From an uncultured Eubacteriales bacterium (lineage in GTDB: Bacteria; Bacillota; Clostridia; Oscillospirales; CAG-272), in the NCBI GenBank assembly GCA_934481515.1, contig CAKSPO010000005.1, positions 165 to 64,164 of the forward strand: a DNA stretch of 64,000 bases, read 5' to 3'. Shown one piece after another: positions 1-64,000 of the stretch (position 1 is its first letter; each line of letters opens with the position of its first letter). Below the pieces are notes generated by a model that saw only the letters and a program-made list of their open reading frames with translations, did not search any database and was not told where the DNA came from. Made by a program: the position numbers and the translations under genes.

Positions 1-88
1 AAAAAAATGTCAAACCAAAAAGAAAAATGACCGCGATGAAAAACAGTTTTTCCGGCGTCGCACGAACATTCCGGTTTTTTCTGATTCC

Positions 89-112
89 GTAGGGGCGGGG
101 TCTGCCCGCCCG
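89..112 (+). repeat. REP core, short form
   Basis: gtaggggcggggtctgcccgcccg: GTAG head, then a 7-bp stem GGGCGGG/CCCGCCC with a 5-nt loop. Confidence 0.85.
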
Positions 113-244
113 TTTGTGCGGGTTTTGCGGTACAGCTGGTAGGGGCACCAACGAGCGCCTTTTTAAGAGAGAGGCACCAGTACCACAAACAAAAAATCCG
201 GCGGGGGAAATGCCGCCGGGATGATGGTACAGATTCCTTAGAAA

Positions 245-268
245 CGGGCGGGTAGACCCCGCCCCTAC
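245..268 (-). repeat. REP core, short form
   Basis: Reverse complement reads gtaggggcggggtctacccgcccg; inverted partner of core 89-112. Confidence 0.85.
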
Positions 269-414
269 GGTGGGTAGAGGAAATTTTTTTATTCAGCAGA
301 AGCCGGATGCGGAATGGGGAAATGGGATTTTTCATCCGTCGGAAACCGTAAAAATGCCGCAACAAAAAGCAAAATTCCCGGCGTCGCACAGGCGTTCCGG
401 TTCCCTCCTCGCCG

Positions 415-438
415 GTAGGGGCGGGGTCGACCCGCCCG
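415..438 (+). repeat. REP core, short form
   Basis: gtaggggcggggtcgacccgcccg. Confidence 0.85.
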
Positions 439-576
439 TTTGTGAGGAGATTGCGGCACATTGGGAAGGGGCGCCAGCGAACGCATCCGATTGTCCGATT
501 TACCGCGTTGTAAATGGGCACCCGTCCCCGGCGGGGGGGGAATGTCGCCGGAATGGTTGTTTGGATTCCTTAGAAG

Positions 577-616
577 CGGGCGGGTTGACCCCGCGCGGGC
601 AACGCCCGTTTCCTAC
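577..616 (-). repeat. REP core, long form
   Basis: Reverse complement reads gtaggaaacgggcgttgcccgcgcggggtcaacccgcccg; nested hairpin CGGGC-GTT-GCCCG replaces the 5' arm; inverted partner of 415-438. Confidence 0.8.
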
Positions 617-669
617 GAGGTAGAGGGGATTCCAACGTTTGACGGGAGCCGGATGCGTAATGACAAATA

Positions 670-800
670 GGATTTTTCGTCCGGCGGAGACGGAGCGGAA
701 TGTGTAAACGGGATTTTTCGCCCGGTGGGAACCGGAAACGGAATGGCAGATGGGATTTTGTTCGTACGGTGGGAACCGGAAGTACAGAAGCCGGAAAACG
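670..800 (+). repeat. Tandem 40-42-nt hairpin units (boxB-like)
   Basis: Units start at about 670, 710 and 752: GGATTTTTCG(T/C)CCGG..GA..CCGGA..GGAATG...; each carries a short YCCGG/CCGGR hairpin. Confidence 0.7.
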
Positions 801-849
801 GCAGGAAACAAAAGCGGAAGCGCTGATGATTTTTTCACCAGTGCTTCCG
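801..849 (-). terminator. Possible terminator of the lipoprotein gene
   Basis: Stem CGGAAGC (815-821) / GCTTCCG (843-849) with a 21-nt loop, followed on the minus strand by TTTTGTTTCC; the long loop makes it weak. Confidence 0.35.
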
Positions 850-881
850 TTTTCATTTTTTATCCTGTTCTTTTCCTTTTC

Positions 882-1547
882 TTATCCGGTGAAGGTATCC
901 AGATACCAGCTTCCGTCCTCGTTGACCAGCCGGATTCTGCGGGTCTCCTTCTTTTCGGGCGTTTCCGGATCCCAGCAGTCGATCAGAAGATAGCATGCCT
1001 CGTCATTGCTCGGGTCGTCCACCCGCATGGAGGTGTAGTCATACACCAGCATGCCTGTGTAATAGACATAGTTTCCGGAGGTGGACTGATAGAGCCATTC
1101 GCCGTCCTCCATATACCTTGCGTAGGAATACTGTGCGTCTCCCAATCCGTCGCTGACCGCGTATCCCGTAAATGCGTGCGTAAACAGAATTTCGCTCATC
1201 TTGGACCCGTACACCCGCCGGGTTGCCTCCCGGATTTCTTCAAAGGAGCGGAAGGGGGTGGATTCCGCCACATATTCATAGTCCGTTCCATACTTGAAAT
1301 CGTAGTACAGGTGGCGGTTTTCGGCATATTCCGAGCCCTGCCGGTAGACCGGGAGTCCTGCGCCGTAGAACACGTAATTGATCTTTTCCGCGCCCTCCAG
1401 CAGCTCCACCACGCGGTCGTATAGCTCCTCCACCGCCGGCTTTGACGAGCATCCGGTCAGGGCGGAACCGGCTCCCGCAAGGAGCAGCACCGTCAGAGCA
1501 AGCAGGAGGACGGTTTTATGGATTCTTTTTTTGAAAAACCTGTTCAT
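882..1547 (-). CDS. Putative lipoprotein, function unknown
   Basis: 221-aa ORF; signal peptide ending in lipobox ..GSALTGCSS..; 33 nt downstream of gyrA on the same strand. Confidence 0.65.
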   Translation of the reverse strand: MNRFFKKRIHKTVLLLALTVLLLAGAGSALTGCSSKPAVEELYDRVVELLEGAEKINYVFYGAGLPVYRQGSEYAENRHLYYDFKYGTDYEYVAESTPFRSFEEIREATRRVYGSKMSEILFTHAFTGYAVSDGLGDAQYSYARYMEDGEWLYQSTSGNYVYYTGMLVYDYTSMRVDDPSNDEACYLLIDCWDPETPEKKETRRIRLVNEDGSWYLDTFTG

Positions 1548-1580
1548 GACCGTTCCTCCTTCTTCTCTTTCTGTAAAAAA

Positions 1581-4205
1581 TCAGCTGTTTTCTTCGCCGT
1601 TTTCGGACTCTGCGGTCGTCTCTGCGGTTGTTTCGGCGGGTTCTTCAGCAGTCGGTTCCCCGTCGATTTTGACGGTTCCGGTGGTTTCCTCCGCATTCTC
1701 AGTGGATTCTTCTTCGTTCTCCCCGTTTTCTTCGTCCGTCTCGTCCTTCTTGGGTACCGTGGTGAAGTTCACCAGCTTCTGTCCGTCTCCGAGCCGCATG
1801 ACGATGACGCCTCCGGCGCTTCTCGAACGGCTGGGAATGCCCTCTACGGGGGTGCGGATGATGGTTCCTCCGTCGGTAATCATCATCAGATCCATTTCGT
1901 CGTTGACCGCCGCAATGCCCGTCAGAGCGCCGCTCTTTTCGGTCAGATTGTAGCAGGTGACGCCGTATCCGCCGCGGTGCTTCATCAGGCGGAAATCGTC
2001 AAACGGGCTACGCTTGCCGAATCCGTTTTCCGTAATGCAGAGCAGGTCTTTGCCTTCCTCCACCACGCAGACTCCTTTGACGTAATCTCCGTCGCGCAGA
2101 GAGATTCCGCGGACGCCCCGTGCGGTTCTGCCGAGCACACGTGCATCCTCCTCGGAGAAGCGGATCGCCTGTCCGGCGGCAGTTGCAATCAGAAGCTCGC
2201 AGTCGCCCTGCGTGCGGACCACGTAAACCAGCTCGTCTCCCTCGTCCAGAGACAGTGCGATTTTTCCGCCCTTTCTCTGGTATTCATATTCGGAGAGCCG
2301 CGTCCGTTTGATAACGCCGTTTCTTGTCACCATGGTCAGGTACTCGTCCTCCGGGAACGCATCTACGCTGATGCAGGCGGTCACCTTTTCCCCATCGGTC
2401 AGATCCAGAATATTGACCAGATTCTGTCCCCGCGCGGTTCTGCCCGCCTCCGGAATCAGATATGCCTTGCGCATCTGCATCTTTCCGGTGTTGGTGAACA
2501 TCATCAGGTACGAATGGCTGTTGACCGAAAGCACCTGCTCGATATAATCCTCGTCCTTGGTGGACATGCCGATGATACCGCGTCCGCCGCGATGCTGTGC
2601 GGAGTAGGAATCCGACGGCTGGCGCTTGATATATCCGGCGTGCGTCAGGGTAATGACGCAGTTGTGGCGCTCGATCAGATCCTCCAGAATGATCTCATGC
2701 TCGGCGGGAACGATGGCTGTCCGGCGCTCGTCCGCATATTTTGCACGAATCTCTCCCATTTCGTTTTTGATGATCTCTTTGATTTTTCCCATATCGGCAA
2801 GAATGGCTTCCAGTTCCAGAATCAGCTTGTGCAGCCGATCCAGCTCTTCCTCGATCTTGCTCCGTTCCAGGCCCGTGAGCTTTCCGAGCGTCATCTCGAC
2901 GATTGCCTGCGACTGTGCGTCGCTCAGTCCGAACCGTTCCATCAGGGTTTGCTTGGATGCCGGAATGGAGGCGGAGGTCTTCATGATCTGCACAATCTCG
3001 TCGATGTTATCCAGTGCAATCTTGTAGCCCTCATAAATATGCGCTTTTGCCTTCGCCTTTTCCAGATCATACTCGGTCCGGCGGATGATGACCTGCTCCT
3101 GATGCGCGATATAATGATCCAGAATGGTGGGAAGGCTGAGCACCTTCGGCTCGTTGTTGACCAGTGCCAGCATATTGATGGCAAAGGTATCCTGCAATTG
3201 TGTATATTTGTACAGCTGGTTGAGCAGAATCTGCGGATTTGCGTCCTTGCGGTATTCCACCACGATTCTCATGCCGTCCCTGCCGGATTCGTCCCGCAGT
3301 TCGGTAATGCCTTCGATCTTCTTTTCCTTCACGCAGTCCGCGATGGACTGGCAGAGCATGCTCTTATTGACCCCGTAAGGAATTTCGGTGAAAACAATTC
3401 TCCGGTGTTCTTCCTCGATGTTGGAGTGGGAACGCACCATGATGTGTCCTTTTCCGGTCAGGTACGCTTCCTTGATGCCGTTGACACCGTAAATGGTCGC
3501 GCTGGTCGGGAAGTCCGGTCCCTTGATGTACTGCATCAGGTCGTCCACCGTGCAGTCCGGGTGATCCATCCGGTAAATGGTTGCGTCAATGACCTCTCCG
3601 AGGTTGTGCGGCGGAATGTTGGTTGCCATACCGACGGCAATTCCCATTGAGCCGTTGACCAGAAGGTTCGGGAAACGGGACGGCAGAACCGTCGGCTCCT
3701 GCATGCGGTTATCGAAGTTCGGCATCATGGGAACCACGTTCTTGTCCAGATCCCGCATCATTTCGTCTGCAATCCGATCCAGTCTTGCTTCGGTATACCG
3801 GTATGCCGCGGCGGGATCTCCATCCACAGAGCCGAAGTTTCCGTGACCTTCAATCAATGTATAACGCATGGAGAAATCCTGTGCCATACGAACCATGGTT
3901 CCGTAAACCGCGGAGTCGCCGTGCGGATGGTAACGACCCAGTACGTTACCAACCGTGGTAGCGGATTTGCGGAACGGCTTGGAATGCACCAATCCGTCCT
4001 CCCACATGGCATACAGAATCCGGCGCGCGCCCGGCTTCATACCGTCGCGCACGTCCGGAAGAGCACGGGACATGATGACCGACATGGAATATTCGATAAA
4101 GGATTTTTTGACCTCCTTTTCGATTCCCACGTCCACAATTTTCTGGTTTTCGAACAGGGCAAGTTCCTGTTCCTTTTCCAACTGTTTGTCTTTTTCGTTT
4201 GCCAC
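1581..4205 (-). CDS. gyrA: DNA gyrase subunit A
   Basis: 874-aa ORF; [24 protein letters not shown], active-site region [11 protein letters not shown], beta-pinwheel repeats; long acidic C-terminal tail; TGA stop. Confidence 0.97.
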
Positions 4206-4269
4206 GGTTTCTTTCCTTCCTGTTTCGTAAAAATATCAGGTCACCGGCTCTTTTGCCGGAAAAATACGG

Positions 4270-4824
4270 TTATATCTGCCCTCTTCTTTTTTTCAGGATC
4301 CGACAGACGGTGCGCACCGGAAAATAACATACAAGTCCCGCCAGTGCGGTGATTCCAAGCTCCGGAAGTACCTCTGTCAGAAGAATCTCCGGAAGCCGGA
4401 TGTAACGGTAGGTCAGTGCGGCGTAGGTCACCGTCATTCCCGCCCTGAGACACAGCCCGCACAACAGGCACAAAAGGTAAATCGGATAGCTTCTGCCCTG
4501 CATCTCTCTGGAAAAGTTGCCCGCGACATAGCCGCAGAACAGGTAGAGAACCGGAAGCAGAGAAATACCGGTGGAGCCGAGCGCTTCAATCAGAAATCCG
4601 GCGCCGATGCCGGTAATTGCTCCGGCGTACCTGCCGCAGAGCACCGAAAACGCAAGCACCGTACACAGCATCAGATCCGGTACCGCTCCGAAAAAGCGGA
4701 GCCGCCCGAACAGAGAGACCTGCAAAACCGCCGCAATCAGGAGCACCGCCCCGAATATCAGTGTATACCGGAGCATCATGGATCGGGTCTGTGCCCGGTA
4801 ACCGAACACGCGATTCTGTGCCAT
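4270..4824 (-). CDS. mreD: Rod shape-determining protein MreD-like membrane protein
   Basis: 184 aa, about 5 TM segments, G..PDLML..V.....G...G...GF..G pattern typical of MreD; lies downstream of mreC on the same strand. Confidence 0.65.
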   Translation of the reverse strand: MAQNRVFGYRAQTRSMMLRYTLIFGAVLLIAAVLQVSLFGRLRFFGAVPDLMLCTVLAFSVLCGRYAGAITGIGAGFLIEALGSTGISLLPVLYLFCGYVAGNFSREMQGRSYPIYLLCLLCGLCLRAGMTVTYAALTYRYIRLPEILLTEVLPELGITALAGLVCYFPVRTVCRILKKRRGQI

Positions 4825-4898
4825 TTTTTCTCCTTTCCCGGATTTATACCCGGCGGGGGAAAGCCGCCGCCGGGGTGGTTGTGCGAATTTCTTAGGAG

Positions 4899-4922
4899 CG
4901 GGCGGGCAGACCCCGCCCCTAC
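4899..4922 (-). repeat. REP core, short form
   Basis: Reverse complement reads gtaggggcggggtctgcccgcccg. Confidence 0.85.
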
Positions 4923-5056
4923 GGGATATATAGAGATCCTTTGCCCAGCGGAAGCCGGAGCGGAATGACCGACGGGGAATTTTTCGTCTGGCAGAAGCCG
5001 TTAATGAAAAACAATTTTTCGGCGGTGCGCAAGCGTTCCGGTTTTCTCCTACCTCG

Positions 5057-5096
5057 GTAGGAAGCAGGCAAAGCCTGCGCGGGGTCTACCCGCCCG
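5057..5096 (+). repeat. REP core, long form
   Basis: gtaggaagcaggcaaagcctgcgcggggtctacccgcccg; nested hairpin GCAGGC-AAA-GCCTGC. Confidence 0.8.
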
Positions 5097-5231
5097 TTTG
5101 TGTGGGTTTTGAGGCACATTGGGTAGAGGTACAAACAATGCATCCGTTTGTTCCATTTGCCGTGTTGTAAATGGACACCCGTTCCCGGTTGGGAAAATCC
5201 CGCCGGAATGATTGTCCGGACTTCTTAGAAG

Positions 5232-5255
5232 CGGGCGGGCAGACCCCGCCCCTAC
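5232..5255 (-). repeat. REP core, short form
   Basis: Reverse complement reads gtaggggcggggtctgcccgcccg. Confidence 0.85.
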
Positions 5256-5340
5256 GGGATATATAGAGATCCTTTGCCCAGCGGAAGCCGGATGCGGAAT
5301 GTGTAGATGGAATTTTTCGTCTGGTAGGAGCCGGATGCAG

Positions 5341-5511
5341 AGTGGAAAGTTATCGTTTTGCAAAACAGCAAAAATTCCATGATACAGTTCACACCTCATC
5401 CGTCAGCCTTCGGCTGACACCTTCTCCCACTGGAGAAGGCTTTGGGGTAAATGCCCCTTGGATAAAAATCTATGCTGATTGCCGTGGGCATGTTCGGCTT
5501 TCATTCCTTTC
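5341..5511 (+). repeat. Module C, copy 1 (conserved arms, 23-nt centre)
   Basis: Arms match 14162-14223 and 14321-14407; centre is the hairpin GTCAGCC-TTCG-GCTGAC. Confidence 0.75.
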
Positions 5512-5662
5512 CGGAAAAATATCAAACCGAAACGAAAAATGCCGATATAAAAAACAATGATAATGGCAAACGGGATTTTTTGTCCGACAGAAGCCGGGAA
5601 AATACCGGGAGAAAAAGCAATTTTTCCGGCGGTGCACAAGCTTCCCGGTTCTCTCTGATTCC

Positions 5663-5686
5663 GTAGGGGCGGGGTCTGCCCGCCCG
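5663..5686 (+). repeat. REP core, short form
   Basis: gtaggggcggggtctgcccgcccg. Confidence 0.85.
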
Positions 5687-5730
5687 CTCCGAAACGATTT
5701 TTGCAAACGTTCCGGTTCCCTCCAAAGCCG

Positions 5731-5770
5731 GTAGGAAGCAGGCAAAGTCTGCGCGGGGTCTACCCGCCCG
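5731..5770 (+). repeat. REP core, long form
   Basis: gtaggaagcaggcaaagtctgcgcggggtctacccgcccg. Confidence 0.8.
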
Positions 5771-5832
5771 TTTGTGCGGGTTTTGAGAGACATCGGGCGG
5801 GGGTTGGAACGCAAAGAAAATATTTTATTCTT

Positions 5833-6723
5833 TTATTCCTCATATCCCGTGACGATCATGACCCATTTGAGCGAAGAAAAATCCACGGCAGGGCGGATTT
5901 TTGCAACCATGGTGCGGTTGTATTCGTCCACCTCGACCGATTCCACGGTACCGATGACAAGCTCCGCCGGGTACACGCTTCCCGTTCCGCTGGAAAGCAC
6001 ACGGTCGCCTTCTTTTACATCCGCGTCCGTTTCCAGATATGCCATGCGGCACATTCCTTCCGTCCGCATGCTGTAATCCCCTTCCACGATGCCGATGACC
6101 CCGGAGCGCGGAATATATGCTCCCACAGAGGTTGCCGTTTCCAGCACGGTGGAAACCATGCACCAGTTCAGTCCCGCTTCGGTCACATATCCGACGATGC
6201 CGGATTCGGTCACCACAGGCATGTTTTTTTCCACTCCGTGCATGGTGCCGCGGTTGAGGGTGAAGGTCGTCATATAATTTCCGGAGGAATAGCTGATAAT
6301 CATTCCTTCCTCCATCCGGAAGGACGGATACTGCGCTTTCATACCAAGGTAATGCCGCAGGCGCTCATTTTCCTGCTCCAGCAGCGCCGCGCGCTCCAGC
6401 TCTTCCCGCAGGCGGCGGTTTTCCTCTTCCAGACTATCATTTTTTTCGGAAACCGACCGGATGGAGGTAAAATACCGTTTCCATCCTTCGATTCCGTTGG
6501 CAACGGAGGAAACGCACCAGCGCACCGGCATGGTAACGGTACCGATGATATTTTTGGCAAGTCCTCCGTATCCCATCAGTGCAAATGCGGAGGTCATGAC
6601 CGACAGGACAACCGCGATGCAAAGGCAGATCAGAAAAAAACGATTCCGAAACAGCTTCAGAAGAATCAACCTCCCCTCTTCCAAAGGTTTATGCCGGGAA
6701 AAGCCGTCAAAGCACTCCGTCAA
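5833..6723 (-). CDS. mreC: Rod shape-determining protein MreC
   Basis: 296-aa ORF (true start may be internal); N-terminal TM, coiled-coil LEEENRRLREELERAALLEQENERLRHYL, then beta-rich domain with GIVGYV....S.V and SSGTGSVYPAELVIGTV. Confidence 0.85.
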   Translation of the reverse strand: MTECFDGFSRHKPLEEGRLILLKLFRNRFFLICLCIAVVLSVMTSAFALMGYGGLAKNIIGTVTMPVRWCVSSVANGIEGWKRYFTSIRSVSEKNDSLEEENRRLREELERAALLEQENERLRHYLGMKAQYPSFRMEEGMIISYSSGNYMTTFTLNRGTMHGVEKNMPVVTESGIVGYVTEAGLNWCMVSTVLETATSVGAYIPRSGVIGIVEGDYSMRTEGMCRMAYLETDADVKEGDRVLSSGTGSVYPAELVIGTVESVEVDEYNRTMVAKIRPAVDFSSLKWVMIVTGYEE

Positions 6724-6892
6724 ATTTTTTCCGGAATGCTGTCGAAACGAAATTCCGGCGGGTGATTCCGACGGAAAAATACCGGAACTTCAGAAAAACG
6801 GATTCTCCGGAATACGCCGGCATTTTTCCGGTTTTTTTTGTTCTCGGGTGACAGAACATTTCTCCGGTAGCAAAAAAACGGACGATGAAAAA

Positions 6893-8887
<1,995 letters not shown>

Positions 8888-9163
8888 TCATTCTCTGTAA
8901 ATCTCATTGAAATCCGATTCTCTGACCCTCCCGTAGAGGGACGCGGAGGAAAGTGCCGAAAAACAGATCCGGTACTTTTTCCCCACCCGGTAAAGAACAA
9001 AGGATTTCGGTACCTCCGCCGAGGCAAACGAAACCTCCCGCCGCTCCTCGGCGCGGGAAAGATATTTTTTGGTGATTGCAGAAACCGTTGCGGTATCGGC
9101 ATCAAAAATACCGATCACATCCCGGATCCGCAAATTCCGGTGATTCCCGATATGAAGATACAT
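8888..9163 (-). CDS. remB: DUF370/RemB-like small protein
   Basis: 91 aa; family-like HIGN...RI.DVIGIFD......S; occupies the conserved recF-gyrB slot held by yaaB/remB in Firmicutes. Confidence 0.65.
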   Translation of the reverse strand: MYLHIGNHRNLRIRDVIGIFDADTATVSAITKKYLSRAEERREVSFASAEVPKSFVLYRVGKKYRICFSALSSASLYGRVRESDFNEIYRE

Positions 9164-9193
9164 AAATTCCGCCTCTTATTCTTTTTCCGTGCC

Positions 9194-10300
9194 TTAAATT
9201 TCCCGGTACTGTCCTTTTTCCACTGCGATGGTCTTTCCTGCCGCTTTTCCGAACGGCTCGCAGGTGGTGATAATGACCTGCCGGTCGTGAATCCGGGAAG
9301 AAAGATAGGCTCTTCTGCCGGCATCCAGCTCCGAGAACACATCATCGAACAGAAAGACCGGCTTTTCCCCGCACACCGCGCGGCATACCTCCCCTTCTGC
9401 CAGCTTCATGGCAAGCGCCAGAGAGCGCTGCTGTCCCTGGGAGGCATATGCCCGCGCGGACATTCCGTTGAGCAGAATCTCAATATCGTCCTTATGGATG
9501 CCGTACAGTGTTGTTCCGGCGCCGAGTTCCCGATCCCAATGTGCGGTCAGAAGGTTTCGGTAGACCTCTGCCGTTCTCTTTTCGTCCTCATATTCCTCCG
9601 GTTCCTGCCGGGAGGAGCCATCGTATCGAACCGACGGGATTTCCTTTTCCCCGGTCATCTCCGCAAAGCAGGTGCGGATTTCTCCCTCTGCCTGCTTCAG
9701 GTACCGGTAGCGGTACCGGGAAATGACCGCCGCTTCCTCTGCAAGCTGCTCCGACCACATCTCCGCCGTTTCTTCAAAGATCCGGCGGTTTTCCTGTCCT
9801 TCTCTGATCAAACGGTTGCGTTGTTTGAGAATACGGTTATACCGCTGCAGGCTTTTGAGATAGACCGGATAGAGCTGGGAAATGGCGATATCCAGATAAT
9901 TTCTCCTCTCTCCAGGTCCTTCCTTGATCATGGAAAGGTGCTCCGGACAGAACAGCACCGTGCGGAATTCTCCGACAATGTCGGAAACCCTTGCCACCCG
10001 GTTCCGGTTCTGTTCAAACTGCTTTTTTCTTCCCTGAGACAGGAAAACCGTGATGTTCTGTTCCCGCACCGAATCCCGAAAATCCACCGAAACCGACGCC
10101 GTCCCGGCGCCGAACCGGATCATTTCCTCATCATGCTGGGTGCGGAAGCTTTTTCCGAAGGAGGTCAGTCCGATCGCCTCCAGAAGATTTGTTTTTCCCT
10201 GTGCATTCTCGCCGCAGAGAATGTTGATTCCGGAATCCAAACAGAGATCCGCTTCCGCAATGTTCCGAAAATCCCGGATCCGGATCCTACGACATTCCAT
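9194..10300 (-). CDS. recF: DNA replication/repair protein RecF
   Basis: 368 aa; Walker A GENAQGKTNLLEAI, signature SQGQQRSLALAMKLAE, Walker B FLFDDVFSELD. Confidence 0.93.
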   Translation of the reverse strand: MECRRIRIRDFRNIAEADLCLDSGINILCGENAQGKTNLLEAIGLTSFGKSFRTQHDEEMIRFGAGTASVSVDFRDSVREQNITVFLSQGRKKQFEQNRNRVARVSDIVGEFRTVLFCPEHLSMIKEGPGERRNYLDIAISQLYPVYLKSLQRYNRILKQRNRLIREGQENRRIFEETAEMWSEQLAEEAAVISRYRYRYLKQAEGEIRTCFAEMTGEKEIPSVRYDGSSRQEPEEYEDEKRTAEVYRNLLTAHWDRELGAGTTLYGIHKDDIEILLNGMSARAYASQGQQRSLALAMKLAEGEVCRAVCGEKPVFLFDDVFSELDAGRRAYLSSRIHDRQVIITTCEPFGKAAGKTIAVEKGQYREI

Positions 10301-10309
10301 ATGCCCGTC

Positions 10310-11461
10310 TTATTCCTTCATCCGGACCGGCAGGAGCATGAACAGCTCTTTGCATGCTTCCTCTTCCGGCTCCGGCTCGATGTTGATGCTGGTGAGCGCC
10401 GAGGTCATGGAAATTTTCACCTTTTCCGCATCCGTCGCGCGCAGGCTGTCGATCAGAAAACGGTTGTTGAACGCGATCAGAAGGTCGTCTCCCTCATGCT
10501 CGATGTCCACCTCGTCATAGGTACTTCCCAATGTGGAAACCGCGGAAATCTTGAGCACCTCTCCGCAGAACTCCAGTTTGACATGGGATCGCACGCTTCC
10601 CGCTACCTTTTCCTCCGTGACAAGTGCGGCTCTCTCCAGAGCGGAAATCATTTCCTCCCTCTTTACCACGGCAAAAATCCGGTGTGTTTTGAGAATGATC
10701 CGGTCATAGTCAATATACTGACCTTCGATCAGGCGGGAGAAGAAAATCAAGCCTCCAATGTGGAAAACAATGTTCTTCCGGGTCATGAAAATCCGGACAT
10801 CCTCCCGCTCGTCGTCCCGGAGCAGTTTGTAAAGCTCTCCTACGGTCTTGTTCGGGAGAATAAAAGAAAAGTGAAGCGCTTCCCCGTTCTCGTTTTTGTT
10901 TTCAATGTCGGTTTTCACCGAGCACTTTGCCATCTTATAGCTGTCACAGGAGACCGCAAGCAGCTCTCCCTCTTCCACCTTGAAATAGCATCCGTTGAGC
11001 ACCGGCCGCTGGTCGTTGACTCCCATCGCGTACATGACCTTGTTCAGCATCCGTTTCAGTACCGACTGACCGATGACAAAGCCGTCCTCCGTGGAAAGGC
11101 GCGGAATGGTGGGATACTCGGAAGCGTCCATTGCGTTCATCTTGTGATTGGATTTTCCGGAGGAAATGCATGCCTGCATATTTTCGTTGACCGTCAGGGT
11201 CACGAACTCCCCTTCCATTACACGCAGGGTCTGCACGAACTTCTGTGCGTTGATGATGGCGCTTCCTTCCTCCACAACCTCTGCCGGAACGCAGATGCGC
11301 ATTCCTTTTTCCAGATCGAAGGTGGTCATGGTGCAGCTCTGGTCCGCCCGGGCTTCCATCAGAATTCCCTCCACTGCGGAGACGGTGGACTTTCCGGAAA
11401 CGGCACACATCAGAGGAGCGACCGCCTCGCTGACGGATTGTCTTTTGAAAATAATTTTCAT
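10310..11461 (-). CDS. dnaN: DNA polymerase III beta sliding clamp
   Basis: ORF 10310-11536; I place the start at the internal ATG (11461), giving MKIIFKRQSVSEAV.. and 383 aa; three-domain clamp-like sequence; position dnaA-dnaN-recF. Confidence 0.92.
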   Translation of the reverse strand: MKIIFKRQSVSEAVAPLMCAVSGKSTVSAVEGILMEARADQSCTMTTFDLEKGMRICVPAEVVEEGSAIINAQKFVQTLRVMEGEFVTLTVNENMQACISSGKSNHKMNAMDASEYPTIPRLSTEDGFVIGQSVLKRMLNKVMYAMGVNDQRPVLNGCYFKVEEGELLAVSCDSYKMAKCSVKTDIENKNENGEALHFSFILPNKTVGELYKLLRDDEREDVRIFMTRKNIVFHIGGLIFFSRLIEGQYIDYDRIILKTHRIFAVVKREEMISALERAALVTEEKVAGSVRSHVKLEFCGEVLKISAVSTLGSTYDEVDIEHEGDDLLIAFNNRFLIDSLRATDAEKVKISMTSALTSINIEPEPEEEACKELFMLLPVRMKE

Positions 11462-11636
11462 TGGATTTTGTTCCTTTCCAACATGATTCTGATTCAAAAT
11501 TTCAGGAAAAACATCCTGCCGGAGTTTTCGGCACAAGATGTTCCGCCGTTATTCTGTTATCGTTTTTGCGCGCAGCGCAGAAAAAACAGAAAGATAGAAA
11601 TATAAATGTCGTAGTAGCAGTAGTGCCTGCGGAAAC

Positions 11637-11645
11637 TGTGGACAA
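11637..11645 (-). promoter_or_regulatory. DnaA box
   Basis: TGTGGACAA on the plus strand (complement TTGTCCACA), 1 mismatch to consensus. Confidence 0.6.
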
Positions 11646-11698
11646 CCAAAATTCCCTTGTGAGACAATGATTTTTTGAAATCCTGTTTTGCGTTTGTC

Positions 11699-11707
11699 TG
11701 TGGAAAA
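11699..11707 (-). promoter_or_regulatory. DnaA box
   Basis: TGTGGAAAA on the plus strand (complement TTTTCCACA), 1 mismatch. Confidence 0.6.
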
Positions 11708-11808
11708 AGGAGGGAGAAAAAAAGGAAAACAAAATCCTTTTTCCGTGTTTTTTTTATTTTTCGTGCAAATTGGCACGGTTGGGCACAAACGAAAGTTTTC
11801 CTTTTTTT

Positions 11809-11817
11809 CTTTCCACA
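11809..11817 (+). promoter_or_regulatory. DnaA box (weak)
   Basis: CTTTCCACA, 2 mismatches. Confidence 0.45.
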
Positions 11818-11871
11818 GGGAAAAGAAAGGAAAAAGCAGAAGAACACAGGGAAAAGGGCTTTTCCGGAGCT

Positions 11872-11880
11872 TTTTCCACA
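11872..11880 (+). promoter_or_regulatory. DnaA box
   Basis: TTTTCCACA, 1 mismatch. Confidence 0.6.
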
Positions 11881-11983
11881 GAACAGGGAAAAAAGTTTTC
11901 CGCTTGATTTTTTCTTTTTACACAAGAAGATTTTAAAGTTTTTCGTTTCTCCTCCCCAAGAAAAGAGAAGGTTTTTCACATGG

Positions 11984-11992
11984 TTTTCCACA
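11984..11992 (+). promoter_or_regulatory. DnaA box
   Basis: TTTTCCACA, 1 mismatch. Confidence 0.6.
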
Positions 11993-12006
11993 CTTGTTGA
12001 AAACTC

Positions 12007-12015
12007 TGTGGAAAA
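12007..12015 (-). promoter_or_regulatory. DnaA box
   Basis: TGTGGAAAA on the plus strand; convergent pair with box 11984-11992. Confidence 0.6.
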
Positions 12016-12092
12016 TACGGAAAAGTGTTGTTGAAAGGGGAAAAGGAGGAGGGGGAAATGCCGCCGGGGTGTTGGTTCGTATTTCTTAGAAA

Positions 12093-12132
12093 CGGGCGGG
12101 TGGACCCCGCGCAGGCTTTGCCTGCTTCCTAC
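12093..12132 (-). repeat. REP core, long form
   Basis: Reverse complement reads gtaggaagcaggcaaagcctgcgcggggtccacccgcccg. Confidence 0.8.
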
Positions 12133-12284
12133 CGAGGTAGAGGGGATTCCGACGTTTGACGGGAGCCGGAGCGGAATGTGTAGATGGGATTTTTAGCCCG
12201 GCGAAAGCCGATAAGAAAATGAAAATGACCGCAATGAAAACGGTTTTTCCGGCGTTGTACGAGCGTTCCGGTTTAATCAACTCG

Positions 12285-12308
12285 GTAGGGGCGGGGTCTA
12301 CCCGCCCG
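12285..12308 (+). repeat. REP core, short form
   Basis: gtaggggcggggtctacccgcccg. Confidence 0.85.
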
Positions 12309-12434
12309 TTTGTAAATGGTTTTGAGGTACATCTGGTAGAGGCACCAACAAGCGCCGCCCGATTGTTCGATTCGCCGCGTTGTAAATGGGCACCCGTTTC
12401 CGAGGGAAAAAAACGGAATGTTCGTGCGGATTTT

Positions 12435-13835
12435 TCAGGAAAGTCCGGCGATTTCTTTTTTCAGGTCTCCTATTTCCAATGCAAAGGAAGGATCCTGTGC
12501 GATTTTGGTCAGTACAAGGTTGTAGGAAGAGATGATGGTGGAATGGTCGCGGTCAAACAGCTTTGCGATTCCGGGAAAAGACATTTCGGTCAGTTCACGG
12601 ATCAGATAGATGGTGGTGTGTCTTGCCGAAGCAATCTCTTTGTTCCGTTTGCTTCCGGTCAGATCTTCTTTGGAAATGCCGTATTTGTTGAATACGGCGG
12701 TGAAAACCTTATCAACCGTAATTCCGACTGGTTCCGCACCTCCGAGAAGTTCGGAAATGCACTCATGTGCCAGCTCCATGGTGATTTCTTTTCCGGAAAG
12801 AAAGCTCAGGGCGCCGAGCTTTTTAATGGCTCCTTCAATCTGGCGGATGTTGGAGCGGAGATTTTCGCCGAGAAAATTCAGCACATCGTCCGGAATGGAG
12901 ACGTTGACCTGTGCCGCTTTGTTTTTGATGATGGCGATTCTAAGTTCCAGATCCGGCGGTTCGATATCGGCAAGCAGTCCCCACTCAAAGCGGGTCTTGA
13001 GACGATCCTCCAGCGTTTTGATGTCCCGCGGGGGGCGGTCGGAGGTCAGAATGATTTGTTTTTTTTCGTCATACAGACGGTTGAATGTGTGGAAGAATTC
13101 CTCCTGCGTGGAAATTTTGCCCGCGATGAACTGAATATCATCGATCAGGAGCACATCGCAGTTCCGGTATTTGTTCCGGAAATCCTCCATCGTTTTGTTG
13201 GCAAGGCAGGAAATCATCTGGTTGGTAAAATCCTCGCCCTTGGTATACATGATTTTGATGTTTGGATTTTTTTGTTTGAGCCGGTTGATGGTAGCATACA
13301 GAAGGTGCGTTTTTCCGAGTCCGCTGTTGCCGTAAATGAACAGAGGGTTATAGTTGGTTGCCGGATGCTCCGCCACGGCGACGCAGGCGGCATGTGCAAA
13401 CTTGTTGGTGCTTCCGACAATGAAATTTTCAAAGGTATACTCGAAATTGTAGGTCGGCAGGTTTTCCGTTTCCGGATCCGATTCTTTTTTCTGGGAAAGA
13501 CCGATCACGGGACTGCGCATCTCGTCCGATGCGGAGGAGGAACCTGTGAACGAAAGCCGCACCCGGACATCAAAGCCGAGCAGACGGCAAAATGCTTTCC
13601 GGATGTCCTCCAGATATTTGTCCCGGACGATCCGGTATTTGAATTCGGATTCGATTCCCATACTGACCACGTAATCCGGATCCTCGTCCTTTTCCTTCGG
13701 TTCCTCCCTGAAGGAAAGAATGGAGATTTCCCCGAACCAAAGGTTGATGGAGGTTTCCGAAAGTTTTTCGCGGAAGGAGTCCTTTACCATATTCCAGACT
13801 TCCTGTATTTCCTCTGTGTAATTCTGATCTTTCAT
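12435..13835 (-). CDS. dnaA: Chromosomal replication initiator DnaA
   Basis: 466 aa; Walker A GNSGLGKTHLL, Walker B LLIDDIQF, domain IV ..RNKEIASARHTTIYLIRELT; RBS AAGGAG upstream. Confidence 0.97.
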   Translation of the reverse strand: MKDQNYTEEIQEVWNMVKDSFREKLSETSINLWFGEISILSFREEPKEKDEDPDYVVSMGIESEFKYRIVRDKYLEDIRKAFCRLLGFDVRVRLSFTGSSSASDEMRSPVIGLSQKKESDPETENLPTYNFEYTFENFIVGSTNKFAHAACVAVAEHPATNYNPLFIYGNSGLGKTHLLYATINRLKQKNPNIKIMYTKGEDFTNQMISCLANKTMEDFRNKYRNCDVLLIDDIQFIAGKISTQEEFFHTFNRLYDEKKQIILTSDRPPRDIKTLEDRLKTRFEWGLLADIEPPDLELRIAIIKNKAAQVNVSIPDDVLNFLGENLRSNIRQIEGAIKKLGALSFLSGKEITMELAHECISELLGGAEPVGITVDKVFTAVFNKYGISKEDLTGSKRNKEIASARHTTIYLIRELTEMSFPGIAKLFDRDHSTIISSYNLVLTKIAQDPSFALEIGDLKKEIAGLS

Positions 13836-13878
13836 CCCGGAGACTCCTTTCGGAAAAACAGCATATTATAATATTTAT

Positions 13879-13907
13879 ATTATAGCATAAATATATAATA
13901 AATGCAA
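13879..13907 (-). promoter_or_regulatory. Candidate dnaA promoter
   Basis: Minus strand reads TTGCAT, 17 nt, TATAAT, inside a very A+T-rich stretch (13860-13990). Confidence 0.5.
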
Positions 13908-14079
13908 GTTTTCTTTTTTGAAAACAGGAAAATTTACAAAAAATTTGATTATAGGAAAGAAAAAAAGAACCGATACCATGAAATTCGGAAAAAATTCAGA
14001 ACTCCGGGGAGAACATGGCCGCGGTTTTTGCAATGGGCGGTGGAATGATGACGGGATGGTTGTGCAGGTTCCATAGAGG

Positions 14080-14119
14080 CGGGCGGGTTGACCCCGCGCG
14101 GGCAAAGCCGGTTTCCTGC
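14080..14119 (-). repeat. REP core, long form, degenerate head
   Basis: Reverse complement reads gcaggaaaccggctttgcccgcgcggggtcaacccgcccg (GCAG instead of GTAG). Confidence 0.65.
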
Positions 14120-14161
14120 GGACATAGAAGAGTTTTTTTGTTCAGCGGAAGCCGGAAGCGG

Positions 14162-14407
14162 AGTGGAAAGTTATCGTTTTGCAAAACAGCAAAAATTCCA
14201 TGATACAGTTCACACCTCATCCGCCGCTGACGCGGTTCCCCTGTCTCGCTGCGGCTCGGGCACACTCGGGTTCTGACAGTCCCCCGGACTGTCATTCATT
14301 ACCCTCGTGCCGCTTCGCTACCCACTGGAGAAGGCTTTGGGGTAAATGCCCCTTGCATAAAAAACTATGCTGATTGCCGTGGGCATGTTCGGCTTTCATT
14401 CCTTTCC
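14162..14407 (+). repeat. Module C, copy 2 (conserved arms, 97-nt centre)
   Basis: The left 62 nt and right ~86 nt match copy 1 (5341-5511); the centre (14224-14320) differs and contains the hairpin TGACAGTCC-CCCG-GACTGTCA. Confidence 0.75.
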
Positions 14408-14495
14408 CGCAAAAATGTCAAACCAAAACGAAAAATGCAGGGATAAAAAACAATTTTTCCGGCGGTGCACAAACGTTCCGGTTTTTTCTGATTCC

Positions 14496-14519
14496 GTAGG
14501 GGCGGGGTCAACCCGCCCG
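14496..14519 (+). repeat. REP core, short form
   Basis: gtaggggcggggtcaacccgcccg. Confidence 0.85.
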
Positions 14520-14653
14520 TTCGTGAAGGGGTTGCGGTACATCGGGCAGGGGCACCAAGGAACGCATCCGATTGGTCAATTACCGCATTACAAAGAAAAA
14601 TAAAATCCGGCGGGGTAGATGTTGCCGGGGTGGTTGTGCGAATTTCTTAGGAA

Positions 14654-14677
14654 CGGGCGGGTTGACCCCGCCCCTAC
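14654..14677 (-). repeat. REP core, short form
   Basis: Reverse complement reads gtaggggcggggtcaacccgcccg. Confidence 0.85.
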
Positions 14678-14753
14678 GGTGTGTAGAGGAAATTTTTTAT
14701 TCAGCAGAAGCCGGAAACATGCCGCCGGGATGGTTGTGCGGGTTCCTTAGAAG

Positions 14754-14793
14754 CGGGCGGGTAGACCCCGCGCGGGCAACGCCCGTTTCCTAC
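14754..14793 (-). repeat. REP core, long form
   Basis: Reverse complement reads gtaggaaacgggcgttgcccgcgcggggtctacccgcccg. Confidence 0.8.
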
Positions 14794-14934
14794 GAGGGAG
14801 AAGAAAATTTTTTGTTCAGCAGAAGCCGGAAACGTAATGTCAAATAGAATTTTTTCACCCGGCGGGAATCGAAAATACCGCAATGAAAAACGGTTTCCCG
14901 GCGTTGCACAAGCATTCCGGTTCCCCCTCAGTTG

Positions 14935-14974
14935 GTAGGATGCAGGCAAAGCCTGCGCAGGGTCTGCCCGCCCG
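14935..14974 (+). repeat. REP core, long form
   Basis: gtaggatgcaggcaaagcctgcgcagggtctgcccgcccg. Confidence 0.8.
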
Positions 14975-15115
14975 TTTGCGGAGGTTTTGCGGTACATCTG
15001 GCAGGGGCACCAATGTGCGTCTTTTAAGGAGCGGTTTTTCGTATTACAAAAACAAATCCGGCGGGGGAATGCCCGCTCGTTTCTGAAAAGTCTGTACAAT
15101 CATTCCCGTAAAGCA

Positions 15116-17314
15116 TTAAGTACGGTCGGAGCGGAAAAGAACCGCGGAAAGAGCAAGCAGAAGGACAGGAAGGAAAAGAAACAGGAGAGAAAACAGCGCG
15201 CAGGCTCCGTCCGTGACGGTCAGGGAGGCGGAGAAAATCTGTTTTCCTTCCGTCCTGATTTCTCTGTAATCGGTTTCGGCAAGCGCGGAAAGTCCGTTTT
15301 TCAACAGGTGATAATTGGACTGTTCCGAAAGAAAATCCGCTACCTCGCTGACGGAATCCTCGGAGGAGAGCCAGATGAGCGTGGAGTCTTCTTTTTTTGC
15401 AATTGCACCGCAGACCAGTGTCTCTGCTGTTTCTTCCGTTGTTCCGTCCTCTTTTTGACGGTTCGCCTTTTCCGAACTGTAAATCCACGGTGTGACGGTT
15501 GCTAAAGTGTCGGGAAGAAGCCGGATGGGAGAGGCGGCGGAAACAAAGAAGCGTCCGTCAAAATCTCCGGTGTATATGCCGGATGAGACGTGTGCAAAAA
15601 ACAGATATCCGCTTTCCTGCTCTTCTGCGGGAAGATAGGAGGCATCCTTTTCGCAGATGAGAAAGGTATCGTTTTCCAACCCCATTCCGTAGTTTTCCAG
15701 CACCTCTGACAGATTCGGAAAGTCTGCCTTTTCGGTCAGGTGGGATGTGGTAAGAAAGAGATTCCCGCCGGAGGAAAGATATTTTTTCAGCAAAACGGTT
15801 TCGTCCTTGTCCGGGTCCTCCTTTGGGGCATGCAGGATCAGCAGGCTGCAATCGGCGGGTATTTCGGCAAGGGAGGAGATTGGAATCAGGTCAAATCCGG
15901 CGGAGGCGACCGATTGCAAAAATGCGTCATCCGGGACTTCAAAGGTTTCGTTTTTCAGATAACAGGCGGTGGAGAGAGTGGAGGTTACATAGAGGATGGC
16001 GTTGGAAAGTGCGGAATCTCCGTCAAAATAAGCTTTCGTGCAGGCGGCGGATTCGTACAGTGTTCTGCCGCAGGAAACCAGTGCGGGGTTCAGTCCTTCC
16101 GCCGAACCGCTCTCCGCATAGGAAAAGAAGGCGGAGAGAAAGGAGAGGTAGAGATCGGACGAAAGATCCGCTTTCAGTACCGAATTATAATAGTGGTACA
16201 GGGAGGAGGGAGGCAGAATCCGGTAGCGGTTGCCGGAGGAAACGATCAGGCTCTGGTTTTCCACCGTCGTGGCGGAAGAAATATCCTCGGGAATTTCTTC
16301 CGGCAGGATCAGTCGGAGACGGATGTGCGGATTCTGCTCCGCAAAGCGCGAAAAAAAAGTGTAAAGATCTGCGTCTGCGTCCCGGATGCCGCGCGTACAG
16401 ACATAAGATAGTGTCACGTCGGTGTCAAGCTTTTTCAAAAGCGTTTCGGTGGATTCCGAAAGAGAAAACGTATCCTTTCCGGTTACGTCCGGGTGCAGAA
16501 TCCGATCCGGAAGCAGCAGGAAGGCGGCATTGAGCAGAAGAAAAACGATTGCGCCGGCAACGGTGCCGATTCCGCGCATCGAAGGATGGCGGATCGGTTG
16601 GTGAAGAAGCACGGCGAGGAGCAGAAACAGCGCAGCTCCGCTCACAAAGAAGAAGGTGCCGGAGAGGCTGAAACGACCGTGCAGAAAGCCTTCTGTTCCG
16701 AATAGGTATCCAAGATAGGATGCGGCGGGAAAGAGTCTTACAGAGGCGCAGACGCGCCACAGAAGCGACGCGAGCGTAAGAACTCCCCCACAGACGAAAA
16801 CGGAGACGCGACCGGAGAAAAAAGAAAAAGAAAAGAGGAAAACGGAAATCAGAAACGCGCCGTAAAGAAGCAGACCGAACAGAGAAACATAAGCGGAAGA
16901 CAGAGAGAGTGTGCCGAAAAGAGACAGGAACAGCGGAAAGGTGCACAAAAACAGCATGGGGACGAGAAAGAGCGTCAGGTCTGCAAAGTAAGTACCGAGA
17001 ATAGAGCGGGTGAAAGATTCACGGGATGCCGGGTGCCCCGCTTTTTCCGAGGAGGTGCATCGTTCATTTTTCCGGGGGGCAGGCGAGCACCTTTTTTCGG
17101 ACATATCCGCCGCGCTGAGGGTCAGCCAGAGACCGAGGAACAGGGGAATCAGAAAAGAAAATCCTTCCAGCGAATACAACAGGTCTCCGTATCCCGTTTT
17201 CAGCTGAAACAGAATGATGAAAATTCCGGAAAAAATCAGAAAAAGTGTTGCCGGAATCAAATAAAAAAAGGAACGCCGCATACGCCGCAATTCTGTTCTG
17301 TAAGAGTTTTTCAT
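15116..17314 (-). CDS. Polytopic membrane protein: ABC-2/GldF-like permease region fused to a GldG-like (ABC-transport auxiliary) extracytoplasmic domain
   Basis: 732 aa; about 8 N-terminal TM segments, then a soluble region starting DVTGKDTFSLSESTETLLKKLDTDVTLSYV.. (GldG-like), then a C-terminal TM anchor; family call rests on sequence resemblance only. Confidence 0.5.
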   Translation of the reverse strand: MKNSYRTELRRMRRSFFYLIPATLFLIFSGIFIILFQLKTGYGDLLYSLEGFSFLIPLFLGLWLTLSAADMSEKRCSPAPRKNERCTSSEKAGHPASRESFTRSILGTYFADLTLFLVPMLFLCTFPLFLSLFGTLSLSSAYVSLFGLLLYGAFLISVFLFSFSFFSGRVSVFVCGGVLTLASLLWRVCASVRLFPAASYLGYLFGTEGFLHGRFSLSGTFFFVSGAALFLLLAVLLHQPIRHPSMRGIGTVAGAIVFLLLNAAFLLLPDRILHPDVTGKDTFSLSESTETLLKKLDTDVTLSYVCTRGIRDADADLYTFFSRFAEQNPHIRLRLILPEEIPEDISSATTVENQSLIVSSGNRYRILPPSSLYHYYNSVLKADLSSDLYLSFLSAFFSYAESGSAEGLNPALVSCGRTLYESAACTKAYFDGDSALSNAILYVTSTLSTACYLKNETFEVPDDAFLQSVASAGFDLIPISSLAEIPADCSLLILHAPKEDPDKDETVLLKKYLSSGGNLFLTTSHLTEKADFPNLSEVLENYGMGLENDTFLICEKDASYLPAEEQESGYLFFAHVSSGIYTGDFDGRFFVSAASPIRLLPDTLATVTPWIYSSEKANRQKEDGTTEETAETLVCGAIAKKEDSTLIWLSSEDSVSEVADFLSEQSNYHLLKNGLSALAETDYREIRTEGKQIFSASLTVTDGACALFSLLFLFLPVLLLALSAVLFRSDRT

Positions 17315-17607
17315 AAAATGAGATCTCCTTTCCGCGGAATTTTTAGAATTTTGTTGGCTTGAGGTTTTATTTTTTGTGTTTTGGGGTGTTGAAATTACGC
17401 TTTTGAAACCGGGAAGCTGTTCTTCCGGCGTTTTTCAGTCGGATGCAGGCGTAAAATCCCATTCTTTATATCCTATGATATCCTATGCTACACTCTTTTT
17501 GTGTAAACCACTTGAACCTGATTTGATTTTTTTCTGATTCTGATGCAACCGGAATCGTGGCGGCGGACGGGGAAGCTGCCGGGATGGTTGTGCGGGTTCC
17601 TTAGAGG

Positions 17608-17647
17608 TGGACGGGTGGACCCTGCGCGGGCAACGCCCGTTTCCTAC
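17608..17647 (-). repeat. REP core, long form, degenerate
   Basis: Reverse complement reads gtaggaaacgggcgttgcccgcgcagggtccacccgtcca. Confidence 0.65.
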
Positions 17648-17801
17648 GAGGGAGATGGTATTTTTTCGTCCGGCGGAAGCCGGATGCGTAATGACAAATA
17701 GGATTTTTTCGCCCAGCAGAAGCCGATAAGAAAATGAAAATGACCGCAATGTAAAACAAATTTTCCGGCGTTGCGCAAGCGTTCCGGTTCCCTTTCAATT
17801 G

Positions 17802-17841
17802 GTAGGATGCAGGCAAAGCCTGCGCAGGGTCTGCCCGCCCG
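17802..17841 (+). repeat. REP core, long form
   Basis: gtaggatgcaggcaaagcctgcgcagggtctgcccgcccg (same sequence as 14935-14974). Confidence 0.8.
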
Positions 17842-18008
17842 TTTGTGCGAATTTTGCGGTACAGCGGACAGGGGCACCAGCGAACGCATCCGATTGTCCG
17901 ATTTACCGCGTTGTAAATGGGCACCCGTTTCCGGCAGGCGCGGGAAGAGGAAAAAATCTTTTATCATTCCGAAGCCAAAGAGGAAAAGAATTTTTTATCG
18001 TGGAGGAG

Positions 18009-18060
18009 ACAAAACGGCAGGCACCCCTGCATGGAGTGCCTGTCGTTTGGTTTTTTTTTT
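18009..18060 (-). terminator. Bidirectional hairpin terminator after the ABC operon
   Basis: Stem GGCAGGCAC/GTGCCTGTC (about 18016-18045), flanked by AAAA on one side and a T10 run on the other; directly downstream of the permease stop. Confidence 0.6.
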
Positions 18061-18069
18061 GAAAGGATA

Positions 18070-19002
18070 TCAGCGATCCTCGCGGAAGTAGGAAAGCCCC
18101 AGTGCTTTCGGAGGCTGGTTTTCCCGCTTGTTGCGGATGCTGGTGATGATGAGAACGATGACCGTAACGACGTACGGGAGCATTTTGAGAATGTCCTTCT
18201 GTGCGAAGGAGATGCCGGGGATGTAGGAACTGACGTTGTAGAGAATTCCGAACACGATGGAGCCGAAAATACCGATGTGAGGCTTCCAGACCGTGAAAAT
18301 GACCAATGCGATGGCAAGCCATCCGATGGCTTCGATTGCGTACTCCCAGCAGCCGTAGAGGTTGTCCATGATGTAGCAGAGTCCTCCAAGCCCGGCGATG
18401 CCGGAGCCGATGAAGGTTGCCGTATAACGGTAGAGGGAGATATTGATGCCGGCGGCGTCTGCCGTTGCGGGATTTTCTCCGACGGCGCGGAGCTGGAGTC
18501 CTACGCGGGTCTTACCCAGGACGAAGGAGACGACAAGCGCAATGGCAATGGCAAGATAGACCATGATTCCGTAGGAGAGGAACAGATCACCGAACCAGCC
18601 GAGCTTTGAGGCGGCGGGAATCAGGGTGGAGAAATACTTTGCCGCAAAGGCGAAGGAACCGGTTTTTCCGATGATGAATTCGGTAATACCGGCGCCAAAT
18701 GTGGTCAGCACAAGACCTGTGACGTTCTGGTTGGCGCGGAGGGTGACGGTCAGGAAGCAGTAGATCAGACCGAGAATCGCTCCGCCCGCAAAAGACGCGA
18801 GAATGGAAATCAGAACGGTCAGAAAGGGCGGCATTCCCTTTCCGCAAAGATAGATTGCCGCGCACCCGGTGGCAGCTCCTACCGACATGATGCCGGGAAT
18901 ACCGAGGTTCAGGTGTCCGGATTTTTCGGTCAGGGTTTCTCCCGTGGAGCCGAGCAGGAAGGTCATACCGTATTTGATGGCTTCTACCAGAAATGAAATC
19001 AT
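18070..19002 (-). CDS. ABC transporter permease (BMP/nucleoside-type, second permease)
   Basis: 310 aa, polytopic; LGIPGIMSVGA and GENPATADAAGINI motifs typical of this permease family; in operon with ATPase and BMP lipoprotein. Confidence 0.85.
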   Translation of the reverse strand: MISFLVEAIKYGMTFLLGSTGETLTEKSGHLNLGIPGIMSVGAATGCAAIYLCGKGMPPFLTVLISILASFAGGAILGLIYCFLTVTLRANQNVTGLVLTTFGAGITEFIIGKTGSFAFAAKYFSTLIPAASKLGWFGDLFLSYGIMVYLAIAIALVVSFVLGKTRVGLQLRAVGENPATADAAGINISLYRYTATFIGSGIAGLGGLCYIMDNLYGCWEYAIEAIGWLAIALVIFTVWKPHIGIFGSIVFGILYNVSSYIPGISFAQKDILKMLPYVVTVIVLIITSIRNKRENQPPKALGLSYFREDR

Positions 19003-19005
19003 ACT

Positions 19006-20124
19006 TTATGCCTCCTTTTCCGTTTTGCGAAAGACGAGCCGGTAGTTGATGAAGAACTCACAGCCAATGATGAAAAACAGAATCAGTGCCGTTGTGATGT
19101 CGGAGATGTTGTCCAGACGGAAATCGGTCTTGAGCTGCATGGAGCCTGCCTCCAGAAAGACGATCAGGAATGAGGTCAGCACCATGGAAAGCGGATTGAA
19201 CTTGGCAAGCCAGGAGACCATGATTGCCGTGAATCCCCTGCCCCCGGCGCTTCCCGTGGAGACGGTGTGGTTCATTCCGCCGGCGATAATCAGACCTGCG
19301 AGACCGCAGATGGCACCGGAGAGCAGAAGCGTGCGGATGATGACCTTTTTGACATTGATGCCGACATAGCGTGCGGTGTTTTCGCTTTCGCCGACAACGG
19401 AAAGCTCATACCCGTGCTTGCTGTAACGGAGGTAGATGTAGATGAGAATTGTGACGGCGACCACCACAAGGCAGTTCAGCACGTACTCGTTATAAACGGT
19501 CGGGAAACCGTACTCGTGCATCGGTTTGAGCGTTCCGGAGCCGTTTTTGACCCACACGTCGATGAAAAACGCAACCAGCTGAATGGCGATGTAGTTCATC
19601 ATCAGCGTGAACAGCGTTTCATTGGTGTTCCACTGTGCCTTGAAGAACGCCGGGACGAACGCCCAGAGTGCGCCCGCTCCGATGCTTGCCACGGTCATCA
19701 GAACCCACAAAAGCCCCTGCGGGATCTTTCCTCCGAGATAGAACATACAAGCCGTTGCGGCAAGGGCGCCGACCAGAACCTGCCCCTCTCCGCCGATGTT
19801 CCAGAAGTGCATCCGGAACGCGGGCGTCAAAGCGACCGCGACGCAGAGCAGGATGGAGACGGAATACAGATTTGCAAAAATCAGGTTTTCCGTTCCGAAG
19901 TTTCCTTTGAGCATGGAGCGGAAATAGCGGATGGGGGTGACCCCGGAGAAGAGAAACACGATCAGTGCGCAGAGCAGGATCGCCAGAACGACTGCAATCA
20001 CACGGATCAGCGCTGCCTTCCAGCCCGGAATGGCATCCCGCTTGACGACATGGAACAGCGGTTCCCTTTTTTTCTTTTCAACGGTTTTCATGAGAATCGC
20101 TTCCTTTCTTTCCGAGTCCGCCAA
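19006..20124 (-). CDS. ABC transporter permease (BMP/nucleoside-type, first permease)
   Basis: 372 aa, polytopic; NIGGEGQ and VVGESENTARYVGINV motifs; start may be an internal Met. Confidence 0.85.
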   Translation of the reverse strand: MADSERKEAILMKTVEKKKREPLFHVVKRDAIPGWKAALIRVIAVVLAILLCALIVFLFSGVTPIRYFRSMLKGNFGTENLIFANLYSVSILLCVAVALTPAFRMHFWNIGGEGQVLVGALAATACMFYLGGKIPQGLLWVLMTVASIGAGALWAFVPAFFKAQWNTNETLFTLMMNYIAIQLVAFFIDVWVKNGSGTLKPMHEYGFPTVYNEYVLNCLVVVAVTILIYIYLRYSKHGYELSVVGESENTARYVGINVKKVIIRTLLLSGAICGLAGLIIAGGMNHTVSTGSAGGRGFTAIMVSWLAKFNPLSMVLTSFLIVFLEAGSMQLKTDFRLDNISDITTALILFFIIGCEFFINYRLVFRKTEKEA

Positions 20125-21829
20125 GCAGGCGGTTCATGATCCCTCCGAAGGTGAGGCGTGGCTTTTTCTCCGCAAAAGCCGGTTGGGTCGGTTCCTCTGC
20201 GGCGGGAATCTCTGTATTTTCGGCAGGTGATTCTGCTGCAGAGTTTTTTTCTGCTGCAGAGGTTGTTTCTGCTGCAGAGGTCGTTTCTGCTGCAGAGGTC
20301 GTTTTGGTTGCCGTTCCCTTTGTCATCAGTGCGCCGATTTCTTCCTTGGTGGCGTTCTTTCCGTCAAGGATGCCGGTGATTCTGCCGCCGCAGATGACCA
20401 TGATTCGGTCACACAGTTCCACCAGAACGTCCAGATCTTCGCCGACGAAAATGACGGCGACGCCGGATTCCTTCTGCTGAGTCAGGAGGTGGTAGATGGT
20501 GTAGGAGGAGTTGATGTCAAGACCTCTTACCGGGTATGCCGCCATCAGAACGGACGGCGCCGCGGCAATTTCTCTTCCTACCAGAACCTTTTGTACGTTT
20601 CCGCCGGACAGGCGGCGCACCGGAACGTTGGTGCCGGGGGTCACAACTTCCAGTTCCTCAATGATGCTGTCTGCCAGTGCTTTCGGCTTTTTGCGGTCTA
20701 CAAAGAAGCTGTTTCCCTTGGAATAGCTACGGAGCATCATGTTGTCGGTGATGCCCATGTTCCCGACCAGTCCCATGCCGAGGCGATCCTCCGGAACGAA
20801 GGAAAGCCGGACACCGAGATCTCGGATCTGGAGCGGCGTTTTGTCGCGCAGATTTTCTTCTTTTCCGGTCTTGGGGTTGTTATACAGGATTTCTCCGGAG
20901 GACAGATGCTCCAGTCCCGCAATGGATTCCAGCAGTTCCCGCTGTCCGCTTCCCGCGATACCTGCGATACCGAGAATTTCTCCGGAACGGGCGGTGAAGG
21001 AAACGTCGTCGAGCACCTTGATCCCTTCCCCGTTTGTCATGCTGATATGAGAGACGCGAAGCCGATCCGTGCAGTTGTGCGGTTCGGGGCGTCCGATGTT
21101 CAAAGATATCTTTTTGCCGACCATCATTTCGGTCAGCGAGTTTTCGGTGGCGTTTTTGGTTTCCACCGTGGCGACGTGTTCTCCCTTGCGCAGAACGGCG
21201 ACCCGCTCCGAGATGGAGAGAACCTCGTGCAACTTGTGTGTGATGATGATAATGGATTTTCCGTCGTCGCGCATGCGGCGAAGGACATCAAACAGACGAT
21301 CCGTTTCCTGCGGGGTCAGAACCGCGGTCGGCTCGTCAAGAATCAGAATGTCGGCGCCGCGGTACAGAACCTTGATGATTTCCACGGTCTGTTTTTCGGA
21401 CACGGACATTTCGTGCACTTTTTTGTTGGGATCTAGAACAAAGCCGTAGCGCCGGCAAATTTCCGAAACGCGGCGCGCGGCGGCGGCGAGGTTGTACTTC
21501 TTTCCGTCGTTGATTCCCAGAATGATGTTTTCCGTTGCCGTGAATACGTCCACCAGCTTGAAGTGCTGGTGCACCATCCCGATGCCGTAGCGGAAGGCAT
21601 CCCGCGGAGAGTGGATGGTCGCTTCTTCCCCATTCACAAAAATATGTCCGGCGTCCGGATAATAGATTCCGGCAATCATGTTCATCAGGGTGGTCTTTCC
21701 GCTCCCGTTTTCGCCGAGAATCGCAAGGATTTCCCCCTTGTAGACGGTCAGACTGACGTTTTTGTTTGCGACGACCTTGCCGAAGGATTTGGTAATGTTT
21801 TTCAGTTCGAGAGCCACGGGCTTATTCAC
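20078..21829 (-). CDS. ABC transporter ATP-binding protein (duplicated NBD) with low-complexity C-terminal extension
   Basis: 583 aa; Walker A GENGSGKTT, LSVSEKQ signature, ILILDEPT, second signature LSGGNVQK; about 70-aa tail with TTSAAE repeats overlaps the next gene start. Confidence 0.9.
   Translation of the reverse strand: MNKPVALELKNITKSFGKVVANKNVSLTVYKGEILAILGENGSGKTTLMNMIAGIYYPDAGHIFVNGEEATIHSPRDAFRYGIGMVHQHFKLVDVFTATENIILGINDGKKYNLAAAARRVSEICRRYGFVLDPNKKVHEMSVSEKQTVEIIKVLYRGADILILDEPTAVLTPQETDRLFDVLRRMRDDGKSIIIITHKLHEVLSISERVAVLRKGEHVATVETKNATENSLTEMMVGKKISLNIGRPEPHNCTDRLRVSHISMTNGEGIKVLDDVSFTARSGEILGIAGIAGSGQRELLESIAGLEHLSSGEILYNNPKTGKEENLRDKTPLQIRDLGVRLSFVPEDRLGMGLVGNMGITDNMMLRSYSKGNSFFVDRKKPKALADSIIEELEVVTPGTNVPVRRLSGGNVQKVLVGREIAAAPSVLMAAYPVRGLDINSSYTIYHLLTQQKESGVAVIFVGEDLDVLVELCDRIMVICGGRITGILDGKNATKEEIGALMTKGTATKTTSAAETTSAAETTSAAEKNSAAESPAENTEIPAAEEPTQPAFAEKKPRLTFGGIMNRLLGGLGKKGSDSHENR
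20231..20302. repeat. 18-bp tandem repeat x4 (encodes TSAAE(T/K) repeats in the ATPase tail)
   Basis: CTGCTGCAGAGG recurs at 20233, 20251, 20269 and 20287. Confidence 0.8.
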
Positions 21830-21863
21830 GTTACTACCTCCATAAGAGCTTCCATAAAGAACC

Positions 21864-22177
21864 GGCGGGCTGTGCCCGCTTCCAAAAGTCGATGGGGGCA
21901 GCGGACATTGAAGCCGTGTCTCCCGGTGGGAATGTCAGCACAGTTTGCATATTAAGAGCAGGGCGGGCTGTGCCCGCTTCCAAAAGTCGATGGGGGACAG
22001 CGGACATTGAAGCCGTGTCTCCCGGTGGGAATGTCAGCACAGTTTGCATATTAAGAGCAGGGCGGGCTGTGCCCGCTTCCAAAAGTCGATGGGGACAGCG
22101 GACATTGGAGCCGTGTCTCCCGGTGGGAATGTCAGCACAGTTTGCATATTAAGAGCAGGGCGGGCTGTGCCCGCGTT
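21864..22177. repeat. 98/99-bp tandem repeat, 3 full copies plus a partial fourth
   Basis: GGCGGGCTGTGCCCGC starts at 21864, 21962, 22061 and 22159; each unit has hairpins GCGGGC-TGT-GCCCGC and GACATT..AATGTC; lies between the SBP and ATPase genes. Confidence 0.9.
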
Positions 22178-22198
22178 CGGACAGTAAAAGCAAGATAA

Positions 22199-22223
22199 GG
22201 CGGAGCAATTGCTCCGCCTTTTT
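22199..22223 (-). terminator. Intra-operon hairpin (attenuator/partial terminator) after the SBP gene
   Basis: GGCGGAGC-AATT-GCTCCGCC; a T5 run follows on the plus strand and UUAUCUUGCUUUU follows on the minus strand; 12 nt below the SBP stop. Confidence 0.5.
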
Positions 22224-22235
22224 ACAAATGCGGGA

Positions 22236-23495
22236 TTATTTAATGGTGATGCCGTCGATGTCAATGTCGAAGTACGGAGCGGAACGGAAGTCCTTGCCGG
22301 ACTCATCGAAATAACCGTCGTGAATGACATTGTGGTCGGGCGTGAAAGCGGCATCGGTGTCAACGTCAGCCATGTACTCGGTCAGGGTCTTGCCTTTCAC
22401 GGTGAACTTGGAGGTGTCGAATACCTTGAGAGAACCGTCCTTCAGCTTTGCGGCAACTTCCTTCAGCTTGTCCAGAGTTCCCTTTGCGGCAACGCTCTCG
22501 TTGATGCCGGTCAGAACCACGGAACCTTCTGCAATACCGCCGCACCAGTCGGTGTCGATCTCAGTATTGGTGGAAACGCACTTGATGATATAGAGGAAGT
22601 AAGGAGCCCAGTCGATTCTGGAAGAAAGGATGAAAGAGTTGGGGCACTCTTCAAAGGTGCTGCCGTTGTAGGAGATGTTGGGAACATTCTTGCTCTCGCA
22701 GGCAGAAGGAGCACCCATGGAGTCTGCGTGCTGGCTGATCAGAACGCAACCGTCGTTGATGAGAGCCAAAGCATTCTGACGCTCATCGTCCACGCTGAAC
22801 CAGGAGTTGGTGAAGTTGACCTTCATGGTAACGCTCTCGCAGACGGACTTTGCGCCAAGATAGAAAGCGGTGTAGCCGGACTTCACTTCCGCGTACGGGA
22901 ACGCGCCGACATAACCCATGACAGCCTGCTCCTTGGTGATCTTGCCGCTCTCGATCATCTCATTGAGCTTCAGACCTGCGGCAACGCCGGCAAGGTATCT
23001 GCCCTGGTAGATGGAAGCAAATGCATTATGGAAGTTCTTAAGACCCGCAGTGTGTGCCTGCGTTCCGGTTGCATGGCAGAACTGAACGTTGGGGTTCTCC
23101 TTTGCAACCTCCAGCATGCCGGACTCATGACCGAAGGAGTCCGCAAAAATCAGATCACATCCGGCCTCAACAAGCTCCTTTGCTGCCTTGGGGCACTCCT
23201 CTTCCTCGTTGACGGGATACTTGAAGAGAACCTGCTCGTTGGAAAGGCCAAGAAGAGTCTGAACCTTCTTTGCCGCATCCATGAAGTTCTTGTCGTAGGT
23301 GGAGTTTTCGTCGTGCAGGAAGATGAAACCGATCTTCAGATCCTTCTTGACCGTAAAGTCAACCTTCAGATCCTTTTCGGGAAGGGGGGACTCGCTCAGC
23401 TTGTCACCGTCGTCGTTGCCGCAGGAAGCAAAGCCTGCGCACAGACCCGCCAGCATAAAGCAAACGAGACACAGAGAAAGGATTTTCTTGAACAT
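22236..23495 (-). CDS. BMP-family ABC substrate-binding lipoprotein (nucleoside/purine-type)
   Basis: 419 aa; lipobox LAGLCAGFASCG; BMP/PnrA-like body; upstream of the cognate ATPase and permeases. Confidence 0.9.
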   Translation of the reverse strand: MFKKILSLCLVCFMLAGLCAGFASCGNDDGDKLSESPLPEKDLKVDFTVKKDLKIGFIFLHDENSTYDKNFMDAAKKVQTLLGLSNEQVLFKYPVNEEEECPKAAKELVEAGCDLIFADSFGHESGMLEVAKENPNVQFCHATGTQAHTAGLKNFHNAFASIYQGRYLAGVAAGLKLNEMIESGKITKEQAVMGYVGAFPYAEVKSGYTAFYLGAKSVCESVTMKVNFTNSWFSVDDERQNALALINDGCVLISQHADSMGAPSACESKNVPNISYNGSTFEECPNSFILSSRIDWAPYFLYIIKCVSTNTEIDTDWCGGIAEGSVVLTGINESVAAKGTLDKLKEVAAKLKDGSLKVFDTSKFTVKGKTLTEYMADVDTDAAFTPDHNVIHDGYFDESGKDFRSAPYFDIDIDGITIK

Positions 23496-23593
23496 GGATA
23501 TGTTCCTCCTAAAATAGTGTTATTTATTTATGGGGCTTGCACCCCCATAAACCGATGGAAAAAACAGAAGGGCGTAACCCTGATGCTCTGCTT

Positions 23594-24166
23594 TCAGCAG
23601 AACCTGATTCCGTCCTCTGTGCTCATGGAAGCGATCCGCGCCAGAGATTCCACACGGACTCCCTGCTCCCGGATCATGGCGCCTCCGCCCTGATAGGCTT
23701 TTTCAATTACAATTCCGGCACCGACCACTACAGCCCCCGCCTGCCGGCAGAGGTCGATCAGCGCATTCAGCGCACTTCCGTTGGCGAGAAAGTCGTCAAT
23801 AATGAGAACCTTATCCGCTGCGGACAGATAGCTTTTTGATACAAATATGTTATGGTCGGTGTTGTGCGTATAGGAGTGTGCCTTCGATACCCACAGCTTG
23901 TCCGAGAGATTGGAGGTTTTTGCTTTTTTCGCAAACAGCACCGGACAATGAAAAAATTGCGCTGTAATACATGCGATCCCGATTCCACTGGCTTCAATGG
24001 TCAGAATTTTGTTTACACCGCAATCCGCAAATCTGTTCCGGAACTCTTCGCCCAGAAGATACAGAAAGTCCACGTCAATCTGATGGTTCAGAAAACTATC
24101 CACCTTCAGGACATCTCCGGCATACACTTTCCCGTCTGTCCGGATTCTCTGCTCCAAAAGCTGCAT
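23594..24166 (-). CDS. xpt: Xanthine phosphoribosyltransferase
   Basis: 190 aa; LKVDSFLNHQID.., ILTIEASGI, PRPP-binding VLIIDDFLANGSA. Confidence 0.9.
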   Translation of the reverse strand: MQLLEQRIRTDGKVYAGDVLKVDSFLNHQIDVDFLYLLGEEFRNRFADCGVNKILTIEASGIGIACITAQFFHCPVLFAKKAKTSNLSDKLWVSKAHSYTHNTDHNIFVSKSYLSAADKVLIIDDFLANGSALNALIDLCRQAGAVVVGAGIVIEKAYQGGGAMIREQGVRVESLARIASMSTEDGIRFC

Positions 24167-24216
24167 GTGAACTCCTCCTTTTCCACAAAAATGAAAAAAG
24201 CAACGATCATACCAAT

Positions 24217-24245
24217 ATTATAACGGATTCTTCCTGAATAATCAA
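24217..24245 (-). promoter_or_regulatory. Candidate promoter of the xpt-ABC operon
   Basis: Minus strand reads TTGATT, 17 nt, TATAAT; leaves only a ~45-nt leader. Confidence 0.55.
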
Positions 24246-24384
24246 TAGACAAACATTCAAAAATCCGTCAGCTTTTCATCACATTTTTTGGCATTATGCC
24301 GAAAGTGCGCGAAACGGATTTGATTTGGTCTTATGAAACAAAAAACGATCGATCCCGCAAGTGTCTTGTCTGTTTGGGAAAATG

Positions 24385-24592
24385 CGTACAAGCATTCCGG
24401 TTCCCTATCGGTTGGCATTGGCGGTCGGGATAGAAGAATTTTTTCGTCCGGCGGAAAGCGGAAACAAAAATGAAAAACGACCGGGAGGAAAAACAGTTTT
24501 TCGGCGTTGTGCAAGTGTTCCGGCTCTATCTAACTTGGTGGGGGCGGGGTCGACCCGCCCGTTCGCGCGGATTTCGCGGTATATCAGATAGG
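24385..24592. repeat. REP-like repeat block R6 (single unit)
   Basis: Tandem-unit remnants, then ..GAAAAACAGTTTTTCGGCG..GTTCCGG.., then the core at 24538. Confidence 0.75.
24538..24561 (+). repeat. REP core, short form, GTGG head
   Basis: gtgggggcggggtcgacccgcccg. Confidence 0.8.
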
Positions 24593-24877
24593 GATATCAA
24601 CAACCACGGTTCCGGTTCCCTTCAAGTCCGGCAGGGAGCGGGCATTTATTTCTGGCAAAGCAACCGAGCTTTCCATCTGTTCACACATTTTTTCTGCCGA
24701 GTACGGATCAATCGCATATTTCGAAGTTTTCGGAACGCCGTAATTTTTTTGTAAAAACTCATCGTATTTTTTTAGAAAAGAAAGCCGCTCACTTACCGTA
24801 AAATCCTCATTATCCGTAAAATCACTGTAAGCTTTTTTATGTTTTTGATCGACTTGTATAAATTCATAATACGGCAT
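24584..24877 (-). CDS. Hypothetical protein (low-G+C islet)
   Basis: 97-aa ORF with no recognisable motif; its 3' end runs into repeat block R6. Confidence 0.35.
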   Translation of the reverse strand: MPYYEFIQVDQKHKKAYSDFTDNEDFTVSERLSFLKKYDEFLQKNYGVPKTSKYAIDPYSAEKMCEQMESSVALPEINARSLPDLKGTGTVVVDIPI

Positions 24878-24932
24878 TTTTGGATATGAATGTTCTTCTA
24901 ATTTTCAAAATCCGCAATATCATTCTGATTTT

Positions 24933-25196
24933 TTAGAAGATATTAACGCCTTTTTCAAGTGCTTTTATTGAATACTCAACATGCAAAAATGTCGGTAAAC
25001 AAATATCAAAAATATCCAATTTCTCTTTTTCAAGCATTTCTTCAAGTGCAGAATAATGGCGTTTATCCGGATATTTTTCCATCTGCTCTGGTCTTATGTC
25101 ACAAAGTGCCACAAGCTCTGCATCTTTCATTGCGTCTCATGCAGGAATATGCGCGCCGCTTATTCCGCCGACACCTATCAAACCAACCTTCAACAT
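24933..25196 (-). pseudogene. Gfo/Idh/MocA-family oxidoreductase remnant (in-frame TGA, truncated after ~87 codons)
   Basis: ATG at 25196 gives MLKVGLIGVGGISGAHIPA (Rossmann GxGxxG); TGA at 25137-25139; the same frame continues DAMKDAELVALCDIRPEQ...ALEKGVNIF then stops; full-length family members are several-fold longer. Confidence 0.7.
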
Positions 25197-25200
25197 AGCT

Positions 25201-26037
25201 TTAACCTCCGTATACCTGTGATATTATATTTTCTAAATAAATTTTTGCGTCTGTAATATCCTTTGTTTGCTGTTCGCCACTTATTTCGCGCTCTATAGTA
25301 ATATAGGAATCATAGTTCAGTTCATGTAGTTTTTTGATAAGGGCTGTAAAATCAACCTTACCCTCACCGATTTTTGCTTCTTTACCGAGCTCGCTGCCGT
25401 TTGTCGGGTAAAACCCGTCTTTCGCGTGCAGATTTCTTACATATTTTCCGAAAACATCCAACGCGTCCACAGGATTGGCCTTGCCGTACAAAATTACATT
25501 CGCCGTATCCAAATTAACACCCAAATTATCGGTACCGATTTTTTCAAAACACCTGAGCATTGTAACAGGAGTTTCCTGACCCGCCTCAAACAACAAATAC
25601 TGACCGTTCTTTTTCAAATACCTTGCTACCGTTCTTACAGCAACGCAAAATGTATTAAAGTTTGGATCGTTTGGATTTTCTGGAATAAATCCCATATGAG
25701 TCACAACATCGGTAACTCCGAGTAGCTTTGCAAAATCCGCTCCCTTACACAGATTCTGAATTCGCATAACGCGGTAGTCAGGTGGCACAAGTCCAAGTGT
25801 TATCTGACCGTCATAAAAATCCCAAATGCAAGGGCCTTGCCAGCCGCACCAGAATGCTGAAATCGTAATACCCAACTCTTTGGTGCAGTTATTGATTATT
25901 TCTGCATTTTCCTTTGTCCATATATCCGGATTCCAAGAGCAAAGCTGGCAATTATCAAACCCATATTCTCCGAGTTTTTCAAACCGCTCTCTTATTCCGT
26001 CAACCGTATCAAAGCTTACCATAGTTCCTATTTTCAT
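25201..26037 (-). CDS. Sugar phosphate isomerase/epimerase (xylose-isomerase-like TIM barrel)
   Basis: 278 aa; family-like layout incl. VVTHMGF, LLFEAGQE, NLDTANV, LHAKD; low G+C. Confidence 0.8.
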   Translation of the reverse strand: MKIGTMVSFDTVDGIRERFEKLGEYGFDNCQLCSWNPDIWTKENAEIINNCTKELGITISAFWCGWQGPCIWDFYDGQITLGLVPPDYRVMRIQNLCKGADFAKLLGVTDVVTHMGFIPENPNDPNFNTFCVAVRTVARYLKKNGQYLLFEAGQETPVTMLRCFEKIGTDNLGVNLDTANVILYGKANPVDALDVFGKYVRNLHAKDGFYPTNGSELGKEAKIGEGKVDFTALIKKLHELNYDSYITIEREISGEQQTKDITDAKIYLENIISQVYGG

Positions 26038-26858
26038 ATTGTTTTCTCCTTATCATTCAAATAATTGCATATATCTTTGATATCCTGTTCATTCACCTTG
26101 GAATGTGCCTCGATTATATAAGGTATGTCCGGATGTTCCGCAAAAATCATCGGCATTACTTCATTCAGCTTAGCCAATCCAGTTCCGTAAGGAACACCGT
26201 AAAGGCGTTTTCCGTTATCACATAAAAATCCGCCTTTTTCAACATAACCGAAATCCTTAACATGCACCATCTCAGTAAAATTTCTCAGCCTGTTATAGGC
26301 CTCTTTCGTATCACATTCCACGCACACAAAATTAGCCGTATCAAAGTTAAAGTGGACTCCGTGCGCCTCGTTTAGCAACCTTAAAATTTCTTCCGGCGTT
26401 GAAAACGGCAGAAGTGTTGATGAAATATTTTCAATAAATATTTCAATTCCGCTTTGCTCTGCCCTGCGAGCAAGATATCGCAGTCCCTCTGCCATACGGA
26501 CAGCCGCGCGTTCTTTATCGTCGGGTCCGTTCACATCATCTGTGTATGCCGGAACAATCATTACTCTTTTGCAGTGAAGCTGTTCGGCTCTCTCAATAGC
26601 TTTACCACACAATTCCAGCGCAGCGGAAAACACCGCGTCGGCTTTAGCCATAAGATGACATACAATATGAATACAAAGCGTGCTTATACCGTATTCATCA
26701 AGGGCGGCAGACAACCCATTAGGTAAGTTTTCAATATCCGAGTAATCAAATTGTATGCCGCTTATTCCGTTTTCTTTAAGAAAACTCATCATTGCCGAAT
26801 AATCGTCGGCCAATCCATCGCATCGGTTTATGTTGTTGTAAAAAATGCCTTTAATCAT
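26034..26858 (-). CDS. Sugar phosphate isomerase/epimerase (TIM barrel) paralogue
   Basis: ORF 26034-26912; start placed at MIKGIFYNN after the RBS-like GAAAGGAAAGG; motifs IFIENIS, NFDTANF, VHVKD; 4-nt overlap with the downstream gene. Confidence 0.75.
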   Translation of the reverse strand: MIKGIFYNNINRCDGLADDYSAMMSFLKENGISGIQFDYSDIENLPNGLSAALDEYGISTLCIHIVCHLMAKADAVFSAALELCGKAIERAEQLHCKRVMIVPAYTDDVNGPDDKERAAVRMAEGLRYLARRAEQSGIEIFIENISSTLLPFSTPEEILRLLNEAHGVHFNFDTANFVCVECDTKEAYNRLRNFTEMVHVKDFGYVEKGGFLCDNGKRLYGVPYGTGLAKLNEVMPMIFAEHPDIPYIIEAHSKVNEQDIKDICNYLNDKEKTI

Positions 26859-27042
26859 TGCCTTTCCTTTCAAGTTTAATTTCCTGCAAACGTTCGGAAT
26901 TATCGAAAACATACTCGGCTGCCGGTGACGGCTGAATAGGATTGTTTAAGAAACGAATATTGCCGTCAGCAATCTTTGCCTTATCGGTATATAAATACCA
27001 CCCTGCAAATTCACTTGTACGCGGAGAAAGCTTTGCCAGCAT
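26851..27042 (-). CDS. Small ORF or gene remnant, unknown
   Basis: 63-aa ORF starting 5 nt after the AraC stop and overlapping the start of the next gene; no motif recognised. Confidence 0.25.
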   Translation of the reverse strand: MLAKLSPRTSEFAGWYLYTDKAKIADGNIRFLNNPIQPSPAAEYVFDNSERLQEIKLERKGND

Positions 27043-27047
27043 CGTCT

Positions 27048-27971
27048 TTAACTCGACACGGGTACCACCTGCGTAGGCTTTGGCTGCTTCCCTGCGCGCA
27101 GCCTGGATGGGGCACAGCCGACGATTTCAAGAAAAATCCGGTTGAATGAACGGACACTTTGAAATCCGCATTTTTCGAGGATTACGGAGAGCGGCTCGTC
27201 TGTGGAGAGAATCAGCTCCTTTGCGTGCTCGCAACGGTATTGGTTTACCAGCGTCCGGAAGTGAATCTGCAGTGTTTCATGGAACATCCGGGACAGATAG
27301 TGATACTCATAACACAACGCCGTTGCCGCGGAGGAAAGCGTAATGTCCTCCGCGTAATGCGTTTCGATGTAGTTCAGAATCTGAAAAATCAGCGCGTCAT
27401 TCTGCGTCTTTTTCTGCCAGGTCTGCAAAGGGTACGCTTCCTCAAATTCCGCCGCAACCGCGTAGAGACAGGATTTCAGCCGGTTTCGTTCCGGTCGTGC
27501 TGCGGTAACACTGCACTCCTCTTCCGACTCCTCTCCTGCTACGCGTTTTTTTTCGCCGCATGCGGGCATCGCATACGATCCGGGTTCGTCCGGTGTAAGA
27601 CCGGTTCCCACGGAGAGATAGCGCAAAAGATACAGCCGGCTTTCCTCGGACATCGTAAACCGGTTTTCCGGCGGAAGCAGTCCGGAGATGGCAGAGGAAA
27701 AGGAGGAGATCATCGCCCCCGAAAAAACGGCAATAAAGAAGTGCGCGTCCGGGTGGGAACGGATTTCGTGGAGCTGGTACGGCAGAATCAGAACCGCCTC
27801 TCCGGCACGCAGACAATAGGAGGTGCGATCTACCGTGGCCTGCAGCTCTCCCGACAGAACGAGAATCAGCTCAAATCCCCGGTGAAGATGCAACCCCCAG
27901 GAAGCATTCCGGTAAAAGATCCCGTTGTAAATATCATCTCCGATGGAGTTGTCTGTCTGATGAAAAAACAT
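27048..27971 (-). CDS. AraC-family transcriptional regulator (cupin sensor plus HTH)
   Basis: 307 aa; N-terminal cupin-like HLHRGFELILVLSG; C-terminal AraC HTH ..ITLSSAATALCYEYHYLSRMFHE..ILEKCGFQSVRSFNRIF. Confidence 0.85.
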   Translation of the reverse strand: MFFHQTDNSIGDDIYNGIFYRNASWGLHLHRGFELILVLSGELQATVDRTSYCLRAGEAVLILPYQLHEIRSHPDAHFFIAVFSGAMISSFSSAISGLLPPENRFTMSEESRLYLLRYLSVGTGLTPDEPGSYAMPACGEKKRVAGEESEEECSVTAARPERNRLKSCLYAVAAEFEEAYPLQTWQKKTQNDALIFQILNYIETHYAEDITLSSAATALCYEYHYLSRMFHETLQIHFRTLVNQYRCEHAKELILSTDEPLSVILEKCGFQSVRSFNRIFLEIVGCAPSRLRAGKQPKPTQVVPVSS

Positions 27972-28367
27972 AATTCCTCCGGATTGTTCGCGCTGCGCGC
28001 TTTTTTACCTGCCGGTTCCGGCTTCGAAGCCGAAGGGAAACAGGAACAAACGGGCGGGACGCGGATTCAAAAAAGGTTGTTTTGCTCCCTGTCCGCTCTG
28101 TCCCGAATGGGCGCGATTCCCTTTTATGGTGCATCAGAATCATGTTCAGGCATGCGCGGCTCGGCGCGCTTTTCCGCTCATATGCCTGCAAAATGATCCG
28201 CATAAAACAGTTGCAACGGCGAGGGAATCGCCGCCCGGTCGTTGCAATACTTCCCGGCATATCGCCGGAACGGGAAAAGATAAGATCCGGGATAAGGTAT
28301 GGTCGGAAACAGTCTCTTCCGGAACCGCTCCGCTTCGGAAACTTTCCGGCCGTACCCCGTTGAAGAT

Positions 28368-29093
28368 TCACGCTTTCGGCGATGCCCATGAAATGAGGTT
28401 GTCTGCAAACCGGAAGAGATCCGGCAGAAACCGATAAAACAGAAGCATGACCGCAACGGCAAGAACAACCGCGCCCAGGAAGAACAGCCAGGTGTTCCCC
28501 CGTATTTCGTACCGCACCTCTGCGCGATGCTTCAGCTCTTCCGGAATATAAAAACGGTCTTTGGTGAAATCCATCGGGTAGCGAGGCGGCTCTTTTGGCT
28601 TCCGCCTGCGATTTTCGGAGGAATTTTGTTCCGGTAAATTATCAGGTACCTGATTATTTGATTCGTTTTGTGACGAAACATATGCTTCTTCCTCCGGACA
28701 GCGAACCAGCTTGCGCAGATTCACGCCGCGGGACAGCTCCCGGCGCACCTGTGTGTTCCGGAATTCTCCGAGTTCGGAGAGCGTCATTGCTTTTTCCGGG
28801 GAAAGACAACCGTTTCGGATCAGTTTGCTGATAAACCTTCCCTGCTTTGTCCGGGAGTGTGCCACCGCCCCGCAGGCGATGACAAACCCGAGGAAAAAGG
28901 CGAAAATCGTGGTTTGCAGTGTGGAAGCCGCGTGATCGGATACGGTAAAATTGTCGTAATGATCAAAAGACAACGTAAAATAGTGTTCCGAAAAATAGGA
29001 CAGCAGATCATGAATCAGAGAGTCCCGGTACCAGTCCGAGATGGAATCCCAAACCGACAAAAATGCGGGTCGGGAGAAGAAAAAACGCAGCAT
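28368..29093 (-). CDS. Hypothetical membrane protein
   Basis: 241 aa; 2 clear TM segments separated by a charged region; 31 nt downstream of serS. Confidence 0.5.
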   Translation of the reverse strand: MLRFFFSRPAFLSVWDSISDWYRDSLIHDLLSYFSEHYFTLSFDHYDNFTVSDHAASTLQTTIFAFFLGFVIACGAVAHSRTKQGRFISKLIRNGCLSPEKAMTLSELGEFRNTQVRRELSRGVNLRKLVRCPEEEAYVSSQNESNNQVPDNLPEQNSSENRRRKPKEPPRYPMDFTKDRFYIPEELKHRAEVRYEIRGNTWLFFLGAVVLAVAVMLLFYRFLPDLFRFADNLISWASPKA

Positions 29094-29124
29094 GGTTTCC
29101 TCCTTTCGGATTTTCCGGAGGAGC

Positions 29125-30405
29125 TTATTTCTTAATAACGTCGATGCCGAGATACTTGCGCAGGACTTCCGGAACCGTAATACTTCCGTCTGCGTTCTGA
29201 TTTTGCTCTACCAGAGCCGGGAAAATACGGCTGGTAGCCAGACCGGAACCGTTGAGCGTGTGGAGAAACTCCGTTTTTCCGTTTTCCCGGCGGACGCGCA
29301 TCATGCCGCGGCGTGCCTGGTAGTCACGGGCGTTGGAAACGGAGGAAACCTCCTTGTAGCCGTTCATGGACGGAATGTTGATTTCAATGTCGTAGGTTCT
29401 TGCCATGGAGGCGGAGCAGTCCTCTGCCGCCAGCTTGACGGTGCGGAAATGGAATCCAAGTCCCTTGACCAGGTTTTCCGCGTTGGCAACCAGCTCTTCA
29501 AAGGCTTCGTCGCTCTTTTCGGGGAGCGTGTATTGTACCATTTCCACCTTGTTGAACTGATGACCGCGTACCATGCCGCGCTCGTCTGCACGGTAGGAGC
29601 CAGCCTCGCGACGGAAGCAAGGGGTATAACTGATATATTTTTTGGGAAGGTCTGCCTCGGTCAGAATTTCGTCGCGATGGAGCGAAACCAGTGCGGTTTC
29701 CGCCGTGGGGAGCATGAAGCGGCGGCGTTCATCCTCCGCTGTTTCCAACCAATAGACCTCGTCCTTGAATTTGGGGAACTGACCGGCAGTCAGACCGCAC
29801 TCATAGCCAAGCATGTGCGGCACCAGCATAAGCTGGTAATTGTTGCCAAGGTGAAAATCAATGAAGTAGTTGAGAATTGCCCATTCCAGACGGGCGCCGA
29901 TACCGGAATAGACCCAGAATCCGTTGCCGGAAAGCTTGGCGCCTCTTTTGTAGTCGATCAGACCGAGATCGGTGCACAGATCCACGTGGTTTTTCGGCTC
30001 GAAGTCGAATTTTCGCGGTTCTCCGAAGTAACGCAGGGGCTGGTTGTTTTCCTTGCCGCCCGGCAGAAGATCCGGATCGGGAAGGTTCGGCAGTCCAAGC
30101 ATAAAGGAGGTCAGCTGTGTCTCCACTTCCTTGAGCCGGTCATCGTCTGCCTTGATCTTTGCTCCGAGTTCTTTCATTTCCGCGAAGATAGTGGAGGTGT
30201 CCTTCCCCTCTTTCTTGTACTGCGGAATCAATTTGTTGGTCTTGTTCTGCTCCGCTTTGAGCTGCTCAACCTCTGTGATGATACTCCGGCGCTCTGCATC
30301 CAGGCGCAGAATGGCTGCGATGTCTTCCTTTGCGTCCTTTCCTTTTTTGGCAAGACGTGCGATAACCTCGTCCGGTTGTTCCTTGATATATTTGATGTCC
30401 AGCAT
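29125..30405 (-). CDS. serS: Seryl-tRNA synthetase
   Basis: ORF to 30459; start placed at MLDIKYIKEQPDEV (426 aa); coiled-coil arm and class II motifs FRREAGS.., GSGLATSRI. Confidence 0.95.
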   Translation of the reverse strand: MLDIKYIKEQPDEVIARLAKKGKDAKEDIAAILRLDAERRSIITEVEQLKAEQNKTNKLIPQYKKEGKDTSTIFAEMKELGAKIKADDDRLKEVETQLTSFMLGLPNLPDPDLLPGGKENNQPLRYFGEPRKFDFEPKNHVDLCTDLGLIDYKRGAKLSGNGFWVYSGIGARLEWAILNYFIDFHLGNNYQLMLVPHMLGYECGLTAGQFPKFKDEVYWLETAEDERRRFMLPTAETALVSLHRDEILTEADLPKKYISYTPCFRREAGSYRADERGMVRGHQFNKVEMVQYTLPEKSDEAFEELVANAENLVKGLGFHFRTVKLAAEDCSASMARTYDIEINIPSMNGYKEVSSVSNARDYQARRGMMRVRRENGKTEFLHTLNGSGLATSRIFPALVEQNQNADGSITVPEVLRKYLGIDVIKK

Positions 30406-30462
30406 AATAGATTCTCCTGTTTTAATATAATAATGATAGAAATATTCCCATCCGAACACGGT

Positions 30463-31362
30463 TTATTCGTTCTCGGAGAAGAAATCCGATCCGCAGATCG
30501 TTTTCAGAAGTTCTGCAAGGTCGTCGTCGTCGCTGTAAGTTAGCTCTACCACCTTTTTCTTGTTGGTCTTCAGAATCCGGACGCGGCGGCCGAGCGTTGA
30601 GACGGCGCGGTGCTCCAGATCCCGCATATATGCCTTTCTCTGTGTCAGCTCCGCGCGCTCCTCATCCTCTGCTTCTTCCGGTTCGTAGTTCATCAGGCGT
30701 ACGGTGCGCTCTACATCGCGCACGGAAAGTCCCTTTTCCACGGCTTTCTGCGCCAATGGCGACATCTGCTCCTTGTGGTTCAGACCGAGAAGCGCCCTGG
30801 CGTGCCCTGCCGAGAGATCTCCGCTACGTAAAAGTTCCAGAACCTCCTCCGGCAGATCCAGAAGCCGGAGGTTGTTTGTCACCGCAGAACGGCTTTTTCC
30901 GACCTGTTTCGCCACCTGGTCCTGTGTCAGTCCGAAGCGCTCAATCAGTGCGTCATATGCAAGCGCTTCTTCTACGGGATTCAAATCCTCCCGCTGGACG
31001 TTTTCGATTACGGCGACCTGTGCGGCTTTGAGGTCGTCTCCGACAAGAATTACCGCAGGAATTTCGCTGAGTCCCGCCATTTTTGCGGCTCTCCAGCGGC
31101 GCTCTCCGGCAATGATTTCGTAAGTGCCGGGCAAAGCGTCGCTTTCCCGTACGATAATCGGCTGTAAAACACCGAATTTCCCGATGGAATCGGCAAGCTG
31201 CTCTAAGGATTCGTGTGAAAAGGTCTTTCTCGGTTGGTCGCTGCGCGGTTCAATGTCTGAAATCCGCAGATTGACCGCCGCGCTGCCTTTGTCGCCGCCG
31301 AGGATGTTGTCGTCCAAAAGAGAATAGAAGTCTCTTCCGAGTCCGCTCCTTGATTTTGCCAT
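30463..31362 (-). CDS. parB: Chromosome partitioning protein ParB/Spo0J
   Basis: 299 aa; ParB box LQPIIVR, GERRWRAA, HTH LTQDQVAKQVGKSRSAVTN. Confidence 0.93.
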   Translation of the reverse strand: MAKSRSGLGRDFYSLLDDNILGGDKGSAAVNLRISDIEPRSDQPRKTFSHESLEQLADSIGKFGVLQPIIVRESDALPGTYEIIAGERRWRAAKMAGLSEIPAVILVGDDLKAAQVAVIENVQREDLNPVEEALAYDALIERFGLTQDQVAKQVGKSRSAVTNNLRLLDLPEEVLELLRSGDLSAGHARALLGLNHKEQMSPLAQKAVEKGLSVRDVERTVRLMNYEPEEAEDEERAELTQRKAYMRDLEHRAVSTLGRRVRILKTNKKKVVELTYSDDDDLAELLKTICGSDFFSENE

Positions 31363-31374
31363 AACTTACCCTCC

Positions 31375-32136
31375 TCAGATGCGTTCTGCCAGCTCTTTGG
31401 CGACGTTCATATATTCCGTAGCTCCTTTGGAGCGCTTGTCGTGGTAATAAACGGGGGCGCCGAAACCGGGTGCTTCCGAGACCTTGACATTTCTGGAGAT
31501 GGTGGTTTCGAAAAGCTTGTCCGAGTAATGCTTCCGAAGCTCGTTGAGCACCTGCATGGAAAGCACAAGACGATTGTTGTGCATGGTAATCAGAATTCCG
31601 GTGACATTTAGTTCCGGATTATAGTGCGTTTTGATGCGGGTAAAGGTGCGCATCAGTTGGGAAAGCCCTTCCAAGGCGAAAAATTCGCATTGCATCGGAA
31701 TCACCAGCCCGTCGCTTGCGGTCATGGCGTTGACTGTCAAAAGTCCAAGAGAAGGCGGGCAGTCGATGATGATGTAATCATAATGATCCTTGACTGCGGC
31801 AAGTTTGTTTTTCATGGTATATTCGCTGCTTTCGATATCCATCAGCTCAAATTCTGCTTTTGCAAGTGTAATCTGCGCGGGAATGACCGAAAGATTTTCG
31901 AAGCGCGTCTTGATTGTGACTTCGTCCGCGGAGGATTCGGCCGTCAGGAGATCAAAAGAGGTTTTTGTCAGGTTTTTTTTCATAATTCCGACGCCGCTGG
32001 TTGCATTTCCCTGCGGGTCAAGATCAATCAGAAGGACACGATAGCCCAAAACGCCAAGTGCGGCGGCAATATTGATGGCAGAGGTGGTTTTTCCGACACC
32101 GCCTTTTTGGTTTGCAAACGAAATGATTTTTCCCAT
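31375..32136 (-). CDS. parA: Chromosome partitioning ATPase ParA/Soj
   Basis: ORF to 32202; start placed at MGKIISFANQKGGVGKTT (deviant Walker A), 253 aa. Confidence 0.93.
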   Translation of the reverse strand: MGKIISFANQKGGVGKTTSAINIAAALGVLGYRVLLIDLDPQGNATSGVGIMKKNLTKTSFDLLTAESSADEVTIKTRFENLSVIPAQITLAKAEFELMDIESSEYTMKNKLAAVKDHYDYIIIDCPPSLGLLTVNAMTASDGLVIPMQCEFFALEGLSQLMRTFTRIKTHYNPELNVTGILITMHNNRLVLSMQVLNELRKHYSDKLFETTISRNVKVSEAPGFGAPVYYHDKRSKGATEYMNVAKELAERI

Positions 32137-32334
32137 AGTTTCATTCCTTTCCGATGAATTTTTTGCGAAACAATAATAGGATCCGCCGCCGTATTTGTAC
32201 AAGGACAGCAGAAACGAAAGCTACCTATATTATAGCACACTCTTTCTCTTATTGCAATGTCTGTGCCGAAGAAAATTGTTTCCTTCCTGTAAAAAATAAA
32301 ACATCGGCTTTGCGCTTGGAAACGGAAGAAGCAA

Positions 32335-32350
32335 TGTTTCACGTGAAACA
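32335..32350. promoter_or_regulatory. parS site (perfect palindromic consensus)
   Basis: TGTTTCACGTGAAACA. Confidence 0.85.
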
Positions 32351-32767
32351 TTCTCGGCGCACTTTGATGTACCGGAGAAAGCAGACACCGGATGTGGGTC
32401 TTTGAATAAAAATTTGCCTTCGCGTATTTGTTTGCCTGCTGAAACGCCCTCGAAATTGGACACCGACGGGCGCCGGAATGCCGATGAACGTTCCTCTGCC
32501 ATGACAATCTCACGAAAAGAATCGCAGTGGGAAGCCGACGGGAGCAGCTTTTCGGCAAGGCAGGAAAACGACGGGGCGTCGCTCTGCGAACCGAGAGCGA
32601 CGGAAGCGCCTGACAAAAAGGACGCAAATGGTTAGCGCGAAAATTCCGATATAAAATCGATCACAGTAAAGACGTGCTTTTTTGAGGCACCGCTTCAAGC
32701 TTTTTTCTTGCCGGCTTCCTCTCCTACCGATCCTTTTTACTGCGATGGTTCCGGGCGGCGAATGAAA

Positions 32768-32783
32768 CGTTTCACGTGAAACA
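32768..32783. promoter_or_regulatory. parS site (15/16)
   Basis: CGTTTCACGTGAAACA. Confidence 0.75.
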
Positions 32784-33255
32784 TCTTCCGGGCAGCGCTG
32801 TGCTTGGAGCGCGTGCAATAGAAATTGTTGCCTTCCGCTTGCCGAAAAAAAGCAACAAGCGGGCGAAGAGGCACGCCGATGAAGTGCAAATGACGGGTGT
32901 GTGTCGGGAGAGAAAAATTGATTGCAAGTGAGGAAGCAGGAACTGCGGTGAACGGGTGCCCTCGCAGGGCGCCGTTTGGCATCGGCGGATGTTGAGAAAG
33001 TTCCGATGGTACGGGTTTTGTAGTGGTTGGAATGGCTTTTAATGGGGACAGGCGTGAAAGGATCAAATGCCGCTTTGAGGGAGGATGGTTCGAACGGCTC
33101 GTAACTAAACCCATGCTTTTACCCTAGAACTGTCAAAACTGCAGGGGTGTTATTAGCCGTGCTTTTTACTTCTTGCGACTGCGCTTTTCTGAGAGGAGAA
33201 AAGCTGAAAAACCTGCTTTGAATGATTGCGAATCCGTAAAACCAAAACAGCACAA

Positions 33256-33271
33256 TGTTTCACGTGAAACA
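33256..33271. promoter_or_regulatory. parS site (perfect) embedded in a 44-bp perfect palindrome (33242-33285)
   Basis: ccaaaacagcacaaTGTTTCACGTGAAACAttgtgctgttttgg; 18 nt below the rsmG stop. Confidence 0.85.
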
Positions 33272-33302
33272 TTGTGCTGTTTTGGCAGTTTTTCAGGGGA
33301 GG

Positions 33303-34061
33303 TTAAAGAGGGTTCTTGAGAATGGCGGCGTATGCTCTCGGATAAATGCCGGGAGTGGCTTTTTTCTTTTGGACTTTCAGGATCGCCCGTGCCTCTGCTT
33401 CTTCGCCCGCGAAAAGGGTGTGAGGAAAAAGAGCCGGGGCAGCTCCTCCGAGAACGGAAGATGCATGAAGAGCTTCTTTTGCTTCCTCCTCTGCTTTTGC
33501 ACCCTTCATGGCGAGAAGTGCTCCGTCGATTTTCAGATAAGGAAGTGAAAGCTCGGCAAGAATGTTCAGTCTTGCGACGGCGCGACTGACAACAAAATCA
33601 AAGTTGCCGAGTTCTGTGCGGATCTTTGCGTCTTCCGCACGTCCGGAACAGGTGATCAGGTTGGAAAGCGAAAGCAAATCGGCGCATTCCTGCACAAAGC
33701 GAACCTTTTTGTCGGTGCTGTCTAATGCAATAAAACGGAGATCGCTCCTCATAATGGCAAGTGGAATAGAAGGAAATCCGGCGCCACAGCCAAGGTCAAG
33801 AATGCGGGCATTCTGAGGAAGATACGGAAGAAGCAGAAGAGAATCTGCATAATGTTTGGCGACAATGCCCGGAATTGTGCGGATGGCTGTTAAATTGGTG
33901 GTTCGGTTGACGGTGATTAAATGGTTTGTCAGGTGATAGAACTTCTCCGATTCCGCTTTTGTCGGCGCGGCAATTTTGTTTTGGGAAAACGTGTCGCGAA
34001 GGATTGCGTCGAAATCGAAAAAAGAACATTCCGGCGTTTCTTTTTGCGTTTCCTGTTTCAT
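33303..34061 (-). CDS. rsmG: 16S rRNA (guanine527-N7)-methyltransferase RsmG
   Basis: 252 aa; SAM motif ILDLGCGAGFPSIPLA; directly downstream of mnmG. Confidence 0.9.
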   Translation of the reverse strand: MKQETQKETPECSFFDFDAILRDTFSQNKIAAPTKAESEKFYHLTNHLITVNRTTNLTAIRTIPGIVAKHYADSLLLLPYLPQNARILDLGCGAGFPSIPLAIMRSDLRFIALDSTDKKVRFVQECADLLSLSNLITCSGRAEDAKIRTELGNFDFVVSRAVARLNILAELSLPYLKIDGALLAMKGAKAEEEAKEALHASSVLGGAAPALFPHTLFAGEEAEARAILKVQKKKATPGIYPRAYAAILKNPL

Positions 34062-34065
34062 GTGG

Positions 34066-35952
34066 TCACCTCATTCCGAGATAAATCAAGAGAACCGTAA
34101 TGTCGGCGGGGTTGACCCCGCTGATTCTGGAAGCCTGTCCGATGGTGCGGGGACGGATCTTTTCCAGCTTTTGTGCGGCTTCGATCCGCAGTCCGCGCAC
34201 GGAAGAATAGTCAATTCCTTCCGGAAGAGGACGTTCCTCCAGCTTTTGCTGATGCCGGATCTCGGAAAGCTGTTTTCCGGCGTATCCGGCGTATTTGATA
34301 TCGGTTTCGACGGTTTGCCGAACCCGGCCGGGAAGCGAGGGACGGGAAGGATCCAGAGGCGCAAGTGTGTCATAAGAAAGTGCCGGGCGGCGCAAGAGAT
34401 CGGCAAGAGAAGCGCCGGAGCGCAACGGCGTTTCCCCTTTTGCTTCCAGAAAGGAATTGGCGGCTTCCGGCGAAACAAAGGTGCGCTCCAAACGGGATTT
34501 TTCCTCTTCTTCCTGCTGTTTCTTTGCAAGGAATTTCTGATAGCGCTCTTCCGGGATCAAGCCCGCTTCGTAACCGATCGGCGTCAGGCGCAAATCCGCG
34601 TTGTCCTGGCGCAGAAGCAGACGGTATTCGGAGCGGGAGGTCATCATGCGATATGGCTCATTGGTGCCTTTCGTGACGAGATCATCGATCAGAGTTCCGA
34701 TATAGCTGCCGGATCTGGGAAGAACGATGCCGGGCTTTCCCTGTACCCGGCGGGCGGCGTTGATGCCTGCCAGAAGTCCCTGCGCCGCCGCTTCTTCATA
34801 ACCGGAGGTTCCGTTGAACTGTCCGGCGCCGAAAATGCCGCGCACCTCTTTGAATTCCAGGGTGGCATCCATTTGTGTCGGATCGGCACAGTCATATTCA
34901 ATGGCATAGGCATAGCGCATAATCTGCGCATGGGAAAAACCGGGGAGGGAATGCAGCATTTCGGTTTGCACATCGGTCGGAAGGGAAGTGGAGAAGCCCT
35001 GAAGATACATTTCTTCGGTGTCTTCCCCCAACGGCTCTACGAAGAGCTGATGCCGTTCCTTGTCGGCGAAGCGCACCAGCTTATCTTCAATGGAAGGGCA
35101 ATAGCGCGGTCCGGTGCCATGAATTTTCCCGGAATACATGGCGCTGCGATGAATATTTTGCAGAATAATTCGGTGGGTTTCGGAATTGGTGTAAACAATA
35201 TGGCACGGAATTTGTTTCAAATTTGTGAACATTTCTTCGGAATGTTCTGAACAATACGGGGTAATCTGTTTCTCACCGGGTTGAACTTCCAGATCGGAAA
35301 AGTCAATGCTTTCCCGCTTGACCCTTGCAGGGGTTCCGGTTTTGAAACGGCGCAACCGGATGCCTTGCTCAGACAGGGAAGCGGAAAGCCCCTTGGCGGG
35401 GAGGAAACCGTCCGGCCCTGCTCCGTAACTGATATCCCCCACGAAAACGGTGCTGTCAAGGTAGGTTCCGGTGGCAATGACTACGCAGCTGCAGTGCCAG
35501 ACCTCTCCGAGCCTGGTGGTAACAGACCGGACAAATTTTGCTGTTTTTCCGGAGGCTGGTTCAACAGGAGACTCCTCCGTTCCGATTTCAACGATTTCGG
35601 ATTGAACCAATCGCAGATGCTCCGTGCGTTCCAGCGTACGCTTCATAAGCGCCTGATATTTTTTTCGGTCCGCCTGTATTCTTTTGCTTTGTACTGCGGC
35701 ACCCTTCCCGGTATTCAGGGTACGGGACTGCAATGTTACCTCGTCGGCAGCGCGTCCCATTTCTCCTCCGAGTGCGTCGATTTCGAACACCAGGTGACCT
35801 TTTGCGGTTCCTCCGATGGAAGGATTGCAGGGCATATTTGCGATGGATTCAAAGGACATGGTGAAGAGAACGGTATCAATGCCCATGCGTGCGGAAGCGA
35901 GTGCCGCTTCAATTCCCGCGTGCCCGGCACCGATGACAGCGACTTGCGTCAT
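34066..35952 (-). CDS. mnmG: tRNA uridine 5-carboxymethylaminomethyl modification enzyme MnmG (GidA)
   Basis: ORF to 36114; start placed at MTQVAVIGAGHAGIEAAL (FAD GxGxxG), 628 aa; PCNPSIGG, GTGPRYCPSIE, GQFNGTSGYEEAA. Confidence 0.95.
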   Translation of the reverse strand: MTQVAVIGAGHAGIEAALASARMGIDTVLFTMSFESIANMPCNPSIGGTAKGHLVFEIDALGGEMGRAADEVTLQSRTLNTGKGAAVQSKRIQADRKKYQALMKRTLERTEHLRLVQSEIVEIGTEESPVEPASGKTAKFVRSVTTRLGEVWHCSCVVIATGTYLDSTVFVGDISYGAGPDGFLPAKGLSASLSEQGIRLRRFKTGTPARVKRESIDFSDLEVQPGEKQITPYCSEHSEEMFTNLKQIPCHIVYTNSETHRIILQNIHRSAMYSGKIHGTGPRYCPSIEDKLVRFADKERHQLFVEPLGEDTEEMYLQGFSTSLPTDVQTEMLHSLPGFSHAQIMRYAYAIEYDCADPTQMDATLEFKEVRGIFGAGQFNGTSGYEEAAAQGLLAGINAARRVQGKPGIVLPRSGSYIGTLIDDLVTKGTNEPYRMMTSRSEYRLLLRQDNADLRLTPIGYEAGLIPEERYQKFLAKKQQEEEEKSRLERTFVSPEAANSFLEAKGETPLRSGASLADLLRRPALSYDTLAPLDPSRPSLPGRVRQTVETDIKYAGYAGKQLSEIRHQQKLEERPLPEGIDYSSVRGLRIEAAQKLEKIRPRTIGQASRISGVNPADITVLLIYLGMR

Positions 35953-36150
35953 ACAGTCGGGAGCATCGGATACGGATGTCTGCGGAACGGTTCGGGTTTT
36001 CTGGTTCAATGAAAACAACTCCTTTTCGGAAGAAATGCCAAGTTGGCAGAAAGGCGAAACGAGACAAAAATTGCTGTTGCACGGGGCTGCAAATTGTCGG
36101 AGCATCTTGCGCAAAGCTCCTTTTGCATCGGAAAATCCGTCAATTCGGAA

Positions 36151-37392
36151 TCAGTCGATTTTGGCAAGGTAGGCTTTTTGTTCGTCGGTCAGGCGGTCGA
36201 TGGTGATACCGAGCGAGTGAAGCTTGATTTCCGCTACCTTATGGTCAATTTCCGTCGGAACGGCATAAACCTTTTTTTCAAGAGTCGCGCCGTGCTTGGC
36301 GAGGTATTCCAGACTTTTTGCCTGAATGCCGAAGGACATGTCCATGATTTCCGCCGGGTGTCCGTTGCCTGCGGCGAGATTGACCAGTCGCCCTTCTGCC
36401 AACAGGTTCAGCGTCCGCCCGTCCTCCATGCGGTAGCCGCGGATATTTGGCTTCCGGTCGCGGATTTCCACGGAAAGCGCCTGCAAGTCTTCCTTGTTGA
36501 TTTCCACGTCGAAGTGCCCGCTGTTGGCGAGTAGAACGCCGTCCTTCATCAGGGGAAAGTGCTTTTTGGTCAGTACGTCGGCGCATCCCGTAAGCGTTAC
36601 AAAAATATCGCCGATCTTTGCGGCTTCTTCCATCGGGAGAACCGTAAAGCCGTCCATGACCGCCTCAATTGCCTTGATCGGGTCGATCTCGGTCACCACG
36701 ACCACGGCACCCATGCCCTTGGCTCGCATGGCAAGCCCTTTTCCGCACCAGCCATAGCCTGCGATGACCATGGTTTTACCTGCGATGATCAGATTGGTTG
36801 CGTTCATGATGCCGTCCAGTGTAGACTGACCTGTACCGTAGCGGTTGTCAAACAGGTGCTTGCAGTCCGCATCGTTGACGTCGATCATGGTATAATCGAG
36901 AAGTCCTGCCGCTTCACGGGCGCGGAGACGGTGAATTCCGGTGGTGGTTTCCTCGCATCCGCCGATCAGATGAGCCCCGTATGCCCGGCATTCACCGTGG
37001 AGCAGGGAGATCAGATCTCCACCGTCGTCGATCAGCAGATCCGGTTTTGCTTCCAGTGTCCGGGTCAGATGCTCACGGTACTCTTCCTCGGAAGCGCCGT
37101 GCCGGGCAAAGACCGCAAAGCCGTCTCTCGCCAAAGCCGCGGCAACATCGTCCTGCGTGGACAGCGGGTTGCAACCGGTTACAAAGACCTCCGCACCGCC
37201 GGCGCGGAGCACCTTTGCAAGGTAGGCGGTCTTTGCTTCCAGATGAATGGACATGGCAATCTTTTTTCCACGGAAGGGAAGGCTTTTTTCAAAATCCCGC
37301 CGGATGGCGTTCAGGATGGGCATATAAGAGGCAACCCAGTCGATTTTATCTGCGCCGGAGGGGGCAAGCGAAAGATCCTTGATCTGACTCAT
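36151..37392 (-). CDS. ahcY: Adenosylhomocysteinase
   Basis: ORF to 37449; start placed at MSQIKDLSLA after AAGGAGA; motifs GCNPLSTQDDVAAAL, EETTTG, NAD site IAGYGWCGKG, GHFDVEI. Confidence 0.93.
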   Translation of the reverse strand: MSQIKDLSLAPSGADKIDWVASYMPILNAIRRDFEKSLPFRGKKIAMSIHLEAKTAYLAKVLRAGGAEVFVTGCNPLSTQDDVAAALARDGFAVFARHGASEEEYREHLTRTLEAKPDLLIDDGGDLISLLHGECRAYGAHLIGGCEETTTGIHRLRAREAAGLLDYTMIDVNDADCKHLFDNRYGTGQSTLDGIMNATNLIIAGKTMVIAGYGWCGKGLAMRAKGMGAVVVVTEIDPIKAIEAVMDGFTVLPMEEAAKIGDIFVTLTGCADVLTKKHFPLMKDGVLLANSGHFDVEINKEDLQALSVEIRDRKPNIRGYRMEDGRTLNLLAEGRLVNLAAGNGHPAEIMDMSFGIQAKSLEYLAKHGATLEKKVYAVPTEIDHKVAEIKLHSLGITIDRLTDEQKAYLAKID

Positions 37393-37560
37393 GGGGAAAT
37401 TTGTCTCCTTCATTGTTGTTTTTGATGTTGTGTGCAGGACAGGCTGCATCGGCGTTCGGTCGTCGGGGTGGTTTTACCGGCTGCTTTGAACGCCGGGAGC
37501 GGGATAACAAATGTTCAAAGTGTGTTTCCCGCCGGGATAATTGTGCGAATTTCTTAGGAG

Positions 37561-37584
37561 CGGGCGGGTAGACCCCGCCCCTAC
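37561..37584 (-). repeat. REP core, short form
   Basis: Reverse complement reads gtaggggcggggtctacccgcccg. Confidence 0.85.
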
Positions 37585-37593
37585 GAGAGAGAT

Positions 37594-37770
37594 GGTATTT
37601 TTTCGCCCGGCAGAAGCCGGGAGCGGAATGACAAATAGGATTTTTCGCCCGGTAGGAGCCGGAAACAGAATGAAAAACGGGATTTTTTCGCCCGGTAGGA
37701 GCCGGGAGCGGAATGTGTAAACGGAATTTTTCGTCCGGTAGAAGCCGGAAAAATATTGCAATGAAAAACA
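37594..37770 (+). repeat. Tandem 41-44-nt hairpin units x4 (boxB-like)
   Basis: Units start at 37594, 37638, 37679 and 37723: GG(T/A)ATTTTT(T)CGCCCGG(C/T)AG(A/G)AGCCGG(G/A)A..GAATG....AAA.; stem CCCGGC/GCCGGG or TCCGG/CCGGA. Confidence 0.8.
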
Positions 37771-37811
37771 ATTTTCCGGCGGTGCACGAACGTTCCGGTT
37801 TAACCAACCCG

Positions 37812-37835
37812 GTAGGGGCGGGGTCTGCCCGCCCG
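37812..37835 (+). repeat. REP core, short form
   Basis: gtaggggcggggtctgcccgcccg. Confidence 0.85.
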
Positions 37836-37969
37836 TTCGCGAAGGGGTTGCGGTACATTGGGTAGAGGGACAAACAACGCATCCGATTGTTCGATTCACC
37901 GCGTTGTAAATGGGTACCCGTTTCCGGTGGGGTAAATGCCGCGGGAAGGTTGTGCGAATTTCTTAGGAG

Positions 37970-38009
37970 CGGGCGGGCAGACCCTGCGCGGGCAACGCCT
38001 GTTTCCTAC
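37970..38009 (-). repeat. REP core, long form
   Basis: Reverse complement reads gtaggaaacaggcgttgcccgcgcagggtctgcccgcccg. Confidence 0.8.
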
Positions 38010-38151
38010 CGGGAATCAAGAATTTTTTCGTCCGGCAAAAGCCGGAACGGAATGATCAAAGGGGATTTCCTTGCCCGGTGGAAGCCGGAGGCATAATGGC
38101 AAATGGCTTTTTTCGCCCGGCGGAAGACGGGAACACAGAGCCGGGGAGTGC

Positions 38152-39390
38152 TCAGAAGAGAGTGATATTTTTTGGGTCGAGCAACGGATCTTCCGGTTCC
38201 AGCAACAGATACAGGTGCAGCCTTTCGGGGACAACGGCAACATCGGAGGAAAGACGGGGATCCGGCTTCAGTGTCATGTCAAAAACCAGCGCTCCGTCCG
38301 GCGCTTCGGTGACAGAATACGAGCGGAACGCGGGATGATCTGCAAAGTAACGGATGTCTTCCGGCGGTTCTTTTTCGATCGGCTCTTCTTCGATCGGCTC
38401 CCGGACAGCGCTGTCTGTTCCGGAAGGCTTCTGTTCCGATGCTTTCGACGGAAGCGGTTGCAGTTCTTCCGAAAATTCGGTGTCCGGCGCGGTCGGTTCT
38501 CCGGCGTCATTTTCCTGCATGGCAATGACGGGGCACTCTTTTTCGTCTGCGGTTGTTTCTCCTGAGACTTCCGGAGCATCCGGGGCGGCAGCGGTCCACG
38601 GGAAACGGCATAGGGAGTCTTGCTGCAGGCGCAAGAGGACGGAAACGGCTTTTTCTGACGGGGGAATGTCCTGCCGGGAATCCGAATCGCACCCCATCGC
38701 CGCCATGGTGCCGGTGCGGCGGCGGATGGTAAGAAACGCGCAAAGCAGGAATGCGGTCAACCGCTTCCATTCGATATCCGAAAAATTCAGCGGCAGCATG
38801 GGGACAGACGAAGCCGTTCCGAGCCGGCAACCGGTAAAATTGGCGACCAGCTGCAAAAGCGTGTACAGGCTGACCTGTTCTTCGGAGAAAAAGATCCGGT
38901 TTATATAGTAGAACAGTTCTTCCAGTTTCGCGGGAACCGTGGTGCGCAGGCGGTCACGGCGGGACGAAAACGGAGAAAGCAGCTCGGTTTCCTGCATCAG
39001 CGAGATGGATTCTGCCAGCCTCACGGGAGGGAGCGGAATCCGCACCGCGACAAGAAGCCCGGCGGCAGGCAGCAATTGGGGAAACAAAAGCAGAGACGCA
39101 CCGGAACCGCATGCGACGACGCGATAAGCGTCCGTCGGGAGAAACGGCTTTTTCATTAAACGTTTTGACGGAATGCTCAGGCGGTAGATTTCCGTCAGCG
39201 GTTTTCCGCGTGTGATCCGGACACCGCGGGCAGCCAGTACACGGTAGGAATCGGCGGTGTCAAGAATGAGAAGATCATCAAAAAAAGCTCTGCCGTGCGG
39301 CTCGTTTTTTCCTTGCCGGAAAGTAATTTCCGGCACATAACTCTTTACTCTTTCCATGATTATCAAAAATTGTCTTTTTCGGGGAATCAA
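38152..39390 (-). CDS. Hypothetical protein (two folded regions joined by an acidic Pro/Glu-rich linker)
   Basis: 412-aa ORF; start could be an internal Met (MERVKSY); begins 3 nt after the NERD gene stop; no motif recognised. Confidence 0.55.
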   Translation of the reverse strand: MIPRKRQFLIIMERVKSYVPEITFRQGKNEPHGRAFFDDLLILDTADSYRVLAARGVRITRGKPLTEIYRLSIPSKRLMKKPFLPTDAYRVVACGSGASLLLFPQLLPAAGLLVAVRIPLPPVRLAESISLMQETELLSPFSSRRDRLRTTVPAKLEELFYYINRIFFSEEQVSLYTLLQLVANFTGCRLGTASSVPMLPLNFSDIEWKRLTAFLLCAFLTIRRRTGTMAAMGCDSDSRQDIPPSEKAVSVLLRLQQDSLCRFPWTAAAPDAPEVSGETTADEKECPVIAMQENDAGEPTAPDTEFSEELQPLPSKASEQKPSGTDSAVREPIEEEPIEKEPPEDIRYFADHPAFRSYSVTEAPDGALVFDMTLKPDPRLSSDVAVVPERLHLYLLLEPEDPLLDPKNITLF

Positions 39391-39393
39391 ACC

Positions 39394-40215
39394 TCAGAAT
39401 ACGATGTGGTTGATACGGTTCAGTGCAATTTTCCGGTAGCTGCCGTCGAGACATCCGACGGTAAAAACCGTATCTTTGTTGTAATAAACGCCGGTGGCAC
39501 CGTTGGTATAGGTCACAAGCAACCGGTCCCGCAGAAGGAGCGGCTGATGCTCGGCACTCAGGTAACGCAGGCAGGTGGTGTCGATGCGCACCTTTGCACC
39601 CTCTTTGGTATAGCAGTCAAAAAAGCAGTCCGCAAGAATTCCCTTGCAGAATTCGCTCTCTTCGCTGTAAAAACGGGTACATCGAAGAATGCGGGAGGGA
39701 TCCGGCGGGTTTGCCGCGGAAGCCTTTTTTGCTCTTGCCGTGCTTTTGATGAAGGATACCATCCGCTCTGTTTTCATCAGGGCAATCCCCTCCGATTCCT
39801 CCGGCAGGCGCAGAACGCAGTCCGGCTCCGCAAAGACCACCATGCCGGTCACGGGGCTTTCGATTCCGTAAAAATCGCACAGGGCGGACAGAAACTGCCG
39901 GGTGGTTCCGACGGGGCTTTTCAGCTTTTTCTTTACGCCGTTTTCCTTCAGCTGGCAGAAGTCTCCGCCCTCCCGGACGATTTCTCCTTTCCAATACTTG
40001 ACCTCCAGAACGAACAGCACCCCTTTTTCCAGAACGGCAAAATCCTTCTCAAGGTACAGCTTTTTATGCGGGACGACCACGTTCCGGATGACACAGTCAA
40101 AATTTTCGCAGAGAATCCGGTAGATGACCTCCTCTCCGTCCGCGCCGAAGCGCTCGATTTCCTCCTGCTCCGGCAGTTTTTCGGCGCCGGCACGCCGCCA
40201 GATGGTTCCGAACAT
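39394..40215 (-). CDS. NERD (nuclease-related domain) protein
   Basis: ORF to 40362; start placed at MFGTIWRR after AAGGAGG (273 aa); NERD-like GADGEEVIYRIL...VIRNVVV...EKDFAVLEKGVLFVLEVKYWKGEI (D/E..E.K nuclease pattern). Confidence 0.65.
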   Translation of the reverse strand: MFGTIWRRAGAEKLPEQEEIERFGADGEEVIYRILCENFDCVIRNVVVPHKKLYLEKDFAVLEKGVLFVLEVKYWKGEIVREGGDFCQLKENGVKKKLKSPVGTTRQFLSALCDFYGIESPVTGMVVFAEPDCVLRLPEESEGIALMKTERMVSFIKSTARAKKASAANPPDPSRILRCTRFYSEESEFCKGILADCFFDCYTKEGAKVRIDTTCLRYLSAEHQPLLLRDRLLVTYTNGATGVYYNKDTVFTVGCLDGSYRKIALNRINHIVF

Positions 40216-40501
40216 CCGGATGACCTCCTTTCCTGTCTCCGGAGCCGGCAACGTGCATCGGCGAATCCGGAGGGTATAAAGCAACAGAAGCGCTTGCACG
40301 ATCTTTTTTTGCCGGAGCTTCGCACGCGGGAACGGATGTGTGGCTCCGGAAAAAATACGCAAAAACGCTTCTTTATCTGTTTTACGGGTTGCGTATACCG
40401 CATCCTTTCTGTTTTGTCAATCCTTCACAAATGAAACACCAAAAAGAGGAAATGCGGTACAATGGAATACCTTACGGTCGCACTGCTTTTCCGGCGCTCT
40501 T

Positions 40502-41284
40502 TCAGACTTCCGCTCCGGGGATGTCTCCGACTCCGTTCAGCACCAGGCGCGGGCGGTAGGGGAACTTTTTGATCTCCTCTTTGGAGGTCACGCCGGAGAG
40601 CACAAGCACCGTATCCAGACCGGTCTCGATTCCGGCGACGATATCGGTATCCATCCGGTCACCGATCATGACCGCATCCGCCGAGTGAACGCCGAGAATC
40701 CGCAAACCGGTGCGCATCATCAGCGGGTTCGGCTTTCCGACAAAATATGCCTGCTGACCGGTTGCCATCTCGATGGGGGAGATCATGGCGCGGCAGGCGG
40801 GGATGATTCCGTCCTCGGAAGGACCGGTAAGGTCGCTGTTGGTACCGATGAGCTTGGCACCGCGGGAGACCAGGCGCACTGCCTTGAGGATGTTTTCGTA
40901 ATTGTAGGTGTTGCCCTCTCCGATGATTACATAATCGGGATCAATGTCATTCATCGTAATGTTTTCATCGTGCAGCGCCATAATCAGCCCGGCTCCGCCG
41001 ATCACATAAGCACTGCAGTTCGGTGCCTGATTGCGGATGAAGCGCGCGGTTGCCAGTGCGCTGGTATAAAAGTGGCTTTCATCCACATCCAACCCCATTC
41101 GGTGGAGCTTCTGCTGCAATTCCCGCGGAGAGCGCTCCGAGGAATTGGTCAGGAACAGAAAATTTTTGTTTTCCCGGTAGAGCCATTCCACAAACTCCTT
41201 GACGCCGGGCAAAAGGCGGTTCCCATGGTAGATCACGCCGTCCATATCACAGATAAAGCCTTTTTTCTTTCTCAGTTCTTCCAT
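40502..41284 (-). CDS. HAD-IIA family hydrolase (NagD-like sugar/nucleotide phosphatase)
   Basis: 260 aa; motif I ICDMDGVIY, FLTNSS, motif IV MIGDRMDTDI. Confidence 0.85.
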   Translation of the reverse strand: MEELRKKKGFICDMDGVIYHGNRLLPGVKEFVEWLYRENKNFLFLTNSSERSPRELQQKLHRMGLDVDESHFYTSALATARFIRNQAPNCSAYVIGGAGLIMALHDENITMNDIDPDYVIIGEGNTYNYENILKAVRLVSRGAKLIGTNSDLTGPSEDGIIPACRAMISPIEMATGQQAYFVGKPNPLMMRTGLRILGVHSADAVMIGDRMDTDIVAGIETGLDTVLVLSGVTSKEEIKKFPYRPRLVLNGVGDIPGAEV

Positions 41285-41377
41285 GTTTTCCTCTCCTCTT
41301 CCTGCTTGCCGCTCTGCCGCGATCCGGATTCCGCCGATGAGCGGTTTTCGGCTCCGCGGACAACATCATTCTTTTTT

Positions 41378-41406
41378 ATTATACCATATTTTGCGGTGAT
41401 TTGCAA
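41378..41406 (-). promoter_or_regulatory. Candidate promoter of the HAD gene
   Basis: Minus strand reads TTGCAA, 17 nt, TATAAT. Confidence 0.5.
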
Positions 41407-41455
41407 GTCTGTGCAGGAAATTTTTGCGAAAAAAGGGCAATCGGGAAGGGGAATT

Positions 41456-42421
41456 TCAGGCAAACGCGGAACGGTAGGCGAGCGGAGAGCATCCGTAGCG
41501 CGCGCGGAAGGCGGTGGAAAAATAATCCGCCGTCTCAAAGCCGCAGGAATATGCAATGTCCTTGACCTGCCGGTGTGTGGTGCGGAGCAGCTCTGCCGCA
41601 ACGGAGAGGCGGGCGTTCCGGATTTCCGTTGCGATTCCGTGCCCCCGTGCCGCGGAGAACAGGTGCTGCAGGTGCGACGTGCTGACAAAGCAGGCGTCTG
41701 CCACGTCGCGGACGGAAATGGGAGAGGTCGCGTTTTTCCGGATATAATCCAGCGCGGGAACGAGACATGCCGAGGTCTGACCGGGCGACGGCAGATACGG
41801 GGAAAGCTCCGATTCCGGAAGGGAGAGGAGCGACCGGCGGAGCAGTGCGGCAAGAAGTCCGAGATAGACGCGCAGGGCGGGCAGGGCATCGTCAAAGCCG
41901 CCGGAAAGGGAGCAGTCCCGGAGACGGCACAGCTCCTGTATGGAACGGCACGTCTGCCCCGCAAGCGCACGTAGCACGCCCTCCCGGAGATCCCCGCGAA
42001 ACTCCGCAGCGCAGACCGTCAGGAGCAGTCTGCCGTGCAGGACGACGGGAACCACAAATTCCCGCACCCCGCAGTAGCAGGTCATCACCCTTGCAGCTCC
42101 GTCCGAAAGGCGCCGCCGGTAGGCATCCTCCCGCAGGCGGACGCAGCGGCGGTGCAACCGCGGATTTTGCTTGACGGCAAGGCAGAATGCGTTTTCCCGC
42201 CATCGGTTCCGGGCACGGAGGGCACCGAGTCCTGCACGCGGAAGCAGGTCATAGGGGTCTCCGACGATGAGGTGCCAGCCGAAATCCTTTTCCAGCCGGT
42301 CGGCATAGTGCAGAATTTCTTCTGTCCCGACCGTTCCGAGCGAATCACACAAAACAAAACCTCCAAAGCACAAAATCAAAGTTTTCAGGTCTATTATAGT
42401 GCTATAATGAGTCTGCGTCAA
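41456..42421 (-). CDS. AraC-family regulator with PocR-like N-terminal sensor domain
   Basis: 321 aa; Cys-containing N-terminal region (FCLAVKQNPRLHRRC...MTCYCGVREFVVPV); C-terminal AraC HTH ISVRDVADACFVSTSHLQHLF...IAYSCGFETADYFSTAFR. Confidence 0.8.
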   Translation of the reverse strand: MTQTHYSTIIDLKTLILCFGGFVLCDSLGTVGTEEILHYADRLEKDFGWHLIVGDPYDLLPRAGLGALRARNRWRENAFCLAVKQNPRLHRRCVRLREDAYRRRLSDGAARVMTCYCGVREFVVPVVLHGRLLLTVCAAEFRGDLREGVLRALAGQTCRSIQELCRLRDCSLSGGFDDALPALRVYLGLLAALLRRSLLSLPESELSPYLPSPGQTSACLVPALDYIRKNATSPISVRDVADACFVSTSHLQHLFSAARGHGIATEIRNARLSVAAELLRTTHRQVKDIAYSCGFETADYFSTAFRARYGCSPLAYRSAFA

Positions 42422-42494
42422 GTGAAACTTTTCTTTTGTGCAAATTTTTCAAAACAAATCCATAGAATCTATGGAGTCTTGGGAGGGAAGAAGC

Positions 42495-44855
42495 ATGGAA
42501 ACCATCTGGTTGGATGCCGTTGCATTTCCGACGCGCGGCGGCTGGAAGAAGGAAACGCAGTTTGTGCGGGAGATGGGGCAGGCGTATCTGATTGCCTGCG
42601 ACCGCCCCGGCGTTCCCGTCGCGGACGCGGAACAGAAATTTTCCGTCCGTGACGGCGGGAATTACCGTTTCTGGGTGCGGACGAAAAACTGGAAGCTCCC
42701 GGAGGCACCGGGAACCTTTACACTGGCGGCGGACGGCAGGGAGCTTGGAGCTGTTTGCGGACGGAAGCCGAACACGCGCTGGTACTGGGAGCTTGCCGGG
42801 AACACTGCACTGCTGCCCGGAGAGCATCTTCTGTCGGTACGGGACAAAACCGGCTGGCTCGCCCGTTTTTCGTCGGTCGTGATTACGAATGACCTTGATT
42901 TTGTTCCGTCGCCGGAAACAGAACGGATGCTCTCGGAGAGAGCGGAAATCCGGGGTGAGCGCCGGGACATCCGGCGCTCGGACGGATGGGATTTTGTGGT
43001 GGTCGGAGCCGGTCCCGGGGGAATTCCCGCCGCGGTCAGCGCCGCCCGTGCGGGGCTTCGTGTGGCATTGCTGGAAGCCAATTCCGAAGTCGGCGGGAAT
43101 GCGAGCGACGAGGGCACCATAGGTCTGGACGGTGCCGGGGCGCAGAATCCCGGCTGGAACGAAACCGGAATTTCCGACGAGGTGCGGCAGATCCGGAAAA
43201 AGGAGAACCTGACCTGGCAGGGGGCGCTGGAGCGCATTCTTTTTGCGGAGCCGAATGTCACGGTTTTCACGGATACGCTCTGTATCGACGCGAAAAAGGA
43301 AGGGAACCGGATCTGCTCGGTGCTCTGTGTCAACACGCTGACGGGGGAGCGGACGGAGTTTTGCGGGGCGTTGTTTGCGGATTGCTCCGGAGACGGGTGG
43401 CTCGGCTATTATGCCGGAGCAAAATACCGCATCGGGCGGGAAGCCGCCGCGGAGACCGGAGAAGCGTCCGCCCCGGTGTCTGCCGATACCGATACCATGA
43501 GCGGATGCGCCTGCGGAAAAACCGCGGAAGGCGGGATCAAACGCGCTTACTATGCCGCGGATGCCGGACATCCGGTTCCGTTTACACTCCCGTCGTGGGC
43601 GATTAAGCTTCCGGAGGGAGAGGCGCTCTGCCGCAGGGCAAACGAGATCAGCCGTGCGGAGTGGTGGCTGGAAAATTCCAACGACTATGACGATCTCTTT
43701 GATGCAGAGCATACCCGCGACACGCTGGTCCGGCTCGCGCTCGGATATTTTGACTGGATGAAGAATTCCGGCAACCGGCGGGAGGAAATGAAAAATTATG
43801 AGCTGCGGGAGCTGGCGCTCTATCATGCAAAGCGGGAGAACCGGCGGCTGATCGGCGATTATGTTCTGACCGAGGAGGACTGCGTCACAGGCAGAAGCTT
43901 CCCCGATGCCGTCAGCTATGCGGGCTGGCCGATCGATCTGCACCATGTCCGCGGCATCTACTCCGGCGCGGAGGGCGCGTTTTACCGGAATCTCCACATC
44001 CGCATTGCCGAAATTCCGTACCGGTGTCTTTATTCGGTCAACCGCTCCAACCTGTTTTTTGCTTCCCGCTGCGCGTCCTTCACGCATGTCGCGCTCGGAA
44101 CCGCGCGGGTGGAATCCACGCTTGCAACGCTCGGGCAGGTCATCGGAACGGCGGTAGCCTTCTGCAAGACCTACGGAATTTCCCCGCGGGAGGTCGGCAG
44201 GAGTCATATGGAGGAGCTTCGTCAGCGGCTTCTGCGGGACGATCTGACCGTTCCCGGCATCCGCAATGCCGATCCGGAGGATCTGGCGCGGGACGCGGCC
44301 GTTAAGGCGAGCTCCTCCGCGGCGCTGGAGCCGATGGAATCCGTCCGGGATCCGTTCATCCGGGAGCATCTTCCGAAGGAATATTTCCATTCCGACGGGA
44401 CGCTTTGCGCGGATGCGCCCATCCGGACCGACCGCGAGGGCAGGATCCTCTCTGCCTGTGCGCCGGAAAACGTCATTGACGGGAGCATTCGGGGCACGGT
44501 TGCGGAATCGCATGGCTGGTATACGGAAGCGGCGTTGCCGCAGAGCCTGACCCTGACGCTGAAAAAGCCTTCCCGCATCCGCGAGGTGCAGCTGACCGCA
44601 GATACCGACCTGACCTATCCGCGCTATTCTTACGGCGCACAGAGGGAATACCCCAAAACGGCGGAGCATGTCACGGCAGAGGTTTTGTGCGCGGACGGGT
44701 GGAAGAAGGTCGGCGAAAAAACGGACAACTGCCTGCGGCAGATGCGCTTTTCTTTCCCGCCGGTACAGGCCCAGGCGGTGCGGGTCACGGTGCTCAAATC
44801 TGCCGGAGAGAATGTTGCAAAGCTGTTGGAGGTACGGATTTACGGCGAGAAGTGA
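42495..44855 (+). CDS. FAD-dependent oxidoreductase with C-terminal discoidin (F5/8 type C)-like domain
   Basis: ORF from 42438; start placed at METIWLD after GGGAGGG (786 aa); dinucleotide fold VVVGAGPGGIPAAVSAARAGLRVALLE; C-terminal beta-sandwich-like ..PSRIREVQL...VRVTVLKS...LLEVRIYGE. Confidence 0.75.
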   Translation: METIWLDAVAFPTRGGWKKETQFVREMGQAYLIACDRPGVPVADAEQKFSVRDGGNYRFWVRTKNWKLPEAPGTFTLAADGRELGAVCGRKPNTRWYWELAGNTALLPGEHLLSVRDKTGWLARFSSVVITNDLDFVPSPETERMLSERAEIRGERRDIRRSDGWDFVVVGAGPGGIPAAVSAARAGLRVALLEANSEVGGNASDEGTIGLDGAGAQNPGWNETGISDEVRQIRKKENLTWQGALERILFAEPNVTVFTDTLCIDAKKEGNRICSVLCVNTLTGERTEFCGALFADCSGDGWLGYYAGAKYRIGREAAAETGEASAPVSADTDTMSGCACGKTAEGGIKRAYYAADAGHPVPFTLPSWAIKLPEGEALCRRANEISRAEWWLENSNDYDDLFDAEHTRDTLVRLALGYFDWMKNSGNRREEMKNYELRELALYHAKRENRRLIGDYVLTEEDCVTGRSFPDAVSYAGWPIDLHHVRGIYSGAEGAFYRNLHIRIAEIPYRCLYSVNRSNLFFASRCASFTHVALGTARVESTLATLGQVIGTAVAFCKTYGISPREVGRSHMEELRQRLLRDDLTVPGIRNADPEDLARDAAVKASSSAALEPMESVRDPFIREHLPKEYFHSDGTLCADAPIRTDREGRILSACAPENVIDGSIRGTVAESHGWYTEAALPQSLTLTLKKPSRIREVQLTADTDLTYPRYSYGAQREYPKTAEHVTAEVLCADGWKKVGEKTDNCLRQMRFSFPPVQAQAVRVTVLKSAGENVAKLLEVRIYGEK

Positions 44856-45000
44856 GTTTTTGCCGCGGGCGTCCTTGCCGGAACGCCGTTCCGCAGTCCC
44901 TTTCCCGGGGGCTTGCAGACAGATTTGTACAGGCAACCCGATCGGGTTGATTGCGGGGTGCCGGCTTTGCCGCTGCTGTTCGGCAGATCATAAAAACGCA

Positions 45001-45040
45001 AAAAACCGGTCGCACGCTTTCAGGGTGCAACCGGTTTTTG
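45001..45040. terminator. Bidirectional terminator between convergent genes
   Basis: AAAAACCGGTCGCAC..GTGCAACCGGTTTTT: stem of about 10 bp with 1 mismatch, flanked by A5 and T5. Confidence 0.7.
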
Positions 45041-45078
45041 CTGTCCGGGTGTAAAATCCTTTTCGGAAGCGGAAACGA

Positions 45079-45459
45079 CTACCGTTTGTCGTTTTTGGGG
45101 TCTGTCTCTTCTGTGCTGCCTGCCTTTTCCGGTGGATTTTCGGCTGGCTCCTTTCCGGGATGCTTCTTTTTCTGCTTCCGCACCTCCCATACTTTTTTCA
45201 GGGAGAGTGTGATGGCGATGCAGAGCGGAAAAAACGGGGTGAACGGTCCTGCCCAGAAGAGCATATATGCCGACGCAACCACCGAGCACCAGGTAAGATC
45301 AAACAGAAAATACAAGAGGTACCCGCCCCAGACCGGAAAGTACATGAGCACGACCACGACGGCAAACAGAATCAGCGTATGCACGTCCCGGCACTCCTCA
45401 AAGACCCATCGGAAGAAGTTCCGGAGCCTTTCTTTCAGTTTCGTTATCAGCCGTTTCAT
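45079..45459 (-). CDS. Small membrane protein, unknown function
   Basis: 126 aa, 3 predicted TM segments and a charged tail; 70 nt downstream of valS. Confidence 0.55.
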   Translation of the reverse strand: MKRLITKLKERLRNFFRWVFEECRDVHTLILFAVVVVLMYFPVWGGYLLYFLFDLTWCSVVASAYMLFWAGPFTPFFPLCIAITLSLKKVWEVRKQKKKHPGKEPAENPPEKAGSTEETDPKNDKR

Positions 45460-45529
45460 CGGATTCCTTTCCCGGTTTTTGCCCGGAGCGGGGCATTCCG
45501 TCTTTTCGGATTTTTCGGAGCGGCGGTTG

Positions 45530-48187
45530 TTATTTCAGCTTGGCAAGGGCGGCGCGGACGCCTTCGAGGTTCTCCTGATATTTTGCAAGCTTGCCCCGTT
45601 CGGCTTCCACCACAGCGGCGGGAGCCTTGGCGACAAAGCCCTCGTTGGAAAGCTTTTTGCCGATGCGGTCGATCTCGCCCTCCAGCCGGATTGCTTCGGC
45701 ACTGAGGCGGGCTTTTTCTTTTTCGGTGTCCACCAGCTCCGCGACGGGAAGAAATATGGTGGCGGAATCGGTGATGATCTGCACTGCGTTGTCCGCGGAA
45801 ACGGTTTCCTCCGGGAAGGATGCCGCAACCTCAACGCCGGAGGCGGACGCGAGACGCGCAAAGAACGCATGTGTTGCGGGTCCGAAGGACTCCGGGTAGG
45901 CGGTGGCGATATAAACCCGTGCCTTGCGGGAAGGAGCCACGTTCATTTCATTCCGGCGCAGACGGATTGCCTTGATGGCGTCAATCACGCGGCGCATTTC
46001 CAGGGATTCCTCCGGGAAGTTCAACTTGTCGGAAGCCTTCGGATAGGCGGCGATGACAATGCTTTCGCTGTCTCCCTCGTGCGGCAGAGCCTGATAAATT
46101 TCCTCGGTAATGAAGGGCATGAAGGGATGAAGCAGCTTCAGCGTGCCGGTCAGGACAAAGCAAAGCACCTGCTGTGCCGTCCGGTTGCCGGCGCTTCCCT
46201 TGTCGGACAGGCGGCTCTTGGTCAGTTCGATATACCAGTCGCAGAAGATGTCCCAGACAAAATCATAGATGGCGCTCAGCGCGACGCCGATTTCATAATG
46301 ATCCAGCGCGCCCGTGACGGTTGCGACCGTGCGGTTGTATTCGGTCAGAATCCACTTGTCCTCCGGGGAAAGCGTTTCCTTTGCGGGGAGCTCTGCCTTG
46401 GAGACGGTCAGATTCATGCGGACAAAGCGGGAGGCGTTCCAGAGCTTGTTGGCGAAATTGCGCGCCGCCTCCATTTTTTCTTCCGAGAAGCGCATGTCGT
46501 TTCCGGGGGAGTTTCCGGTGGAGAGGGCGAACCGGAGTGCGTCGGCGCCGTATCGGTCGATGATTTCCAAAGGATCGATGCCGTTGCCGAGGGACTTGGA
46601 CATTTTGCGTCCCTGCGCGTCGCGCACAAGACCGTGAATGAACACGGTATGGAACGGCTCCCTGCCCATCTGCTCCAGTCCGGAGAAGATCATCCGGGCA
46701 ACCCAGAAGAAGATGATGTCATACCCCGTGACGAGCACGCTGGTGGGATAGTATTTGGCAAGCTCCGGGGTTTTTTCCGGCCAACCCATGGTGGAGAAGG
46801 GCCAGAGCGCGGAGGAGAACCAGGTGTCCAGCACATCGCTTTCCTGCTCTACGCGGGAGCTTCCACACTTGGGGCAGACGGTGACATCCTCGCGGGAGAC
46901 GGTCATTTCTCCGCAGTCGCGGCAGTAGAAGGCGGGAATGCGGTGCCCCCACCAGAGCTGGCGGGAGATGCACCAGTCGTGGACGTTTTCCATCCAGTTG
47001 ATATAAATCTTGGAGAAGCGTTCCGGCTCAAACTTCACCTTGCCGTTCCGGACGACCTCCAGGGCGGGCTTTGCCAGCGGTTCCATTTTTACAAACCACT
47101 GATCCGAGGTCATCGGCTCCACGGTGGTATGGCAGCGGTAGCAGGTGCCGACATTGTGCACATGCGGTTCCACGCGGAGCAGGTAGCCTTCGGCTTCCAG
47201 ATCGGCAACCAGAGCGCGCCGTGCCTCGTATCGGTCCATGCCCTCATACTTGCCGCCGTAGGCGTTGATGGTCGCGTCGTCGTTCATGACCTTGATGATG
47301 GGAAGGTTGTGGCGCTGACCGACCAGAAAGTCGTTGGGGTCGTGTGCCGGCGTGATCTTGACACAGCCGGTACCGAAGCCGATCTCGACATATTCGTCGG
47401 CGATGACGGGAATCTCTCTTCCGACGATCGGAAGAATCAGCGTTTTTCCGATCAGATGCCGGTTTGCTTCGTCGTTCGGGTTGACTGCCACGGCGGTGTC
47501 GCCGAACATGGTCTCAGGTCTTGTGGTGGCAACCTCCACAAAGCCGTCCTCCCCCTTGATGGGGTAGCGGATGTGCCAGAAGGAGCCGTTCTGCTCGGTA
47601 TATTCAACCTCTGCGTCGGAGAGCGCCGTGATGCACTTGGGGCACCAGTTGATGATGCGGTTACCGCGGTAGATCAAACCTTTTTCATAAAGGTTGACAA
47701 AGACCTCGCGTACTGCGCGGGAGCAGCCTTCGTCGAAGGTGAAGCGCTGACGGCTCCAGTCGCAGGAAGCGCCGAGCTTCTTGAGCTGACCGGTGATCCG
47801 GGCTTCATATTTGTCCTTCCACTGCCAGACGCGCTCCAGAAATTTTTCGCGTCCGAGGTCATACCGGGTCAGGTTTTCCTCCACGCGCAGGCGCTCCTCC
47901 ACCTTGATCTGCGTGGCGATGCCGGCATGGTCGGTTCCGGGAACCCAGAGCGTATTGTAGCCCTGCATCCGCTTGTAGCGGACGAGGATGTCCTGAAGCG
48001 TTTCGTCCAGCGCGTGCCCCATGTGGAGCTGTCCCGTCACGTTGGGGGGCGGAATGACGACCGAAAAGGACTCGGCGGGATTGTTGACATCGGGTGTAAA
48101 ATAGCCTTTTTCACACCACGTCCGGTAGATCCGATCCTCAAACTCCGAGGGAGCATAGGTTTTCGGCAATTCGTTGTACTGATCCAT
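45530..48187 (-). CDS. valS: Valyl-tRNA synthetase
   Basis: ORF to 48298; start placed at [11 protein letters not shown] after GGAGG (885 aa); HIGH ([11 protein letters not shown]), KMSKS, C-terminal coiled coil. Confidence 0.96.
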
Positions 48188-48549
48188 AAAAACCTCCGAA
48201 AAAATAAAATCACGGAATTGCGGCAACGGGAGCTTTGCTCCGGCGGACGGGATGAAAAAACCGACCCGTGCACCGCAGAAAAAACAAAAAGCTCCCATGT
48301 CCCATCAGGACGTGGAAGCACGCGGTACCACCTGATTTCGCATGCCCCGGACGGGCACGCGCTCTTTTCTCCGGATGACGGACGGCGCCGTTGCGGACTA
48401 CACAAGGAGCCGAAACGGTTCTGATCGTTCCGTTCCTTTTTCCCCCGCACCGCTCGGAAGCGACCTTCCGGTGTCCCATACCCAAGGACTTGCACCGACC
48501 GTCCTCTCTCTGCCGGCGGAAACACCGTACTCTTCTTCGTCATTGCGTT
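48188..48549 (-). promoter_or_regulatory. T-box riboswitch leader of valS
   Basis: Minus strand has stem I elements (AGAGA, GGTGCAAG distal loop), the T-box sequence AATCAGGTGGTACCGCG (48321-48332 = GGTGGTACCGCG) and a terminator; a GUC triplet in ..CCGGAAGGUCGC.. is a possible Val specifier (not proven). Confidence 0.85.
48275..48319 (-). terminator. T-box terminator hairpin
   Basis: GCTTCCACGTCC-TGAT-GGGACATGGGAGC (11 of 12 bp paired) followed by TTTTTGTTTTTT on the minus strand. Confidence 0.75.
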
Positions 48550-48555
48550 TTGTTC

Positions 48556-48584
48556 AGTATAGCACACGCATCCGGGCTTGTCAA
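48556..48584 (-). promoter_or_regulatory. Candidate valS promoter
   Basis: Minus strand reads TTGACA, 17 nt, TATACT. Confidence 0.6.
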
Positions 48585-48840
48585 TCGTTTTTTGAAATTT
48601 TTTCGGTTCCTTTTGCGGCGTTGCGGCGGAGGGAATCCAAAAAAGAAAAAACGATTGCATTTTCTGTTCTCCCTGCGGACAGGTCGGACCCGGAGCGGAA
48701 CTGTCGGAGAACTTCTCTTTTTCGGCGGATTTGTGCCGGAGGGCACAGAGGTGTTTTTATCGGTCGGGGCGGGGCATGGCGGAAACGCAGGAAAGTGAAA
48801 AAATAGACAGGAAACTATAAATATTTGACGGAAACCGCTA

Positions 48841-48870
48841 TTGACAAACCAAAACGGGATATAGTAAAAT
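48841..48870 (+). promoter_or_regulatory. Candidate promoter of the GH20-like gene
   Basis: TTGACA, 18 nt, TAAAAT. Confidence 0.5.
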
Positions 48871-49002
48871 GACTGTGGCGGAGCCGTTTCGGGGGAAAGC
48901 CCCGGAAATGCTCTCGTGTATTGCGGTGCACTTCTTTGAAACAGCCGCTTGTTTTTCCGGAATCAATTTTTGAAAATACAGATTTTTTAGGAGGAAAATC
49001 CA

Positions 49003-51138
49003 ATGCCGTTCAATCCGAACTGCCTGCTCCCGCGCCCGCAGAAGGTGGGGGAAATCAAAGGCGAAATTGTCATCGGTCATCTTGCCGGTGCCGCCGTGTC
49101 GCTGACCTGCGACGCGCAGGAAAATCCGCTTCTGCAAAGTGCCGCACAGGTGGTGCGGAATGTGCTTTCCGAAAAAGCGGCATGTCCGGCGCTCAAAGCA
49201 CCGGACGGCGCTTCCTACCGTATTTCCCTGACGGTTGCTCCTTCCGATCCGCACTTTTCCGGAATCGGCAAGGCGGAGGCGTATTTTGCGGAGATCGGGG
49301 AAAAAGAGGCAAAACTTTGCGGAGCGGATCCCGCCGGAGCCTTCTACGCCGCCGCAACCTTTGCCCGGCTTTTGTTTGTTGAGGGAGATGAGGTGCGCCT
49401 GCCGCTGGTTTCCGTGCTGGACTATCCGGACTTCCCGCTCCGCGGCAACTACATCGAATGTCGCTACGGTACCGAATTTCTGACGAAAGAGGATTGGTTC
49501 CGGATCATCGATTACTACGCTTCCATGAAGTGCAACGTCATGACCGTCGGCGTGTACGGCTGCTGGTCGCAGCAGTATGACGATGAGGTTTCGGAATATC
49601 TCTATCTTCCCGTCAAAGCATATCCGGAGCTGAAAACCCCGAAAAAAATCCGGTATTATTCTCCCGCAAAGCGGGGATATGTGATGCAGTCGGACGTGCT
49701 GCCGACCATGTTCCGGGAGGACTTTTTCGGCGACCTTGTCGCTTACGGAAAAGAGAAAAATGTGACCGTCCGCCCGTTGTTCAACAGTCTTGGTCACAAC
49801 CGTCTGCTGCCGGAAACGTTTCCGGAAATCTCCGCCGTCACGGCGGAGGGAAAGCCTTCGCTGTTTGGCTTCTGCACCCGGAACGAAAAGACTTACGAGG
49901 TTCTGTTCGGCATCTATGACGAGATCATCGACCGCTACCTGACGCCGAACGGTGTGGATTCCATTCACGTGGGGCTGGATGAGGTCGGCGCCCCCTACGT
50001 CTGCCACTGTGCAAAATGCGAGGGCACCCCGCAGCAGGAACTGATGATGGAGCATCTGATCCGCATCTGCAAGCACCTGAAGGAAAAGGGCATGCGGAAG
50101 GTCTATATTTTCCACGACATGTTCTATCACATCTTCAACATGGTCAACGAGGAGATGCGCGACCGGCTGATCCGGGAGGACATCTACGACATGCTGGTCA
50201 TGGACTGGTGGACGTATGAGGATCCCGCACATCTGTTCTGGGACAAGCCGGACGGAGTCAATTCTCTTCTGCACAGCATCATCAAGCCGTTTACGGGCTA
50301 TTATCACTGGACGATCCCGACCGACAGCAATGACAACATCCGTGCCTGCGCCAAGCTTGCAATGGAGCGCGGCTTTGAGGGTGTGGAGGCTTACAGCGCT
50401 TTTGAGGACTGCTATGACAAGAATTTCTACTGTCTTGCCGAGGCAGGCTGGAACCTGACCGCCGCGGAGGACAAGGACGGCTTTGACGCGCGGTATGCCG
50501 CACTCCGGTTCCCCGGCGAGGAGAAGGAGGCGGAGCGGGCACTGTTCCACATGCAGGAGCTGATGCGCGACGTTACCGGAAAGTCCTATATGAACAGCGC
50601 CTGCTATGACTATGAATATTATTTCTACTGCTACCGCAGAGCCGGCAAGCGCCAGAACTTCCCCGGCGATGCGTTCCGGCGGATGCGGGAGAGGGAGGCG
50701 GAGGGCATTGCCGATCTGACCCGCCTGCGGGAGCATGCAGATCTTGCACTGCGTTTCTTTACCGACGAAAGCCGCCCTGCGGACTTTTACCGCAGGGTAT
50801 GGAAGCTGACTGCATGGCATTACCGGGTATTGGCAGATGAATATCTGACCCTGAACCGGCTGGATCATGCCTACAACGCCGGAGAGATCACCGTGCAGGC
50901 AGTCACGGAGGAATTGGAACGCCTTCTTGCGGAGCGGGAGGCGCTGATGGAATTCGCGGAGGAGGTCAGAATTCCAGCCACCGTGTACACCTATCTGCGG
51001 AACATGACCCTCTTCCGTCAGGTTCTTCTGGATCTTCTGGCATATTTCCGCCGGAGCATCGCGGCGGGGCAAACGCCGAAGTTGGATGTAACGGATCTTT
51101 CCTACACGGCGTCGGAGCTGTTCCATAGTATGGAGTAA
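49003..51138 (+). CDS. Glycoside hydrolase family 20-like protein (beta-N-acetylhexosaminidase-like), cytoplasmic
   Basis: 711 aa; RBS AGGAGG; GH20-like landmarks VLDYPDFPLRGNYIE, FNSLGHN, IHVGLDEVG; no signal peptide; the usual HxHLxDD block is not conserved, so activity is uncertain. Confidence 0.55.
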   Translation: MPFNPNCLLPRPQKVGEIKGEIVIGHLAGAAVSLTCDAQENPLLQSAAQVVRNVLSEKAACPALKAPDGASYRISLTVAPSDPHFSGIGKAEAYFAEIGEKEAKLCGADPAGAFYAAATFARLLFVEGDEVRLPLVSVLDYPDFPLRGNYIECRYGTEFLTKEDWFRIIDYYASMKCNVMTVGVYGCWSQQYDDEVSEYLYLPVKAYPELKTPKKIRYYSPAKRGYVMQSDVLPTMFREDFFGDLVAYGKEKNVTVRPLFNSLGHNRLLPETFPEISAVTAEGKPSLFGFCTRNEKTYEVLFGIYDEIIDRYLTPNGVDSIHVGLDEVGAPYVCHCAKCEGTPQQELMMEHLIRICKHLKEKGMRKVYIFHDMFYHIFNMVNEEMRDRLIREDIYDMLVMDWWTYEDPAHLFWDKPDGVNSLLHSIIKPFTGYYHWTIPTDSNDNIRACAKLAMERGFEGVEAYSAFEDCYDKNFYCLAEAGWNLTAAEDKDGFDARYAALRFPGEEKEAERALFHMQELMRDVTGKSYMNSACYDYEYYFYCYRRAGKRQNFPGDAFRRMREREAEGIADLTRLREHADLALRFFTDESRPADFYRRVWKLTAWHYRVLADEYLTLNRLDHAYNAGEITVQAVTEELERLLAEREALMEFAEEVRIPATVYTYLRNMTLFRQVLLDLLAYFRRSIAAGQTPKLDVTDLSYTASELFHSME

Positions 51139-51303
51139 GAATCCGGAGGGAAGGAGGTTCCTCCCTTCAATGGCGGCTGTACGCATTGAAAGCCGGAGTT
51201 TGCCGGATACAGAAAAGCAGGTTGTCGCAGATGAAGTGAACACGTCTCCGAAGCCGCCGGACGTAAACTGACCGCAAACCGGTCGTAAAACAACATGAAA
51301 AAA

Positions 51304-51337
51304 GCATGGTCAGACGTTCTCAGACCATGCTTTTTTT
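51304..51337 (+). terminator. Rho-independent terminator
   Basis: GCATGGTC..GACCATGC stem followed by T7, with an A-run upstream. Confidence 0.7.
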
Positions 51338-51560
51338 CTGCGTTTTTGCGCCGGAAATCGCTTATTTTTCTTTTCAAAACGGTTATATTTAGAACAAGAA
51401 TCGGAATCGTTCTATCATTTTGGAAAATGATGATGCCGGAGGGAGTGGCGAAGCCGTCTGCGGGGCATCTGGTATTGCGTGGAGAAAGGCTATTTTGGAG
51501 AAAAAGGAAAAAAGATGCGCCGGGGATTCTGAAAATAACGAAAAAACTCATAATTTCCTA

Positions 51561-51589
51561 TTGACAAATCTCCCGACCGGTGGTAATAT
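51561..51589 (+). promoter_or_regulatory. Candidate promoter of the giant surface-protein gene
   Basis: TTGACA, 17 nt, TAATAT. Confidence 0.55.
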
Positions 51590-51707
51590 ATTTATATGTA
51601 TAGCCATAACTATGGACTCCGGGCGCATTCTGCTCCCCGGGGGCCTCACAAAAGGTCACCGTTGATTGCAAGCAACGGAATCTGAGACGAAAGAGCGAGG
51701 TTTTGTT

Positions 51708-54700
51708 ATGAAGATTTTCAACAGAGTTCTTGCCATGCTCCTGACACTTGTTACAGTGTTGGCGGTTCTGCCGATCGGAGCAATGGCGGATGCCTGGCTG
51801 GAAGTAGACGCAAAAACGGATGCGGAATCCGGAGGTACCGTCACGGATCTGACGGTTACGGTGGATCCGTCGGCGCTTTTGGCGTATCTGAAGAGCCGGG
51901 ATATTTCTGCCCTGCTTGCCGGGATTTCTCTGAACAATGTCAAGAGCGTTCTTACGCTTGATGAAATTCTGGAGATTGTTCCGCAGGCGCAAGGGAAGGA
52001 GATCATTACCGATGCGATGAACACGCTCGGAAACGATCTGGATGCGATTGTGGATCTGGCGGCAGCGGCGGATCTGATTGATCCAGCCAAGCTTTCCTCC
52101 GGCTATTACGATGAAGAAAAGCTGAAGAACCTGATTGCGGAGAAAACCGCATCGGAGCTTTCGGATTACATCGTAACGGAAAATCTGAAGAATCTGATTT
52201 CTTCTGTGGATGCGGCAACGCTCGGCGATTATATCGATGAGGACGCACTTCGCAATCTGCTTGCCGCAAAATCTGCCGAAACGCTGGCGGACTATCTGGA
52301 TGAGGCTGCTTTCCGCAATCTGCTCGGAAACCGGGCGGCATCTCTTTCCGCTTATGTGAAGAACGACCGGCTGAAGGATTTGTTTGCCGGAAAAACCTAT
52401 AACGACCTGAAGGCTTGCATCAACCGCGAGGATCTGCTTGCAAAGATCTCCGGAACCGCATACGGCTCTTTGACTGCCTATGTGAACGAAGAAGCCGTAA
52501 AGACCATTTTTGAAAGAGAAGTGGATGCGGCTGTACTGGCTCCCTATTATAATGGAAGCGAGCTGGATGTAGCGGCGGTTTATGCCAATAAGAGCATTAC
52601 CACGACGAGCCTGCTTCAGATGATGGTGGATGAAAATGCCATTGACGTCACTTCCATGTTGCTGGGTGCAACCCCGCTGTTCTCGGTTGCAACCCTGGCA
52701 GAGGAGGGAATCATTGATGTCAATGCGATGCTGACCGGTTCCACCAAAATCTTTGAAGTGCAGGAGCTTTTGGATGCCGAGGTGCTGGATCTGGATCTCG
52801 CAATGAACGGCAACGGCTCCGGTGTGGCCCCCCTGTTTACGACAGCTGAACTTCTGGATAATAATATTGTATTGATAGATGTTGTCGTTTCCGGCGACGA
52901 AGCGAACGGCGTTCCCGCGCTGTTTACGGTTGCGGAGCTGCTGAATGCAGATGTGGTGGATCTGGATCTGGTGCTTTCCGGCGATGAAGCCAACGGGATC
53001 CCTGCGCTGTTTACGGTTGCGGAGTTGCTGAATGCAAACGTTGTGGATCTGAAGCTTGCGTTGGCAGGCGACAGTGCCAACGGAATTGTTGCGCTGTTCT
53101 CCGTTGCAGACCTGCTTGCGGACGGTACACTGAACCTCAATGCCATTCTGATGGGCGATGAGGCGCAGAACCTTCCTGCGCTCATCAATGTCCGCCAGCT
53201 TCTGACGGCGGGAGTGATTACCAAAGACGGCATCCGGACGGCGCTGACGCTGCTTGGTACCGATAAAATCGTTTCCTATGTTACCCGCGTATACAACGCG
53301 GTGCGCAAGAATGTGGATCAGATTACCCTTGGCGGATATGTAATTGCCGAGGAGGATGATCTTGCCTTCCTGACCATCAACGCGACCAACCTGATCCGCG
53401 CGTTCAAGGAACTGATCCCGACGCTGGAGAATCTGCGCGATCTGGAAACCAACGGCACACTTCTGAAAACCGATTTCTCCTTTACCTATCAGTCCGAGGC
53501 GACCGGCGATCTTCCCAAAACGAAGAAGTTTAATGTAACGGTTCAGCTGGACGGCGGTGTCGAAGCCGTCAAGAAGGTTCGCCTTGCCGCGGAGAAGCTC
53601 TTGGCGCAGGCGAAGAAATTCGTTTCCGATTTCAGCTATGAAAACGGAAAGCTGACGCTTGGCGTTGTCATTCCTTCTCAGTTTGCGGATGCTTTTGCAA
53701 AGCTTTTGGAGAAGCTGGACGAGGTAAATCCGGCACTGAAGGATCAGATTCTTGCTCTGCATGACAAAAATGCAACCGACATGGTGGAGTTTGTAAATCA
53801 GCTCACGGTCGGCGAGATCAGACAGATTCTTGAAATGGTGGATGCCAATGATTTCCGTGCGGTATATCAGCGCGTGATGGCTTCCTACTATGTGGATTTC
53901 CTTCTGAACTATATCAAGACCGCAACGGGCTATGATTTTACGGGGTATACGCTGGAGGATCTGGTAGGAAAGGCTACCGAGCTTCCTACGCTCCGGCAGA
54001 TTTGTGACAAGCTGAAGAGCCTGACCGGTGTGGATGTGCTTTCCAAGCTTCCTGTTTCCGACGGAAGCGCGGATGCGAAGGTAACCGAACTGTTCACCAA
54101 GGCGGTGAAGAAGGCGACCGGGTACACCGTAAACTTCCAGGAAATTCTGGAGAACGCGGCTGCAGCCGCAGATCCGGTACAGGCACTGTATGATGCCGTA
54201 CTGGAGAAAATCGACGACGCTGAGGGAATGTTTGAAGCGGTCAAGAACCGCATCCTGCCGTATGCGGAGCGGGTTCTCAACTCCGGGATCGGTTCCCAAA
54301 TCAACGGTGTAACGCTGGATAGCCTGTATCGCAACAACGGTCTGTTCTCGGCATCCGCTTCCGCAAGCGTTGATGTCAAGCAGCTGTTGCAGCTTGTTTC
54401 CGATGCGTTCTTTGCAAAGGCAGGCTCCTACATTGAGCTTGCAACCGGAAAGATTCTGGATCGCCTTCCCGCACAGGCATCCGGTGTTATCAGCACCGAC
54501 TTCGTGCAGAAGGTGGTCAACAAGATCCTTGCCGCAATGCCCGGATATACCTACAGCTTCTCTTTGGAGCTGGGTGTGACCGTTGCAAAACTGCATCGGA
54601 TCACCTTCTATGATACCGACGGCGTTACTGTCCTGAAGAAGGTATTCCTGCCTGCCGGTGTCAAGCTTGACAGCATTCTGCACTACACTCCCGAAACACT

Positions 54701-57257
54701 GGAGACGACCTTCCTCGGATGGAAGGACAAGAACGGCGAGACGGTTTACACCACGATGCCCGACGCGGATGTCGAGGTTGTTGCAACCGTTGACACTGAC
54801 GAGGAAACGGATTTTGTTCTGCCGGGACTGGTCGAAGGTGCGGATTACGTTATCAACCGGTTGGCGGATGGCTCCTATGAAATCGTCCTGACCGAGATTC
54901 CTACTGCACTGGATCTTGTCATGAGCCGCAGGGTGCTTGAAAAGGTCAACGCTGCCTGCACTTTCGTGAAGGTCCGGAGCGCGGACTCCCGTTATTCCGT
55001 CACCTTTGATCATGCAACCGTCGGAACTCTGCTTGCCACCGGATTTGCAACCGCTGCAACCTTCCGCTATGCCGCAGAAGAGACCGGAACGGTTTATGAA
55101 ACAGGGGTGAAGGGTGTCAAGACGCATCAGCTTGCATTTCTGTTTGATGCAGATGCGGAAGAGACACATCTGGATTTCGCCGGTTGCAGTCTGGCGGTGG
55201 TTCTGCCCTTTGACGATGCAGTCAATACGGTAGAAAAGAAAACCTTTGTGACAACCAAGGATGCTGCGGGCAACCGGGAAGAGGTCGCAGTTGTTGCGGA
55301 TGCCGTGACAAAGACCGTTTCCTTTACCGCTCCGCACTTCTCCGAGTTCGCCCTTGTCAACAAGTACAATCTGACGCTTTCCAACAATTATGTAATTCTT
55401 TCCGATACCAACCCCGGCGAGTCTGCGACCGTAACGGGAAGCGCACCGATTGCGGGCGCACCTGTGACTGCGGGATATTACGCGGAGGGCGAGACGCTGA
55501 CGGTGGCATCCTCCGTGACGCTGACCGAGCTGGCGGATTTCAAGGCGGCAAACTATAAGTGGGTTTGCCTGACGTTGGTATACGGAGATACTACGACCAC
55601 GGTCGCGGCGGGCGGAACCTTTACAATGCCCGGCGAAGCAGTGTCGATGCTGCACACCGTGATCGCAAATCAGCTCCGGATTTTCTACTATGTCAACGGC
55701 TCTCTCTGGAAGACCACTTCCTATTATGTGGCGGATGCCGGGGCAGAGAAGGAAAAGGGACCGGAAGCACTTCCTGCAGGTTACAGTTCCTGGTATGGTT
55801 ATGATGCCGCGAAGATCGGTGTCAGCGACCTGTACGTGTTTGCAGTCGGCGCAGAGCCGGGTGTCAAGTACACGCTGGAGTTCTACCTGAACAAGGAAGA
55901 TACCGCTCCGGCAAAGAGCTACTCCTACATTGCGGCGGAGTGGTTGGTTCAGATTTCCAAGCTGCCGACAGTTTCCTCGCTGGCTGAAAAGAACGGCGTA
56001 TGGCGCGATGAAGCAGACAAGGCGATTTCCGACTACGACTGGGATACCGTCTTTACGGGAAGTGCAAAGACTGTAAAATTCTATGCTTCCTATGAGGAAA
56101 GAAGCTATACCATCGTTGCAGGAAACGGTACGTTTGTGAAGGGCGGTCTGGTAAGTGCTCCTGCTTTCTCCGAGGTAACGGTTGCGGCGGAAGCAAGAAC
56201 CGGAATGACCGTAACGCTCCGGATGAAGAACTTCGTGACCGGAATGGTGCAGACGCTGGAGCTGGATGAAAATCTGGAGGCAACCTTTGTCATGCCGGCG
56301 GCGGATGTTTCCGTGTACGCCACCTATACGGTGAACACGCTTTCTTACACGGACGCTTCCGGAAATACAAAGACTGCTCCTTATGGAACGATTCTGACCT
56401 TTGATGTGACGGTTCCTGCCGGTTCCGTGCTTGCTGTTGACCCTGCAAAGCTTGCGGGCGCACCGACAGATCTGGAGCAGATTGCGGTAGCGACAACAAA
56501 GAACCGTGCGCATGTACTGACCTATCAGTATGCGCTGACGGTGGACGGATTCAGTGAGGCTGACTTCCTTGCAACGGTCAAGGCAAATATCACGCCTCTG
56601 TCCTATCGGATTTTCCGGATTCTGAACGGCCGCGCCGTGACCTCGGATGCGGCGGCGGAAGCTTTGTTGCATTCCGAAAATGCGGCACTGAAGGGATGGA
56701 GCGCGGCGGTTGCTAACAACTTTACCTTCGCACTTCTGGAATATCGTACTCCCGCAACCTCGCTGTTGTGGCTGTGGATTTGTCTGATTGTTCTGGCAGT
56801 GATTCTGCTGATTGCCTTCTGCTATACGATGTATATCAGAGGAATCTGGAAGCCGAACTTCTTCCTGCGCTTCATCGCATGGCTGGTTTCCGTCTTCTTT
56901 GCAATCTGCATGGGCATTGCCGCGGCAGGATTGGCAATTGCACGTCTGTTCGGCTATCATGAGCCGGAGCCGGAGGAAGAGGAGAGTGTTCCGGAAGAAG
57001 AAAAGGCTGAGGAACCGGTGAATACGGAGGCAGAGCCGGAAACGGCGGAAGAAGAAACTTCCGAGGCACCGGAAACGGCGGAAGAGCCCGCTGAGGCAGA
57101 TGCTGCGGAAGCTTCCGAAGAGAAGCCCGCGGAGACCTCTGAGGAAACCTCTGGCGAAGTCTCTGAGGAAACCGCAGACGAACCGTCTGAGGAAACCGCT
57201 GACGAAATCTCTGAGGAACCCGCTGACGAAACCTCTGATGAGGGGAAGAATCAGTAA
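51708..57257 (+). CDS. Giant (1849 aa) membrane-anchored surface repeat protein
   Basis: ORF from 51666; start placed at MKIFNRVLAMLLTLVTVLAVLPIGAMA (signal peptide). Arrays of ~20-29-aa Leu-rich repeats, at least one InlB-B/Listeria-Bacteroides-type repeat (ITFYDTDG...FLGWKDKNGE), two C-terminal TM helices and a ~100-aa acidic tail. No LPXTG. Confidence 0.85.
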   Translation: MKIFNRVLAMLLTLVTVLAVLPIGAMADAWLEVDAKTDAESGGTVTDLTVTVDPSALLAYLKSRDISALLAGISLNNVKSVLTLDEILEIVPQAQGKEIITDAMNTLGNDLDAIVDLAAAADLIDPAKLSSGYYDEEKLKNLIAEKTASELSDYIVTENLKNLISSVDAATLGDYIDEDALRNLLAAKSAETLADYLDEAAFRNLLGNRAASLSAYVKNDRLKDLFAGKTYNDLKACINREDLLAKISGTAYGSLTAYVNEEAVKTIFEREVDAAVLAPYYNGSELDVAAVYANKSITTTSLLQMMVDENAIDVTSMLLGATPLFSVATLAEEGIIDVNAMLTGSTKIFEVQELLDAEVLDLDLAMNGNGSGVAPLFTTAELLDNNIVLIDVVVSGDEANGVPALFTVAELLNADVVDLDLVLSGDEANGIPALFTVAELLNANVVDLKLALAGDSANGIVALFSVADLLADGTLNLNAILMGDEAQNLPALINVRQLLTAGVITKDGIRTALTLLGTDKIVSYVTRVYNAVRKNVDQITLGGYVIAEEDDLAFLTINATNLIRAFKELIPTLENLRDLETNGTLLKTDFSFTYQSEATGDLPKTKKFNVTVQLDGGVEAVKKVRLAAEKLLAQAKKFVSDFSYENGKLTLGVVIPSQFADAFAKLLEKLDEVNPALKDQILALHDKNATDMVEFVNQLTVGEIRQILEMVDANDFRAVYQRVMASYYVDFLLNYIKTATGYDFTGYTLEDLVGKATELPTLRQICDKLKSLTGVDVLSKLPVSDGSADAKVTELFTKAVKKATGYTVNFQEILENAAAAADPVQALYDAVLEKIDDAEGMFEAVKNRILPYAERVLNSGIGSQINGVTLDSLYRNNGLFSASASASVDVKQLLQLVSDAFFAKAGSYIELATGKILDRLPAQASGVISTDFVQKVVNKILAAMPGYTYSFSLELGVTVAKLHRITFYDTDGVTVLKKVFLPAGVKLDSILHYTPETLETTFLGWKDKNGETVYTTMPDADVEVVATVDTDEETDFVLPGLVEGADYVINRLADGSYEIVLTEIPTALDLVMSRRVLEKVNAACTFVKVRSADSRYSVTFDHATVGTLLATGFATAATFRYAAEETGTVYETGVKGVKTHQLAFLFDADAEETHLDFAGCSLAVVLPFDDAVNTVEKKTFVTTKDAAGNREEVAVVADAVTKTVSFTAPHFSEFALVNKYNLTLSNNYVILSDTNPGESATVTGSAPIAGAPVTAGYYAEGETLTVASSVTLTELADFKAANYKWVCLTLVYGDTTTTVAAGGTFTMPGEAVSMLHTVIANQLRIFYYVNGSLWKTTSYYVADAGAEKEKGPEALPAGYSSWYGYDAAKIGVSDLYVFAVGAEPGVKYTLEFYLNKEDTAPAKSYSYIAAEWLVQISKLPTVSSLAEKNGVWRDEADKAISDYDWDTVFTGSAKTVKFYASYEERSYTIVAGNGTFVKGGLVSAPAFSEVTVAAEARTGMTVTLRMKNFVTGMVQTLELDENLEATFVMPAADVSVYATYTVNTLSYTDASGNTKTAPYGTILTFDVTVPAGSVLAVDPAKLAGAPTDLEQIAVATTKNRAHVLTYQYALTVDGFSEADFLATVKANITPLSYRIFRILNGRAVTSDAAAEALLHSENAALKGWSAAVANNFTFALLEYRTPATSLLWLWICLIVLAVILLIAFCYTMYIRGIWKPNFFLRFIAWLVSVFFAICMGIAAAGLAIARLFGYHEPEPEEEESVPEEEKAEEPVNTEAEPETAEEETSEAPETAEEPAEADAAEASEEKPAETSEETSGEVSEETADEPSEETADEISEEPADETSDEGKNQ
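52890..53237 (+). repeat. 87-bp (29-aa) tandem coding repeats x4
   Basis: SGDEANGVPALFTVAELLNADVVDLDLVL and variants, starting at 52890, 52977, 53064 and 53151; degenerate copies upstream from about 52640. Confidence 0.8.
57138..57245 (+). repeat. 24-bp (8-aa) tandem coding repeats x4.5 in the acidic tail
   Basis: TCTGAGGAAACC.. recurs at 57138, 57162, 57186, 57210 and 57234 (SEETADEP-type). Confidence 0.8.
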
Positions 57258-57290
57258 TTTCTGATCGGGGTCGAAAGACATGATTTTTAT

Positions 57291-57322
57291 GCAGGGAAAA
57301 CTTCTGTGGAAGTTTTCCCTGC
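57291..57322 (+). terminator. Strong hairpin after the giant gene (no clear U-tract)
   Basis: CAGGGAAAACTTC-TGTG-GAAGTTTTCCCTG: 13-bp perfect stem. Confidence 0.45.
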
Positions 57323-57377
57323 TGTGTCTCTATACGGCTTTTGACAGCGGAAAAAGAAAAGAGGGGAATAGGAAGAA

Positions 57378-58124
57378 ATGGAATTTTCAAAAGTTTATCC
57401 GGTGCTGTGGCATGATACTGACCCAAACCGGGTGATTCGCCCTGCGCGGCTTTTGTCCTATATGCAGGAAACGGCGAATGCGCATCTTGCCTCCGCCGGA
57501 CTTTCGCTGGACGAACTCCGGGATCGGCGCGGCTTGGCGTATATTCTGAGCAGTATTTCGGCTTGCATTTATGAAAAACTGTATGCGGGGGATCGGATTG
57601 AAGTACAGACGTGGATGAGCGAGGGGCGCGGACTGCGCCATAACCGATGCTATCGGGTGTTGCGCGGGAAAGAGACTGTCGCGGAGGCGGTTTCGGTCTG
57701 GGCGCTAATTGATTTGCGGGAAAAGCGACTGCTCAAAAATGAGGAGTCTCCATATCCGATCGAGGCTTACGCAGCACCCAAGCTTCCGATTCCGCTGCGG
57801 ATTCATCTTCCTTTGACGGAGGAGATGCCGGTAGTCGGAACCCGAACGGTGAGCTATTCCGACATTGATTATAACGGACACATGAACAACACCCGATATC
57901 CGGATTTGCTTTGCGATTTTACGCCCGATATTCTTTCCCGGCGTATCACAGGATTTGCGCTCTCGTTTCTGCACGAGGCGACCTTCGGTCATGAGCTCCG
58001 GATTCACCGGGCAGAGGAGAACGGAAATTTTCTGTTCCGCGCATTGGATGCGGACGGAACGCATTGCCTGGATGCGGTACTTTATACCGAGGAGGACCGG
58101 ACGGTTCAACCGCAGGGAAAATGA
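57378..58124 (+). CDS. Acyl-ACP thioesterase family protein
   Basis: 248 aa; double hot-dog layout, ..WHDTDPNRVIRPARLLSYMQETA.. and second-half YSDIDYNGHMNNTRY. Confidence 0.8.
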   Translation: MEFSKVYPVLWHDTDPNRVIRPARLLSYMQETANAHLASAGLSLDELRDRRGLAYILSSISACIYEKLYAGDRIEVQTWMSEGRGLRHNRCYRVLRGKETVAEAVSVWALIDLREKRLLKNEESPYPIEAYAAPKLPIPLRIHLPLTEEMPVVGTRTVSYSDIDYNGHMNNTRYPDLLCDFTPDILSRRITGFALSFLHEATFGHELRIHRAEENGNFLFRALDADGTHCLDAVLYTEEDRTVQPQGK

Positions 58125-58155
58125 CCATCTCTCATTCAGAAAGGGACGTGCTGGT

Positions 58156-59388
58156 ATGAAGAAAAAGATCAGAATCAAAAAATGGAATCTGACCTTGTGG
58201 AAAAGCCGGGAGGAGACGGCGGATCTGCGGGAGACGGACGCGGTTGCAATCGGAAGGCATGCCTTCCGGAAGGTACCGGTCGAGGAGGTTTTGCTTCCCC
58301 CCTCACTTTCCGCCATCAAAACGGAGGCGTTTGTTCTTTGCGACCGTTTGAAAACGGTGGTTTTACCGGAGGAAAACAGCGTCGGAATTTCGGTTCGTGC
58401 CTTTGAAGGAAGTGTGCGTCTGCAGGAGGTGCTTCATCCGGAACGGATTTCTTCGGTCGGCGCACGGGCGTTCGCGGAATGCCGGATGCTTCGATCCCTG
58501 CAATTCAGCAGAGAATTGCGCAGAATCGGGGACGAGGCATTTGCGGAATGCCGGTCGATGGAGTCCGTCAACCTTCCCCCTTCGCTTTCCGCCCTTGGAA
58601 GATCCGCTTTCCGCAACTGCACAGAGCTGAAGACCGCAGCGCTGGAGGAGGGACTATCCTTTTTGTCTCCCTATCTGTTCGACGGATGCATTTCACTGAC
58701 AGAGGTGTCGCTGCCTGCTTCCGTGCGGGGAGTTCCGACGGGCGCTTTCCGCAATTGCGCGGCACTGGAAACGCTTTCCGTTCCCGGGACTGTCGCAAGG
58801 ATCGGGAAAAATGCCTTCCGGAGCTGTACAAGACTTTTCGCTCTGACGCTGGGGCTTGGCGTGGAAAGGATTGAAGCAGGTGCATTTTCGGATACCCCGC
58901 GTCTTCGGGAGGTCTTTGTTCCGAGAACGCTCAAAAAGCTTGGATGGCATGCGTTCGGTGACGGAAAGGTGCCGGACGAGGAAAAGATCGTTTTCTTCGC
59001 AGAGAACGAATATATGGAAAAACGATTGCGGCGGATGCTGTTTCTGTGCGGTTCTGCGGGACGCGCACGGGTGGAACGCATCGGAAAAGACCTCGAAACG
59101 CGGAAGCGGGAACGGCGGCGGACAGAGCTGGAGCAAAAGCCGGTGCATCTGATAGAACCGGAAGCAACGCCGGAACCGGAAGCAACGCCGGAACCGGAAG
59201 CAACGCCGGAACCGGAAGCAATGCCGGCACAGGAAGCCGCATCGGCGCCGGGAATGTCGGCTGCACAAAACTCGGACGCGGTGCTGTCGAATGAATCGCG
59301 GCGGATGGAGCCGGAATCGGTTCAGTCAACCATGAACAGACCGGAGCCGAACGACTCGGAGCCGAATTCATCGGAACCGACACCGTAG
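58156..59388 (+). CDS. BspA-type leucine-rich repeat protein with Pro/Glu-rich C-terminal tail
   Basis: ORF from 57955; start placed at MKKKIRIKK (410 aa); repeated IGxxAFxxCxxLxxVxLPxSL units; tail with EATPEP repeats. Confidence 0.8.
   Translation: MKKKIRIKKWNLTLWKSREETADLRETDAVAIGRHAFRKVPVEEVLLPPSLSAIKTEAFVLCDRLKTVVLPEENSVGISVRAFEGSVRLQEVLHPERISSVGARAFAECRMLRSLQFSRELRRIGDEAFAECRSMESVNLPPSLSALGRSAFRNCTELKTAALEEGLSFLSPYLFDGCISLTEVSLPASVRGVPTGAFRNCAALETLSVPGTVARIGKNAFRSCTRLFALTLGLGVERIEAGAFSDTPRLREVFVPRTLKKLGWHAFGDGKVPDEEKIVFFAENEYMEKRLRRMLFLCGSAGRARVERIGKDLETRKRERRRTELEQKPVHLIEPEATPEPEATPEPEATPEPEAMPAQEAASAPGMSAAQNSDAVLSNESRRMEPESVQSTMNRPEPNDSEPNSSEPTP
59155..59226 (+). repeat. 18-bp tandem repeat x4 (EPEATP)
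   Basis: GAACCGGAAGCAACGCCG starts at 59155, 59173, 59191 and 59209. Confidence 0.85.
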
Positions 59389-59589
59389 AATCTCCGAGCC
59401 CTGCCGAACCGACATCATGGCAAAGAAGGTTCCATCGGTTTGATGCGCCGGTACGTTTTGGAAACCGGAAAACTGTTTTTTTTTGCTCCCGGTAAAATTT
59501 CGGTTTGGGCATCTTTTCCGCATCGGTCGGACGATAAAAAATGTTTCTCGGGCGAAGGAATTTTATAAACCTCGCAGGAAGCGCGCACA

Positions 59590-59612
59590 GTAGCGCGGGG
59601 TCACCCCGCCCG
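59590..59612 (+). repeat. REP core, degenerate
   Basis: gtagcgcggggtcaccccgcccg. Confidence 0.55.
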
Positions 59613-59749
59613 TTTCCGAAGAACCCGAACAAACTTTCCGGCGACATTTCCCTCCGCAGGATTCTGTTTTCCCCTGCGGTGCGGCGAATCAAACAACCGG
59701 AACGGCGTTCGCCGGTGCCCCGCTCGATATATCGCGAAAACCGCACAAA

Positions 59750-59789
59750 CGGGCGCGTAAACCCTGCGCAGGCTGCGCCTGCTTCCTGC
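59750..59789 (-). repeat. REP core, long form, degenerate
   Basis: Reverse complement reads gcaggaagcaggcgcagcctgcgcagggtttacgcgcccg. Confidence 0.55.
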
Positions 59790-60053
59790 CGGGCTGGTTG
59801 AAAGGGGAACATTTGTACGACGTCGGAATTTTGTTTTTCATTGCGGTATTCTTTCGGTTTCTGCTGCCGATTTCCGGAAACACGGTCACCGATCGGATGC
59901 TCTTACATAAGATGGTAGGGAACGACGACGGCAGAATCAAGGGAGAAACGCCGGATTCCCCCGGAAAAGGCAATAAAAACGATCAAAAAACCCAAAAATA
60001 GAAAAAAAGGAAAAAACAACTGCTTGGATGACTGCAAAATTGTCAAAATGTCC

Positions 60054-60071
60054 AAAAAGATGCATCTTTTT
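60054..60071. promoter_or_regulatory. 18-bp perfect palindrome upstream of the promoter (possible operator)
   Basis: AAAAAGATGCATCTTTTT, 16 nt upstream of the -35 hexamer. Confidence 0.3.
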
Positions 60072-60087
60072 TGAGCAAATTTTTCAA

Positions 60088-60116
60088 TTGACAAACAAAA
60101 AGCCGGATGCTATAAT
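60088..60116 (+). promoter_or_regulatory. Consensus sigma-A type promoter
   Basis: TTGACA, 17 nt, TATAAT (perfect hexamers). Confidence 0.65.
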
Positions 60117-60122
60117 AATAAT

Positions 60123-60394
60123 GATTCCAAGGGAGACTTTTTTATCCCTTGAGAAAAACCACCGATAGCCGGACGCAGAGGGTCAGGAATCGGGAAAATG
60201 CCTTTTGACAGCACTCCGGACAGCACTCCGGAGCTGTGCTGCGGTTTGCGGAGCCGTATCACAGTGCCATGCTCTGCCCGCGGTCGTGCGGCACGCGACC
60301 GCAAACCGGAACCTGCGGGGATCCGGAATGCAACAAAAGATTTTCCCCGCATGAACTTTTTGTTCTAAAAAAACAAAACAAGGAGAAGAGCACC
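60123..60394 (+). promoter_or_regulatory. Long (~270 nt) structured 5' leader, unclassified
   Basis: Hairpins CAAGGGA..TCCCTTG and CAGCAC..GTGCTG; 10-bp long-range helix CGGTTTGCGG (60242-60251) / CCGCAAACCG (60299-60308) enclosing GCGGTCG..CGACCGC; terminator-like GCGGGGA..TCCCCGC followed by a T-run (60315-60365). Confidence 0.4.
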
Positions 60395-63300
60395 ATGAAG
60401 AAGTTCACGAAGATTCTGGCTTGTGCGCTTGCGATCCTTATGTGCATGTCGGTTGTCATCCTTCCCACTTTTGCGGAAGAAGAGCAGGATGATACCGATT
60501 ATGCAGTCGATGTGGATTTCAGCGGCTACAAGGCAGGGGGAACAATCGTTGCGGACGATAATTTCGCAAGAGTCACGCCGATCAATAAGGTTTTAACCGA
60601 TGAGGACGGCAACAAATTCGTAAGAATTCCTTACGCAGGACATTGTGATGTTGAATCCGGCTCCGGCAATATCACCGGAAACGCGGACACGGCATTCTAT
60701 CCGGCACACAGCAAGCTTTCCTATACGGAAAACAAGTATATGCTGTTCGAGGCTTCCTATCGTTGGGATGTCAAGGACATTAAGCCGCGCGTAGAGTTGC
60801 AGTTCCAGCAGATTCAGGCATACAAGGAAACCACCGATAAGGACGGACAGAAGACGCTGTCTGAGAAGAAGGAGAACGGAAACTGGATCTCCTTCCTGCG
60901 GATTGACTGTTCCACCAATACGCTGACCGGTCTGAAGAACACCACCGGCGCCGGCAAGCTGGACAACACCCAGTGGAACAAGATTCGAGTCATCTTCGAT
61001 ATGGAGCGCGGAACCTATGACGTTTACGTCAACGGGAACCTCTATGCTTACGAGAACTACTTCAACCAGTCTGCTACCGGTGAGGATGCAGGTTGGAGAA
61101 ATGTTACCATTGAAGCCAACAAGCTCATCATCATGAAGTGCAACAAGGGCATCGGCGTTTACTCCGAGAATACCGGATATGCGGATTACGATGTTTATGT
61201 TGACCTGGATGATATCAAAATGTGGCAGCTTTCCGAGGATGATCTGTGCGATGTCAAGCTCAACGGCACGGCAATGAGATTCCTCAAGGGTCAGACCGTT
61301 TCCCTGAAGAAGGACGGCTACACCTTCCGTTATGCAGATATCAAGAATCTGGATACCGATACCACCACCCGTACCTTTACGCCTTCCTTCGTTGCTGACG
61401 CAGGCACGGGCATGGAAGTGGAAGCAACCTACGTAAAGGGTAATTACTACGTTTATGAGGACTGGCAGTACATCACCGACAACAAGGTAGATTCCAATGT
61501 GACCGGCGATAAGCCGGATGCTTCGGCGTATGAGATGATCAAGATTCCTTACACCGATGCAGAAGGCGCTGCACAAGAGGACATCAAGCTGAAGGTTCTC
61601 TTTTCCAAGGCAGGTTGCACGGATTCCGCAAAGGGAACCGGCGGAACCAGCTATGTTGACAAGAACATGGCGGTCAAGAATGAGGGCGTTACCTACGACG
61701 TTACGAGTCTCACCATGAACAGCTCTCACGTCGTCAAGTTCAGAGCGGACTATTACTTCAGCGCAGGCGCAAAGGGACAGATTCAGGGTCAGCTGAAGTC
61801 CTTCATTTCCGACGGAAAGTCTACCATGTGGGGCGGTTTGTTCTACCTCGCTGCAATTGACGGAACCAACATCGCCGTCAGAACCGACAACGGCACCAGA
61901 ACTCCTGCCGCAAAGGTTCCTTCCGAGCAGGGCGGCACGGGTCTTCTGAAGAACGACACCACCTTCACCATTGAGGTTGTTCTGAACCTTGTGACCGGTT
62001 ACTACGATGTGTATGCAATCACCGAAGAGACCAAGGCAGATCCCGAAAATCCGGAAGCTACCGTAACCGAAAAGGTGCGCACGCTGATGGTCGAGAAGGC
62101 AATTCTCAAAGGAAACGGCGTTGCACACGCAACCAACATCACCATTCAGCCCAACTCGCTCCTGATGGCAAAGCTGAACAAGCTGGATAACACCGGCCAT
62201 GTCAATTATGACAAGGATGCGGACGGCAAGAACGATTTCGTGGCAGGCTCTTACTACACCGTGGATAACATCCAGATGGAAGAGGGCGAAAAGGCGACGG
62301 TATGGCTTGATGTCAAGTTTGACGGCGATACCAAGTTCCAGAACAACGGTCAGATCACCTGGTGGGTAGACGATGCTTACTCGCTGGAGCGTGAGGGCTA
62401 TGACATCGTCAAGGCGCAGATCAAGTTCCCGAACCCCGACGGAACCACCGGCGGCACTCCGGAGCAGGATGCAGAAAAGCCGAGAATCGACATCGAGGAT
62501 CCGACCAACTTCCTCTTCAAGAGCGGCTGGGAGACCATCGAGGTTGTTTACACCAATATCATTTCCAGCGAAGATTTCAACGGTTATGAGAGCGGCAAGA
62601 CGCTGACCAAGGAAGACGGGTATGCTTCCGTTCCGAAGTACAACTATATTGAGGAAGAAGCAGACGAGTCCGGCACACCTACCGGCAACAAGTACCTCCA
62701 CATCCCGTTCCAGGGTATGTGCAAGGCTTCCAAGTGGACCTCCGACGGTTCCAACTACAACGGCAACGCGGATACTTCCCTGAAGCTGAGCCACCGCGCA
62801 ATCTCCAAGGATGTCGTTCTGGAGCTGCGTTATCGCCCGCACTTCGTGGATCTCTCCGCTGATGATGCCGGTTATACGTATCCCGGAACCAAGCAGAACC
62901 CGACCGTTGAGGTTCAGTTCGAGAAGGTAACGCACGACGCTTATAAGGATAAAGACGGCAATATTGTGATGGGTAAGGACGGCAAGACTCCTGTCACCAC
63001 TACGGACTACATTTCCCTGTTCCAGATCGACCTGTCCAACGGTGCTCTCGTAAACACTGTCGGTACGGTTGTGGAAGGCGCTGAAGGTCTGAAGAACGAC
63101 GAGTGGAACACCGTCAAGGTGATGATCGACGTCGCAAACGGTACCTACAACACCTATGTCAATGATAAGCTCTATGCAACAAACGGTTACATCAGCAAGG
63201 GCAACACTGATGCAGGTCTGCGCAACATTGTGATCTCGGAGAACTCCCTGATCGTTGCAAAGATGAACAAGAACGTCGGTGCTTACAAGCAGGTTGAGGG

Positions 63301-64000
63301 TGAAAACACCTACCGCGGCGAGGATATCTCCTACATCGATATCGATGAGGCAATCTTCCGCTACAAGAAGCTGCTCAAAGTGACCCTGAACGGTGCTGCT
63401 AAGGCATACAAAGAGGGAACCAAGGTTGATCTGAAGCAGGATGGCTCCATCTTCCTGTTCGCTACCGTTAACGGCAAGCTGACCTTTGATACCGAGTTTG
63501 AGCCGATCGAAGGTATGGAGATCGTAGCCAGCTACATTTCCGACTCCTTCCGCACCTACAGCGAGGCTTCTATCCGCAAGGGCAATCCTTCCGGTATCCG
63601 CTTCGTGACCTACATTGACATCACTGAGATGTCTGTCCTGAGAAACGATACCAACATCAAGGACTTCCGCTATGGCACGCTGATTGCTCCGAAGAGCTAT
63701 GTGGATGCAGCCGGCGAGTTCACGATGAAAGCGCTGGATAAGCTGGAGAAGGTTGGCGACACTGCGATCACCGGCGCGAAGTATGTCACGGTGAACGGCA
63801 CCGCCAAGGGCTACTATGACGGTATTCCGGAAGTAGCAAACACCATGTCTTATGCAGGCTCCCTTGCCAACATCAAGGCAGATCACTATGACTGGGAGTT
63901 CACCGCAGTTGGATTCATCGAATTCAAGCTGGGCGACCAGACCATGACCTTCTATGCAACCTATGAAATGACCGAAGGCACCGAAGAGAAGCCTGCTGAG
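60395..64000 (+). CDS. Large secreted protein, 5' partial (>1202 aa), three paralogous lectin/LamG-like modules
   Basis: Not in the supplied ORF track because there is no stop in the window. ATG at 60395 after AGGAGA gives MKKFTKILACALAILMCMSVVILPTFA (signal peptide). My hand translation of most of the frame to base 64000 met no stop. Three modules each end in a W-N-K/T-V/I..D...GTYD/NVYVN.. motif. Confidence 0.8.
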   Translation, partial: MKKFTKILACALAILMCMSVVILPTFAEEEQDDTDYAVDVDFSGYKAGGTIVADDNFARVTPINKVLTDEDGNKFVRIPYAGHCDVESGSGNITGNADTAFYPAHSKLSYTENKYMLFEASYRWDVKDIKPRVELQFQQIQAYKETTDKDGQKTLSEKKENGNWISFLRIDCSTNTLTGLKNTTGAGKLDNTQWNKIRVIFDMERGTYDVYVNGNLYAYENYFNQSATGEDAGWRNVTIEANKLIIMKCNKGIGVYSENTGYADYDVYVDLDDIKMWQLSEDDLCDVKLNGTAMRFLKGQTVSLKKDGYTFRYADIKNLDTDTTTRTFTPSFVADAGTGMEVEATYVKGNYYVYEDWQYITDNKVDSNVTGDKPDASAYEMIKIPYTDAEGAAQEDIKLKVLFSKAGCTDSAKGTGGTSYVDKNMAVKNEGVTYDVTSLTMNSSHVVKFRADYYFSAGAKGQIQGQLKSFISDGKSTMWGGLFYLAAIDGTNIAVRTDNGTRTPAAKVPSEQGGTGLLKNDTTFTIEVVLNLVTGYYDVYAITEETKADPENPEATVTEKVRTLMVEKAILKGNGVAHATNITIQPNSLLMAKLNKLDNTGHVNYDKDADGKNDFVAGSYYTVDNIQMEEGEKATVWLDVKFDGDTKFQNNGQITWWVDDAYSLEREGYDIVKAQIKFPNPDGTTGGTPEQDAEKPRIDIEDPTNFLFKSGWETIEVVYTNIISSEDFNGYESGKTLTKEDGYASVPKYNYIEEEADESGTPTGNKYLHIPFQGMCKASKWTSDGSNYNGNADTSLKLSHRAISKDVVLELRYRPHFVDLSADDAGYTYPGTKQNPTVEVQFEKVTHDAYKDKDGNIVMGKDGKTPVTTTDYISLFQIDLSNGALVNTVGTVVEGAEGLKNDEWNTVKVMIDVANGTYNTYVNDKLYATNGYISKGNTDAGLRNIVISENSLIVAKMNKNVGAYKQVEGENTYRGEDISYIDIDEAIFRYKKLLKVTLNGAAKAYKEGTKVDLKQDGSIFLFATVNGKLTFDTEFEPIEGMEIVASYISDSFRTYSEASIRKGNPSGIRFVTYIDITEMSVLRNDTNIKDFRYGTLIAPKSYVDAAGEFTMKALDKLEKVGDTAITGAKYVTVNGTAKGYYDGIPEVANTMSYAGSLANIKADHYDWEFTAVGFIEFKLGDQTMTFYATYEMTEGTEEKPAE

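What the first reader, a model, noticed from the sequence alone, without database searches (positions are those of the whole stretch)
1..59800. Dense GTAG-headed REP/REPIN-like hairpin family filling eight intergenic blocks
Seen in sequence:
- There are 24 copies, in both orientations, of a core GTAGGGGCGGGGTC-NN-CCCGCCCG. The stem is 7 bp (GGGCGGG/CCCGCCC) with a 5-nt loop.
- A 40-nt long form replaces the 5' arm with a nested hairpin (GCAGGC-AAA-GCCTGC or CGGGC-GTT-GCCCG).
- I found no copy inside a credible CDS. They cluster in blocks at 1-800, 4849-5810, 12052-12405, 14040-15085, 17565-17935, 24385-24592, 37521-38135 and 59575-59800. That is about 4.6 kb of 64 kb.
- Many copies form inverted doublets about 180-200 bp long with a conserved spacer. 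Examples are 415-616, 5057-5255 and 37812-38009, with spacer motif CCGCGTTGTAAATGGGCACCCG.
- The doublets are chained to 40-44-nt tandem hairpin units.

Established knowledge:
- A GTAG/GTGG head followed by an imperfect palindrome, arranged as inverted doublets (REPIN/BIME), defines REP elements. These are mobilised by RAYT (IS200/IS605-like Y1) transposases and are mostly described in Proteobacteria.
- A-(B)n-C modularity is known from pneumococcal BOX elements.

Inference: this is a REP/REPIN-type, possibly still active, non-autonomous element family in a Clostridia-like genome. No RAYT or other transposase gene lies in this window.
Basis: partly seen in the sequence, partly recalled or inferred. 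Interest (0 to 1): 0.8.

Follow-up and report, generated by a model that had tools for sequence, protein, structure and literature searches.

The report
REP-type hairpin repeat clusters, gut Clostridia
An uncultured human-gut Ruminococcaceae bacterium has eight gaps between genes around its replication origin filled with clusters of a GTAG-headed hairpin repeat of the known REP/REPIN kind; the repeats are real and spread recently, but they are a new member of a known class, not a new mechanism.

Summary
The window holds 24 copies, 12 short (24 nt) and 12 long (40 nt), of GTAG-GGGCGGG-loop-CCCGCCC-G. All are intergenic, in eight blocks totalling about 4.65 kb.

The copies fall into two flank classes, L and R. 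These pair as inverted doublets of about 200 nt that fold as long hairpins, chained with 43-nt units into mosaic clusters resembling E. coli BIMEs.

The window is the chromosomal origin region (gyrA, mreCD, gyrB, recF, dnaN, oriC, dnaA, parAB, gidAB) of an uncultured Ruminococcaceae from human-gut metagenomes. Independent assemblies reproduce the blocks.

Three related species have no copies in the syntenic region. Their mreC-mreD spacer is 22-215 bp, against about 1 kb here. One conspecific strain differs inside a block, including a long-to-short form switch. The family therefore expanded recently and is still changing.

The exact 22-nt core occurs in many phyla. In five loci it lies inside or next to RayT genes of TnpA_REP subclass 2.4, which is known for carrying in-gene REPs. 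The extended arms occur only in this organism.

No RAYT lies in the window or in 7.4 kb of extra contig, and the rest of the genome could not be searched. Verdict: a new member of a known kind, of moderate interest.

The parts
1..800 (.). Block A. It continues about 470 bp left of the window. It holds two doublets plus 43-nt units and lies between convergent genes.
4849..5810 (.). Block B, which fills the mreC-mreD spacer. It holds five REPs, an internal 333-bp direct repeat and the 'second segment'.
   Evidence: The spacer is 24 bp, 22 bp and 215 bp in relatives L125, L126 and L127.
12052..12405 (.). Block C, between the dnaA stop codon and the oriC DnaA-box cluster (11637-12015).
14040..15085 (.). 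Block D, upstream of dnaA and downstream of an ABC-auxiliary gene. It holds six REPs.
17565..17935 (.). Block E, with two long-form REPs and 43-nt units.
24385..24650 (.). Block F, with one GTGG-headed REP plus partial modules.
37521..38135 (.). Block G, with three REPs and a 3.5-copy array of 43-nt units.
59560..59800 (.). Block H, a degenerate doublet in the opposite orientation to the others, downstream of a + strand gene.
89..112 (+). REP, short form, L-type flank
245..268 (-). REP, short form, R-type flank. Partner of 89-112; the doublet fold has z -7.95.
415..438 (+). REP, short form, L-type
577..616 (-). REP, long form, R-type. Partner of 415-438; the doublet fold has z -3.9.
4899..4922 (-). 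REP, short form, R-type
5057..5096 (+). REP, long form, L-type. Strain L132 has the short form at this position.
5232..5255 (-). REP, short form, R-type
5663..5686 (+). REP, short form, with an L-type head flank and a truncated tail flank
5731..5770 (+). REP, long form, L-type
12093..12132 (-). REP, long form, R-type
12285..12308 (+). REP, short form, L-type
14080..14119 (-). REP, long form, R-type, with a GCAGG head
14496..14519 (+). REP, short form, L-type
14654..14677 (-). REP, short form, R-type
14754..14793 (-). REP, long form, R-type
14935..14974 (+). REP, long form, L-type
17608..17647 (-). REP, long form, R-type, degenerate
17802..17841 (+). REP, long form, L-type
24538..24561 (+). REP, short form, L-type, with a GTGG head
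37561..37584 (-). REP, short form, R-type
37812..37835 (+). REP, short form, L-type
37970..38009 (-). REP, long form, R-type. Partner of 37812-37835; the doublet fold has z -4.3.
59573..59612 (+). REP, long-like form, R-type flank, with a GCAGG head
59750..59789 (-). REP, long form, L-type flank, degenerate
37599..37748 (.). Array of 3.5 tandem 43-nt units. Each unit has a weak CCCGG/CCGGG hairpin.
198..219 (-). Spacer hairpin CCGGCGG...CCGCCGG followed by a T-run. It is terminator-like on the transcribed strand. The T-run is present in only some doublets.
5329..5558 (.). 'Second segment' module embedded in block B. It is 93-97% identical to its counterpart at 14150-14454 outside a variable middle.
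   Evidence: (D15, D18)
14150..14454 (.). 'Second segment' module in block D, the long variant, carrying a GTAG-headed palindromic piece of about 105 nt.

Best explanation
These are REP elements (repetitive extragenic palindromes) of the GTAG-tagged superfamily, organised as REPIN-like inverted doublets and chained into BIME-like mosaic clusters.

Basic unit: a 24-nt hairpin with an unpaired 5' GTAG, a 7-bp GGGCGGG/CCCGCCC stem and a 5-nt loop. A 40-nt variant carries an extra nested hairpin.

Higher-order arrangement: two arm classes, L and R, each with about 40 nt of conserved inner flank, face each other across a spacer of about 130 nt. As single-stranded DNA the pair folds into one long hairpin. 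Doublets alternate with a leader and 43-nt units in super-units of about 333 bp.

Proposed mechanism, inferred by analogy with E. coli TnpA_REP and with IS200/IS605: a single-copy HUH/Y1 enzyme of the RAYT (TnpA_REP) family, most likely subclass 2.4 (Bertels group 4), recognises the folded hairpin plus the GTAG guide on single-stranded DNA and cleaves and rejoins it, seeding new copies in intergenic DNA. Clusters then grow and are reshuffled by tandem duplication, block duplication and gene conversion between copies. Copies that persist lie just downstream of stop codons and share one orientation relative to the upstream gene, so they are probably transcribed as 3'-UTR or intra-operon hairpins. 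A few carry a terminator-like hairpin with a T-run.

Shown here: the anatomy, the folds, the intergenic restriction, the lineage-specific presence, the within-species polymorphism, and the identity of the core with REPs embedded in RayT genes elsewhere.

Inferred: that a RAYT exists in this genome and moved these copies, and any role at the RNA level.
For: Anatomy:
- 24 copies against 0 expected by chance.
- The hairpin leaves GTAG unpaired.
- The doublets fold as long hairpins, with z-scores of -3.9, -7.95 and -4.3.
- All copies are intergenic.
- The core is about 0.93-0.94 conserved, while the flanks decay beyond about 40 nt.

Real, not an artefact:
- The same blocks appear in independent assemblies from several samples at 99.8-100% identity.

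Recent spread:
- Syntenic origin regions of three relatives (L125, about 88% nt identity in the genes; L126; L127) contain no copy. Their intergenic spacers are much shorter; the mreC-mreD spacer is 24, 22 and 215 bp against 1005-1009 bp here.
- A block of about 930 bp is duplicated 5.4 kb away at 92% identity.
- Strain L132 has a short form where the window has a long form, within an ~80-bp patch of clustered changes, and the far half of the same block is different.

RAYT class link:
- The exact core occurs in at least 119 stretches across many phyla, including about 25 loci from Clostridia MAGs.
- In L034, L006, L092, L046 and L104 it lies inside or directly beside a RayT-like gene.
- In the two full-length ORFs (L034, L006) the motifs NH[VF]H, WQ and YIxxNP match subclass 2.4.
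- 107 of the 120 closest homologues of the L034 protein encode GG.TPPL, which is the REP read in frame. Sources name these proteins 'REP element-mobilizing transposase RayT'.
- In-gene REPs are the published hallmark of subclass 2.4 (PMC6006769).

Position and orientation:
- Four blocks start 17-31 nt after a stop codon.
- The L/R orientation is the same on both sides of the origin and flips only at block H, where the upstream gene is on the other strand.
Against: - No RAYT or any Y1 gene was found in the 64-kb window, in the remaining 7.4 kb of the source contig, or on any other contig of this organism that was fetched. The rest of the genome could not be searched.
- RAYT group 4 genes were reported to be flanked by only low-copy 16-mers, about 14 per replicon (PMC5581495). 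A dense population would be atypical for that group.
- The orientation does not flip at the replication origin, as a purely lagging-strand-targeted ssDNA insertion mechanism would predict.
- The units seen to duplicate (333 bp, 930 bp) are larger than a REPIN. Recombination could therefore account for much of the spread.
- Covariation support for the nested hairpin is minimal: one compensated pair, no better than shuffles.
- No clean 'empty versus filled' site at high flank identity was available to read a cleavage or target signature.
Confidence: 0.62

Rival explanations
1. A RAYT-independent mosaic repeat, comparable to BOX or ERIC elements, or an orphan REP population. The hairpin modules spread and are homogenised only by recombination, slipped-strand duplication and gene conversion. 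They are kept because, once transcribed, they act as 3'-UTR stabilisers, terminators or processing sites. The resemblance of the core to RAYT-type REPs would then be ancestral, with the RAYT since lost, or convergent.
For: - No RAYT was found in 71 kb.
- The orientation follows transcription, not replication.
- Blocks start 17-31 nt after stop codons.
- The spacer hairpin plus T-run is terminator-like in some copies.
- The duplication events seen are 333-bp tandem and 930-bp block duplications, plus an ~80-bp patch of clustered changes that looks like gene conversion.
Against: - Blocks lie at eight (ten with the contig extension) unlinked intergenic sites and are absent from the syntenic region compared in three relatives. 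That requires de novo insertion at new sites, which recombination alone does not provide.
- The core is base-for-base the REP class found inside RayT genes.
- The terminator scan shows no enrichment overall: 30 found against 28 expected.
Confidence: 0.22
2. The blocks are fragments and rearranged copies of one larger non-autonomous composite element of about 0.3-1.3 kb. It would consist of an R arm, spacer, L arm, leader, 43-nt units and the 'second segment', and would be moved as a unit by an unidentified transposase or integrase. The REP hairpins would be only its internal or terminal structures.
For: - A segment of about 930 bp containing all module types is duplicated at 92% identity.
- Module order is the same in blocks A, B and D.
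- The arm profiles (core plus 48 nt) are specific to this organism.
Against: - Blocks differ widely in content, from one REP in block F to six in block D.
- No terminal inverted repeats or target-site duplications delimit a common unit.
- Isolated doublets exist, such as blocks C and H.
- No match was found to any plasmid, phage or IMG/VR contig.
Confidence: 0.12
3. An artefact of metagenome assembly: collapsed or chimeric repeats.
For: Contigs from several samples end inside the blocks. This shows that assemblers struggle with these repeats.
Against: Contigs from independent samples and assemblers span whole blocks with 99.8-100% identity. L120 spans blocks C, D and E; L131 spans block B; L130 spans blocks A to C.
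Confidence: 0.01

Closest known systems
GTAG-tagged REPs cognate to TnpA_REP (RAYT) subclass 2.4 / Bertels group 4 (Quentin et al. 2018, PMC6006769; Bertels et al. 2017, PMC5581495)
   Same: - Unpaired 5' GTAG followed by a stem whose foot is three G-C pairs.
- Inverted doublets, the 'double foot' arrangement.
- The identical 22-nt core occurs inside or beside RayT genes whose full-length examples carry the subclass 2.4 motifs in other phyla.
   Different: - No RAYT has been found for this genome.
- The host class, Clostridia, is not listed for this subclass in the surveys.
- The local density (29 copies in 71 kb) is far above the roughly 14 flanking 16-mers per replicon reported for group 4.
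- The arms carry about 40 nt of lineage-specific conserved flank and a spacer of about 130 nt.
E. coli BIMEs (bacterial interspersed mosaic elements: Y/Z1/Z2 REPs plus linker motifs)
   Same: - REPs alternate in orientation.
- There are two or more REP variants that differ by a small insertion (short versus long form here; Z1 versus Z2 in E. coli).
- Conserved linker modules are present, and clusters have variable length.
- The location is extragenic, between tandem or convergent genes.
   Different: - The sequences are unrelated.
- The E. coli REPs belong to RAYT subclass 2.2.
- The linkers here are longer and include a 43-nt tandem unit and a module of about 230-300 bp.
- Binding of IHF, gyrase or Pol I, known for E. 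coli BIMEs, has not been tested here.
Pseudomonas fluorescens REPINs (Bertels & Rainey 2011)
   Same: - An inverted REP doublet forms one long hairpin.
- The population is specific to a lineage.
- Copies are absent from orthologous sites in relatives.
   Different: - The Pseudomonas doublets are shorter and mostly dispersed singly, with group 3 RAYTs.
- Here the doublets are about 200 nt and are clustered and chained.
Pneumococcal BOX elements, boxA-(boxB)n-boxC
   Same: Modular organisation with a variable number of an internal unit of about 43-45 nt, in intergenic locations.
   Different: - BOX elements have no GTAG-headed REP hairpins.
- They have no known link to a Y1 transposase.
- There is no sequence similarity.
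- The resemblance is an analogy only.
IS200/IS605 subterminal hairpins and their non-autonomous derivatives (PATEs)
   Same: Hairpins recognised as single-stranded DNA by an HUH/Y1 enzyme using a short guide sequence next to the hairpin.
   Different: - There is no transposase or TnpB cargo here.
- There are no distinct left and right IS ends.
- The orientation does not track the lagging strand across the origin.

Membership tests
REP (repetitive extragenic palindrome), GTAG superfamily | A 20-40 nt imperfect palindrome with an unpaired 5' GT[AG]G tag | tested here: met
   Of the 24 copies, 20 have GTAG, 1 has GTGG and 3 have GCAG. The fold shows a 7-bp stem and 5-nt loop with GTAG unpaired.
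REP (repetitive extragenic palindrome), GTAG superfamily | Extragenic location | tested here: met
   All 24 copies are intergenic, judged against the Pfam-supported gene map and the called genes.
REP (repetitive extragenic palindrome), GTAG superfamily | High copy number across the genome (typically >100) | not testable with these tools
   Only 71 kb of the genome was reachable. It holds 29 copies, and 3 more lie on another contig. JGI metagenomes lack the family.
REPIN / BIME | Two REPs in inverted orientation that form a single long hairpin, with clusters of alternating orientation | tested here: met
   Doublet folds have z-scores of -3.9 to -7.95. L and R types alternate in every block.
REPIN / REPtron | A cognate single-copy RAYT (TnpA_REP) gene in the same genome, flanked by or containing the REPs | not testable with these tools
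   None was found in the window, in the rest of the contig, or on other contigs of this organism.
REP class of TnpA_REP subclass 2.4 | [quoted passage not shown] | tested here: met
   This was met for the core, in other organisms. L034, L006, L092, L046 and L104 carry the core in or directly beside the gene. 107 of 120 homologues encode the in-frame REP peptide GG.TPPL.
Mobile element (any) | Presence/absence differences at orthologous sites | tested here: met
   There are no copies in the syntenic regions of L125, L126 and L127. Strain L132 differs within a block. No clean empty site was seen within the species.
MITE of a DDE insertion sequence | Terminal inverted repeats with a flanking target-site duplication, and a related full-length IS | tested here: not met
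   No transposase was found in the window (Pfam). There was no match in plasmids, phages or IMG/VR. By inspection, no recurrent ends with target-site duplications were seen.
Known structured RNA family | A match to an Rfam covariance model | tested here: not met
   The gathering-threshold scan found only a T-box at 48303-48552. E-value scans of blocks B and D found nothing meaningful.
Pneumococcal BOX element | Homology to the boxA, boxB and boxC modules | not tested
   No BOX sequence was on hand. The resemblance lies in modular layout only.

The most novel reading that the evidence does not exclude
A RAYT subclass 2.4-type REP has, in one gut Ruminococcaceae species, evolved into a higher-order composite element. 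Super-units of about 333 bp (R arm, spacer, L arm, leader, 43-nt units) would duplicate as whole blocks, insert inside operons (mreC-mreD) and at the edge of oriC, and be kept in one orientation relative to transcription because they act as RNA-level operon punctuation. The population might even be an orphan that persists without any RAYT. Either outcome would extend REPIN biology to Firmicutes and would challenge the view that group 4 RAYTs have only sparse REP populations.
Probability: 0.2. Interest if true: 0.65.

Novelty: new member of a known kind. Interest (0 to 1): 0.45.

Why it matters
REP/REPIN systems have been studied almost entirely in Proteobacteria. The two large surveys I read list no GTAG REP family in Firmicutes (PMC3733652) and place subclass 2.4 mainly in Cyanobacteria and Bacteroidetes, scattered across various other phyla (PMC6006769).

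This window shows a dense REP population that expanded recently in an uncultured human-gut Clostridia species. About 25 other loci from Clostridia MAGs carry the same GTAG-GGGCG foot. REP-type elements are therefore probably common but unannotated in gut Firmicutes.

Practical consequences:
- These repeats break metagenome assemblies; contigs end inside the blocks.
- They generate spurious gene calls, such as the ORF at 37346-37882.
- They separate genes that normally sit in one operon.
- They abut oriC.

If the cognate RAYT is found, this species would be a tractable case of a young REPIN population outside Proteobacteria.

Tried and rejected
- Two JGI metagenome scans with organism-specific patterns, the R-arm flank and the spacer motif, returned nothing.
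- I looked for the cognate RAYT with a profile built from L034 and L006. The search saturated at 8000 candidates, and the 120 hits listed were close homologues of the Anaerolineaceae query, the few named ones being Chloroflexi or Anaerolineales.
- I searched with a spurious ORF that crosses block G, hoping to find other copies or a RAYT carrying the REP. It returned only the window's own ORF and one 960-bp contig, L129.
- One look-up failed because the ORF start I used did not match the called gene.
- Translating the doublets showed no conserved reading frame, so the blocks are not protein-coding.
- Covariation analysis of the nested hairpin was not informative: one compensated pair, no better than shuffles.
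- The terminator and promoter scan showed no overall enrichment.
- Rfam searches, a tRNA scan and plasmid, phage and IMG/VR searches were negative for the blocks. The IMG/VR contigs that carry the generic core contain no RayT gene.
- Rejected on these results: CRISPR-like array, a known riboswitch or sRNA, a prophage or IS terminal repeat, and an assembly artefact.

Full report
**1. Observation**

The strict core GTAGGGGCGGGGTC-NN-CCCGCCCG matches 12 times at up to 2 mismatches, against none in 100 shuffles. I then anchored on the 3' arm and required a GT[AG]GG or GCAGG head. This gives 24 true copies, 12 of 24 nt and 12 of 40 nt, and I checked every coordinate. Four looser hits inside genes lack the head and the flanks and are chance matches.

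The short form folds as a 7-bp stem with a 5-nt loop, leaving GTAG unpaired. The long form adds a nested hairpin, GCAGGC-AAA-GCCTGC or CGGGC-GTT-GCCCG. The eight blocks sum to about 4.65 kb.

**2. Context**

Pfam places the window at the chromosomal replication origin.
- On the minus strand lie gyrA (1581-4205), an mreD-like gene (4270-4824), mreC, gyrB, recF, dnaN and dnaA (12435-13835).
- Further along lie serS, parB, parA, gidB, gidA, and valS with its T-box leader.
- Cumulative GC skew has its minimum near 12 kb.
- Ten DnaA-box-like sites cluster at 11637-12015.

No transposase domain was found in the window. All 24 copies are intergenic.

The source is an uncultured organism. The best-named GyrB relatives, at about 90% identity, are 'Ruminococcaceae bacterium' and 'Clostridia bacterium' MAGs. 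The contig is NODE_1191 (71,436 bp) of a Hadza human-gut metagenome, ENA ERZ4559945.

**3. Anatomy**

The copies fall into two flank classes.
- L-type copies are preceded by ttttccggcg.tgcacaagcgttccggtt and followed by tttgtgcgggttttgcggtaca.
- R-type copies are followed by cttctaaggaa...ccggcggcatttcccccgccgg.

The core is about 0.93-0.94 conserved. The inner 40 nt of each arm is 0.7-0.84 conserved, and conservation decays beyond that.

An R copy and an L copy face each other with heads outward across about 130 nt. As single-stranded DNA each pair folds into one long hairpin, with z-scores of -3.9, -7.95 and -4.3.

There are two spacer subtypes. One has the CCGCGTTGTAAATGGGCACCCG motif. The other has a T-run after the CCGGCGG hairpin and looks like a terminator on the transcribed strand.

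Doublets alternate with a leader and one to four 43-nt units. Block B contains a 333-bp internal direct repeat (D11). A further module of 230-300 bp, which I call the 'second segment', is embedded in blocks A, B and D. This mosaic layout is closest to E. coli BIMEs.

**4. Real and not confined to the window**

Independent assemblies from several samples reproduce whole blocks at 99.8-100% identity. Many contigs end inside blocks. This shows that the repeats break assemblies, not that assemblies created the repeats.

The contig's 5.6-kb left extension continues block A and ends in a tenth block. That block is a ~930-bp duplicate, 92% identical, of block A. A 960-bp contig from a sibling sample carries three more copies next to an Arc-like gene. 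This makes 32 known copies.

**5. Recent expansion and ongoing change**

I compared the syntenic origin regions of three relatives: L125 (GyrB 99% aa identity, about 88% nt identity in the genes), L126 and L127 (about 90% aa identity). None contains a copy.

| Spacer | This window | L125 | L126 | L127 |
|---|---|---|---|---|
| mreC-mreD | 1005-1009 bp | 24 bp | 22 bp | 215 bp |
| dnaA upstream | 1281 bp | 568 bp | not compared | not compared |
| dnaA-dnaN | 974 bp | 800 bp | 569 bp | 513 bp |

Within the species, strain L132 (about 98.6% identical) differs in block B in three ways.
- It has the short form where the window has the long-form REP at 5057-5096, inside an ~80-bp patch of clustered differences that looks like gene conversion.
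- It has a loop change in the REP at 5232-5255.
- The far half of the block is different.

The other strains sampled are identical, so current transposition is not demonstrated.

**6. Link to RAYT**

These span Poribacteria, Anaerolineae, Cyanobacteria, Bacteroidaceae, Deltaproteobacteria, Omnitrophota and about 25 loci from Clostridia MAGs. The flanks are unrelated, and the core is often paired with an inverted variant hairpin.

In five loci (L034, L006, L092, L046, L104) the core lies inside or directly beside a RayT-like ORF. The evidence for this is a phmmer match to E. coli RayT at 9e-7, a weak match to PF01797, and a profile search. In the two full-length ORFs the motifs MPNH[VF]HG, WQR.YY.H and YIE.NP fit TnpA_REP subclass 2.4.

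Of the 120 closest homologues, 107 encode GG.TPPL and 68 encode RRG..P.P, which are the REP doublet read in frame. Several sources name these proteins 'REP element-mobilizing transposase RayT'. Quentin et al. [quoted passage not shown]

The window's core therefore belongs to a REP class with a known cognate enzyme family. By contrast, profiles of the extended arms hit only this organism. The organism-specific patterns are absent from JGI metagenomes, IMG/VR, plasmids and phages.

No RAYT was found in the 71 kb available. The rest of the genome could not be searched.

**7. Position and orientation**

Blocks B, C, D and G begin 17-31 nt after the upstream gene's stop codon. In all blocks from 1 to 38 kb, R-type copies are on the minus strand, which is the strand of the neighbouring genes. 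This holds on both sides of the origin. At block H, where the upstream gene is on the plus strand, the doublet is inverted.

The orientation therefore tracks transcription, not replication. With six informative tandem contexts this is suggestive only. It fits selection for transcribed 3' hairpins. It fits less well a purely lagging-strand-directed insertion.

**8. Interpretation**

My best explanation, at confidence about 0.6, is a GTAG-REP family organised as REPIN-like doublets in BIME-like clusters. A RAYT-type HUH/Y1 enzyme seeded it, and duplication and gene conversion then amplified and reshuffled it.

The main rival, at about 0.2, is a RAYT-independent or orphan mosaic repeat maintained by recombination and by selection at the RNA level. 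A larger composite non-autonomous element is possible, at about 0.1. An assembly artefact is excluded for practical purposes.

**9. Novelty**

Di Nocera et al. 2013 list GTAG REPs in Proteobacteria, Cyanobacteria, Chloroflexi and the PVC group, but not in Firmicutes (PMC3733652). Bertels et al. 2017 place only group 1 RAYTs in Clostridia and report sparse repeats for group 4 (PMC5581495). My literature searches found no description of REPINs in gut Clostridia.

The kind is known. This family, its host lineage and its elaborate composite form are new. I rate it a new member of a known kind, with interest 0.45.

Noticed in passing
window 21864-22174: A 98-bp tandem repeat, 3.2 copies at 98% identity, lies between an ABC ATPase gene and a Bmp-family binding-protein gene. 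Each unit begins with a GGCGGGC...GCCCGC hairpin. Contig L120 from another sample has one copy fewer, so the copy number varies between samples.
   Followed up: partly
window 5329-5558 and 14150-14454; third copy at L130 14810-15090; related piece at L127 17702-17780: A second repeated module of 230-300 bp is embedded in the REP blocks. Its variable middle is either 25 nt or a GTAG-headed long palindrome of about 105 nt (GTAGCGAAGCGGCACGAGGG...TGACAGTCCGGGGGACTGTCA...CCGCAGCGAGAC). The middle differs between strains at the same site. A 79-nt stretch of the ~105-nt piece has an 87%-identical counterpart in an unrelated intergenic region of a relative that has no REP copies in the 19-kb syntenic region examined. 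This may be a second, older repeat family. It has no Rfam match.
   Followed up: partly
window 11637-12015: Ten DnaA-box-like sites (TTTTCCACA and variants) cluster between dnaN and dnaA and coincide with the GC-skew minimum. This is the likely oriC. REP block C begins 37 bp from the last box.
   Followed up: yes
loci L034 6740-6865, L006, L092, L046, L104; proteins P0001-P0120: RayT genes with subclass 2.4 motifs carry a REP doublet in frame. [quoted passage not shown] The trait is already published (PMC6006769) but is strikingly conserved.
   Followed up: yes
about 25 loci from Clostridia MAGs among L001-L119 (for example L032, L076, L083, L096, L107): Other Clostridia MAGs from gut, rumen and termite samples carry families with the same foot, GTAGGGGCG...CGCCCG, but with different stem tops (GAAC..GTTC, GGAT..ATCC, GGCC..GGCC), often as inverted or tandem pairs. 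This points to an unannotated REP superfamily in Firmicutes.
   Followed up: partly
window 37346-37882 (-): Public gene callers have called a 175-aa 'protein' across REP block G (P0241, seen on 6 contigs). It is a spurious ORF made of repeat modules.
   Followed up: yes
window 15116-40362: Nearly all genes to the right of the inferred origin, over about 25 kb, are on the minus strand. By GC skew they are on the lagging strand, which is unusual for a Firmicute.
   Followed up: no
window 24650-25200: An AT-rich stretch (about 41% GC in the 24-26 kb bin) with small ORFs that have no Pfam match lies next to REP block F. It may be foreign DNA.
   Followed up: no
window 48303-48552 (-): A T-box leader (Rfam RF00230, 117.7 bits) lies upstream of valS.
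   Followed up: yes
window 59155-59237, 57131-57238, 52888-53116, 20231-20304: There are in-gene tandem repeats: 18-nt x4.6 at the 3' end of the BspA-type LRR gene, 12/24-nt and 87-nt repeats in the 1863-aa ORF, and 18-nt x4.1 near the ABC transporter genes.
   Followed up: no
L129 1-960: A 960-bp contig from a sibling sample (ENA ERZ27287392) carries three REPs of this family directly downstream of an AT-rich Arc-like repressor gene. The context may be a mobile element or a second genomic site.
   Followed up: partly
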